Below, in pieces: positions 1 through 64,000 of a stretch of 64,000 bases of DNA (position 1 is the first letter of the stretch; each line of letters begins with the position of its first letter). The notes under the pieces are model-generated. The model ran no database searches. It worked only from the letters and a program-made list of their open reading frames with translations, and was not told where the DNA came from. A program made the position numbers and the translations under genes. This stretch comes from the human T2T-CHM13v2.0 reference genome, Homo sapiens. The DNA is taken from assembly GCF_009914755.1 (NCBI RefSeq), contig NC_060934.1; one strand, 5' to 3'.

Positions 1-1844
1 CTAGGTGTATCAGGAACTGAACAGGATAGAATAAAATTAATACGACATGCATCTCTTGAGTGTCTACTCTGTATCAAGAACCATGCTAACTCAAAAGCAC
101 AGTGGTGAGCATATTACACGCGGATTCTGCCCCTGCTGCTGCAAACTCACCAAAGAACATGCTGGACACACAGCTCAGAAAAGGGCCAGGGGCCAGGCTG
201 CAGTGCATTCTGCCAGGGCTCTGGAAAGCAGGGGCCATGCTGACTGAGGATGTGAGGGAATGCTTCCCGGTGGCAGTAGCATTTGAGGTCTTGCAGGATA
301 GAGGATGACCATTCCAGGGAGGGGCACTGAGCACAGCATGGACATACAAAGCTGGTGACACCAGGTCAGAGGAAACAGACACACTCAGCTTCCCATGAGT
401 GCATGAAAGATCCAGGCTGGAGCCTTCTCTGGGAGGAAGTTGGTCTGGGGTGGGGCCGAGGGGGCCGAGTCTCCCATACCTGAGGGAAGAGACGGTTAGA
501 CGTTGCACGTGTGTATTCTCATCCCTCCGTCTCCTCTCTCACGAAGGCATTTTCTTGAGTGCTTCCTCTCATGAACACTCTTCAGTGGGCCCACTGCACA
601 CCATTCCTCTGCCTCCTTTTTCTCCACCTACTAGCAAGGCTAAGCTCCCAGCCTGCCCTAGCCTGGACACCTGCTGGCAAAAATCTGCAGCTCCACTGAC
701 TGGCCTCAACCTGAAATCAGGACCTCAAAGGACAATCAACCATGCAGCCAACTCACCTGCCCTGCTTTTGTGTATTTCCTCTCCCACTCTCCAACGTGAT
801 TCTTCCACACCATCTTCTCCCCCTCTATCTTCTCAAACTCTTCATTTGGCATCCCCCTACCAAACTCCCAGCCAGGACCTTATTCTTATGTCACTGAGCA
901 AAACCATTAGATGGGGACCGAGCATCTTCCCACCACCACCTCAGCCCGTCACCTGCATCTGTCTCTACTTTCATGTCCTGGAGGAGGAAGAGCCTTGCTC
1001 CCATCAGAGGGAGCTCCTCCTCCTGGGTGGGGGGAACTTCTTTTGCCTTTCCGGGACTTTGCATCTGCAATTGTGCCCCTGTCTCTGGCATCGCTAATCA
1101 TCCCCATTGGATAATGGCCTGTAGCATGCATGAAGATGTCTTAAGGAGACTGTCCTCTGGGGCCCCTCATCTCTATCCAGCGATGACTACGCTTCTTTTC
1201 CGGGCCAACCAAGGCCCCTGCTGGGTGAGGTGTGTGTTCATGTGTTGGTCCCCAATGTCCCTTGATTGAAGAGTGATGTCTATTTTTTCTGCTGGCGCGC
1301 TGGCCAGGTGGCTGCCTCTAGCTCCCCTGGCTCCCCTGCTGTGATAAAAATCTCCCCAATCCCAGGCTTTTGTGTCCTGCAGCAAAACAGCCTTGCCTTG
1401 CTCCTCTCCTAGTGGATCCCAATCAGGCTTTATATTTTAGCTAAAGACTCACTTCCTCAGCGCACCTGTTCCCCTGGCCACCGACGCCAACTGTCCCTCC
1501 CATTAGAGGCTTCCCCTGCGTCTCTGTAGACCTGGCACCGTGAGAGTGTCAGATTTGAGTGGTGTGTTTTTTGATATGAGAATGTTGGCTGAAAGTTAGA
1601 AGACTTGCTCATGAGCCCCTTGCTCCTCTGCGCAGGAGCCTGAAGCCAGCCCCAGTGGCTTTGTCCTGACCGTATGCCGCTGCCCTGAGGACCACACTCT
1701 CTCCTGGCTGGCAGCCCCGCTCCAAAGCTGCCTGAGCACTTCCAGCTGGAACTTGGGGTGGGTGGACATCCCTTTCATGAATTGTCAGTTTACCGTTGAA
1801 GAATGGGAGGAGGGAGAATTGAAAGGAAAGGAGAGAGGGAGGAG

Positions 1845-2079
1845 TGCCTTGTGAAGATGGAGGCGGAGTTGGCACCTCACTGCTGCAGCTGAGGTGTACC
1901 AAAGTGTCACCAGAAGCTGGGACAAAGCCAGGGATGGCTCCTCCTTCAGAGCTTCAGAGGAGCCCACCTTACCAACACCTGGACTCCTGGTCTCCAGAGC
2001 TGCAGGAGAACACACTTCTACTGCTTGGAGCCCCCTGCATTGTGAGAAGTTGTTACTGCAGCCCCAGGAAACGGATACA
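1845..2079 (+). mobile_element. MaLR LTR fragment (MLT1 family), 3' part
   Basis: GTGAAGATGGAGGC...CAGAAGCTGG...CTTCAGAGGAGC...CTCCAGAGCTG...TTGTTACTGCAGCCCCAGGAAACGGATACA resembles the recalled MLT1 3' end; start approximate. Confidence 0.75.
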
Positions 2080-3807
2080 ACAATCAAAAAACATCAGGGG
2101 ATTTGGTAACATGGATCTCATTGGCATAAAATAAATAGGCAGAAAATCTAATTCTTTAAATTTGATTGCATTTTGATCCATTTTACTATCCACTAATTGA
2201 ATAAATACCTGAAAACTATTTTGTTTTTAAAAATGGAGGTGACAGGAGCCTGCAGTGCAGGTTAGAGGACACACAGAGGGAGGTGACCCCCAGGACCCAG
2301 CTGACCCCATAGGATAGAATATTCCAAGTGTTGCAGCCTCCGTACAGACTAGGGGTCACAGCGCTGCTGTTCTGCAAATTTATCTCTGAATCATTTTCAC
2401 AAACTCTGTTTTGGGTTAAAGACAGAAATCTACCAAACAGCACACAGATTAACCTATCACTGAGTTAAATGGGTTGTCAGTGTGGGGAGCCTGGGCTCGG
2501 CCCAGTGAATTCAAATGCATGTAAATTTCCCTGGTGGCAGAAGAGAGGATGGTGGGGCTGTCAGCCGGTGACATGTGGAAATACATTAACAGTGTTTAAA
2601 ATACATTTGAAGGGGCCGGCTCATATTCTGATAACACGCTCCCTGACAAATGATTTGTGGAAGATGGGAAATTCCAGTCTCATCATCAATTCCAGAGGAA
2701 TCTTTGTAATAAGCCCCTCCCAGGACGTCGGGTGTTTTAGACAAGTTCTAAAACAATTAACAATGCCTGCCTGGGCCAAAGCAGGTCCCCTGTGCCACTG
2801 AGGGATGGAGCCAGCATTCTGATAGCATTGCTTGTCAGCGTCACTCCCGCTTACAAAAAAAGTGATTAAAAACTTCAAAAGAACCAGTTTCATTGTGTTA
2901 TACACCTGTAGAGTGGCTACCCCACACGGAAGGCACTGGATCCTCTCAATTCTGCATCTCACTTGGCTCGGTGGTTTTAGTCTTGCATATTTGGTAGGAA
3001 GCTGGATGTTCCTGACTTAACGTAATTACTCTCAATGTTTAAGGAAAAGAGAGCTACTGAGAGCCGCACTGTGTCTGTTTAAAGAACGGACCTGTCCCTT
3101 TGGGGTGTGAGTTAGTTTTCATAACTGCAGGGCTTGCTGGATGTCTCCCCAGTTTTCAAGTGAGGCCCCAAAGTAAGTGACTCTTGAATGGTAAATGTGG
3201 GCTCTCTATACCCCCAGCTTCCCAGGATAAATAGAGCAAGTTCTTCTATAAAGACAAGTCACAATCTGCTGTCATCTCCTGGGTCCCTTCTTGCTCTCCT
3301 AGCCACGCAGAGTCCTGGAGTCCTAATTGCATCTCAATTCCAATCTCTCCAGGTCTCCTTTACATGGCAGGCTACCTTGAAAATTGGTGCTCAAGAGCCA
3401 GCGTCTCCTGGCAGTGCCAGAGATACAGTGGAGCTGGACCCTTTCTTGAGCTAGAAATAAAGTCATTGATATCCACGACCTAAACTGGAACTGTGATCCC
3501 TTTCTTGATATATTCCTTTTAAATCATACATATTAATATCTGAATTGATGTGACAGAATAATGAACTAGGTCTTGGTCCTGAGCTCACTGAGGACACACA
3601 CACACAATTTGAAAACTACAGGACAAGGGCTGCAATGACAGATCTTACAGGAAGCTTTGCAAGCACAGTGGTCTGGCACCTAACTCAGAATAGGGCTGAG
3701 AGCCAGATGTGGGCAGGCTACCCAAGGGAGGCCGGGAGTTGGCGAGGTGCAGATGGGCAGGGAAGAATGATCATGGCTGGGCCCCCCATATGTAAAGGTA
3801 TGAGAAT

Positions 3808-3893
3808 TGAGCATTCATTATGCACCTACTCTGTGCTGTGTCCTGGAACTCAGTTTGGGGATTTGGAAAGAAAAGACTAACCTCCTTCAAGGA
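3808..3893 (-). mobile_element. L2 3'-end fragment
   Basis: CATTCATTATGCACCTACTCTGTGCTGTGTCCTGG resembles the reverse-complemented L2 tail; very degraded. Confidence 0.4.
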
Positions 3894-4003
3894 GGCTATT
3901 GGAAGAAATGACCTTGACTGATCTGTGAATCACAGATCACTGTCAGTACCCGAGTAAAACCTGCATCTCCAGAAACAGGTCTGCGATGGCCATTTCTCTC
4001 CAG

Positions 4004-4220
4004 CAGGATTTCTCAGCCTCGGCGTTATTGACAGTTGGGCTGGAGAGTCCTTCCCTGTGGCGAGCTGTCCTGTGTGTTATAGTTTCACCACATCCCTGGC
4101 CTCTACACATGATATGCCAGGGGCACCACTCAACCTCAAGTTGTGACAACCAAAACTGTCTGCAGTCATTGCCAAATATACCATCAGAGGCGCCATGATT
4201 TCTACTTGGCAATAACTACT
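4004..4220 (-). mobile_element. MER20 (hAT-Charlie non-autonomous DNA transposon)
   Basis: CAGGATTTCTCAGCCTCGGC...CATCCCTGGCCTCTAC...AGTTGTGACAACCAAAACTGTCTGCAGTCATTGCCAAAT is collinear with the reverse complement of the recalled MER20 consensus; ~217 bp. Confidence 0.85.
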
Positions 4221-4734
4221 CTACAGCCAAAGGGAGAGCAAGAAAGCTCTGTCTTGCTTTATTCATCACTAAATGTGGAATCGGGTAGGCTATGACTAGG
4301 AGGCCTATGTTCAAAGGGCTCAGACAGGTGGGAGGGTGTTATTTTTTCAGACAACAGTCCAGCATTGTTCGGTGGCCCAAAGTGGGCAGACAGGGCCACT
4401 CCTGAGCTGTGCAGAGACTGGAAGTCTCCGTCTTGTGACTTGCTCCCAAGGTGTTGCTCCTGACTGAGGGTGTAACCTGGCCCATGTGGGCCTTGGAGAG
4501 GAAGCAAAGAACAAGGTGGGGAAGCAATGTTATCACTGAAATCCACCAGGAAGCTGCCCATAGGGGTTCTGTTTACTTGTCCACAGTCACGTCACCCTTC
4601 CTCGGTGCAAGCCGAGGAGCGAAGTTAACCCACCGCTGGGTGGCCACGCCCCTGGTGACAATGCAGGGGGAAGGTGGCAGTTACTAAAAGGAGGAGGGCA
4701 GTGGGACACCGGGGAAGTGACAAGTCTCTGCTAC

Positions 4735-5627
4735 ACCCAACAGACGCCCAAGCGGAGCCTGCTGGGCATGGACACGGACTCAGGCACTGGGGACAGGCAG
4801 CAGGTCAGACAGGTAGTCCCTGTCCCAACAGCACGTATACTGCACTGAGGTGGAGAGAGACTGACAGTTACAAAAAGAAATGAATGTAAGTTTTGATAAG
4901 TACCTTGAAGGAGACAAATCAGGGCACTGAGGGAGAGAGAATAAAAGTGCGGGGACTGACTTTAGACTGGTGGGTGGAGAGGGCGTCATGTAAGATGTGA
5001 CAACTGAGGTGAATCTTGTGTGACCAGAGGGAGCCAGCCATGGGCAGCAAGGTTGTGTGTGTGGTGTGTGTGTGTGTGCGTGCGGTGTTGGTATGTGTGC
5101 TGCGTGTGCATGTGTGTGGGGTGTGTGGTGTGTGTGTGTGCATGTGGTGTAGGTATGTGTAGTGTGTGTGCACGATGTAGGTATGTGTAGCGTGTGTGTG
5201 GGGTGTGTGTGCACGTGTGTGTGCATGTGGTATAGATATCTGTAGTGTGTGCCTGTGTGTATCAGGGGCATGTGCATGTGTGTGTGGTGTGTGTGTACAT
5301 GCAGTGTAGGTATGTGTAGTTTATGTTCACATGTGTGGTGTGTGTGCACATGCATGTGCACGTGTCTGTAGGTATGTGTAGTGTGTGTGTGCACATGTAG
5401 TGTGTGTGCATGTGTGTGGTGTGTGTGCTTATGGTGTAAGTATGTGTCTTGTGTGCACACGTGTGTGTGTGCATGGTGTGTGTGCACATGTGCGTCTATG
5501 TCTGCGTGTAGGTACGTGTAGAGTGGTGCACGTGTGCGTGTGTGTGTGTGTGTCTACGTGTATGTAGTCAGGGAAGTGCATTCCAGGCAGAGAAGACATG
5601 CGCAAGCCATAAGGCAGAGAAACAGCC
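4735..5627 (-). mobile_element. L2 fragment split by a TG-rich repeat
   Basis: CAGGCACTGGGGAC...GATAAGTACCTTGAAGGAG...GATGTGACAACTGAG...GGAGCCAGCCATG, resuming after the TG tract with GGGAAGTGCATTCCAGGCAGAG. Confidence 0.6.
5053..5565. repeat. Degenerate (TG)n/(CA)n simple repeat, ~510 bp
   Basis: Directly visible TG tracts with recurring TAGGTATGTGTAG and TGCATG/TGCACG sub-motifs. Confidence 0.95.
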
Positions 5628-5654
5628 AACATAACCCCTCTGTCTCTGGTTCCA

Positions 5655-5745
5655 TGCTGCAGTGAGCCATGATTGCGCCACTGTACTCTAGCCTGAGTGA
5701 CAGAGGCAAGACCGTGTCTCAAAACAAAACCAAGCCAAACAAAAC
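5655..5745 (+). mobile_element. 5'-truncated Alu (end of right arm plus A-rich tail)
   Basis: TGCAGTGAGCCATGATTGCGCCACTGTACTCTAGCCTGAGTGACAGAGGCAAGACCGTGTCTCAAAACAAAAC. Confidence 0.9.
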
Positions 5746-6602
5746 ATTAGAATCAGTTTATCAGATTCCACAGAACATTATACTAGAATTTTACTAGGAG
5801 CATGGTATATTTTGTGCTATTTTTATGTCTTCTAATAAATTTTATTGTTTTCTTTATCAAGGTTCATTTTTCTTTGTCTGCCAGTTTTGTCTCATTTTCT
5901 CTAAGCTTTTTCACCTTGAGTTTTTCTAAACTACAGAAAAGTTGAAAGATTGGTACAATGAGTCTTCACATAGTCTCCACCAAAATTTATAAATTATTAA
6001 TATCTTATCACTTTTATGTTTTATGAACAATTAGAGAGTAAGTTGCAGAAGTCGTGACACCTCACCCCCACATGATTTACATTTCCAATGAAAGGAAAGA
6101 AACCACTCTTCTGCATAACCACAGTATTGTCATTATAAACAAGACATTGAATCGGATTAAAGTTCTCTGTTGTTCAAAATATGTCTTCAATAGCTGTTTT
6201 CCTCCATCTTGTATCCAATAAATGATTATTCATTGGGTTTTGGTTGACATATCAATCAACCCATTTTAAACTGCAACATTCTCATGACTTTTTTTCTTTT
6301 ATTATTCATGGCACTAATATTTCCAGGCATCTAGGATCCAGGCCAGTTCTGTTGCAGAATGTCCCATAATTTGATTGTTTCCTTGTCATTTGACTATGCT
6401 TTGTTGACAAGAATACTTCCTACTATACTGTAGGTGAGGTTGGGCTCAGGCTACTGCTTTGTAGCAAAAGACACAAACTGTCAGGTTGTCCCATGATTGG
6501 TGATACTAAGTTTGGTCACTTAGTTGCTTACAATGGTGTTCACCACATCCCTCCCCTGTAAAGGCATTTTGCCCCCTTTTTAATTAAGAATGAATCTGTT
6601 GA
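5746..6602 (-). mobile_element. Old L1M (L1MC-like) 3' fragments
   Basis: CTACAGAAAAGTTGAAAGATTGGTACA, GAGAGTAAGTTGCAGA, CATAACCACAGTA and CAGAATGTCCC motifs are typical of antisense L1MC 3' UTR. Confidence 0.6.
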
Positions 6603-7928
6603 GGGTGCGAGGCCAGGATGGCTGACTAGAAGCAGCGGTGATGGGAGGCCCCCATCGAAAAGAACCATAACAGCGTGCCAATCCTGCACCAGCAACCAAG
6701 GTATCCAAGTTCTGTCATCAGAACTGACTAGGTGGCTGGCATGACCCACGGAGAGGAAGAAAGAGTGGCGTGGTGCAGCAGCCCACCTGACAGCCACATG
6801 AAGCAGGGGAGCCCCCACCCCCCAGCTAAGGGAGGCAGTGAGTGAGCATGCTACCTACCTGGAAAAACATGCTTTTTCTATGGAACTGTGCAACCCACAG
6901 ATTGGAAGATCCCACTCGTGAGCCCACATCACCAGAGCCTAGGGTCCTAACTACGGAGCCTTGCAGAGTCTCAACAGCCACTAAGCTAGAATCTGCTTAA
7001 GCCTGTTGAGCTCCCGGAGGGAGGGGTGACCAGCACCACAGCTGCGGCTGCCTGCTGTCTAAGCAGTTTGAGCTCCTTGGGAGAAAGGCAACAGCCAACA
7101 CTAGGACGGATAGCCACCTAACACACTAAGCTCCCAGGGCGGGGGAAGGGCGGGAGCCATCTCTATAGCTCCAGGCCGTGTTTTCCTCTGCTGGAGGGAG
7201 GGAGGCTGGAAGGCTTAGTGCCAATAGGTATCCCCCACAGCCCAACACACTGGCTGTGGCAGACTGCAGACAGAGTGCCTCTTCAGGCTTGACCTTGACC
7301 CACCCTTCGTTACTGGGTGGGGCCTCCATGTAGGAACTCCGACAACTCCAGCCAGGGGCTCAGGGAGAGGACTTTGATCTCCCTGGGCCTCAGCCTCTAG
7401 GGGGAGGGGTGGCCGCAGACTCTATAGACCAGCAGACTTAGTCTTTCCTCCTGCTAGTTCTGAGGAATCCGGGAAGTCCAGATGAGTGGGTTTCCCCCCA
7501 GCAAAGCACAACCCCTCCACCATGGGACAGTCAAAGTGCTTCATTAAATGGGTCCTGTTCCCCATGCCACCCAATTGGGGGAGACCCTCCAACAGGGGTT
7601 ATCAGACGCCCTATATGGGAGCGTTCCTACTGGCATCAGGCTGGCACTCCTTGAGGTCAGAGATCCCAGAGGAAGGAGCAGGCACCCTTCTTTGCTGTTC
7701 TCCAGCCTCCTCAAGTGACATCTCCAGGTGTGAGAGTGAACCCAATGAATAGGGCCTGAAGTGAACCCCCAGCAAACTGCAGCAGCCCTACAGAAGAGGG
7801 ACCTGACCATTGCAAGACAACAAACAAACAGAAAGCAACAACAACAGTATCAACAAAAAAAAGTCCCCACAAAAACCCCATCTGAGAGTCAGCCGGCTCA
7901 AAGATTGATACTAGACAAACTCAAGAAG

Positions 7929-8956
7929 ATAAGAAAGAATCAGCAAAAAAAATGCTGAAAACCCAAAGGGCCAGAGTGCCTCTTCTCCTCCAAATGATTG
8001 CAGTGCCTCTCCAGCAAGAGTGCAGAACTGGATGGGGTATGACATGGACAGAATTGACAGAAGTAGGCTTCAGAAGGTGGATAATAACAAACTTCACTGA
8101 GCTAAAAGAGCATGTCCTAACCCAATGCAAAGAAGCTAAGAACCTTGAAAAAAGGTTAGAGGAGCTGCTAACAAGAATAATCAGTTTAGAGAGGAACATA
8201 AGAGACCTGATGGAGCTGAAAAACATAGCACAAGAACTTCGTGATGCATACACAAGTATTGATAGCCAAATAGATGAAGCAGAAGAAAGGATATCAGAGT
8301 TTGAAGACCTTCTTGCTGAAATAAGGCATGCAGACAAGATTAGAGAAAAAAGAATGAAAAGGAATGAATGAAACCTCTGAGAAATATGGGACTATGTAAA
8401 AAGACCGAACCTATGACTGATTGGAGTACCTGAAAGTGACGGGCAGAATAGAACCAAGGTGGAAAATGTGCTTCAGGTTACTACCCAGGAGAACTTCCCC
8501 AACCTAGCAAGACAGGCCAACATTCAAATTCAGGAAATACAGAGAACACCACTAAGATACTTTACGAGAAGATCAACCCCAAGACACATAATCATCAGAT
8601 TCTCCAAGGTTGAAATGAAGGGAAAAATGTTAAGGGCAGCCAGAGAGAAAGGCCAGGTCACCTACAAAGGGAACCCCATCAGACTAACTGTGGACCTCTT
8701 AGCAGAAACCCTACAAGGCAGAAGAGAGTGGGGGCCAATATTCAACATTCTTAAAGAAAAGAATTTTCAACTCAGAATTTCATATCCAGCCAAACTAAGA
8801 TTCATAAGTGAAGGAGAAATAAAATCCTTTCCAGACAAGCAAATGCTGAGGTACTTTGTCACCACCGGGCCAGCCTTATAAGAGCTCCTGAAGGAAACAC
8901 TAAACATGGAAAGGAACAACCGGTACCAGCCACTGCAAAAACACACCAAAATATAA
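7929..8956 (+). pseudogene. Disrupted L1 ORF1p (RNA-binding protein)
   Basis: Start codon position reads ATA (7929); fragments 7952-8371 and 8459-8881 match the ORF1p coiled-coil, RRM and CTD; in-frame stops at about 8369 and 8879. Confidence 0.9.
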
Positions 8957-9016
8957 AGACCAATGACACTATGAAGAAACTGCATTAACTAGTGTGCAAA
9001 ATAACCAGATAGCATC

Positions 9017-9266
9017 ATGATGACAGTATCAAATTCACACATAACAATACTAACCTTAAATGTAAATGAGCTACATGCCCCAATTAAAAGACACAGACTG
9101 GCAAATTGGATAAAGAGTCAAGACATATTGGTGTGTTGTATTCAGGAGACCCATCTCACGTGCAAAGACACACATAGGCTCAAAGTAAAGGGCTGGAAGA
9201 AAATGTACCAAGCATATGGAAAGCAAAAAAAAAAAAAAAAAAAAAAAAAGCAGGCATTGCAATCCT
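9017..9266 (+). pseudogene. N-terminal fragment of L1 ORF2p endonuclease domain
   Basis: SNSHITILTLNVN...IKRHRLANWIKSQD..VCCIQETHLTCKDTHRLKVKGWKK; frameshifted by an A25 tract (9225-9249), homology ends at GCAATCCT. Confidence 0.92.
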
Positions 9267-9321
9267 CCAGAAATAGACATGGAGTCCCTTGCATTTGGTG
9301 CTCAATTATAAGACAGTTAGA

Positions 9322-9406
9322 AATAGATAAATTGATAGATAGATAGATAATAAACAGATAAATAGATGATAGAAAGATAGATAAATAGATAGATAGACAG
9401 ATAGAT
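9322..9406. repeat. Imperfect (GATA)n microsatellite
   Basis: GATAGATAGATAGATAATAAACAGATAAATAGATGATAG... Confidence 0.9.
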
Positions 9407-9599
9407 TCTATAATGTCAACAAAGATTGACTGAGGAACGATGAGCTGAGCTATGTCCAGAACTCACACATATCTGGGTGACTGTAGTGTTCCAAGGATCC
9501 ACATGAGAGAGTCCTCACTGAACGTTCGGAGTACTCAAAGAAGACCCCAGAAGGGCCACACTTGGCAGCAGAGATAAACTAGAACAGACTCTACAACCA

Positions 9600-10600
9600 C
9601 TCTAATAAAGTTTAAAAACAAATCTTATAATAATCAAATGGATCCTTAAGTAACCTAACTTCTTGCAAGAAAAATGCCCAATAGTCTTTGAAAGAAGACA
9701 ATAAAATTCAACATACAACAACATGAAATTTACAGTGTCCATCTTCAAGTTAAAAATTATGAGATACGTGAAGAGACAGAAAATGTGAGAGAAATCAGAA
9801 TATAAGAATAGACCTAATAAGCAGACAAAAATTTTACAAAACCTGTTATAAAAATATTCAATATACACAAAATTAGGAAAGAAAAGAAATACTAATGCCA
9901 CTTTTAGAGATGAAAACTACAGTATCTGAATTTAAAAATTTACTGAATGGGATTGGCAGCAGATGAACCTTGAATACATAGCAATAAAAAACTGCAATAT
10001 TAGCACAGAGGTAAAAAATGACTTGGAGAAAAGTAAATAGAGGTACAGTGATATGTGATATGATACCAAGTGGTCTAACATGCTTAGAATAGGTGATCGC
10101 GAAGGTTAAAACAAAGGGAGACAGAAAAATACTAAAACTTTCAAATTTTACAGAGTATAAATTCATAGGTTTAAGAAGCTCAATAAACCCAGAGCAGAAT
10201 CAACATTAAAAAATACTAAGGGCATTGTAATTATTGATTAACACCAGTGATATATAAAGAAATATGTAAATATGCCTTGTTATTTTAAAAAAGCACATTA
10301 TGTACAAAGGAACAAGGTAATCATAACCTCAGTTGTCTCACATGTAAGCCAGAAGACGATAAACTAAAATCTTTAGAAATGTAAACCTAGAGATACATAA
10401 ACAGCAAAAATACGTCTTTCAAAAATGAAGATAAAATAAAGACATTTCACAGGCCAGTGGAATCTAGGAGAAGCACTAACAGTCCTGCACTGAAAGAAAT
10501 GAGGAAGGAAATTCCACAGGCTGAAGAACTAAACCAGATATAAATATGGATGTACAAAAGTGATGAAAGTCGGAAAGGAAAATACATGTGTAAATGTAAA
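9600..10600 (+). mobile_element. Old L1M 5'/ORF1 region remnant
   Basis: A-rich; GAGATGAAAACTACAGTATCTGAA...GAATGGGATT, AAGAAGCTCAATAAACCC and AAAATAAAGACATTT are typical of L1M ORF1; boundaries approximate. Confidence 0.7.
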
Positions 10601-10604
10601 AGAT

Positions 10605-10690
10605 TTACTTTTATTTATTTTTTACTTATTTTTATTATTTTTTTATTATTTTATTATTATTTATTATTATTTTTTATTTATTTTTACTTA
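10605..10690. repeat. (TTA)n/T-rich low-complexity tract
   Basis: Directly visible. Confidence 0.85.
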
Positions 10691-10819
10691 CAAGATAATG
10701 GTTTAGAAAAGAAAAAAGACATAAAAGAACAACCAATACATGAAGCAACATGAATCTTAAAATAATTACACTGAGCCAAAAAAGTCTGCCATAAAAGAAT
10801 ACATACCATATGATATTTA

Positions 10820-12139
<1,320 letters not shown>

Positions 12140-12432
12140 TATACGAAAGCATTGAAAAGACAAATCTAATTTACAGCGGCAAAAAGCAGATTAATGGATA
12201 CCTGGGGCTGGGGTTTGGTAGATGGGGAATAGACTACACGGGTCAAGAAGTAAATTCAGGGGATGATGGAAATGTTTTATTATGTCTAGATTTTGATTGT
12301 GGAGATGTTTCTTTAGGTGTATATGTTTGCCAAAAGAGCATCATACTGTATAACTTAAAATGGGTATGTGTTATGTGTAAACTGTACTGCAAAAAAATCA
12401 ATTAAAATGATATTTAAAAAGACCATCACTAA

Positions 12433-12762
<330 letters not shown>

Positions 12763-12963
12763 TCATCCATAATTAAATAACTAAAAACAAAGTCACTATT
12801 TCAAATTAATGATAAAAACTAAAAGAATACAAAACAAAGCACTTTTAAATTTATGTGATAAACTCAAGTTATCATTTTTTTTTTGTTATTGGACTTGGTG
12901 TACTAATGTTAAATGTTTGGTGTAATTTGCCTGTGAAATCATCCAGTCAGATTTTTTTGTGGC

Positions 12964-13241
12964 TTTATTTTATTTTATTTTTTGAGACAGAGTTTCACTC
13001 TGTCGCCCAGGCTGGAGTGCAGTGGCATGATCTCAGCTCACTGCAACCTCCGCCTACTGGGTTCAAGCAATTCCCCTGCCTCAGCCCCCCAAGAAGCTGC
13101 GGGGCTTCTTGGCACCACCACCACACCTGGCTAATTTTTATATTTTTAGTAGAGACGGGGTTTCACCATGTTGGCCAGGCTGGTCTCAAACTCCTGACCT
13201 CAAGTGATCTGCCCACCTCGGCCTCCCAAAGTGCTGCGATT
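12964..13241 (-). mobile_element. AluS element lacking ~25 bp of its 5' end
   Basis: Alu homology stops at CCCAAAGTGCTGCGATT. Confidence 0.92.
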
Positions 13242-13397
13242 GAAATGTGTATCTGTGGAATCTTTCCCCTAACCCACAGTTAGGAAGATTTTTTTTCCCA
13301 TATGATCTTATAGAAGTTTTCCAGCTTTATGTTTTACATTTAAGCCTATGTTCCATTTTGAGGTAATTTTTGTATATGTGTAAGGTAAAGATCAAAG

Positions 13398-13719
13398 TTT
13401 ATTTATTTATTTATTTATTTGTTTATTTATTTATTTATTTATTTTGGAGACAGAGTCTCTGTCATGCAGGCTGGAGATGCAGTGGTGCAATCTTGACTTA
13501 CTGCAACCTCCACCTCCCGGGTTCAAACAATTCTCCTGCCTCAGCCTCCCAGCTAGCTACAGTTGCCCACGACCATGCCCAGCTAATTTTTGTATTTTTA
13601 GTAGAGATAGGGTTTCACCAGGTTGGCCAGGCTGATCTCAAACTCCTGGCCTCAGGTGATCCGCCTGCCTCAGCATCCCAAAGTGCTGGGATTACAGGTG
13701 TGAGCCACCATGCCAAGCC
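13398..13719 (-). mobile_element. AluS element with (TTTA)n tail
   Basis: Full dimer; near-identical flanks CAAAGTTT / CAAACTTT. Confidence 0.93.
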
Positions 13720-13849
13720 CAAACTTTATTTCTAATAATGGTATTTTGTACCTTCTCTTTTTGCCTAGATTAGTCTTGCCAGTGAGTAATGCATCTTATA
13801 AAATTTTTCAAAGAACCAATTTTTGGCTTTGTTTATCCTCTCTATTAAA

Positions 13850-13940
13850 TCTTCCTTCCTTCCTTCCTTCCTTCCTTCCTTCCTTCTTTCTTTTTGTCTC
13901 ACTCTGTCACCCAGGCTGGAGTGCAGTGGCACAATCTCAG
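13850..13940 (-). mobile_element. (CCTT)n tract plus Alu fragment
   Basis: CTTCCTTCC... followed by GTCTCACTCTGTCACCCAGGCTGGAGTGCAGTGGCACAATCTCAG. Confidence 0.85.
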
Positions 13941-14360
13941 ACCTATTTCTTTAATTTCTGCCCTTACCTTTATTATTTACTTCCTTATATTTTCTATGAG
14001 TTTAACTTGTGGGTCTTCAAAAAACTTTTTAGTTAAAAACTCAGATGGTTAATATGTAGGCTCACTTTTTTTCTAATGCATTAAGTTAAAGCTATGAATT
14101 TTCCTGTAGTCATAACCTTAGATGCATCCCATGCATTTTAATATGTAGATTTTAAATGATCTATTTAGCTTGAAATATTTTCTGATTTCCACTGTGATTT
14201 TTTTCATTGACATGATGCCGATTTAAAAGTATACTGCTTAACCTGCCAACCCTTGGGGTTTTCTCCAGCCACAGAAGAGTTTCTATGAATTTAATAAACT
14301 GAAGATTATTAAGATTTACATTATTACCCACCATATACTTAAATTTCAAATGTTTCTCTC

Positions 14361-14964
<604 letters not shown>

Positions 14965-15159
14965 GATCCTAATATTTTTAAAGAGAAATGGTGGTGAGAT
15001 GATTCTGGAGAAGACAATGCAGGACAAGTTCCTCTCCAACTTTTGAGACTGTGGATAAAGCCTGATAATGAAGATGGAGGCAGGGGGCTTTTGGTCAGTG
15101 CAGAGGGCCCAGGGAGAGCTGGGGACTGCACACGTTAAAGGAGGGCCCTGTGCATTAGT

Positions 15160-16445
15160 GGGAAGAGACTGGATGGTTAAAAAAATGGAGCTGTGACAAT
15201 TGGTCATTCCCAAGGAAGATGAAAAGGAAATTAGCTCTCTGCCTTAGCCTACATACAAAGTAAATCCCAGGTAAATTTCTTTTTGTGAAAAGCACATACA
15301 CGCGGCAAATATGGGTAAAAATCAAACGTATAAAATGCAAAATTTTGTAAGTTTTGGAAGAAAATATTGGAACATATCCTTAATGGTTTTGGAATAGGGA
15401 AAGACTTCTTAAATGAAAACTACAAGCTGTGAAGAAAACCATGAATACATTTCAATGCATTTGGTGGGGGAGGAAGTGGGTGTTGCACAATACAAAACAT
15501 AAAAGTGAAGCCCAAGACTAGGAGAGAATGCTTGCAATAGATTGTACCAGAATTTTAGAGGAACACTTACGAATCAGTGAGCAAAATATGAACAATCCAG
15601 TAGTAAAGTGGGTCAGCCGCCTGAGAAGATCATTTCTAGGAAAGGAAACGTAAGTCATAAATATAGCTGTGAAAAATGTTTGACTAGAAATCAGGGAGTT
15701 AGAAATAAAGACAATGAGATACCACTCCCATCCACCAGACTGTCAACACTTAAACATTTAAACACAACACTTAAACATTTAAACACTTTAAATGCCTCAG
15801 AATACTAAGTGTTGGTGAGGAATGGAGTAAAGAAACTTTCATAGATTGTTTGGTGTTGTGGAAACTATTACAACCACATGGAAGAAAAATTTGGCAAATA
15901 GGTAGCAGCGTTGAGGATGCATAGGCTATGGTCCAGTGGACCCGCTTCTATGGAGGAATCCAGAGAAGCCATTCACAGGGCCTCTACAAGTACACATTTG
16001 GAAATAATAATTAAAAAAATGGAAAAAAAACTGTTAAAGCACATTTTATAAAAGGTACATATGACATATATCAACATAGACATAGCTAAAAGTATGAAAA
16101 AATATTTTGAATAAAACATACAGTTTGCATCAGGATACATGCTCTATATTGGCATGTATCTCAAGTTTAAAAATATGCAAGTAATGTGCCACTTGTTTTA
16201 AGAATCTGTGCACATGCAGGAAAGGAGAAAAACAATGAATGTTCTCCCCAGGCTTGTGATAGCTGTCTCTGGAGAGCAAGTGGGGAGAATGGAAATGGGG
16301 GGGAGGGGTGTGTTTGTTGGGGCTTTTCTATTGTATCTGTGATCTGTGTATCTATTATATTTTGTGATCCATCAGGACCAGGAAGACAAAATATCATATT
16401 TAACAATGTTGTATGCTTAAAGTACTAAAATTTCATAATTAAAAG
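15160..16445 (+). mobile_element. Degraded L1ME-like ORF2/3' fragments
   Basis: GAAGAAAATATTGGAACATATC, AAAGACAATGAGATACCAC, AAGTGTTGGTGAGGAATGGAG and AAAATTTGGCAA are L1M-like motifs; boundaries approximate. Confidence 0.65.
15745..15786. repeat. Perfect 21-bp tandem duplication
   Basis: AACACTTAAACATTTAAACAC x2. Confidence 0.9.
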
Positions 16446-17114
16446 TGTTGATATCGAGTGAGTTAAAGCACATACAATGATTTCCAGAGTATGGCAATGA
16501 TGTGTGGCCCAACAAGTCAAATGACTCTTCTAAGTTGATGTCTCCTCCCCAGGTCATCAGAATAATCGATACTTGTCTCCAACACTGTAGAAATTGTGCA
16601 CATGGCCGGCACTTTCTTGTTCACTTAGAGAAAGAGTTGAACCTGTTGCTGCTGTTGCTGTTGAGTTACAATGGGAGGAGGCTTGAGAATGCCTTGCAGC
16701 TGAGAAGGCACTTCAAAGGCGAGCTCTGAGTCTCAGAGTCTGTAAACACACCTCCATCATCCACTAACCCTGGTTTTGGCTGATCCAAGCTCCAGCTAAG
16801 GAGAGCTGGTGAGAAAGTTTTACATTTACCATCACAAACCAATGTAATCACAAAGTCATCTCCCAGAAACAATGAGAATAAACAGGGGCAAGAGAAAATT
16901 GACTGTAATACATGTGCTTTCTTGGAGCGGCCTGCTGGGAGTGGTGATTTTTGGCTATGTGTGTGGCTCTCAGCTTGGGCAAGGTCAGCTTTAGCACCTG
17001 GAGCACGGACTCACTGGGCTTCCATGCCCAGCTCTGGCCTTCAGATCCGACCTCCTAAGGCTGAAGTCTGCTTCATCCTCTATCAGATGAGTGAGGGAAT
17101 CAGATGAGGGAGTG

Positions 17115-17275
17115 AAGCTCTGCAAGCTTCAATTTCCTTACCTATAAAAAGGCAATGGCAGTAGACTCTCTCTCTCAGGGCTTATTGTTAAATTGTAAAT
17201 GGAAGGATACATGTGAAGTACTTTACGCAGGTCCCTGGTATGTAGTAAGTACAAAATAATTGCACTGGCCATGCT
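17115..17275 (+). mobile_element. MIR
   Basis: CTTCAATTTCCTTACCTATAAAAAGG core...CCTGGTATGTAGTAAGTAC. Confidence 0.75.
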
Positions 17276-17584
17276 ACTGCTGTTGTCAAGTGTAAGTGCT
17301 GCTTCAGTGCCTGATCCTCTGGGGGACAGCTGCACCACAGGCCCACAACACAGTGTCCAGCCAAACCAGAGGAGCGCCTGACCACAGCCTCTGTAGTAAG
17401 AGCTTCAGCCTGTGCATAGGACTGCAGGGAAAGAGCAGGGGCAGGATCCAGGACAGCTGAGTTGACTCTTCCAGTGCATTTCTGGGAACAAAGAGACCTG
17501 CTGAGCACACAACAGCTTCCTGGGCCACCTTGCCCTGTCCCTTTCTGACTAGGATACCTGCCTCAGGCTTCAGCTTTCTGGGAA

Positions 17585-17706
17585 TTCACTCACTTGTTCA
17601 ACAATTGAGTTCATCTTTTATGTGCCGAGCACTATTCCATGTGTTGAGATTCAGTGATGACCAAAAAGAAATGTCTCCCGCCCTTGCAGGACTGAGTGTC
17701 TAGCAG
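17585..17706 (-). mobile_element. L2 3' end (probably resumes at ~18180-18345)
   Basis: TTCACTCACTTGTTCAACAA...TATGTGCCGAGCACTATTC...; later AACATTCCAGCAGAGGGACAGCAGGTGCA. Confidence 0.65.
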
Positions 17707-17708
17707 GA

Positions 17709-18027
17709 TGTGTTTGCTGGGGCTGCTATGACAAAGTACCAGAGACTTTGTGATTTAACCAAGAGACATTTATAGTCTCATAGTTCCAGAGGCCAGAAGT
17801 CAAAAGTCAAGGTGTTGGCAGGATTGGTTCCCCCTGTGGGGTGTGGGGGAGGGTCTGTTCTGGGCCTCTCTCCTTGGCTCGTAGATAGCTGTCTTCAGGG
17901 TCACTGGCACGGAGGTCTGTGCCTAAGTTTCCCCTTTGTATAAGGACATCAGTCCTATTGGATTAGGGCCCACTCTAATGACTTCATCTAAACTTGATTG
18001 CCTCTCTAAAGATCTGATTTCCAAATA
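17709..18027 (-). mobile_element. MaLR LTR (MLT1 family)
   Basis: GGGCTGCTATGACAAAGTACCA...CCAGAAGTCAAAAGTCAAGGTGTTGGCAGG...TATAAGGACATCAGTCCTATTGGATTAGGGCCCACTCTAATGAC. Confidence 0.85.
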
Positions 18028-18086
18028 TATATATATATATATACATACATATACATATACACACACACACATGCATACACATATAT
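18026..18086. repeat. (TA)n/(CA)n compound microsatellite
   Basis: Directly visible. Confidence 0.9.
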
Positions 18087-19178
18087 TTCAGAAATACGTT
18101 GTTTATGGTATAACATATTGTAACATATTACAATGCACTTGAAATAATATATGTATATCTATCGGTTTAGGTATCTGTAACCAAGCACAGAGAGTGCTAT
18201 GCAGCTAGTGGGGCCTACACATGCGAATGTCAGAGGGAACGTTGGCAGGTCTGGCTGTCAGGAAAGGTCCCTTTGGGTAGGGACACCTCTAGAGAGAGCT
18301 GAGAGAGGAGGAAACATTCCAGCAGAGGGACAGCAGGTGCATGGATAAACATCCTGACCCACTGGGTGATGCGAAACCCATGGTGGCCCTTGACTTAATT
18401 CCTGAGCATTTAAAGTGAGATTCTCATAATGTCTGGTTTCTTCCCATGATCCCCGGGTTGCATGACCCTGGAAGGCTGGATCAGCATGGAAGTGTGATAT
18501 CCTCAGTGCACTGACCAGTTCCTGGGCTCTGCATGGCTCCAGGGCACCATGTATGGTTGGAAGGGCCCTTATTACCTGTGTGGTGGAGTGGTACCACTCA
18601 GCACCACCCGCCTGAGGAGCAGTGTTGGTTCAGTTGCAAGTTTACTATGCTTTCTGCAGAAGGCTACATTCTCATAGCCACAGCAAGAAAAGCAGCAAGG
18701 CTGGTCTTTCAGGGGAGAATGTCTGCTTTGCACTCTTTGCTAGGAGCCCAGCAAGTTGCTGTTTGGAGCCTTCTGTTGTGCCTGTTTTGGCATAGAATGA
18801 AGCCCCCTCAACACAAGAACTCTAGAAGCAGCTGCTGTACTGTGCTCTCCAGTGTCTCTAGGACAGCACTGGGCAGCCTGATCTGCTCATGGTTCAGATA
18901 AGGCTCTGCAAAGAGTGGCTTGTAAGAAGCTCCCGAGAGCTAACTTGAGTTCTTAACAAGGACCCACTGTCATCTGCACATGATTCCATCCTCCATAAGC
19001 CTAGGATGATGCTTTCTCTACAAGAAGACCCTTTGGTCGCTGTGAATACAAGAGCAGGAAGCATGGAAACCAGCTTATGACCAGAGAATCAAAGCAATGG
19101 ATCCAGAGATAGGACTCTACTCTCAGCATCAAGTTCATGCCAAATACAAAAAGAAGCCCAGGGCTTCGGTGCTGGTAC

Positions 19179-19473
19179 TTTTTTTTTTTTGAGATGAAGT
19201 CTCACGCTATTGCCCAGGGTGGTATGCATTGGCAACATCTTGGGTCACTGCAACCTCCGCCTCCTGGATTCAAGCAATCCTCCCACCTCAGCGTCCTGAG
19301 TAGCTGGGATTACAGGTGCATACCACCACATCTGGTTAATTTTTGCATTTTTAGTAGAGATGAGGTTTCGCCATATTAGCCAGGCTGATCTCAAACTCCT
19401 GAACCTCAAGTGATCCCCCTGCCTAGGCCTCCCAAAGTGCTGAGATTACAGGCTTGAGCCACCAAACCTGGCC
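19179..19473 (-). mobile_element. Alu element (old S/J type)
   Basis: Full dimer; TSD GTGCT(G/T)GTACTTT. Confidence 0.93.
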
Positions 19474-19719
19474 AGTGCTTGTACTTTGAGCAGAGAATTA
19501 TTGTTTTGCTTGGCAAATGGTGTGGTGGGGGCAGTGGTGATGGAAAAAGAATGGATGGAAAAAGGAAGTTCCCTGTCAACCTTAACTAGGTACAGTGGTT
19601 GAAAACCTTGAGGAATGAGTTCATAGACTTGACACTTGGAAACTGCTCACTTGAGTTTTCAAGCATCAGCCAATGGTGTCAACGAGACCTGTAGATCATC
19701 TTTGTGGTGGGGGCTTCCA

Positions 19720-19945
19720 GGACTCTTGCTGTCAGAGGGTCTGAGTTGCATTCGGATTCTGTTGCTTATGACTTGCACTTATCAGTTGCACACCAGAGGA
19801 TGAGTTACTCCATCTCTACGAGCCTCGACATTGCCATTTATAAAGATGGAATGTGAAGACCCACTGTTTTTGGTTGCTGTGAAGATAGGAAGCTAAAGCA
19901 CCTGGTACTTGGCCTGGTATCCAGTAGATGTGAATTAAATCACCA
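19720..19945 (+). mobile_element. MIR
   Basis: GAGTTACTCCATCTCTACGAGCCTC...CATTTATAAAGATGGAAT...GGTTGCTGTGAAGAT...AAAGCACCTGG. Confidence 0.7.
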
Positions 19946-21473
19946 TTGGGACTGCATCAATGCAATATTTTTCTCCTTTACTTATCTAAATACTATTTTT
20001 TTCCTAATTCAAAGCCACTCTTGGACTGGCAACTGACTGTGTGCCAGGATATTATCAGGTGAGATCTTAGGAAGCTCAAATTCCTTAACTGATTGGGCAT
20101 TTGGAGAGTCCTGACGGATGTGGTTTTCCCCCCAGGCCAAGGAGGTTTCCATCCCTCAAGGACTCACACAGCTTCTCTGGACGGCATTAGGCTTTTCCAT
20201 AGCGCCATTCAGGGTCGCGCTTGTTAAGTGTCCTTTTTTCTAATAGAAGAATCGTATGCAGTGGCTACTTTGAGGCACGTCTGTCACCTTGTCTTACATC
20301 CCAAGTGGAGGAAATGGGAAATCCTTTCAAAAAGCTAGTGCTAAAATTCTCTGACAGCCCCTCTCCCCCCTCAGTTTAGCTTTAGCTCCCACGAGTATCT
20401 TCCTTTCCTTTCCTGATACCCCTGAAGGCTTTGAAATCAACAACTAAACCACGGACTGCAGTGGAAATAAAATATCTTTCTAATTTTCATATTTATTTGT
20501 AAAGATTTAAACATGTTTTCCTGCAGCCCTGCAGCAAGCTCAACTCTGTTCTCTAAAATACTATTGGAAAATGACATTTTAATTTAAAAAAAACCTGGAT
20601 TATGGATAACAAAACATACAGAGAAAGGGGTCATTAAAATGCATATTGTAAAATTGAAACTTAAGTGTCAAGTTTTTATAGCAGTCTGTCAAATGCTTGA
20701 CAATTAAAATAGCTATTTTTAAAATTTTAATGAGCCACAATAAGGGTGAAATGTGTATGGAGATTGCACATTTTCAAGACTGCACATTTTTAGCATAACA
20801 AGTCCATTCTATATCATTATGGTAATGTCCCATTTGTAAAATTCACCATCTATTTTTAATTAAATTAGTGTGTGTCATTTATTATGGGTATTATATTTAT
20901 TAATCTTTAATATTTAATTTAAGATGACTTATCTGAGAAACAGACAACTTAGCACAACAAAGCTGATGCCCTGGTGGTAATGGCTCTGCCTTCCTAACTG
21001 CAGTAAATACATTTCATCTCTTATTTTTCATGGCTAAATCTTGAATAAGCTTAAGTATGTCTTTCCTCTTGCATTTCAGGATATAGACAAATGTGCTTCT
21101 TGATCTTTCGGCTTCTTGTTCTTTGAGTCCTGCTCTTTGGGCCATGTTTGACATAACCATAATCCCTCACCCTCATCACATTCACTAATACCCTAAATTC
21201 TTCCATGACCAACATCTCAGCTGATGTTAGCAAACACAACTTTTCTATCCTTTTTAGTTTCTGATGATCAGAAAGTGACTTATGGATGGTGTCACCCAAT
21301 TCTGTAATAGCCTGTGGGACTGAATCCCTTCTGTCGTCTCCTGGAGCCCTTGCTTCTGGTCAGCGCGGCTTGGAGGAGATAACCCGTTCAGCCGGTCCTT
21401 CCGAGCAGCCTGGGGGAGACGCAGCAGGACCCTTCAAAACCAGTAGCACATCCCCTCTTCAAATAGTTTAGAA

Positions 21474-21692
21474 TGCAGGTGTCCAATCTGTTGGCCTCCC
21501 TTGGCCACGTTGGAAGAAGAATTGTCTTGGGCCATACATACAATACACTAACACTAATGATAGCTGATGAGCTAAACAAAATTGCAAAAAAATCTCATGA
21601 TGTTTTAAGAAACTTTACTATTTTGGGTTGGGTGGCATTCAAAGTTGTCCTGGGCCACATGTGGCCCATGGGCTGTGGGTTGGACAAGCTCA
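21474..21692 (+). mobile_element. MER30 (hAT-Charlie non-autonomous DNA transposon)
   Basis: GGTGTCCAATC...GGAAGAAGAATTGTCTTGGGCCA...GATAGCTGATGAGCT...GGTTGGACAAGC; perfect 8-bp TSD GTTTAGAA at 21466-21473 and 21693-21700. Confidence 0.92.
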
Positions 21693-24082
21693 GTTTAGAA
21701 CCTGTCTTGTTCCTTAGCAAAACATAAAGCATCCTGACTTGGTTTCATTTAAGTGATAATGATGAGAAAAATCCAGTGGTGGCCAGTAGGGTAATGTGAG
21801 GGAGAGAGTCTGATTAGGTCTCTTTGCCTCTCTTTAGTCTTTCATCTGGTAGAACTGAGGGGGATGTGTTTGCATGTGTGCACGCATACCTGTGTGCATG
21901 GGCATATGTGATCTGAAAGACATGCAGATGAGGGGGTGACATGGGTGATGTGGAACGTGCTCAAACCCCCTTGGGGTGTACTGCAGAGTGCCTAGGGGCA
22001 GCCCTGGAGAGGCACTCCGCTCCTCTGCTGTGGCTTCAGCAGTACTTGTGGTCAATGACAACTCTCAAGACAGTGCCTCATACCTTCACATCAGCATCAC
22101 ATGGGTCCGGAGTCCAGAGCTTCTGCAGCCTAGAAGTGACACTTCACGATACTGCAGAGTCCTCTTGGTGAGGGAACAACACAAGCTGAGTCTAAAAAAC
22201 CAAAGGTCTCATTTTCATGCAAACAGCAGAGAAATCTGAAAACCAAACGGGGAGGGCGAACCAGGAGCACACGGAGATTCGAATCGATTTCCCATGATCT
22301 GTTTTTGATGGTAGATCAAATTTGAGTCTCAGACCTTCCTGATTTCATTTGGAGAGCTAAATACACATTATAATTATTTAAAGTAAAGGTACCTTATTTT
22401 GTAAATATGATCATTAAAGTGATTTGCATTTGCTGTATTTAACTCAGCACATTAACAGATTGTTGCATATTCATTTGCTTCAAGGGAAAATAGTACATTT
22501 GCAAATTGCCATTGTTTTATGAATATATGAATAGCTCAGAATTCGAAGAAGCCGAGATTCCATGTTTATCTTCGATTTTATTTCCTCATTGACAACAAGA
22601 ATTCATGTTAATGAGTAAGGTAGAATATGGCTATGCTGTTCAAAGCTCTTTTTGGTGTAAATTGGAAAGCTGCCGCTATCCATAGCAGAACTGTGACACT
22701 CAACTTTCACAGAATCAAATCACTGATCATAACAAATAGCCACATGGCTAGTATTTCTCTTTATTTCTGGATTTCATTATGGGTTGATCCAGCCTATCCA
22801 GGGGTGATGTGCCCCATGACAGCAGCAGCAGCAGATCCAAGTGGGGCCTCAAAGGTCCGGTGGCTTTCTCTTCTGCACAAACCTGAGGCCTGGAGCAGCC
22901 TCGCATATCTGCAACCCAACTTTGACCGTGGGAATAACCAAGCCGGGCCTCCGTGGAGGAGGCTGGCATGGGTCCTCCTGTGCCTTTTCCACTGGAGGCA
23001 CGCTCTGGCCCTGGGTCATACAACATTCAGGACACAAAGTGACAAACTTGGAGCAATTGGGGCCAATCCACAAACTCAGAGCAATGCTGTGGCTGCAGCT
23101 TGAAGGAGACGAAGCCCTTTCAGGAGGGATGCACCAGACAAACTAATAAAAAAAAAAGTCAGAGGAATTTGGAAAACAAAACAAATGGGGCCATTGTGTG
23201 TGGGGACAAATGGCCGTCCCCACATCAGCAGCCCCTGAGGGTGCCCTGCAAGCCAGGGCTCAGCACCGTAATTGATGCTCTTAATTATGGCCTTGTCATT
23301 AAGGGGAAGTTAAATGATGTTCAGACTCTGCTTAATTATGTTGTTCTTTGTAGGGGCGCATATGCTACATTTTATAAACTTTTCCATACAAATGGTTATA
23401 TATGTTTTAAGTTTCCATGGTTATCCAGCACCCTCAGTTATCCAGAATTTCTGGCCCTGCCTCATTCCTCAAAGAAGACAGGAAAATGAGACAATTTTGG
23501 AGCTCAGTACAAATTCATTGGTTCATTAAGATGCATCATATATATGTTTGAATAATTCACCAAAGGGCAACAGGCCAGTTTGAGAGAAGCCGTTGCTCTG
23601 GATGGGGAAGGGCAGCAGACCAAACTCCCCAAATCTCTGCAGGTTGCAGAACAGCCCGGCCTCCTGGGCTCCTGAGGGCCTTACTAGAATGCACATCCTC
23701 CTGGGGAATCAAGTTTCCCAAAAGCAGAACGCAGACGCGAGAAGAGATGGCTTCAGGGACAGCGAGCAGGGGAGCCCGGTCCTCTTCTCACTGGAGGGTG
23801 TGGAATCTGCAGGCCCCCTGGAGCCCTGGCTTTCTCATCTGCAAATGCGGGCAGTGCTTCTGCGCTCTCAGTGTGCCAGGTCCGTGTGAGGATTCAAAAC
23901 CATGCACTGCCATGGCTGCCAGGCCTTTGCTGGGCTCACGGCAAGGCAAGGGGCTTTCTTCACCCTTCCTGGTGTGGCTGGAGTCCTTGGCTGCAGGGAT
24001 GTGGTGGGGCACTTGGCAGGTGGGCAGACCTGGGTCAACTCCCCCCATGGAGGTGGGCAATGGGGTGACCGAGGGCACCAGT

Positions 24083-24143
24083 GTGGGCTTTGGAGTCAGA
24101 TGACTGTGGCTGACTCCACTTCTTAGCTGTGATCTTGGGCAAA
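24083..24143 (+). mobile_element. MIR 5' fragment, interrupted by an LTR
   Basis: GGGCTTTGGAGTCAGA...TAGCTGTGATCTTGGGCAA; AGTCACT follows the LTR at 24655. Confidence 0.65.
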
Positions 24144-24654
24144 TGTCACAGAGACTGTTAAATGCCACCCTAGACCCATTGCCTCTTCTTCCTTAGTAAT
24201 GGAACCCAGATTTGATTTGAGGTGGCAATGTGCCCAGGTAAAAGGCAATTTTTCCAGATTCTTTTGCAGCTAGGTGAAGGCTTGTTCAACTAATGAAATC
24301 CATGCAGAAGTGTTGTGGGAGATTCATGGGAAGGCTGTTAAACAGTCGACCTGGGAGATGTGCTTGTGTTTTCCCTTTCTCCTTTCTTCTTCCTGTTGGT
24401 TGGAATGCAGACATAAAGGCTGGTACTCAGGCAGCCATACTGGGCCATGAGATGAGTTTGAAGATGGAATCCAGGTGCTAAGGATGACAGCAGATGATAA
24501 AAAGGGATTTGGGCTCCTGATGGCTTTGTGACATGGTCGAAGCAGAGGACTGACCCCTCTGAACCTGAGTGAGAGACTAAAAGTGGGTGTGTTACACTCA
24601 CCAATACTATGGATTCCCTTTTCACTGTGGCTGAACTCAGTCTGAACTAATACA
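24144..24654 (+). mobile_element. ERVL solo LTR (LTR33-like)
   Basis: TG...CA termini; CTTCTTCCTTAGTAATGGAACCC, GGCAATGTGCCCAG, TTGCAGCTAGGTG, TGGAATGCAGAC, GCAGCCAT and CTAATACA. Confidence 0.8.
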
Positions 24655-25139
24655 AGTCACTGGGTTTGTGGCCTCTCCTACCTTCTCTTTGTTTCTGAAA
24701 GTAGGCAGGGAGGGGAGGCTCAGGCAGAGGGTGGGCTGTGGTGGTCTCAGCAGGTACGCCCAGCAGTAGTAGAGATGAGAGCAGGAGTTGGGCAAGAGAG
24801 TGTGGTGACACAAATACAGAGATTGGATGACAGCACAGGTGGGGGTGGGAGATGGTGGGAAGGAGCTGTCAGGGATGAGAGATGCTGGGATGATCACCGA
24901 CAGGGGCAGGGGATGCTGGGAAGGAGGGACAGAGATCCCAGCAGCTTCTGAACTTTCTCTCTGGGTGGGTTAGGGACTCCCTGAGCACACATGTCCAGGA
25001 CTTGGGGGGACTCAACACTTGTGTTCAGGACTTGGGAGCAGCCACCATGTATCTCCAGACCCCCAGGAGAGTACAGACAACAGAACAGCAGCCTGGCATT
25101 TGCATCCATGTGAAATATGGGATAATTTTTTCCCCTTCC

Positions 25140-25311
25140 CATTTATACAAAGCAGTCACACATACGTGAGCTCAGTTAAACCTCACGACCCACTGTGTTA
25201 AAGTGGAACTGAGAGGGCTCAAGTGTTTAGTTCAAGGTCACAGAGCTCATAAGTAAAGCGCAAGCCCCCTGCTCTCAGCCCAGTGCCCTCTCCTCTATCC
25301 CCAGCTGCCTC
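25140..25311 (-). mobile_element. MIR/MIR3
   Basis: AACCTCACGACC...GGAACTGAG...CAAGGTCACAGAGCT...CCAGTGCCCTCTCC...CAGCTGCCTC. Confidence 0.65.
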
Positions 25312-25871
25312 ATTAATTCACCAGGGCTCAGCTCTGCAGGAACTTTCCCTGGAGACAGCCAGCAAGCGCTCAGGAGAAATGATTTCTTGATGAATAAAAA
25401 AGGGGTGGGCACAACTCACCTGACTTCAGACACAAGAAAAGCACAGGTTTTCAGGCTCCCATGATCCTCCATCCAGTGACACACACAATCCCTCTCTGCT
25501 TGGGGAGGACGAGTATGGGCAGGTGGCCTAGTCCTCTTCCTCTTGATATCCTGGAGCCATCTTCAAATATATCAGCGGGCATCCTGGGCAACGTGCAGGG
25601 GTAGGGAGGGCTGGGACTCGGGCACTGACCTCACACTAGCCCAGGGAACCCGGTGGCAGATGGGGTCTGTTCCTCTGGCCAGAGGAATCACTTGATAAGA
25701 GCCCCTCATTTGGAACAGGGGATTTCCTTGTTAGTGACCCAGAGTTCAGTAAGGTGATGTAGCTGTGAGCAGGTGGTGTTCAAGAGTACAGATTTGAAAT
25801 CCAACATGTGATCAGGACCCCTCTAGGAGAGGACAGTGGTGAAAGAAGCCTTAGGTAACGGATGTGAGACT

Positions 25872-26105
25872 ATTTACTCATTAACCCATCTACAGAGCTT
25901 CGAGATACACGGAGACACAGGAGAGAGAGGCAGACACAACCTGATGGGGACCATCCAGCAGGGGGTCTCAGGCTGTGAAGCGACAGCCCAGCCGGGCATG
26001 TGCCTCCAGAAGGGAAGAGTGAGGGCTCTGTGCCTGATAAGAGGGACACCCAGCCCTGCCTTGGGAAGACTTTCTGAAGGAAGTAACATTTAAACCGAGG
26101 TCACA
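25872..26105 (-). mobile_element. L2 fragment
   Basis: GGGAAGACTTTCTGAAGGAAGTAACATTTAAACCGAG matches a common antisense L2 motif. Confidence 0.55.
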
Positions 26106-29100
26106 AGACTGGGAGGAGCTGGCCCGGTGAAGTGGAGCCGGGGCTTGAGTCCCTGTGCACATCCCCAGCCAGCCCTCCCTGCCAAGCCTCAGGCATCTCT
26201 ATCCAGGTGCCATGGACGCAGCCTCCCCTTCCAGTCCTCTCCATCACAGGTGGCACCACCATCCTCCCAGCCTGGGCAGCTTCCATTCTGGGCACTCACC
26301 TGCTCGCCGGGCATCCTTTTCTGGGCTTCAGCCTGCACATCTCCAAATAGGGAGAGAAATGCCTGGCACCAAAGGACTGTGGTGGAGGTGGATGAGATTC
26401 CTAGGAGGGGCACAGAGCTGGAGAGGCTGTGGCTGTCACTATCATTGTCGTGGTTGTCACAGGCAGCATCCTCATTTATGAACCTGGTGCCATGTGTCTT
26501 CCTGCACAGAGGGAGCTCTCGGTGCAGGTCTGATGAGTGCCTGCTCAGACGAACCTCCCACCTCAGGACCACGAGGACAAGCCAGCACCTCCAGCAGCTG
26601 AGGGCTCCAGCCTGGGCCTCCTGATGTCTCTGTGATGCTGTTGCTGAAGGATGTTTGTGGCATGTGCCATGAGCCCCCAGAGTCTGCTCATCTGCGGGTG
26701 GCTGAGGCTGGATCTTCTGGGCATCCATTCACTGCTTTGGGCCATGGAGATGTGTGTGGGGGTGCTGGGGAGGTCATGATCCCAGCTTTGATGGGTGAGC
26801 AGGATCTCAGGTTGGAGGGAGGCTCAGGCTCACCTGGGCCTACCTTCTGCAAGTACAGAGGAGGTAGAAAACCCAGACGGCAGCCCAGGCACTGTCCAGA
26901 GGGCACAGCTGTCCTGTTCTCCCTGGCTCCAGGCACTGGTGGGAATGCTCGTTGAGGGAGTGTCTCAGACCTCCAGTCTCCTGGGGGAGGGACCAATCAG
27001 GGCATCGGGTCCCTGGGTGGACCAACATCCCTTCTTCAGAGCTTGACTCAGTCTGGAACAGCCATGCATGCAAGGGGCTTGGCAGAAGGGAGTCCTGGCG
27101 TAGACGGCGATCCATGCTGACTGCCTTCCTGGCTTCACCCTTTCCAAAGTCAGTGAGGGCTCCACCCCAACAGAATCCTCAGTTTCTTCCTGCTATTCTT
27201 CCACCTTTAGTTTTCTGCAAAGCCCATGCACAGTGAACCTCCTTCCAAACAAAAGTGAGTGCTTTGGGCACCCTGTCCCTGGGCTCTGTAGTTGGTCATG
27301 GGGCCACTGGGCCTCAGCTTGATTTCTGCAGAGACCCTGCTGCCACCTCACCCCCTGAGCAAGGAGCAGAGCTCCTAGAGGCACCTCCCAACCTCTGCTC
27401 TGCCTGGCCTGCTCTCGGAAAGGCAGGGAGGGGCCTTGGAAGAGGAGGATTAGGGCCTGCGTGGTGGAAGCATGACTTTGACCTTGTTCCTCTCGGGCCT
27501 GGGGCTGTGGGGAAGACAGCCCTCAGCGATTTCACCAGAGCCCCTTCCTCATCAGTGGCTGGGAAATAAAACAAGATGTGGGAGCTCCATGCTGTGGACC
27601 AGCAGAAGGCCCCTGTGAAATGGCCTCTGAACAACAGCCTTCCGGGTGGACCTGGAGTACCTTTTAGCTCAGAGGGTACTGATATTGGCACTTGAATGGC
27701 TTAAGACATGAAAACCAGACCTTTCTGAAAGACAGATTTGATGGAGCAGAAGGGAGTGGAGAGTGGGAATGCCTCGGCTCTGGAGTCAGGCTGGCAGGGC
27801 AGGACCCCAGCTACTCAACTTCTCAGGCCCTGCATTAAGCGTAACAAACACGCTGATAACTAGACGGCAACCGACACGTTGCTTGTTGAGAAGATTGCAC
27901 ACAGAGGGCTGTGAGCGCTGAGGACAGGGTTTAGCACAGGGTATCCATGGATCCACGCCCGTTATCCTCACTGTCTGCATCACCGTGACGCTCTCAGGCG
28001 GGGCGGCTCCTAAGGGAAGTGAATCTTTTGATTCTGAATGACAGCTCTCCAGCCTCACTTCAGTGGTGGAGTTTGGATTCAGTTCTTGCCTTTGGTCCCG
28101 GCTGCTGCCGGAACTCCTGGTCTGGGCTCCTGGCCCTGAGTCTGCTGGGCACAGGCTATTGGACCACTGATGGGCTGGTTTCCTTCCCGCAGTCTCTTGC
28201 TCTCTGCTCCTCCCTCTGGGAACACTTGTCCTCTCCTGCCTCCAAGTCCAGTTGCCTTTCACTTCTCCTATGTCCCTTCCTCTGGGGAGCCCCTCACTCC
28301 CCACTCTGCCTCCCTTATCCAGCTGCATGGCATCTCAGGCCACACTGTATCCGGGGGCACCAGGGGCCAGATGTCGTCATTGAGACTGGGTGTCCAGGAG
28401 ACTCCTCTTGGGTATCGCAGCTGCTGCAGGCCAGGCCACAGATTGCACGTGCCTTGGCTTCGTCCGGAGAGCTCTGCTCAGCGTCCACTGCTCAGTGTCC
28501 ACTGCCCAGTGTCCACACCCCAGCAAGCAAAGAAGATGGGGCAGTGGAAAGTGCATAATTAGTCTCCGCACCACTGGCTTCAAGCTAACACTCTGAACCA
28601 GGTATGACATCAACTCATCTCCAGGGGACAGCAAATGGCAGGAAGGAGATGGGGCTCTGCAGAGGCCGCCTGTCAGATGCAAACGTGAGCATAAGCTGAG
28701 CTCCTGCAGGGCGGCGTGGGCCCTAGAGGTAGTTTTCTTAGCCACAGGCTGGAAGCACTCCTTTTGGAGGCTCCCATCCTCAACACCAGTCCCTAGAGGG
28801 TTTAGGGGTCCACTCTGGGCCTAAACACTTGTTGTTTTTCTTTGCTACAAAGTCTGTGATTTCAGGGCTTGTTTGTATCTCTGATACACAAAGACATTCA
28901 CGGCAATGACGAGGGCATGGGACTGAGGGCTCAGAAATGGAAATGTCCCCTCTGATCCTGCAGCCACCAGCCCAGGTGATCCCTGAGGGCGGAGTTGCAG
29001 TGCGAGGCCCCAAGACACAAAGTCTCACAGAGCACAGAAAGCATGTGTCTTGATTACGTAGCAAAAACAGAAACGCTGCTGGCATGGTTCTGAGTGGACT

Positions 29101-30849
29101 GATGGCCGTGAGAAGTGCGGCAGCCCCTCTGGCCAGAGCGCTGTCTTTACCCCTCCGTGGTACATGGTCCGACGCCCGCAGCTGCCCCTGCCAGGTGCTG
29201 CTGTCACTGAGGGGTGGGACAGGGGTGGACCAGGTGGCCAGCCTCCCCTGCCAGTGGAGCCTGACCTTGGTCTCTCTGTCTTATTTTTCCGCTGCTCTTA
29301 CCTTCCCTCAGTTCCAACAATCTTTCAAGTCTTTTTTGCCACAATGGCTGTATGCATGGGCCTGTGAGTGTGTGTAATCAACAAAAAAACTCAAATGAAC
29401 CAAATAAAACAAAACTAATAGTCCGCTGTTCAAAAGATGGTTCAGATTTCACATCAGCGGCTGCTCTGCCAGCTTCTTTCTTAACTGGAATCCTGCTCAC
29501 GCGAGTCTGTGTCAGATTTTCCTGGCAATTTGGTGAAGCTATTAATGCATTAATTGAGATAAACACCCTGTCTAGCTGACGCATTTGGGAGGCTTATTAA
29601 GAACAGGAAGGAGTGTGTGCTGCTCTGTGGCTCTTCCCCCAAAGTGAGCTGAGCACTTCTTCCTTATGGAGAGGACGAAGGAAAGTTGATTAAATTATCC
29701 AAAGCCCTCATCAAAGAACCAGAAGCTTTCCGTCGGAGGCAAGAATGCTGGGTGTGCAGGTGCTTAAAAGCCACACGGAACAGGAGGAAGGCAGCTGATT
29801 CAAAGTGGTACAGACTTTGGCAGCTTTTAATGATGGGGATGGACTGGAACCCCATTGCTCAGCTGGACAAAGTGACCAATTAACTATGTAGGGTCTGGTG
29901 ACGAGGCCACCACACTTGGCTGCCATGGCTGTTATCTTAGGACTCAGCTCCCAGTTAACGTGTCCAAATATTGTGAGATAGATACACGGTTGAGATTAGT
30001 TGTGGGATAAAACAATATTTGATGCTTTTGGAGGCTGGGAAAATATTAACAGCAGGAGCTCTGTGATTTTAAAATTTCATTATAGAGGTTTCAGCTTTCT
30101 TTTCTCTTCCCCTAATCTTCTCTCCTTCTGCTGTGAAAAGCCGCACAAAATAATAATTAGGCTGATTGTATGAGCGTGGCTACTGGGGAGTTGGGGGGAG
30201 TCTGGGGACCAGGAGGCACAAAGCCAGGCAGGAGGGAGGCTGGGGGCGGCAGGAAGGGAGGGAAGACGTCAGCGGACTATAGGGTGATCTACAAAGAGGG
30301 CCTGGGCATGGGTGGGTTTTGTGATGAAACCAGCCTCATTCTCCCCGGTGGCCACAGTAGATGGTTCTATGGTCATCGGGCATCCGGCTGAGGATGGGCT
30401 GCACCTCAGGGGACACTCCTGTCCCTGTTTGTACAACCCTCTCAGGACAGGGGCTTGTGAGCTCCGAAGCAGCACATCCTTGTGCTCTCAGCCAGCTCAG
30501 CCACACAGGACTGTGGCACTGAGTCCTAGCTCATCTCCCCGCACTCATGAAGCCACATCCAGGGAACTCAAGGTCTCTAAATGCAAACAAGAGAATCTGA
30601 AGGTGACAAAGGCCTGTTCTGTCACCTGGTGCCTTCCCCTGTCAGAGGGAGCTGTTGCCTACAGTGTAATTTCTAGCTTATTCCCTGAGGCCATGACTGA
30701 AATACTGAGCCATGGCCCCAGGGAATCCATCCAGCTCTCTCAGAACAGGGACAGAGCTTGTCTGCTGCTGCAGGAGGGCTTGGTGGAGAGAAGGGAGGTG
30801 ATTTTAATAATGATCAGAACATGCCCCCTTCTTCGTGTGGGCTCCTCAC

Positions 30850-33800
30850 CTTCCTCCTCCATCATCCTCCCCTCTAGACTTCTCCTCCTCCCCCACCATC
30901 CTCCCCTCTAGACTTCTCCTCCTCCTCCCCATCCTCCCCTCTAGACTTTTCCTCCTCCTCCCCATCCTCCCCTCTAGACTTCTCCTCCTCCTCCCCATCC
31001 TCCCCTCTAGACTTCTCCTCCTCCTCCCCATCCTCCCCTCTAGACTACTCCTCCTCCTCCCCATCCTCCCCTCTAGACTTCTCCTCCTCCTCCCCATCCT
31101 CCCCTCTAGACTTCTCCTCCTCCTCCACCATCCTCCCCTCTAGACTTCTCCTCCTCCTCCACCATCCTCCCCTCTAGACTTCTCCTCCTCCTCCCCATCC
31201 TCCCCTCTAGATTTCTCCTCCTCCTCCACCATCCTCCCCTCTAGACTTCTCCTCCTCCTCCCCATCCTCCCCTCTAGACTTCTCCTCCTCCTTCACCATC
31301 CTCCCCTGTAGACTTCACCTCCTCCTCCCCATCTTCCCCTCTAGACTTCTCCTCCTCCTCCACCATCCTCCCCTCTAGACTTCTGCTCCTCCTAGCCATC
31401 TTCCCCTCTAGACTTCTCCTCCTCCTCCACCATCCTCCCCTCTAGACTTCTCCTCCTCCTCCACCATCCTCCCCTCTAGACTTCTCCTCCTCCTCCCCAT
31501 CCTCCCCTCTAGACTTCTCCTCCTCCTCCACCATCCTCCCCTCTAGACTTCTCCTCCTCCTCCACCATCCTCCCCTCTAGACTTCTCCTCCTCCTCCCCA
31601 TCCTCCCCTCTAGACTTCTCCTCCTCCTCCCCATCCTCCCCTCTAGACTTCTCCTCCTCCTCCCCATCCTCCCCTCTAGACTACTCCTCCTCCTCCACCA
31701 TCCTCCCCTCTAGATTTCTGCTCCTCCTCCCCATCCTCCCCTCTAGAATTCTCCTCCTCCTCCACCATCCTCCCCTCTAGACTTCTCCTCCTCCTCCACC
31801 ATCCTCCCCTCTAGACTTCTCCTCCTCCTCCCCATCCTCCCCTCTAGACTTCTCCTCCTCCTCCACCATCCTCCCCTCTAGACTTCTCCTCCTCCTCCAC
31901 CATCCTCCCCTCTAGACTTCTCCTCCTCCTCCCCATCTTCCCCTCTAGACTTCTCCTCCTCCTCCACCATCCTCCCCTCTAGACTTCTCCTCCTCCTCCC
32001 CATCCTCCCCTCTAGACTTCTCCTCCTCCTCCACCATCCTCCCCTCTAGACTTCTCCTCCTCCTCCACCATCCTCCCCTCTAGACTTCTCCTCCTCCTCC
32101 ACCATCCTCCCCTCTAGACTTCTCCTCCTCCTCCCCATCCTCCCCTCTAGACTTCTCCTCCTCCTCCCCATCCTCCCCTCTAGACTTCTCCTCCTCCTCC
32201 CCAACCTCCCCTCTAGACTTCTCCTCCTCCTCCACCATCCTCCCCTCTAGACTTCTCCTCCTCCTCCTCATCCTCCCCTCTAGACTTCTCCTCCTCCTCC
32301 ACCATCCTCCACTCTAGACTTCTCCTCCTCCTCCACCATCCTCCCCTCTAGACTTCTCCTCCTCCTCCCCATCCTCCCCTCTAGACTTCTCCTCCTCCTC
32401 CACCATCCTCCCCTCTAGACTTCTCCTCCTCCTCCACCATCCTCCCCTCTAGACTTCTCCTCCTCCTCCCCATCTTCCCCTCTAGACTTCTCCTCCTCCT
32501 CCACCATCCTCCCCTCTAGACTTCTCCGCCTCCTCCACCATCCTCCCCTCTAGACTTCTCCTCCTCCTCCCCATCCTCCCCTCTAGACTTCTCCTCCTCC
32601 TCCACCATCCTCCCCTCTAGACTTCTCCTCCTCCTCCACCATCCTCCCCTCTAGACTTCTCCTCCTCCTCCCCATCCTCCCCTCTAGACTTCTCCTCCTC
32701 CTCCACCATCCTCCCCTCTAGACTTCTCCTCCTCCTCCACCATCCTCCCCTCTAGACTTCTCCTCCTCCTCCACCATCCTCCCCTCTAGACTTCTCCTCC
32801 TCCTCCACCATCCTTTCCTCTAGACTTCTCCTCCTCCTCCCCATCCTCCCCTCTAGACTTCTCCTCCTCCTCCCCATCCTCCCCTCTAGACTTCTCCTCC
32901 TCCTCCACCATCCTCCCCTCTAGACTTCTCCTCCTCCTCCACCATCCTCCCCTCTACACTACTCCTCCTCCTCCACCATCCTCCCCTCTAGACTTCTCCT
33001 CCTCCTCCACCATCCTCCCCTCTAGACTTCTTCTCCTCCTCCCCATCCTCCCCTCTAGACTTCTCCTCCTCCTCCCCATCCTCCCCTCTAGACTTCTCCT
33101 CCTCCTCCCCATCCTCCCCTCTAGACTTCTCCTCCTCCTCCACCATCCTCCCCTCTAGACTTCTCCTCCTCCTCCACCATCCTCCCCTCTAGACTTCTCC
33201 TCCTCCTCCCCATCCTCCCCTCTAGACTTCTCCTCCTCCTCCCCATCCTCCCCTCTAGACTTCTCTTCCTCCTCCACCATCCTCCCCTCTAGACTTCTCC
33301 TCCTCCTCCACCATCCTCCCCTCTAGACTTCTCCTCCTCCTCCCCATCGTCCCCTCTAGACTTCTCCTCCTCCTCCACCATCCTCCCCTCTAGACTTCTC
33401 CTCCTCCTCCACCATCCTCCCCTCTAGACTTCTCCTCCTCCTCCACCATCCTCCCCTCTAGACTTCTCCTCCTCCTCCCCATCCTCCCCTCTAGACTTCT
33501 CCTCCTCCTCCACCATCCTCCCCTCTAGACTTCTCCTCCTCCTCCCCATCCTCCCCGCTAGACTTCTCCTCCTCCTCCACCATCCTCCCCTCTAGACTTC
33601 TCCTCCTCCTCCACCATCCTCCCCTCTAGACTTCTCCTCCTCCTCCCCATCCTCCCCTCTAGACTTCTCCTCCTCCTCCCCATCCTCCCCTCTAGACTTC
33701 TCTTCCTCCTCCACCATCCTCCCCTCTAGACTTCTCCTCCTCCTCCACCATCCTCCCCTCTAGACTTCTCCTCCTCCTCCCCATCGTCCCCTCTAGACTT

Positions 33801-36800
33801 CTCCTCCTCCTCCACCATCCTCCCCTCTAGACTTCTCCTCCTCCTCCACCATCCTCCCCTCTAGACTTCTCCTCCTCCTCCACAATCCTCCCCTCTAGAC
33901 TTCTCCTCCTCCTCCCCATCCTCCCCTCTAGACTTCTCCTCCTCCTCCACCATCCTCCCCTCTAGACTTCTCCTCCTCCTCCCCATCCTCCCCTCTAGAC
34001 TTCTCCTCCTCCTCCACCATCTTCCCCTCTAGACTTCTCCTCCTCCTCCACCATCCTCCCCTCTAGACTTCTCCTCCTCCTCCCCATCCTCCCCTCTAGA
34101 CTTCTCCTCCTCCTCCACCATCCTCCCCTCTAGACTTCTCCTCCTCCTCCACCATCCTCCGATCTAGGCTTCTCCTCCTCCTCCACCATCCTCCCCTCTA
34201 GACTTCTCCTCCTCCTCCACCATCCTCCCCTCTAGACTTCTCCTCCTCCTCACCATCCTCCCCTCTAGACTTCTCCTCCTCCTCTACCATCCTCCCGTCT
34301 AGACTTCTCCTCCTCCTCCACCATCCTCCCCTCTAGACTTCTCCTCCTCCTCCCCATCCTCCCCTCTAGACTTCTCCTCCTCCTCCCCATCCTCCCCTCT
34401 AGACTTCTCCTCCTCCTCACCATCCTCCCCTCTAGACTTCTCCTCCTCCTCCACCATCCTCCCCTCTAGACTTCTCCTCCTCCTCCACCATCCTCCCCTC
34501 TAGACTTCTCCTCCTCCTCCACCATCCTCCCCTCTAGACTTCTCCTCCTCCTCCACCATCCTCCCCTCTAGACTTCTCCTCCTCCTCCACCATCCTCCCC
34601 TCTAGACTTCTCCTCCTCCTCCCCATCCTCCCCTCTAGACTTCTCCTCCTCCTCCCCATCCTCCCCTCTAGACTTCTCCTCCTCCTCCCCATCCTCCCCT
34701 CTAGACTTCTCCTCCTCCTCCCCATCCTCCCCTCTAGACTTCTCCTCCTCCTCCACCATCCTCCCCTCTAGACTTCTCCTCCTCCTCCACCATCCTCCCC
34801 TCTAGACTTCCCCTCCTCCTCCACCATCCTCCCCTCTAGACTTCTCCTCCTCCTCCACCATTCTCCCCTCTAGACTTCTCCTCCTCCTCCCCATCCTCCC
34901 CTCTAGACTTCTCCTCCTCCTCCACCATCCTCCCCTCTAGACTTCTCCTCCTCCTCCCCATCCTCCCCTCTAGACTTCTCCTCCTCCTCCCCATCCTCCC
35001 CTCTAGACTTCTCCTCCTCCTCCCCATCCTCCCCTCTAGACTTCTCCTCCTCCTCCACCATCCTCCCCTCTAGACTTCTCCTCCTCCTCCACCATCCTCC
35101 CCTCTAGACTTCTCCTCCTCCTCCACCATCCTCCCCTCTAGACTTCTCCTCCTCCTCCACCATCCTCCCCTCTAGACTTCTCCTCCTCCTCCCCATCCTC
35201 CCCTCTAGACTTCTCCTCCTCCTCCACCATCCTCCCCTCTAGACTTCTCCTCCTCCTCCACCATCCTCCCCTCTAGACTTCTCCTCCTCCTCCACCATCC
35301 TCCCCTCTAGACTTCTCCTCCTCCTCCACCATCCTCCCCTCTAGACTTCCCCTCCTCCTCCACCATCCTCCCCTCTAGACTTCTCCTCCTCCTCCACCAT
35401 TCTCCCCTCTAGACTTCTCCTCCTCCTCCCCATCCTCCCCTCTAGACTTCTCCTCCTCCTCCACCATCCTCCCCTCTAGACTTCTCCTCCTCCTCCCCAT
35501 CCTCCCCTCTAGACTTCTCCTCCTCCTCCCCATCCTCCCCTCTAGACTTCTCCTCCTCCTCCCCATCCTCCCCTCTAGACTTCTCCTCCTCCTCCACCAT
35601 CCTCCCCTCTAGACTTCTCCTCCTCCTCCACCATCCTCCCCTCTAGACTTCTCCTCCTCCACCATCCTCCCCTCTAGACTTCTCCTCCTCCTCCCCATCC
35701 TCCCCTCTAGACTTCTCCTCCTCCTCCACCATCCTCCCCTCTAGACTTCTCCTTCTCCTCCGCCATCCTCCCCTCTAGACTTCTCCTCCTCCTCCCCATC
35801 CTCCCCTCTAGACTTCTCCTCCTCCTCCACCATCCTCCCCTCTAGACTTCTCCTCCTCCTCCCAATCCTCCCCTCTAGACTTCTCCTCCTCCTCCACCAT
35901 CCTCCCCTCTAGACTTCTCCTCCTCCTCCACCATCCTCCCCTCTAGACTTCTCCTCCTCCTCCCCATCTTCCCCTCTAGACTTCTCCTCCTCCTCCCCAT
36001 CCTCCCGTCTAGACTTCTCCTCCTCCTCCCCATCCACCCCTCTAGACTTCTCCTCCTCCTCCCCATCCTCCCCTCTAGACTTCTCCTCCTCCTCCCCATC
36101 CTCCCCTCTAGACTTCTCCTCCTCCTCCACATCCTCCCGTCTAGACTTCTCCTCCTCCTCCCCATCCTCCCCTCTAGACTTCTCCTCCTCCTCCACCATC
36201 TTCCCCTCTAGACTTCTCCTCCTCCTCCCCATCCTCCCCTCTAGACTTCTCCTCCTCCTCCACCATCTTCCCCTCTAGACTTCTCCTCCTCCTCCCCATC
36301 CTCCCCTCTAGACTTCTCCTCCTCCTCCCCATCCTCCCCTCTAGACTTCTCCTCCTCCTCCACCATCCTCCCCTCTAGACTTCTCCTCCTCCTCCACCAT
36401 CCTCCCCTCTAGACTTGTCCTCCTCCTCCACCATCCTCCCCTCTAGACTTCTCCTCCTCCTCCACCATCCTCCCCTCTAGACTTCTCCTCCTCCTCCACC
36501 ATCCTCCCCTCTAGGCTTCTCCTCCTCCTCCACCATCCTCCCCTCTAGGCTTCTCCTCCTCCTCCACCATCCTCCCCTCTAGACTTCTCCTCCTCCTCCA
36601 CCATCCTCCCCTCTAGACTTCTCCTCCTCCTCCACCATCCTCCCCTCTAGACTTCTCCTCCTCCTCCACCATCCTCCCCTCTAGACTTCTCCTCCTCCTC
36701 CACCATCCTCCCCTCTAGACTTCTCCTCCTCCTCCACCATCCTCCCCTCTAGACTTCTCCTCCTCCTCCACCATCCTCCCCTCTAGACTTCTCCTCCTCC

Positions 36801-39800
36801 TCCACCATCCTCCCCTCTAGACTTCTCCTCCTCCTCCACCATCCTCCCCTCTAGACTTCTCCTCCTCCTCCCCATCCTCCCCTCTAGACTTCTCCTCCTC
36901 CTCCCCATCCTCCCCTCTAGACTTCTCCTCCTCCTCCCCATCCTCCCCTCTAGACTTCTCCTCCTCCTCCACCATCCTCCCCTCTAGACTTCTCCTCCTC
37001 CTCCCCATCCTCCCCTCTAGACTTCTCCTCCTCCTCCCCATCCTCCCCTCTAGACTTCTCCTCCTCCTCCACCATCCTCCCCTCTAGACTTCTCCTCCTC
37101 CTCCCCATCCTCCCCTCTAGACTTCTCCTCCTCCTCCACCATCCTCCCCTCTAGACTTCTCCTCCTCCTCCCCATCCTCCCCTCTAGACTTCTCCTCCTC
37201 CTCCCCATCCTCCCCTCTAGACTTCTCCTCCTCCTCCCCATCCTCCCTTCTAGACTTCTCCTCCTCCTCCACCATCCTCCCCTCTAGACTTCTCCTCCTC
37301 CTCCACCATCCTCCCCTCTAGACTTCTCCTCCTCCTCCACCATCCTCCCCTCTAGACTTCTCCTCCTCCTCCACCATCCTCCCCTCTAGACTTCTCCTCC
37401 TCCTCCACCATCCTCCCCTCTAGGCTTCTCCTCCTCCTCCACCATCCTCCCCTCTAGCCTTCTCCTCCTCCTCCACCATCCTCCCCTCTAGACTTCTCCT
37501 CCTCCTCCACCATCCTCCCCTCTAGACTTCTCCTCCTCCTCCACCATCCTCCCCTCTAGACTTCTCCTCCTCCTCCACCATCCTCCCCTCTAGACTTCTC
37601 CTCCTCCTCCACCATCCTCCCCTCTCGACTTCTCCTCCTCCTCCACCATCCTCCCCTCTAGACTTCTCCTCCTCCTCCACCATCCTCCCCTCTAGACTTC
37701 TCCTCCTCCTCCACCATCCTCCCCTCTAGACTTCTCCTCCTCCTCCACCATCCTCCCCTCTAGACTTCTCCTCCTCCTCCCCATCCTCCCCTCTAGACTT
37801 CTCCTCCTCCTCCCCATCCTCCCCTCTAGACTTCTCCTCCTCCTCCCATCCTCCCCTCTAGACTTCTCCTCCTCCTCCACCATCCTCCCCTCTAGACTTC
37901 TCCTCCTCCTCCACCATCCTCCCCTCTAGACTTCTCCTCCTCCTCCCCATCCTCCCCTCTAGACTTCTCCTCCTCCTCCCCATCCTCCCCTCTAGACTTC
38001 TCCTCCTCCTCCCCATCCTCCCCTCTAGAGTTCTCCTCCTCCTCCCCATCCTCCCCTCTAGACTTCTCCTCCTCCTCCCCATCCTCCCCTCTAGACTTCT
38101 CCTCCTCCTCCCCATCCTCCCCTCTAGACTTCTCCTCCTCCTCCCCATCCTCCCCTCTAGACTTCTCCTCCTCCTCCACCATCCTCCCCTCTAGACTTCT
38201 CCTCCTCCTCTCCATCCTCCCCTCTAGACTTCTCGTCCTCCTCCCCATCCTCCCCTCTAGACTTCTCCTCCTCCTCCACCATCCTCACCTCTAGACTTCT
38301 CATCCTCCTCCACCATCCTCCCCTCTAGACTTCTCATCCTCCTCCCCATCCTCCCCTCTAGACTTCTCCTCCTCCTCCACCATCCTCCCCTCTAGACTTC
38401 TCCTCCTCCTCCACCATCCTCCCCTCTAGACTTCTCCTCCTCCTCACCATCCTCCCCTCTAGACTTCTCCTCCTCCTCCCCATCCTCCCCTCTAGACTTC
38501 TCCTCCTCCTCCCCATCCTCCCCTCTAGACTTCTCCTCCTCCTCCACCATCCTCCCCTCTAGACTTCTCCTCCTCCTCCCCATCCTCCCCTCTAGACTTC
38601 TCCTCCTCCTCCACCATCCTCCCCTCTAGACTTCTCCTCCTCCTCCACCATCTTCGCCTCTAGACTTCTCCTCCTCCTCCACCATCCTCCCCTCTAGACT
38701 TCTCCTCCTCCTCCCCATCCTCCCCTCTAGACTTCTCCTCCTCCTCCCCATCCTCCCCTCTAGACTTCTCCTCCTCCTCCACCATCCTCCCCTCTAGACT
38801 TCTCCTCCTCCTCCCCATCCTCCCCTCTAGACTTCTCCTCCTCCTCCACCATCCTCCCCTCTAGACTTCTCCTCCTCCTCCCCATCCTCCCCTCTAGACT
38901 TCTCCTCCTCCTCCCCATCCTCCCCTCTAGACTTCTCCTCCTCCTCCACCATCCTCCCCTCTAGACTTCTCCTCCTCCTCCCCATCCTCCCCTCTAGACT
39001 TCTCCTCCTCCTCACCATCCTCCCCTCTAGACTTCTCCTCCTCCTCCACCATCCTCCCCTCTAGACTTCTCCTCCTCCTCCCCATCCTCCCCTCTAGACT
39101 TCTCCTCCTCCTCCACCATCCTCCCCTCTAGACTTCTCCTCCTCCTCCACCATCCTCCCCTCTAGACTTCTCCACCTCCTCCCCATCCTCCCCTCTAGAC
39201 TTCTCCTCCTCCTCCCCATTCTCCCCTCTAGACTTCTCCTCCTCCTCCCCATCCTCCCCTCTAGACTTCTCCTCCTCCTCCACCATCCTCCCCTCTAGAC
39301 TTCTCCTCCTCCTCCCCATCCTCCCCTCTAGACTTCTCCTCCTCCTCCACCATCCTCCCCTCTAGACTTCTCCTCCTCCTCCACCATCCTCCCCTCTAGA
39401 CTTCTCCTCCTCCTCCCCATCCTCCCCTCTAGACTTCTCCTCCTCCTCCACCATCCTCCCCTCTAGACTTCTCCTCCTCGTCCCCATCCTCCCCTCTAGA
39501 CTTCTCCTCCTCCTCCCCATCCTCCCCTCTAGACTTCTCCTCCTCCTCCCCATCCTCCCCTCTAGACTTCTCCTCCTCCTCCACCATCCTCCCCTCTAGA
39601 CTTCTCCTCCTCCTCCCCATCCTCCCCTCTAGACTTCTCCTCCTCCTCCCCATCCTCCCCTCTAGACTTCTCCTCCTCCTCCACCATCCTCCCCTCTAGA
39701 CTTCACCTCCTCCTCCACCATCCTCCCCTCTAGACTTCTCCTCCTCCTCCCCATCCTCCCCTCTAGACTTCTCCTCCTCCTCCACCATCCTCCCCTCTAG

Positions 39801-42800
39801 ACTTCTCCTCCTCCTCCACCATCCTCCCCTCTAGACTTCTCCTCCTCCTCCCCATCCTCCCCTCTAGACTTCTCCTCCTCCTCACCATCCTCCCCTCTAG
39901 ACTTCTCCTCCTCCTCCACCATCCTCCCCTCTAGACTTCTCCTCCTCCTCCCCATCCTCCCCTCTAGACTTCTCCTCCTCCTCCACCATCCTCCCCTCTA
40001 GACTTCTCCTCCTCCTCCCCATCCTCCCCTCTAGACTTCTCCTCCTCCTCCCCATCCTCCCCTCTAGACTTCTCCTCCTCCTCCACCATCCTCCCCTATA
40101 GACTTCTCCTCCTCCTCCACCATCCTCCCCTCTAGACTTCTCCTCCTCCTTCCCATCCTCCCCTCTAGACTTCTCCTCCTCCTCACCATCCTCCCCTCTA
40201 GGCTTCTCCTCCTCCTCCACCATCCTCCCCTCTAGACTTCTCCTCCTCCTCCACCATCCTCCCCTCTAGACTTCTCCTCCTCCTCCCCATCCTCCCCTCT
40301 AGACTTCTCCTCCTCCTCCCCGTCCTCCCCTCTAGACTTCTCCTCCTCCTCCACCATCCTCCCCTCTAGACTTCTTCTCCTCCTCCACCATCCTCCCCTC
40401 TAGACTTCTCCTCCTCCTCCCCATCCTCCCCTCTAGACTTCTCCTCCTCCTCCACCATCCTCCCCTCTAGACTTCTCCTCCTCCTCCCCGTCCTCCCCTC
40501 TAGACTTCTCCTCCTCCTCCCCATCCTCCCCTCTAGACTTCTCCTCCTCCTCCCCATCCTCCCCTCTAGACTTCTCCTCCTCCTCCCCATCCTCCCCTCT
40601 AGACTTCTCCTCCTCCTCCACCATCCTCCCCTCTAGACTTCTCCTCCTCCTCCCCATCCTCCCCTGTAGACTTCTCCTCCTCCTCCCCATCCTCCCCTCT
40701 AGACTTCTCCTCCTCCTCCCCATCCTCCCCTCTAGACTTCTCCTCCTACTCCACCATCCTCCCCTCTAGACTTCTCCTCCTCCTCCCCATCCTCCCCTCT
40801 AGACTTCTCCTCCTCCTCCACCATCCTCCCCTCTAGACTTCTCCTCCTCCTCCACCATCCTCCCCTCTAGACTTCTCCTCCTCCTCCCCATCCTCCCCTC
40901 TAGACTTCTCCTCCTCCTCCACCATCCTCCCCTCTAGACTTCTCCTCCTCCTCCCCATCCTCCCCTCTAGACTTCTCCTCCTCCTCCACCATCCTCCCTT
41001 CTAGACTTCTCCTCCTCCTCCACCATCCTCCCCTCTAGACTTCTCCTCCTCCTCCACCATCCTCCCCTCTAGACTTCTCCTCCTCCTCCACCATCCTCCC
41101 CTCTAGACTTCTCTTCCTCCTCCACCATCCTCCCCCTCTAGACTTCTCCTCCTCCTCCCCATCCTCCCCTCTAGACTTCTCCTCCTCCTCCACCATCCTC
41201 CCCTCTAGACTTCTCCTCCTCCTCCACCATCTTCGCCTCTAGACTTCTCCTCCTCCTCCACCATCCTCCCCTCTAGACTTCTCCTCCTCCTCCACCATCC
41301 TCCCCTCTAGACTTCTCCTCCTCCTCCCCATCCTCCCCTCTAGACTTCTCCTCCTCCTCCACCATCCTCCCCTCTAGACTTCTCCTCCTCCTCCACCATC
41401 TTCGCCTCTAGACTTCTCCTCCTCCTCCACCATCCTCCCCTCTAGACTTCTCCTCCTCCTCCCCATCCTCCCCTCTAGACTTCTCCTCCTCCTCCCCATC
41501 CTCCCCTCTAGACTTCTCCTCCTCCTCCACCATCCTCCCCTCTAGACTTCTCCTCCTCCTCCCCCATCCTCCCCTCTAGACTTCTCCTCCTCCTCCACCA
41601 TCCTCCCCTCTAGACTTCTCCTCCTCCTCCCCATCCTCCCCTCTAGACTTCTCCTCCTCCTCCCCATCCTCCCCTCTAGACTTCTCCTCCTCCTCCACCA
41701 TCCTCCCCTCTAGACTTCTCCTCCTCCTCCCCATCCTCCCCTCTAGACTTCTCCTCCTCCTCCCCATCCTCCCCTCTAGACTTCTCCTCCTCCTCCACCA
41801 TCCTCCCCTCTAGACTTCTCCTCCTCCTCCCCATCCTCCCCTCTAGACTTCTCCTCCTCCTCCAACATCCTCCCCTCTAGACTTCTCCTCCTCCTCCACC
41901 ATCCTCCCCTCTAGACTTCTCCTCCTCCTCCCCATCCTCCCCTCTAGACTTCTCCTCCTCCTCCCCATCCTCCCCTCTAGACTTCTCCTCCTCCTCCACC
42001 ATCCTCCCCTCTAGACTTCTCCTCCTCCTCCACCATCCTCCCCTCTAGACTTCTCCTCCTCCTCCCCATCCTCCCCTCGAGACTTCTCCTCCTCCTCCAC
42101 CATCCTCCCCTCTAGACTTCTCCTCCTCCTCCCCATCCTCCCCTCTAGACTTCTCCTCCTCCCCATCCTCCCCTCTAGACTTCTCCTCCTCCTCCCCATC
42201 CTCCCCTCTAGACTTCTCCTCCTCCTCCCCATCCTCCCCTCTAGACTTCTCCTCCTCCTCCACCATCCTCCCCTCTAGACTTCTCCTCCTCCTCCCCATC
42301 CTCCCCTCCTAGACTTCTCCTCCTCCTCACCATCCTCCCCTCTAGACTTCTCCTCCTCCTCCACCATCCTCCCCTCTAGACTTCTCCTCCTCCTCCCCAT
42401 CCTCCCCTCTAGACTTCTCCTCCTCCTCCACCATCCTCCCCTCTAGACTTCTCCTCCTCCTCCACCATCCTCCCCTCTAGACTTCTCCACCTCCTCCCCA
42501 TCCTCCCCTCTAGACTTCTCCTCCTCCTCCCCATTCTCCCCTCTAGACTTCTCCTCCTCCTCCCCATCCTCCCCTCTAGACTTCTCCTCCTCCTCCACCA
42601 TCCTCCCCTCTAGACTTCTCCTCCTCCTCCCCATCCTCCCCTCTAGACTTCTCCTCCTCCTCCACCATCCTCCCCTCTAGACTTCTCCTCCTCCTCCACC
42701 ATCCTCCCCTCTAGACTTCTCCTCCTCCTCCCCATCCTCCCCTCTAGACTTCTCCTCCTCCTCCACCATCCTCCCCTCTAGACTTCTCCTCCTCGTCCCC

Positions 42801-45800
42801 ATCCTCCCCTCTAGACTTCTCCTCCTCCTCCCCATCCTCCCCTCTAGACTTCTCCTCCTCCTCCCCATCCTCCCCTCTAGACTTCTCCTCCTCCTCCACC
42901 ATCCTCCCCTCTAGACTTCTCCTCCCTCCTCCCCATCCTCCCCTCTAGACTTCTCCTCCTCCTCCCCATCCTCCCCCTCTAGACTTCTCCTCCTCCTCCA
43001 CCATCCTCCCCTCTAGACTTCTCCTCCTCCACCATCCTCCCCTCTAGACTTCTCCTCCTCCTCCCCATCCTCCCCTCTAGACTTCTCCTCCTCCTCACCA
43101 TCCTCCCCTCTAGACTTCTCCTCCTCCTCCACCATCCTCCCCCTCTAGACTTCTCCTCCTCCTCCCCATCCTCCCCTCTAGACTTCTCCTCCTCCTCCAC
43201 CATCCTCCCCTCTAGACTTCTCCTCCTCCTCCACCATCCTCCCCTCTAGACTTCTCCTCCTCCTCCTCCCCATCCTCCCCTCTAGACTTCTCCTCCTCCT
43301 CCACCATCCTCCCCTCTAGACTTCTCCTCCTCCTCCACCATCCTCCCCTCTAGACTTCTCCTCCTCCTCCCATCCTCCCCTCTAGACTTCTCCTCCTCCT
43401 CCACCATCCTCCCCTCTAGACTTCTCCTCCTCCTCCACCATCCTCCCCTCTAGACTTCTCCTCCTCCACCATCCTCCCCTCTAGACTTCTCCTCCTCCTC
43501 CCCATCCTCCCCTCTAGACTTCTCCTCCTCCCTCCCACCATCCTCCCCTCTAGACTTCTCCTCCTCCTCCACCATCCTCCCCTCTAGACTTCTCCTCCTC
43601 CTCCCACCATCCTCCCCTCTAGACTTCTCCTCCTCCTCCCCATCCTCCCCTCTAGACTTCTCCTCCTCCTCCACCATCCTCCCCTCTAGACTTCTCCTCC
43701 TCCTCCCCATCCTCCCCTCTAGACTTCTCCTCCTCCTCCCCATCCTCCCCTCTAGACTTCTCCTCCTCCTCCCCATCCTCCCCTCTAGACTTCTCCTCCT
43801 CCTCCCCATCCTCCCCTCTAGACTTCTCCTCCTCCTCCACCATCCTCCCCTCTAGACTTCTCCTCCTCCTCCCCCATCCTCCCCTCTAGACTTCTCCCTC
43901 CTCCTCCCCATCCCTCCCCTCTAGACTTCTCCTCCCTCCTCCCACCATCCTCCCCTCTAGACTTCTCCTCCTCCTCCACCATCCTCCCCTCTAGACTTCT
44001 CCTCCTCCTCCCCATCCTCCCCTCTAGACTTCTCCTCCTCCTCCCACCATCCCTCCCCTCTAGACTTCTCCTCCCTCCTCCCACCATCCTCCCCTCTAGA
44101 CTTCTCCTCCTCCTCCACCATCCTCCCCTCTAGACTTCTCCTCCTCCTCCCCATCCTCCCCTCTAGACTTCTCCTCCTCCTCCACCATCCTCCCCTCTAG
44201 ACTTCTCCTCCTCCTCCACCATCCTCCCCTCTAGACTTCTCCTCCTCCTCCACCATCCTCCCCTCTAGACTTCTCCTCCTCCTCCCACCATCCTCCCCTC
44301 TAGACTTCTCTTCCTCCTCCACCATCCTCCCCTCTAGACTTCTCCTCCTCCTCCACCATCCTCCCCTCTAGACTTCTCCTCCTCCTCCACCATCCTCCCC
44401 TCCTAGACTTCTCCTCCTCCTCCACCATCCTCCCCTCTAGACTTCTCCTCCTCCTCCACCATCCTCCCCTCTAGACTTCTCCTCCTCCTCCACCATCCTC
44501 CCCTCTAGACTTCTCCTCCTCCTCCCCATCCTCCCCTCTAGACTTCTCCTCCTCCTCCACCATCCTCCCCTCTAGACTTCTCCTCCTCCTCCACCATCTT
44601 CGCCTCTAGACTTCTCCTCCTCCTCCACCATCCTCCCCTCTAGACTTCTCCTCCTCCTCCCCCATCCTCCCCTCTAGACTTCTCCTCCTCCTCCCCATCC
44701 TCCCCTCTAGACTTCTCCTCCTCCTCCACCATCCTCCCCTCTAGACTTCTCCTCCCTCCTCCCCATCCTCCCCTCTAGACTTCTCCTCCTCCTCCACCAT
44801 CCTCCCCTCTAGACTTCTCCTCCTCCTCCCCATCCTCCCCTCTAGACTTCTCTCCTCCTCCCCATCCTCCCCTCTAGACTTCTCCTCCTCCTCCACCATC
44901 CTCCCCTCTAGACTTCTCCTCCTCCTCCCCATCCTCCCCTCTAGACTTCTCCTCCTCCTCACCATCCTCCCCTCTAGACTTCTCCTCCTCCTCCACCATC
45001 CTCCCCTCTAGACTTCTCCTCCCTCCTCCCCATCCTCCCCTCTAGACTTCTCCTCCTCCTCCAACATCCTCCCCTCTAGACTTCTCCTCCTCCTCCCACC
45101 ATCCTCCCCTCTAGACTTCTCCTCCTCCTCCCCATCCTCCCCTCTAGACTTCTCCTCCTCCTCCCCATCCTCCCCTCTAGACTTCTCCTCCTCCTCCACC
45201 ATCCTCCCCTCTAGACTTCTCCTCCTCCTCCACCATCCTCCCCTCTAGACTTCTCCTCCTCCTCCCCATCCTCCCCTCGAGACTTCTCCTCCTCCTCCAC
45301 CATCCTCCCCTCTAGACTTCTCCTCCTCCTCCCCATCCTCCCCTCTAGACTTCTCCTCCTCCCCATCCTCCCCCTCTAGACTTCTCCTCCTCCTCCCCAT
45401 CCTCCCCTCTAGACTTCTCCTCCTCCTCCACCATCCTCCCCTCTAGACTTCTCCTCCTCCTCCCCATCCTCCCCTCTAGACTTCTCCTCCTCCCCATCCT
45501 CCCCTCTAGACTTCTCCTCCTCCTCCACCATCCTCCCCTCTAGACTTCTCCTCCTCCTCCACCATCCTCCCCTCTAGACTTCTCCTCCTCCTCCCCATCC
45601 TCCCCTCTAGACTTCTCCTCCTCCTCCACCATCCTCCCCTCTAGACTTCTCCTCCTCCTCCACCATCCTCCCCTCTAGACTTCTCCTCCTCCTCCCCATC
45701 CTCCCCTCTAGACTTCTCCTCCTCCTCCACCATCCTCCCCTCTAGACTTCTCCTCCTCCTCCCCATCCTCCCCTCTAGACTTCTCCTCCTCCTCCCCATC

Positions 45801-48800
45801 CTCCCCTCTACACTTCTCCTCCTCCCTCCACCATCCTCCCCTCTACACTTCTCCTCCTCCTCCCCATCCTCCCCTCTAGACTTCTCCTCCTCCTCCACCA
45901 TCCTCCCCTCTAGACTTCTCCTCCTCCTCCCCATCCTCCCCTCTAGACTTCTCCTCCTCCTCACCATCCTCCCCTCTACACTTCTCCTCCTCCTCCACCA
46001 TCCTCCCCTCTAGACTTCTCCTCCTCCTCCCCATCCTCCCCTCTAGACTTCTCCTCCTCCTCCCCATCCTCCCCTCTAGACTTCTCCTCCTCCTCCACCA
46101 TCCTCCCCTCTAGACTTCTCCTCCTCCTCCACCATCCTCCCCCTCTAGACTTCTCCTCCTCCTCCCCATCCTCCCCTCTAGACTTCTCCTCCTCCTCCCC
46201 ATCCTCCCCTCTAGACTTCTCCTCCTCCTCCCCATCCTCCCCTCTAGACTTCTCCTCCTCCTCCCCATCCTCCCCTCTAGACTTCTCCTCCTCCTCCCCA
46301 TCCTCCCCTCTAGACTTCTCCTCCTCCTCCACCATCCTCCCCTCTAGACTTCTCCTCCTCCTCCCCATCCTCCCCTCTAGACTTCTCCTCCTCCTCCCCA
46401 TCCTCCCCTCTAGACTTCTCCTCCTCCTCCCCATCCTCCCATCTAGAATTCTCCTCCTCCTCCACCATCCTCCCCTCTAGACTTCTCCTCCTCCTCCACG
46501 ATCCTCCCCTCTAGACTTCTCCTCCTCCTCCACCATCCTCCCCTCTAGACTTCTCCTCCTCCTCCACCATCCTCCCATCTAGACTTCTCCTCCTGCTCCC
46601 CATCCTCCCCTCTAGACTTCTCCTCCTCCTCCACCATCCTCCCCTCTAGACTTCTCCTCCTCCTCCCCATCCTCCCCTCTAGACTTCTCCTCCTCCTCCA
46701 CCATCCTCCCCTCTAGACTTCTCCTCCTCCTCCACCATCTTCGCCTCTAGACTTCTCCTCCTCCTCCACCATCCTCCCCACTAGACTTCTCCTCCTCCTC
46801 CACCATCCTCCCCTCTAGACTTCTCCTCCTCCTCCCCATCCTCTCCTCTAGACTTCTCCTCCTCCTCCACCATCCTCCCCTCTAGACTTCTCCTCCTCCT
46901 CCACCATCCTCCCCTCTAGACTTCTCCTCCTCCTCCACCATCCTCCCCTCTAGACTTCTCCTCCTCCTCCCCATCCTCCCCTCTAGACTTCTCCTCCTCC
47001 TCCACCATCCTCCCCTCTAGACTTCTCCTCCTCCTCCCCATCCTCCCCTCTAGACTTCTCCTCCTCCTCCACCATCCTCCCCTCTAGACTTCTCCTCCTC
47101 CTCCACCATCCTCCCCTCTAGACTTCTCCTCCTCCTCCCCATCCTCCCCTCTAGACTTCTCCTCCTCCTCCACCATCCTCCCCTCTAGACTTCTCCTCCT
47201 CCTCCCCATCCTCCCCTCTAGACTTCTCCTCCTCCTCCACCATCCTCCCCTCTAGACTTCTCCTCCTCCTCCCCATCCTCCCCTCTAGACTTCTCCTCCT
47301 CCTCCACCATCCTCCCCTCTAGACTTCTCCTCCTCCTCCCCATCCTCCCCTCTAGACTTCTCCTCCTCCTCCACCATCCTCCCCTCTAGACTTCTCCTCC
47401 TCCTCCCCATCCTCCCCTCTAGACTTCTCCTCCTCCTCCACCATCCTCCCCTCTAGACTTCTCCTCCTCCTCCCCATCCTCCACTCTAGACTTCTCCTCC
47501 TCCTCCACCATCCTCCCCTCTAGACTTCTCCTCCTCCTCCCCATCCTCCCCTCTAGACTTCTCCTCCTCCTCCCCATCCTCCCCTCTAGACTTCCCCTCC
47601 TCCTCCACCATCCTCCCCTCTAGACTTCTCCTCCTCCTCCCCATCCTCCCCTCTAGACTTCTCCTCCTCCTCCACCATCCTCCCCTCTAGACTTCTCCTC
47701 CTCCTCCCCATCCTCCCCTCTAGACTTCTCCTCCTCCTCCACCATCCTCCCCTCTACACTTCTCCTCCTCCTCCACCATTCTCCCCTCTAGACTTCTCCT
47801 CCTCCTCCCCATCCTCCCCTCTAGACTTCTCCTCCTCCTCCACCATCCTCCCCTCTAGACTTCTCCTCCTCCTCCACCATCTTTGCCTCTAGACTTCTCC
47901 TCCTCCTCCACCATCCTCCCCTCTAGAGTTCTCCTCCTCCTCCCCATCCTCCCCTCTAGACTTCTCCTCCTCCTCCCCATCCTCCCCTCTAGACTTCTCC
48001 TCCTCCTCCACCATCCTCCCCTCTAGACTTCTCCTCCTCCTCCCCATCCTCCCCTCTAGACTTCTCCTCCTCCTCCACCATCCTCCCCTCTAGACTTCTC
48101 CTCCTCCTCCCCATCCTCCCCTCTAGACTTCTCCTCCTCCTCCACCATCCTCCCCTCTAGACTTCTCCTCCTCCTCCCCATCCTCCCCTCTAGACTTCTC
48201 CTCCTCCTCCCCATCCTCCCCTCTAGACTTCTCCTCCTCCTCCCCATCCTCCCCTCTAGACTTCTCCTCCTCCTCCCCATCCTCCCCTCTAGACTTCTCC
48301 TCCTCCTCCACCATCCTCCCCTCTGGACTTCTCCTCCTTCTCCCCATCCTCCCCTCTAGACTTCTCCTCCTCCTCCACCATCCTCCCCTCTAGACTTCTC
48401 CTCCTCCTCCCCATCCTCCCCTCTAGACTTCTCCTCCTCCTCCCCATCCTCCCCTCTAGACTTCTCCTCCTCCTCCACCATCCTCCCCTCTAGACTTCTC
48501 CTCCTCCTCCACCATCCTCCCCTCTAGACTTCTCCTCCTCCTTCCCATCCTCCCCTCTAGACTTCTCCTCCTCCTCACCATCCTCCCCTCTAGGCTTCTC
48601 CTCCTCCTCCACCATCCTCCCCTCTAGACTTCTCCTCCTCCTCCACCATCCTCCCCTCTAGACTTCTCCTCCTCCTCCCCATCCTCCCCTCTAGACTTCT
48701 CCTCCTCCTCCCCATCCTCCCCTCTAGACTTCTCCTCCTCCTCCACCATCCTCCCCTCTAGACTTCTCCTCCTCCTCCACCATCCTCCCCTCTAGACTTC

Positions 48801-51800
48801 TCCTCCTCCTCCACCATCCTCCCCTCTAGACTTCTCCTCCTCCTCCACCATCCTGCCCTCTAGACTTCTCCTCCTCCTCCACCATCCTCCCCTCTAGACT
48901 TCTCCTCCTCCTCCCCATCCTCCCCTCTAGACTTCTCCTCCTCCTCCCCATCCTCCCCTCTAGACTTCTCCTCCTCCTCCCCATCCTCCCCTCTAGACTT
49001 CTCCTCCTCCTCCCCATCCTCCCCTCTAGACTTCTCCTCCTCCTCCCCATCCTCCCCTCTAGACTTCTCCTCCTCCTCCCCATCCTCCCCTCTAGACTTC
49101 TCCTCCTCCTCCACCATCCTCCCCTCTAGACTTCTCCTCCTCCTTCCCATCCTCCCCTCTAGACTTCTCCTCCTCCTCACCATCCTCCCCTCTAGGCTTC
49201 TCCTCCTCCTCCACCATCCTCCCCTCTAGACTTCTCCTCCTCCTCCACCATCCTCCCCTCTAGACTTCTCCTCCTCCTCCCCATCCTCCCCTCTAGACTT
49301 CTCCTCCTCCTCCCCATCCTCCCCTCTAGACTTCTCCTCCTCCTCCACCATCCTCCCCTCTAGACTTCTCCTCCTCCTCCACCATCCTCCCCTCTAGACT
49401 TCTCCTCCTCCTCCACCATCCTCCCCTCTAGACTTCTCCTCCTCCTCCCCATCCTCCCCTCTAGACTTCTCCTCCTCCTCCCCATCCTCCCCTCTAGACT
49501 TCTCCTCCTCCTCCCCATCCTCCCCTCTAGACTTCTCCTCCTCCTCCCCATCCTCCCCTCTAGACTTCTCCTCCTCCTCCCCATCCTCCCCTCTAGACTT
49601 CTCCTCCTCCTCCACCATCCTCCCCTCTAGACTTCTCCTCCTCCTCCCCATCCTCCCCTCTAGACTTCTCCTCCTCCTCCCCATCCTCCCCTCTAGACTT
49701 CTCCTCCTCCTCCCCATCCTCCCATCTAGAATTCTCCTCCTCCTCCACCATCCTCCCCTCTAGACTTCTCCTCCTCCTCCACCATCCTCCCCTCTAGACT
49801 TCTCCTCCTCCTCCACCATCCTCCCCTCTAGACTTCTCCTCCTCCTCCACCATCCTCCCCTCTAGACTTCTCCTCCTCCTCCACCATCCTCCCCTCTAGA
49901 CTTCTCCTCCTCCTCCCCATCCTCCCCTCTAGACTTCTCCTCCTCCTCCACCATCCTCCCCTCTAGACTTCTCCTCCTCCTCCCCATCCTCCCCTCTAGA
50001 CTTCTCCTCCTCCTCCCCATCCTCCCCTCTAGACTTCTCCTCCTCCTCCCCATCCTCCCATCTAGAATTCTCCTCCTCCTCCACCATCCTCCCCTCTAGA
50101 CTTCTCCTCCTCCTCCACGATCCTCCCCTCTAGACTTCTCCTCCTCCTCCACCATCCTCCCCTCTAGACTTCTCCTCCTCCTCCACCATCCTCCCATCTA
50201 GACTTCTCCTCCTGCTCCCCATCCTCCCCTCTAGACTTCTCCTCCTCCTCCACCATCCTCCCCTCTAGACTTCTCCTCCTCCTCCCCATCCTCCCCTCTA
50301 GACTTCTCCTCCTCCTCCACCATCCTCCCCTCTAGACTTCTCCTCCTCCTCCACCATCTTCGCCTATAGACTTCTCCTCCTCCTCCACCATCCTCCCCAC
50401 TAGACTTCTCCTCCTCCTCCACCATCCTCCCCTCTAGACTTCTCCTCCTCCTCCCCATCCTCTCCTCTAGACTTCTCCTCCTCCTCCACCATCCTCCCCT
50501 CTAGACTTCTCCTCCTCCTCCACCATCCTCCCCTCTAGACTTCTCCTCCTCCTCCACCATCCTCCCCTCTAGACTTCTCCTCCTCCTCCCCATCCTCCCC
50601 TCTAGACTTCTCCTCCTCCTCCACCATCCTCCCCTCTAGACTTCTCCTCCTCCTCCCCATCCTCCCCTCTAGACTTCTCCTCCTCCTCCACCATCCTCCC
50701 CTCTAGACTTCTCCTCCTCCTCCACCATCCTCCCCTCTAGACTTCTCCTCCTCCTCCCCATCCTCCCCTCTAGACTTCTCCTCCTCCTCCACCATCCTCC
50801 CCTCTAGACTTCTCCTCCTCCTCCCCATCCTCCCCTCTAGACTTCTCCTCCTCCTCCACCATCCTCCCCTCTAGACTTCTCCTCCTCCTCCCCATCCTCC
50901 CCTCTAGACTTCTCCTCCTCCTCCACCATCCTCCCCTCTAGACTTCTCCTCCTCCTCCCCATCCTCCCCTCTAGACTTCTCCTCCTCCTCCACCATCCTC
51001 CCCTCTAGACTTCTCCTCCTCCTCCCCATCCTCCCCTCTAGACTTCTCCTCCTCCTCCACCATCCTCCCCTCTAGACTTCTCCTCCTCCTCCCCATCCTC
51101 CACTCTAGACTTCTCCTCCTCCTCCACCATCCTCCCCTCTAGACTTCTCCTCCTCCTCCCCATCCTCCCCTCTAGACTTCTCCTCCTCCTCCCCATCCTC
51201 CCCTCTAGACTTCCCCTCCTCCTCCACCATCCTCCCCTCTAGACTTCTCCTCCTCCTCCCCATCCTCCCCTCTAGACTTCTCCTCCTCCTCCACCATCCT
51301 CCCCTCTAGACTTCTCCTCCTCCTCCCCATCCTCCCCTCTAGACTTCTCCTCCTCCTCCACCATCCTCCCCTCTACACTTCTCCTCCTCCTCCACCATTC
51401 TCCCCTCTAGACTTCTCCTCCTCCTCCCCATCCTCCCCTCTAGACTTCTCCTCCTCCTCCACCATCCTCCCCTCTAGACTTCTCCTCCTCCTCCACCATC
51501 TTTGCCTCTAGACTTCTCCTCCTCCTCCACCATCCTCCCCTCTAGACTTCTCCTCCTCCTCCCCATCCTCCCCTCTAGACTTCTCCTCCTCCTCCCCATC
51601 CTCCCCTCTAGACTTCTCCTCCTCCTCCACCATCCTCCCCTCTAGACTTCTCCTCCTCCTCCCCATCCTCCCCTCTAGACTTCTCCTCCTCCTCCACCAT
51701 CCTCCCCTCTAGACTTCTCCTCCTCCTCCCCATCCTCCCCTCTAGACTTCTCCTCCTCCTCCACCATCCTCCCCTCTAGACTTCTCCTCCTCCTCCCCAT

Positions 51801-54800
51801 CCTCCCCTCTAGACTTCTCCTCCTCCTCCCCATCCTCCCCTCTAGACTTCTCCTCCTCCTCCCCATCCTCCCCTCTAGACTTCTCCTCCTCCTCCCCATC
51901 CTCCCCTCTAGACTTCTCCTCCTCCTCCACCATCCTCCCCTCTGGACTTCTCCTCCTTCTCCCCATCCTCCCCTCTAGACTTCTCCTCCTCCTCCACCAT
52001 CCTCCCCTCTAGACTTCTCCTCCTCCTCCCCATCCTCCCCTCTAGACTTCTCCTCCTCCTCCCCATCCTCCCCTCTAGACTTCTCCTCCTCCTCCACCAT
52101 CCTCCCCTCTAGACTTCTCCTCCTCCTCCACCATCCTCCCCTCTAGACTTCTCCTCCTCCTTCCCATCCTCCCCTCTAGACTTCTCCTCCTCCTCACCAT
52201 CCTCCCCTCTAGGCTTCTCCTCCTCCTCCACCATCCTCCCCTCTAGACTTCTCCTCCTCCTCCACCATCCTCCCCTCTAGACTTCTCCTCCTCCTCCCCA
52301 TCCTCCCCTCTAGACTTCTCCTCCTCCTCCCCATCCTCCCCTCTAGGCTTCTCCTCCTCCTCCACCATCCTCCCCTCTAGACTTCTCCTCCTCCTCCACC
52401 ATCCTCCCCTCTAGACTTCTCCTCCTCCTCCACCATCCTCCCCTCTAGACTTCTCCTCCTCCTCCACCATCCTGCCCTCTAGACTTCTCCTCCTCCTCCA
52501 CCATCCTCCCCTCTAGACTTCTCCTCCTCCTCCCCATCCTCCCCTCTAGACTTCTCCTCCTCCTCCCCATCCTCCCCTCTAGACTTCTCCTCCTCCTCCC
52601 CATCCTCCCCTCTAGACTTCTCCTCCTCCTCCCCATCCTCCCCTCTAGACTTCTCCTCCTCCTCCCCATCCTCCCCTCTAGACTTCTCCTCCTCCTCCCC
52701 ATCCTCCCCTCTAGACTTCTCCTCCTCCTCCACCATCCTCCCCTCTAGACTTCTCCTCCTCCTTCCCATCCTCCCCTCTAGACTTCTCCTCCTCCTCACC
52801 ATCCTCCCCTCTAGGCTTCTCCTCCTCCTCCACCATCCTCCCCTCTAGACTTCTCCTCCTCCTCCACCATCCTCCCCTCTAGACTTCTCCTCCTCCTCCC
52901 CATCCTCCCCTCTAGACTTCTCCTCCTCCTCCCCATCCTCCCCTCTAGACTTCTCCTCCTCCTCCACCATCCTCCCCTCTAGACTTCTCCTCCTCCTCCA
53001 CCATCCTCCCCTCTAGACTTCTCCTCCTCCTCCACCATCCTCCCCTCTAGACTTCTCCTCCTCCTCCCCATCCTCCCCTCTAGACTTCTCCTCCTCCTCC
53101 ACCATCCTCCCCTCTAGACTTCTCCTCCTCCTCCACCATCCTCCCCTCTAGACTTCTCCTCCTCCTCCCCATCCTCCCCTCTAGACTTCTCCTCCTCCTC
53201 CACCATCCTCCCCTCTAGACTTCTCCTCCTCCTCCACCATCCTCCCCTCTAGACTTCTCCTCCTCCTCCCCATCCTCCCCTCTAGACTTCTCCTCCTCCT
53301 CCACCATCCTCCCCTCTAGACTTCTCCTCCTCCTCCCCATCCTCCCCTCTAGACTTCTCCTCCTCCTCCCCATCCTCCCCTCTAGACTTCTCCTCCTCCT
53401 CCACCATCCTCCCCTATAGACTTCTCCTCCTCCTCCACCATCCTCCCCTCTAGACTTCTCCTCCTCCTTCCCATCCTCCCCTCTAGACTTCTCCTCCTCC
53501 TCACCATCCTCCCCTCTAGGCTTCTCCTCCTCCTCCACCATCCTCCCCTCTAGACTTCTCCTCCTCCTCCACCATCCTCCCCTCTAGACTTCTCCTCCTC
53601 CTCCCCATCCTCCCCTCTAGACTTCTCCTCCTCCTCCCCATCCTCCCCTCTAGACTTCTCCTCCTCCTCCACCATCCTCCCCTCTAGACTTCTCCTCCTC
53701 CTCCACCATCCTCCCCTCTAGACTTCTCCTCCTCCTCCACCATCCTCCCCTCTAGACTTCTCCTCCTCCTCCCCATCCTCCCCTCTAGACTTCTCCTCCT
53801 CCTCCCCATCCTCCCCTCTAGACTTCTCCTCCTCCTCCCCATCCTCCCCTCTAGACTTCTCCTCCTCCTCCCCATCCTCCCCTCTAGACTTCTCCTCCTC
53901 CTCCCCATCCTCCCCTCTAGACTTCTCCTCCTCCTCCACCATCCTCCCCTCTAGACTTCTCCTCCTCCTCCCCATCCTCCCCTCTAGACTTCTCCTCCTC
54001 CTCCCCATCCTCCCCTCTAGACTTCTCCTCCTCCTCCCCATCCTCCCATCTAGAATTCTCCTCCTCCTCCACCATCCTCTCCTCTAGACTTCTCCTCCTC
54101 CTCCACCATCCTCCCCTCTAGACTTCTCCTCCTCCTCCACCATCCTCCCCTCTAGACTTCTCCTCCTCCTCCACCATCCTCCCCTCTAGACTTCTCCTCC
54201 TCCTCCCCATCCTCCCCTCTAGACTTCTCCTCCTCCTCCACCATCCTCCCCTCTAGACTTCTCCTCCTCCTCCCCATCCTCCCCTCTAGACTTCTCCTCC
54301 TCCTCCACCATCCTCCCCTCTAGACTTCTCCTCCTCCTCCCCATCCTCCCCTCTAGACTTCTCCTCCTCCTCCACCATCCTCCCCTCTAGACTTCTCCTC
54401 CTCCTCCACCATCCTCCCCTCTAGACTTCTCCTCCTCCTCCACCATCCTCCCCTCTAGACTTCTCCTCCTCCTCCCCATCCTCCCCTCTAGACTTCTCCT
54501 CCTCCTCCACCATCCTCCCCTCTAGACTTCTCCTCCTCCTCCCCATCCTCCCCTCTAGACTTCTCCTCCTCCTCCACCATCCTCCCCTCTAGACTTCTCC
54601 TCCTCCTCCACCATCTTCGCCTCTAGACTTCTCCTCCTCCTCCACCATCCTCCCCTCTAGACTTCTCCTCCTCCTCCACCATCCTCCCCTCTAGACTTCT
54701 CCTCCTCCTCCCCATCCTCCCCTCTAGACTTCTCCTCCTCCTCCACCATCCTCCCCTCTAGACTTCTCCTCCTCCTCCCCATCCTCCCCTCTAGACTTCT

Positions 54801-56928
54801 CCTCCTCCTCCACCATCCTCCCCTCTAGACTTCTCCTCCTCCTCCCCATCCTCCCCTCTAGACTTCTCCTCCTCCTCCACCATCCTCCCCTCTAGACTTC
54901 TCCTCCTCCTCCCCATCCTCCCCTCTAGACTTCTCCTCCTCCTCCCCATCCTCCCCTCTAGACTTCTCCTCCTCCTCCCCATCCTCCCATCTAGAATTCT
55001 CCTCCTCCTCCACCATCCTCTCCTCTAGACTTCTCCTCCTCCTCCACCATCCTCCCCTCTAGACTTCTCCTCCTCCTCCACCATCCTCCCCTCTAGACTT
55101 CTCCTCCTCCTCCACCATCCTCCCCTCTAGACTTCTCCTCCTCCTCCCCATCCTCCCCTCTAGACTTCTCCTCCTCCTCCACCATCCTCCCCTCTAGACT
55201 TCTCCTCCTCCTCCCCATCCTCCCCTCTAGACTTCTCCTCCTCCTCCCCATCCTCCCCTCTAGACTTCTCCTCCTCCTCCCCATCCTCCCATCTAGAATT
55301 CTCCTCCTCCTCCACCATCCTCCCCTCTAGACTTCTCCTCCTCCTCCACCATCCTCCCCTCTAGACTTCTCCTCCTCCTCCCCATCCTCCCCTCTAGACT
55401 TCTCCTCCTCCTCCCCATCCTCCCCTCTAGACTTCTCCTCCTCCTCCACCATCCTCCCCTCTAGACTTCTCCTCCTCCTCCACCATCCTCCCCTCTAGAC
55501 TTCTCCTCCTCCTCCACCATCCTCCCCTCTAGACTTCTCCTCCTCCTCCCCATCCTCCCCTCTAGACTTCTCCTCCTCCTCCCCATCCTCCCCTCTAGAC
55601 TTCTCCTCCTCCTCCCCATCCTCCCCTCTAGACTTCTCCTCCTCCTCCCCATCCTCCCCTCTAGACTTCTCCTCCTCCTCCCCATCCTCCCCTCTAGACT
55701 TCTCCTCCTCCTCCACCATCCTCCCCTCTAGACTTCTCCTCCTCCTCCCCATCCTCCCCTCTAGACTTCTCCTCCTCCTCCCCATCCTCCCCTCTAGACT
55801 TCTCCTCCTCCTCCCCATCCTCCCATCTAGAATTCTCCTCCTCCTCCACCATCCTCTCCTCTAGACTTCTCCTCCTCCTCCACCATCCTCCCCTCTAGAC
55901 TTCTCCTCCTCCTCCACCATCCTCCCCTCTAGACTTCTCCTCCTCCTCCACCATCCTCCCCTCTAGACTTCTCCTCCTCCTCCCCATCCTCCCCTCTAGA
56001 CTTCTCCTCCTCCTCCACCATCCTCCCCTCTAGACTTCTCCTCCTCCTCCCCATCCTCCCCTCTAGACTTCTCCTCCTCCTCCACCATCCTCCCCTCTAG
56101 ACTTCTCCTCCTCCTCCCCATCCTCCCCTCTAGACTTCTCCTCCTCCTCCACCATCCTCCCCTCTAGACTTCTCCTCCTCCTCCACCATCCTCCCCTCTA
56201 GACTTCTCCTCCTCCTCCACCATCCTCCCCTCTAGACTTCTCCTCCTCCTCCCCATCCTCCCCTCTAGACTTCTCCTCCTCCTCCACCATCCTCCCCTCT
56301 AGACTTCTCCTCCTCCTCCCCATCCTCCCCTCTAGACTTCTCCTCCTCCTCCACCATCCTCCCCTCTAGACTTCTCCTCCTCCTCCACCATCTTCGCCTC
56401 TAGACTTCTCCTCCTCCTCCACCATCCTCCCCTCTAGACTTCTCCTCCTCCTCCACCATCCTCCCCTCTAGACTTCTCCTCCTCCTCCCCATCCTCCCCT
56501 CTAGACTTCTCCTCCTCCTCCACCATCCTCCCCTCTAGACTTCTCCTCCTCCTCCCCATCCTCCCCTCTAGACTTCTCCTCCTCCTCCACCATCCTCCCC
56601 TCTAGACTTCTCCTCCTCCTCCCCATCCTCCCCTCTAGACTTCTCCTCCTCCTCCACCATCCTCCCCTCTAGACTTCTCCTCCTCCTCCCCATCCTCCCC
56701 TCTAGACTTCTCCTCCTCCTCCCCATCCTCCCCTCTAGACTTCTCCTCCTCCTCCCCATCCTCCCCTCTAGACTTCTCCTCCTCCTCCCCATCCTCCCCT
56801 CTAGACTTCTCCTCCTCCCCATCCTCCCCTCTAGACTTCTCCTCCTCCTCCCCATCCTCCCCTCTAGACTTCTCCTCCTCCTCCACCATCCTCCCCTCTA
56901 GACTTCTCCTCCTCCTCCCCATCCTCCC
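30850..56928. repeat. Giant minisatellite/VNTR of 33/34-bp units, ~26.1 kb, about 780 copies
   Basis: Uninterrupted head-to-tail CTCTAGACTTCTCCTCCTCCTCC(A)CCATCCTCCC; copy number estimated as length/33.5. Confidence 0.99.
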
Positions 56929-57684
56929 GCCTTCCCCTCCTCATTAGGACCCACGTACCCTGACTTCACCTCCTCTAATTGGTACCTGACAGAAGACTCC
57001 AGGCAGACCTGGATGAAAGTAAAACTTCTGCAGTGATACGTTTGTGACTTAAAAAGGGCTCTTCTTTAGTAATTAACAAAGAATGCATAGTGATGTGGGC
57101 ATGGAGGAAAGGGGTGGAAGTGTAGGCGTTGGCAGAGATTAGGGATGACTGTGGAGGCTTCTGCGGCCACAGCATGCCTCTGGGGAGGGCTTTGGCCGTC
57201 TGTGCTGTAAATCTTATTAGCTGGGAATGCATCTCCCTCCTTCTCCAGGGGTACTTACCATTAGGTTAGCTACACTCCATTGTCATCATGCTTGCAACTG
57301 TATTTGGACAGCAAGGTTCCTTTGAGGATCAGGTCCCAGATTTCTGTGGAGGTTTTATCTGACGTCCAAGCACAAACCTGGGTTTGTAGGTAGTGAAGCT
57401 GCCGAGGTTGCTCTTGACTGCAGCAGGGCCGGCAGTGGAAGCCACACCGGGTTCAGCGGGGACCCGGCTTCTATCTCTTGATTCAGAGCGCAGATTCTGT
57501 GTCATCCTGATAAAACCCACTTTGTCAACACACAGAGTAGGGTGAAAAAACATTAGTGATGATCTATCTGCACAACCAAGAGAGGGTGAGGTGCGTGCAT
57601 CCAATGTGGTGAATCTCCATCATGGTTGAATGCAAGGATGTGAGGACAGGCGCTGTTCTTCTTCTCCACTGTACGTCCAGCACA

Positions 57685-57880
57685 GGAAATGCTAACACTC
57701 GCATTTCTACGGCAAGCCCACGCCTATCACCTGCTGTGACTTTCACAGTAACCCTGAGAGGCGATTCATGGCATCATACCTGCTTTGCAGAAGAAGACAG
57801 TTGTTTCCAAGAGGTTAAGTCGCCTGACCAGGCCACAGAGCTAAGATGTGCCAGGGCTGGTCCTCCAAATGCCAGACATT
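57685..57880 (-). mobile_element. MIR
   Basis: TCACAGTAACCCTGAGAGG...TTTGCAGAAGAAGACA...AGAGGTTAAGTCGCCTGACCAGGCCACAGAGCTA. Confidence 0.75.
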
Positions 57881-58495
57881 CGCTTGAACTCCAGTTCTCC
57901 ACAAGCCTCTGTGCTTGCTGCCCAGAGGGACACTGAACTGAAGATGCCAGTTATTTCCTTGCTGCCTTTCTGCCCTCTTTCAGAGGGTCTTCTACAGTCC
58001 CCATGAATGGACAGATAAGTGACCCACAACTCAGGTCACTCACAGGAAGGATGACTTTCTCCATGGCCCTCTCTGCCTCTGGGAAGTGGCTGAAGTCGGT
58101 TTCCCTGCCATATCCGAGGGAGGCATCTGCAGTCAGGACGGACACACGCTGCTCCCCCGACGGCCCGGGAGCCACCAGTCCTCACTGGCCATCCTGCGGA
58201 ATGTCTCCCTGGCATTTATCACCCAGACCTGCCTCAGCTTTGATCCCCAAAGGGGAAGACATCCCTGACAGCCCCGGCCTGCTGAGCTAGTACCGCTGAT
58301 TTCAGTTCAGTGGAAGTCTCCATCTCCGTCCTATCCTGCAAACTACATTTGATAAGAAATCTCTTTGTTCTTTACAATATTTATTATTTAGTCATCCTCA
58401 CGGATGATTGGAGCTTTGGGCCCTAATTTACTTTTCTTCCCAGCTTCTTTAGAGAGAGCAAGCAAACTAGAGAAAATGCCTTCCTGTCTGTTCAG

Positions 58496-58530
58496 CAAAA
58501 CAAACAAACAAACAAACAAACAAACAAAAA
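58496..58530. repeat. (CAAA)n microsatellite
   Basis: Directly visible. Confidence 0.95.
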
Positions 58531-58999
58531 CCACTGACTTTTAGCTGACAATTACTCATCCTGTCTATCCCTGGTGTAGGACTCTGAGCTTCTCAAGGTG
58601 AGGGCCATATCTGGTCATGTTCGTCTCTTTATGGGACGGACAGTCATTCTGGAGGGGTTGCTGTCTTCATTTCTCTCAGTGCACGGAGCTACATTTGCCA
58701 GTGAACCTGGTGTCTACCACCAAATCCAACAGCCTGGGCAATGTCACTTCCCCGTCATAGGCGGGCAGGCCCATTGGCTGGGTTGGTGTCAAGGACGTTC
58801 CTCTGTTAGGGGAGGATGCAAGGACTGGAGTAGAAAGTTTGGATGTTCTTTTTGCCACTGAAGGCCCATCCATAGGTGAGACCCTGACCTGACTTGAGGC
58901 TCGAACACTAGACCAGTTTGAATGGGTGTCCATGGGGGAGAAGCTGAGCTGGCTCTGGGTCTGGGCACCAGGCCAGTGTGAATGAATGTCCCTGCTCTC

Positions 59000-59075
59000 C
59001 TCCTCATAGCTCTGAGGCTTCAGGACAATCATGTGGGCTCTTTGAGCTCAGTGTCCTCATCCATAAAGTGAGGCG
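59000..59075 (+). mobile_element. MIR core fragment
   Basis: CTTTGAGCTCAGTGTCCTCATCCATAAAGTGAGG. Confidence 0.55.
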
Positions 59076-59773
59076 ACCGTGTCGACCCACATGGTGGTGG
59101 TGAAGATAAGTGGACAGCACCCAGGGGTCCATAGGCTCCCGGTGAGGGTCACGGCTATGCACTGAGTGGGGTGTGCCAAAAGGATGCTGTGGGAGGCACA
59201 TGAACTTCCAGAGAGGCCCCCTCCAGGCTGGCCGCTGTCCCCCGCGGGGTGGAAGACAGGCACCAGCATGGACCCCGGCATCTTTCCCTCTGCATGCCTC
59301 CTGAGGTCACTTCTGCTGTCTTTGCAGGGAGTGACACCTGAAGGTAAGGACAGCTGTGCCCAAGCCGAGACCTGGGGACTCCCTAACCTGCACTCCAGGG
59401 ATAAGCCTGGCTCCAGTCCAAGCCCAGAGCTGGAAGGGCCGCGGCAGAGGCAAACCCAGACCAGGTGGGGCCTCCACCACCCGCTCGGACTTGGGCTGGA
59501 GGACCCCAATCAACAGATAGTTAGTAGTGACATCAGCTGTGGGGCCACGCTGCCCGTGTATCTGACAGCCAGCTCTGGAAGGATGGCAGCCAGGTGAGGT
59601 GTGGGCATTGAGTCTGTGGCCAGCCGTATATAAATACACTCTTGCTTTTGGTAACCATATGCTATAATTTTTCTAAGATAAAGGCCATAAAACAACAATA
59701 GAAATAATAACTGCTTGTTTGGCAAATGAAGAAGAACAGGTCTATTTTCCCATCTGGAGTCTTGCAGTTTAAA

Positions 59774-59785
59774 GCCGCCATCTTT
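59774..59785 (-). promoter_or_regulatory. YY1 consensus site (candidate)
   Basis: GCCGCCATCTTT is the reverse complement of AAAGATGGCGGC; motif match only. Confidence 0.4.
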
Positions 59786-61199
59786 ATTCCCCCTGTCACC
59801 TAACTTTGACTGTAATAATACTGTCCCTTAGAGACATGCCATAAACCACCTCCTCGCTTCTGAGACAGTCATAGAATTCCCAGTATAGAACGCAAAGAGC
59901 GCAGTTTAGAGGAGGGGGGAATATTTTATGACTAGTTTGAAAATGTTCTTGCTGCAGCTATAAATTAATAAGTTGAATTACTCCCATATTGGGTATTGAT
60001 AGACTCTGTGTGGTGAAGACATTTCTCTGAAACACATTGCACACTGCAGACGGTGGGGCACCATGCCTGTGGACCATAGTGGAGACAGCCAGGGCCAAGG
60101 ACAGCCTTGGCCTCAGAGCTTGGAGAAGACAGGAAAAGGGTAAGAAAGGGACTACCAGGTGAGTGACATCCTTGTGGAGGCCAGAATTCCGGTCACAGGG
60201 CTCTTGGCACTTTGTGGATGCCCTGGCTTAGTGGTGTTTCTCCAGCTGGGGTGCAGTGGCGCACCCAGCTCAGCTCACAGGCTTTGCCTCAGGGAGGAGC
60301 AGGGCCAGTGTGGCTCTGAACCCCACCCCCATTTCCAGTCCTTAGTCTACTTCTGAGATGCTCAGTTGCTTTTTGGGGTGACCTTTGACACGTTTTAGAC
60401 CCCCTTTTTCCCTGAGCTTCCTACCTCTCCATTAAGTTGTTCTGGTTTAGAGGTAATAACTCTTAGGTAGGCAGGAAGCCACCTTCTTAAGCCATCTGGA
60501 GGGTGGGTCCTTCTGGGAAATGATTTATTCTTTCCAAGGGTGAGTAACCAGCCAGCTGCCAAGTGAGGCCCAACGCAGGAGGGTGGACTCGACGTCGGGT
60601 CCAGTTCCCCTGCACCCATTCAGAGGCAGGTTATTCACAGAATTCACCAAACTTTGCAGGAGCCACAACCACATGCCCCAGAATGGGGTGAGGGTAGCTT
60701 CCCTGCCTCCTTCTCATGGCGGCTCCATGTGGAATTGGAGAGCATTTTGAAAGCTGTAAAGTCATCTCTAAGAAACCCATGGAAGGCATCCCTTTATTAT
60801 TAGCAGGTGGAATGTTCGTAAAGAAAGCTCCTTTGCCCAGACCAATTCGTGCAAGCAAAAACAAAGTCGGTAAACCATGCCAGAATCACACCACTAAACA
60901 AACAAAAGGCAAGAGCAGATTGACCAATTTGCTTGTTAATACAAGCTGGTGGCAAGAGCTTATAAGGGCCTGAGACCACGTTTACAGGAACCTGGTGTTT
61001 GCTCACAGTTGGCCACTGGCCCCCGTCTGTTGGTCAAGTTGTGCAGTCCCATCAGCTGAGCTCACAGGCACGGAAGAGATAATTTGCCATCTCTTGGCAA
61101 ATGCCCTCACCATTTACTTTGTTGATCAACTCTCTCAAACACGATGGACTATTATTGGCCATGATTTTAAGTTATAAAAGGGCCCTTAGTGATTGTCCC

Positions 61200-61320
61200 T
61201 CCAGACTTCCCACCCTACTGATGAGGAAGCTGAGCTCCCAGAGGCCCTGGGTCATACAGTGGAGGGTGCTGGGACCAGGACTGAAACCCAGGCCTCTAAC
61301 CTGGCTGTCCATCCTCTCGG
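61200..61320 (-). mobile_element. MIR
   Basis: CTGATGAGGAAGCTGAG...GGTCATACAG...GGACCAGGACTGAAACCCAGGCCT. Confidence 0.7.
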
Positions 61321-61829
61321 CTGGGCTTCCATGCATTGCCCTGAGCAGTTGGAATCATTTCTTCACCATTCTTTGGTTCCAGACTCCAGTGTCTGTAAAG
61401 CAATGTGCTCCTAAACACAGGAATGAGACTGTGGTGAGTGCATGTGGCCGCGGGAGCTCACTGGAAGCAACCCAGAGGAACCAGGCAGCTACCCACCATG
61501 GGTGCATCGGATCCCCCTGTGTAGACCTTGGGCCCTGGGAGTGGAACAAGCTTGTTTCTGTGGTTGCTGGTGACAGCAAAAGGCCCCGCTGCCTGGCTCA
61601 CCTGTTTGGTGTCCCCCACCTGTCCTCCCTTGGTGCATGGGAACTGAACTCTTGTGGCTGGGCCTCAGCAAGGCTCCGTCCTTGCCCAAACACCAGCTCC
61701 TTCTTTCCTCTCCCAGTAAGCACTGACCAGTCCCTAGGGACACTGTTCAAAGGCTACTCCCTGGTGGAGCCTCCTGGTCCCTCAAGGCTCTGTCCTCTGT
61801 CCCTCCTGCCACTCACCTGGCCTCTAGGG

Positions 61830-61945
61830 AGCCCTGAGTGCCTAGTCTTCATGACCACCTCTGTCCCTGGAAAGGGGGCTTCTCTCTTTCCCCCTTGTAT
61901 CCTCACAGCCTGGCACTCACTAGGCCAGTGGTAAGTGCTAGACGG
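61830..61945 (+). mobile_element. L2 3' end fragment
   Basis: TTGTATCCTCACAGCCTGGCAC...TGGTAAGTGCT. Confidence 0.5.
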
Positions 61946-62015
61946 CATGCCAAGAACGTTGCCTCTGACAACGTCACTCAGCCCCATCCCCCACGGTAAC
62001 TTCCGTGCTGGGAGG

Positions 62016-62425
62016 TGATAGAGTTCAGATGTTTGCTCCCCCCAGGTCTCATGTTGAATGTAATCCTCAGTGTTGGAGGCGGGGCTTGGTGGGAAGTGCT
62101 TGCGTCATGGAGGTGGATCCCTCAGGAAAGGCTGAGGAGCCGCCGTAATGAGTGAGTGCCCTCTCTGTTCATCTGTGCAAGGGCTGATTGTGGAAAAGAA
62201 CCTGGCCCCTTTCTCCACTCTCTCCCTTTCCTCCTCTCTCACCATGCGATGCCTGCTCCCCTTTCTTTTCTGCCACAAGTGGCAGCAGCCTGAGACCTCA
62301 CGGGACGCAGATGCCGGCACCATGCTTCCTGTACAGCCTGCAGAACCGTGACCAAATAAACCCCTTTTCTTTATAAATTACGCGGCCTCAGCGGCTCCTT
62401 GTAGCGACCCAAGCCGACCAAGACA
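62016..62425 (+). mobile_element. MaLR solo LTR (MSTA/MSTB family)
   Basis: TGATA...TCTCATGTTGAATGTAATCC...GCAGATGCCGGCACCATGCTTCCTGTACAGCCTGCAGAACCGTGA...AATAAACC...TTTATAAATTAC...AGACA. Confidence 0.9.
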
Positions 62426-63739
62426 GATGGCTCATCGCCATCCTTCACCTTACAGAGGAGGCCGCAGAGGCTCAGGGAGCTCAGGGAGCTCAGGGACTGG
62501 ACGCAGGCGGCAGAGCGAGTGAAGGATGCAGCCGGAATGGGAACCCAGGCAGCTTGACCCTCTGCCATAAATCAGCACCCACTGGGGCAGAGTACAGGTC
62601 AGCTGAGCACAAGAAAGACGGATAGAGTGTGCTGCCAGGCGGGCCCGGCCCGGCAAGGAAGCATCAGTGGGGACGTAATCTGGGCCCCGGCAGCCCTGGG
62701 ACCCGGCAAGGCTGCCCTGCCCAGCAGCTTCCCTGGGAGCAAGAGCAGGCAGCCTGCCACGGGTCCCCCGGTGTTATTAAATAGGGATTCAGGCCACTCC
62801 CGGCACAGCAGAGTCCAGAGGAGACTCCCAGTCCAGCGCCCTGCTCTCTCTCTCAGAGCCATGCCCGTCCCAGTGCTGAGCGCAGGCACCCCAGGGACAG
62901 CCCAGAGCCCTTGGGACCCGAGCAGGCCTGCTTCCCCTGTGCGAGCATCTGACTGGCACCTCCAGCCAGGCCACGGTATCCCGTTCCAAATGGGCTGGCT
63001 AATCGGGCCGCATCCATTATCATTAGCGCCTCTCTGCACGCAGGTACAGGAGGGGCTGCCAGGCGCTGGCTGCGGCTGGCTGAGCCGGGGACCACGCTCC
63101 TCTGCAAATGCGGACGAGGAACACCTGCTCCAGGGCTTCCAGGCCGCCACAGTCATCCTTCACATCTCATGCAACACTTGTTCTGTCAGAGCGCGGAGCT
63201 GGCACGGGCGGGAGGGGCCCTGGCCAGCCCTGCACGCCCCCTCCAGCCCCCGGTTCCCCTGTTCAAGCTCAGCTTTGAATGGCTTTTCAAAGAAGCCTTT
63301 TAAAAATGTATCCATCATGTATCAGCCATTCCGTCATTATGCCAAGAGTTTAAAAATAAGCATGAAAAAAATCCTTACCTTGAAAATAAACTTTTTTTGG
63401 CAATGAAGGCGGAGTGGTGAAATATTAATTGTCCACGGATGGCATTCATCCTCATTACACAATGCGGATGTGTTTTCTCAGGATTTCCAAGGAATGGGCC
63501 CTTTCACAGCTGTGGGCAGCCAGGGATCATTCTGGGCACAAACGATGTCCCTGTATCTTAGAAGAGGCTGAACTTTTCTAGACAAAGCCAGCATCCTGAG
63601 ACCCAGAAGGGACGTGCCTCAGCTCAGCCCTGCCACGCCGGCGGCTCCACAAACCTTCAGTGCCACGGCTGGGGAGCCTACTGGGCCGCCTCAGCCTGTT
63701 TCCATTGGTCTGTGAGGGAAATTCAAAGCCATCCCCCCC

Positions 63740-64000
63740 CCACACACACACGCACTTATGCGCTTATACACTGGCATACACAGACACACACACGGACACA
63801 CATGCAAACACATACACACAGACACACACATTCACACATAAATTCACACACAGGCACACACAGACACACTTACATACACAAACAGATACATACACACACA
63901 AACACACTGACATACACAAGACATACAAACACACATTGACACACACAGATTCATACCCACACATACACACTGGCACACAGACACACACATACACATGGAC
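63740..64000. repeat. Degenerate (CA)n simple repeat running off the window end
   Basis: Directly visible. Confidence 0.95.

What the first reader, a model, noticed from the sequence alone, without database searches (positions are those of the whole stretch)
30850..56928. Exceptionally long (~26 kb) homogeneous minisatellite in otherwise ordinary euchromatic DNA
Seen: about 780 near-identical 33/34-bp units with no TE insertion and sharp edges that merge into short pyrimidine-rich unique flanks. Established: most human minisatellite alleles are well below ~20 kb, and arrays like this are often collapsed or gapped in short-read and older assemblies. Inference: this is a recent, probably still length-polymorphic expansion from a small C/T-rich seed, and it may be poorly described.
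Basis: partly seen in the sequence, partly recalled or inferred. Interest (0 to 1): 0.8.

Follow-up and report, generated by a model that had tools for sequence, protein, structure and literature searches.

The report
Long two-variant minisatellite on chromosome 10q
This is a real, uninterrupted 26-kb run of about 777 copies of a 33/34-base C/T-rich unit found nowhere else in this human genome; it grew by copying blocks of its own units, shows no sign of a function, and is long for its kind but not unique.

Summary
TRF finds one array at 30852-56928 (26,077 bp, period 34, 777.6 copies, 96% matches). It is built of two interspersed units, A (34 bp, 313 exact copies) and B (33 bp, 288 exact), with 91 rarer variants. 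No spacing falls outside 30-36 bp, so nothing is inserted.

The unit is confined to this locus in T2T-CHM13: all 746 genome-wide matches of a 23-mer lie in the array. Both flanks are single-copy. The right flank keeps a decayed relic unit.

56% of the array lies in internal duplicates of at least 500 bp and at least 98.8% identity, the largest 3,217 bp at 99.91%. These are concentrated in the 3' 10.6 kb. The array is non-coding, has no Rfam match, no hairpin potential, no canonical G4 and no PRDM9 13-mer enrichment.

Best reading: a neutral, locus-specific minisatellite that grew by unequal exchange or template switching.

"Exceptional" is overstated. A published catalogue lists a 26.8-kb and a 22-kb minisatellite in CHM13, and at least 9 loci with alleles over about 20 kb. 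Length polymorphism, ape status and the GRCh38 length could not be tested. No paper describing this locus was found.

The parts
30852..56928 (+). Whole minisatellite array: 26,077 bp, about 777 head-to-tail units. The + strand is 86% pyrimidine (C 56%, T 30%, A 11%, G 3%) with 27 CpG.
   Evidence: TRF; segmentation; composition
30852..46139 (+). Older, more heterogeneous 5' part. About 24-34% of units differ from both main types in most 50-unit bins. It holds only small internal duplicates: lag 437 bp at 33076-34116, lag 909 bp at 36269-37847, lag 3315 bp at 38994-39610 / 42309-42925.
46140..56765 (+). Young 3' part built from nested block duplications. 46265-49481 matches 49884-53100 (3214/3217). 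49093-49882 matches 53417-54206 (789/790). 53438-54988 matches 55215-56765 (1546/1551). 46140-46733 matches 53747-54340 and 55524-56117 (590/594 each).
56931..56975 (+). Decayed relic of about 1.3 units in the right flank: either the seed or an old terminal unit.
   Evidence: Local alignment score 27 against a shuffle maximum of 21, 0 of 200 shuffles as good
30250..30851 (.). Left flank: single copy in the genome, no resemblance to the unit, sharp junction.
56976..57530 (.). Right flank beyond the relic: single copy in the genome.

Best explanation
This is a locus-specific, non-coding minisatellite (VNTR-type array) in a gene-free stretch of distal human 10q. It most likely arose by slippage between short C/T-rich direct repeats, of which a decayed relic survives at the 3' edge. 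It then grew, and keeps turning over, by out-of-register exchange or template switching between its own units. These events duplicate blocks of 13 to about 108 units (0.4-3.6 kb) at a time. Two unit types differing by one base of length (34-bp A, 33-bp B) were shuffled by these events into a near-random mosaic. The latest rounds built the 3' 10.6 kb. I judge it a neutral by-product of replication and recombination with no function of its own, and probably length-polymorphic among people. Shown: the anatomy, uniqueness, block duplications, lack of coding or RNA-family signal, and lack of hairpin potential. Inferred: the mechanism of growth, neutrality and polymorphism.
For: One array of 777.6 copies at 96% identity. 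Two unit types, 313 and 288 exact copies, in near-random order (AA 199, AB 196, BA 190, BB 142). Period 67 scores no better than 34, so there is no strict higher-order repeat. Rare variant units recur at fixed lags of 13, 16, 18, 53, 95, 99 and 108 units. Long ungapped near-identical blocks exist: 3,217 bp at 99.91%, 1,551 bp at 99.68% and 617/617 bp. Blocks of at least 500 bp cover 14,516 of 26,077 bp. The 3' end is the most homogeneous: 14 of 126 units there are non-consensus against 161 of 650 elsewhere (Fisher p = 4.6e-4, units not independent). The unit 23-mer with up to 1 mismatch occurs 746 times in the genome and all 746 are in this array. Both flanks are single copy. There is a relic unit in the right flank. 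The longest stop-to-stop frame inside the array is 177 aa. There is no Rfam match in the window. Single-strand DNA folds are at 0 and -0.8 kcal/mol, no better than shuffles. No gene is annotated within 100 kb (hub annotation supplied with the finding).
Against: Only one haplotype was available, so polymorphism and turnover are inferred from internal structure alone. Neutrality is an argument from absence: no transcription, chromatin or binding data could be consulted. Two RefSeq enhancers lie 24-30 kb upstream in the window. The purine strand carries one (GGA)4-type run per unit (708 in the array, 0 in the rest of the window). It is predicted to form a two-layer quadruplex per unit when ViennaRNA's G4 option is on (-89.8 kcal/mol against a shuffle mean of -47.9, 2 of 100 shuffles as low). 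A structural or protein-binding role is therefore not excluded. Distinct substitutions show more transversions (56) than transitions (38), which a simple neutral point-mutation picture does not predict.
Confidence: 0.78

Rival explanations
1. Assembly over-expansion: some or all of the near-identical 3' blocks are false duplications, and the true CHM13 allele is several kb shorter.
For: The 3' 10.6 kb consists of blocks 99.3-99.9% identical at lags of 1.8-4.3 kb. Repeats of this kind can be mis-resolved. PMC12855859 (passages) reports six loci where genotyped sizes agree with GRCh38 but not with T2T-CHM13.
Against: The duplicated blocks are not perfectly identical (3, 5 and 1 differences) and have distinct junctions, so reads can tell them apart. 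The lags are far shorter than the long reads I recall were used for this assembly. This locus is not among the chr10 rows of Supplementary Data 2 of PMC12855859, which lists such size errors. Even with all these blocks removed the array would still be about 19-20 kb.
Confidence: 0.05
2. A functional platform: about 777 evenly spaced copies of one motif act as a binding array or structural element. Options are a pyrimidine-rich transcript that soaks up PTB-type proteins, a (GGA)n/G-quadruplex or triplex-prone tract that binds purine-motif factors or stalls replication, or a chromatin boundary.
For: Extreme strand asymmetry (86% pyrimidine on the + strand). 783 and 771 matches of two PTB-type pyrimidine hexamers on the + strand against 172 and 167 in the other 38 kb (motifs recalled). 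708 (TCC)4 runs in the array against 0 outside. A two-layer G4 is predicted in every unit. Pure pyrimidine runs of 11, 16 and 18 nt occur in every unit.
Against: There is no annotated gene or transcript within 100 kb, no Rfam hit and no canonical G3 quadruplex motif (1 in 26 kb). No expression or occupancy data were available. Motif richness follows automatically from repeating any C/T-rich unit. The free interspersion and turnover of variants argues against constraint on length or order.
Confidence: 0.08
3. Part of a dispersed repeat family: a satellite, or the internal tandem region of a transposable element such as an SVA-type VNTR.
For: A 401-bp piece of the array finds 92 matches elsewhere in the genome.
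Against: Those matches are only 67-76% identical. In 7 of the 8 loci fetched (L007 left out because it overlaps L006) they are generic (TCC)n-like repeats of period 3, 9, 15, 20 or 39/104 and 0.5-1.9 kb. The unit 23-mer occurs nowhere outside this array. Both flanks are single copy.
Confidence: 0.02

Closest known systems
Classical human GC-rich minisatellites with interspersed variant repeats (MS32, CEB1, MSY1, D1S80 type)
   Same: Tandem units of tens of bp, several variant units interspersed along the array, strand asymmetry, kb-scale arrays, a distal chromosome position, and internal structure shaped by duplication of runs of units. The abstract of PMC2599865 (listing) describes intra-allelic processes maintaining diversity in length and structure at MSY1.
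   Different: At 26 kb and 777 units it is at the top of the range. It lacks the canonical G3 quadruplex motif on which, according to the abstract of PMC3486850, CEB1 instability depends. It is not enriched for the PRDM9 13-mer. Hypervariability is untested.
Large long-read-catalogued VNTRs in distal chromosome arms (e.g. the DOCK1 34-bp VNTR on 10q; chr5:99.70 Mb 75-bp array; chr15 TUBGCP5 36-bp array)
   Same: Similar unit size and multi-kb to more than 20-kb alleles. DOCK1 lies 1.5 Mb proximal on the same arm and is 1.3 kb in GRCh38 against 11.0 kb in CHM13. The chr5 array is 26.8 kb and the chr15 array 22.0 kb in CHM13.
   Different: The unit sequence is unrelated. This locus is not in that paper's list of loci with alleles at least 10 kb above both references. 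It is also not in the 467 human-specific VNTRs of Course et al. 2021.
Polypurine/polypyrimidine (TCC)n/(GGA)n simple repeats
   Same: Each unit contains a (TCC)4 run (708 in the array). The best genome-wide matches are such repeats.
   Different: Here the triplet run is only about a third of a complex 33/34-bp unit, which also carries a palindromic TCTAGA and a CCA(C)CAT segment. The period is 33/34, not 3.

Membership tests
Minisatellite / VNTR | Head-to-tail tandem array of units of roughly 10-100 bp | tested here: met
   TRF period 34, 777.6 copies, 96% matches; spacings 30-36 bp only
Minisatellite / VNTR | Single locus, not a dispersed or multi-chromosome satellite | tested here: met
   746 of 746 genome-wide matches of the unit 23-mer are in this array; flanks are single copy
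Minisatellite / VNTR | Copy number varies between individuals (the 'variable' in VNTR) | not testable with these tools
   Only the CHM13 haplotype is held, with no GRCh38, HPRC or ape sequence. Indirect hints only: recent internal duplications, and a net +36,099 bp in CHM13 over GRCh38 across the 4.1 Mb between two bracketing VNTRs (my arithmetic), which cannot be assigned to this locus.
Minisatellite / VNTR | Interspersed variant repeat units (MVR-type internal map) | tested here: met
   Two major and 91 minor unit types in a near-random A/B order
G-quadruplex-driven hypervariable minisatellites (CEB1/CEB25 type) | Four runs of at least 3 G within a unit or between neighbours with short loops | tested here: not met
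   1 canonical G3 motif in 26 kb, with loops up to 12 nt allowed. Two-G motifs are present in every unit (780).
PRDM9-motif / hotspot-associated minisatellites | Enrichment of the degenerate 13-mer hotspot motif (recalled) | tested here: not met
   2 matches in the array (0.08 per kb), the same density as in the rest of the window (3 matches, 0.08 per kb)
Satellite DNA with higher-order repeats | A regular multi-unit period that is more homogeneous than the basic unit | tested here: not met
   Period 67 scores the same as 34. A/B transitions are near random. Block duplications have many different lags.
TE-borne tandem region (e.g. SVA VNTR) | Flanks belong to a dispersed element | tested here: not met
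   Each 600-bp flank finds only itself in the genome. Very old elements could escape this search.
Coding tandem repeat (mucin-like exon) | A long open frame through the array | tested here: not met
   The longest stop-to-stop frame inside the array is 177 aa in 26 kb. TAG occurs on both strands of every unit, and mixing 33 and 34 bp shifts the frame.
H-DNA / triplex-forming mirror repeats | Long pure purine/pyrimidine tract with mirror symmetry | tested here: inconclusive
   Pure pyrimidine runs are only 11, 16 or 18 nt per unit. Mirror symmetry was not scored formally.

The most novel reading that the evidence does not exclude
The array is a hominid- or human-lineage giant minisatellite that is more than junk. 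Its roughly 777 phased (GGA)4/(TCC)4 modules would form non-B DNA (two-layer or tetrad-heptad-type quadruplexes, i-motifs), or give a pyrimidine-rich transcript. That would make the locus a length-dependent replication barrier, a recombination-prone site, or a protein sponge whose strength varies between people.
Probability: 0.06. Interest if true: 0.6.

Novelty: new member of a known kind. Interest (0 to 1): 0.2.

Why it matters
As it stands this is an ordinary kind of element at the long end of its range. Its practical value is as a clean, TE-free, locus-unique 26-kb array whose two-letter unit map records its own growth. Comparing that map across assembled human and ape haplotypes would give a direct view of how very long minisatellites expand, including block size, polarity and rate. 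It is also a locus where short-read and mask-based annotation will mislead: of the masked stretches listed by the hub, those inside the array cover only 2,082 bp, all of them runs of B units. A marked length polymorphism would make it a candidate for association tests in a 10q26 gene desert. Nothing here suggests a phenotype.

Tried and rejected
1. Other copies of the unit in the genome: none. The 92 weaker matches are generic (TCC)n-like repeats.

2. TE origin of the flanks: rejected at this sensitivity.

3. Coding potential: rejected.

4. Known RNA family: none in the whole window.

5. Hairpin-driven expansion: rejected. Both strands fold no better than shuffles.

6. PRDM9 13-mer: not enriched. 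I discard this: the pattern is unreliable and almost any C/T-rich repeat would match it.

7. Canonical G4: absent. The G4-enabled fold uses an energy model that I consider rough for two-layer DNA quadruplexes, so it is only a lead.

8. Literature on this locus:
- Unit 14-mers on either strand: 0 papers.
- Coordinate-style phrases: 0 papers, though the tool may not match across a colon.
- VNTR + chr10 + T2T-CHM13 + human-specific, minisatellite + 10q26, VNTR + MKI67 and 10q26.2 + VNTR: nothing on this locus in the listings.
- Fragile-site review PMC9714581 (passages): nothing on this locus.
- Course et al. 2021 Table S1: I saw the first 10 of about 27 chr10 rows. They are ordered by coordinate and jump from 126.95 to 131.18 Mb.
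- PMC12855859 Supplementary Data 2 and 4: locus absent.
- Held supplements of PMC12633414 and of the T2T genome paper PMC9186530: no number beginning 12936-12938.
- Sulovari et al. 2019 is not held, so its list of human-specific expansions was not seen.

Full report
**Observation**

TRF on the whole window finds one dominant array at 30852-56928: period 34, 777.6 copies, 96% matches, 2% indels, score 48009. Period 67 gives the same score. Every other tandem repeat in the window scores 170 or less.

I split the array on a 10-nt anchor with up to 2 mismatches. This gives 777 anchors and 776 units. Their lengths are 34 (403), 33 (349), 35 (9), 36 (5), 31 (4), 32 (3) and 30 (3). No interval is longer than 36 bp, so nothing is inserted anywhere in the 26,077 bp.

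**Anatomy**

There are two main units:
- A: CTCTAGACTTCTCCTCCTCCTCCACCATCCTCCC, 34 bp, 313 exact copies.
- B: CTCTAGACTTCTCCTCCTCCTCCCCATCCTCCC, 33 bp, 288 exact copies.

Together they account for 601 of 776 units. There are 93 distinct unit sequences, 52 of them seen once. A and B are interspersed almost at random (AA 199, AB 196, BA 190, BB 142). The apparent 67-bp period is therefore not a true higher-order repeat.

The + strand is 86% pyrimidine (C 56.2%, T 29.9%, A 10.7%, G 3.2%), with only 27 CpG in 26 kb.

**Growth record**

Rare variant units recur at fixed lags of 13, 16, 18, 53, 95, 99 and 108 units. An ungapped scan of all lags from 60 to 20,000 bp finds these blocks:
- 3,217 bp at 99.91% (46265-49481 against 49884-53100)
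- 1,551 bp at 99.68% (53438-54988 against 55215-56765)
- 790 bp at 99.87%
- 617 of 617 bp (38994-39610 against 42309-42925)
- ten further blocks of 538-769 bp at 98.8-99.6%

Their union covers 14,516 bp, or 55.7% of the array, and almost all of 46140-56765.

The 3' end is also the most uniform. 14 of 126 units there differ from both main types, against 161 of 650 elsewhere (Fisher p = 4.6e-4; units are not independent).

At 0.5e-9 substitutions per bp per year (a recalled rate), the largest block pair would be about 0.9 Myr old (95% interval 0.2-2.7). If the array mutates faster than average, this is an upper bound.

By contrast, the array as a whole carries 94 distinct substitution events in 74 variant unit types, plus 17 length variants. 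That is 3.6e-3 events per bp, equal to about 7 Myr of exposure at that rate if the whole array had existed throughout. So either the array's origin is not recent or its mutation rate is raised. Only the 3' 40% is demonstrably young.

**Uniqueness and edges**

A 23-nt piece of the unit, with up to 1 mismatch, occurs 746 times in the 3.1-Gb genome, all on one strand. All 746 lie in this array.

A 401-bp piece finds 92 other places at only 67-76% identity. I examined 7 of the 8 loci fetched, leaving out L007 because it overlaps L006. They are generic (TCC)n-like repeats of period 3, 9, 15, 20 or 39/104 and 0.5-1.9 kb.

The 600 bp on each side are single copy. The left junction is abrupt. The right flank holds a decayed copy of about 1.3 units at 56931-56975 (score 27, shuffle maximum 21, 0 of 200). 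This fits either the original seed or an old terminal unit.

**What it is not**

- Not coding. The longest stop-to-stop frame inside the array is 177 aa. TAG sits in the palindromic TCTAGA on both strands of each unit.
- Not a known RNA family. There are 0 Rfam matches in the window.
- Not hairpin-forming. Minimum free energies are 0 and -0.8 kcal/mol for 201 nt of either strand, and 200 and 190 of 200 shuffles fold at least as well.
- Not a canonical G-quadruplex minisatellite. There is 1 G3-type motif in 26 kb.
- Not enriched for the PRDM9 13-mer. Density is 0.08 per kb both inside and outside the array.

What remains is a (TCC)4/(GGA)4 run in nearly every unit (708 in the array, 0 elsewhere in the window). 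A two-layer quadruplex is predicted per unit on the purine strand when the G4 option is on. That energy model is rough, so I treat this as a lead only.

**Mechanism**

The most economical reading is a neutral minisatellite that expands and contracts by out-of-register exchange between sister chromatids or homologues, or by replication template switching. Each event copies a block of units. The nested near-identical blocks with many different lags are the direct trace of such events. The mechanism itself is inferred from established knowledge of minisatellites. For example, the abstract of PMC2599865 describes intra-allelic processes at MSY1 (listing only).

**Comparison with what is known**

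The array fits the definition of a minisatellite on every feature I could test (see Membership tests). Variability between people could not be tested.

Its length is high but not singular. Supplementary Data 4 of PMC12855859 (the part read) lists loci with alleles at least 10 kb longer than both references. Among rows with 23-75-bp motifs, CHM13 lengths are:
- 26.8 kb (chr5:99.70 Mb)
- 22.0 kb (chr15, TUBGCP5)
- 15.4 kb (chr11)
- 13.6 kb (PTPRN2)
- 13.5 kb (MUC19)
- 13.4 kb (chr20)
- 12.3 kb (RPH3AL)
- 11.0 kb (DOCK1)
- 10.7 kb (chr18)

So at least 9 such loci reach more than about 20 kb in healthy people.

VNTRs with long GC-rich units are strongly enriched within 5 Mb of chromosome ends (PMC7608644, abstract and passages). 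Several multi-kb VNTRs lie distal and proximal to it.

**Is the locus described?**

I found no paper that describes it.

It is absent from the 467 human-specific VNTRs of Course et al. 2021. In one search I saw the first 10 of about 27 chr10 rows; they are ordered by coordinate and have nothing between 126.95 and 131.18 Mb.

The Sulovari 2019 list could not be read. bioRxiv supplements are closed. Bulk TRF-based catalogues almost certainly contain the interval (inference).

Paired coordinates place the array at roughly GRCh38 chr10:128.43-128.48 Mb. They also show a net +36,099 bp in CHM13 across the 4.1 Mb that brackets it. This leaves room for a much shorter GRCh38 allele but does not show one.

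**Verdict**

It is a new member of a known kind, long but within the known range, with an informative internal growth record and no evidence of function. Polymorphism, lineage specificity and read-level validation remain open and need data that these tools do not hold.

Noticed in passing
30852-56928: Among 94 distinct substitutions that separate variant units from the two main types, transversions (56) outnumber transitions (38). C>A is 20, C>G 17, C>T 29, T>A 9 and T>C 4. This is unusual for human germline change. It may reflect CpG-free C-rich sequence, repair-linked synthesis, or double counting of shared changes.
   Followed up: partly
30910-31134, 34604-34762, 37928-38185, 46147-46338, 48896-49120, 49430-49621, 52515-52739, 53754-53945, 55531-55722, 56671-56892: The stretches of the array that the hub lists as soft-masked are exactly the runs of 4-7 consecutive 33-bp B units plus the next A unit, 2,082 bp in all. 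The hub lists only the longest masked stretches, so smaller ones may exist. Most of the array appears unmasked in NCBI's file.
   Followed up: yes
outside the window: CHM13 chr10:127830902-127841887: A 34-bp-unit VNTR in DOCK1, 1.5 Mb proximal, is 1.27 kb in GRCh38 and 10.99 kb in CHM13. It has alleles at least 10 kb longer still (PMC12855859 Supplementary Data 4). Course 2021 Table S1 gives 2.7-9.9 kb in long-read genomes. Its unit is unrelated in sequence.
   Followed up: no
CHM13 chr10:127.84-131.97 Mb: Between two VNTRs with paired coordinates, CHM13 is a net 36,099 bp longer than GRCh38 (my arithmetic). The excess cannot be assigned to any one locus.
   Followed up: no
5054-5490: A complex TG-rich repeat cluster with overlapping periods of 2, 12, 15, 19, 51 and 62. 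It lies just upstream of the RefSeq enhancer at 6485-6985.
   Followed up: no
63778-63995: An imperfect ACACAGAC-type repeat with periods of 6, 10, 28 and 32 at 61-68% matches, running to the window end.
   Followed up: no
30872-56902: Almost every unit carries a palindromic TCTAGA. There are 744 in the array and only 4 in the other 38 kb. XbaI would therefore cut the array into 33/34-bp pieces.
   Followed up: yes
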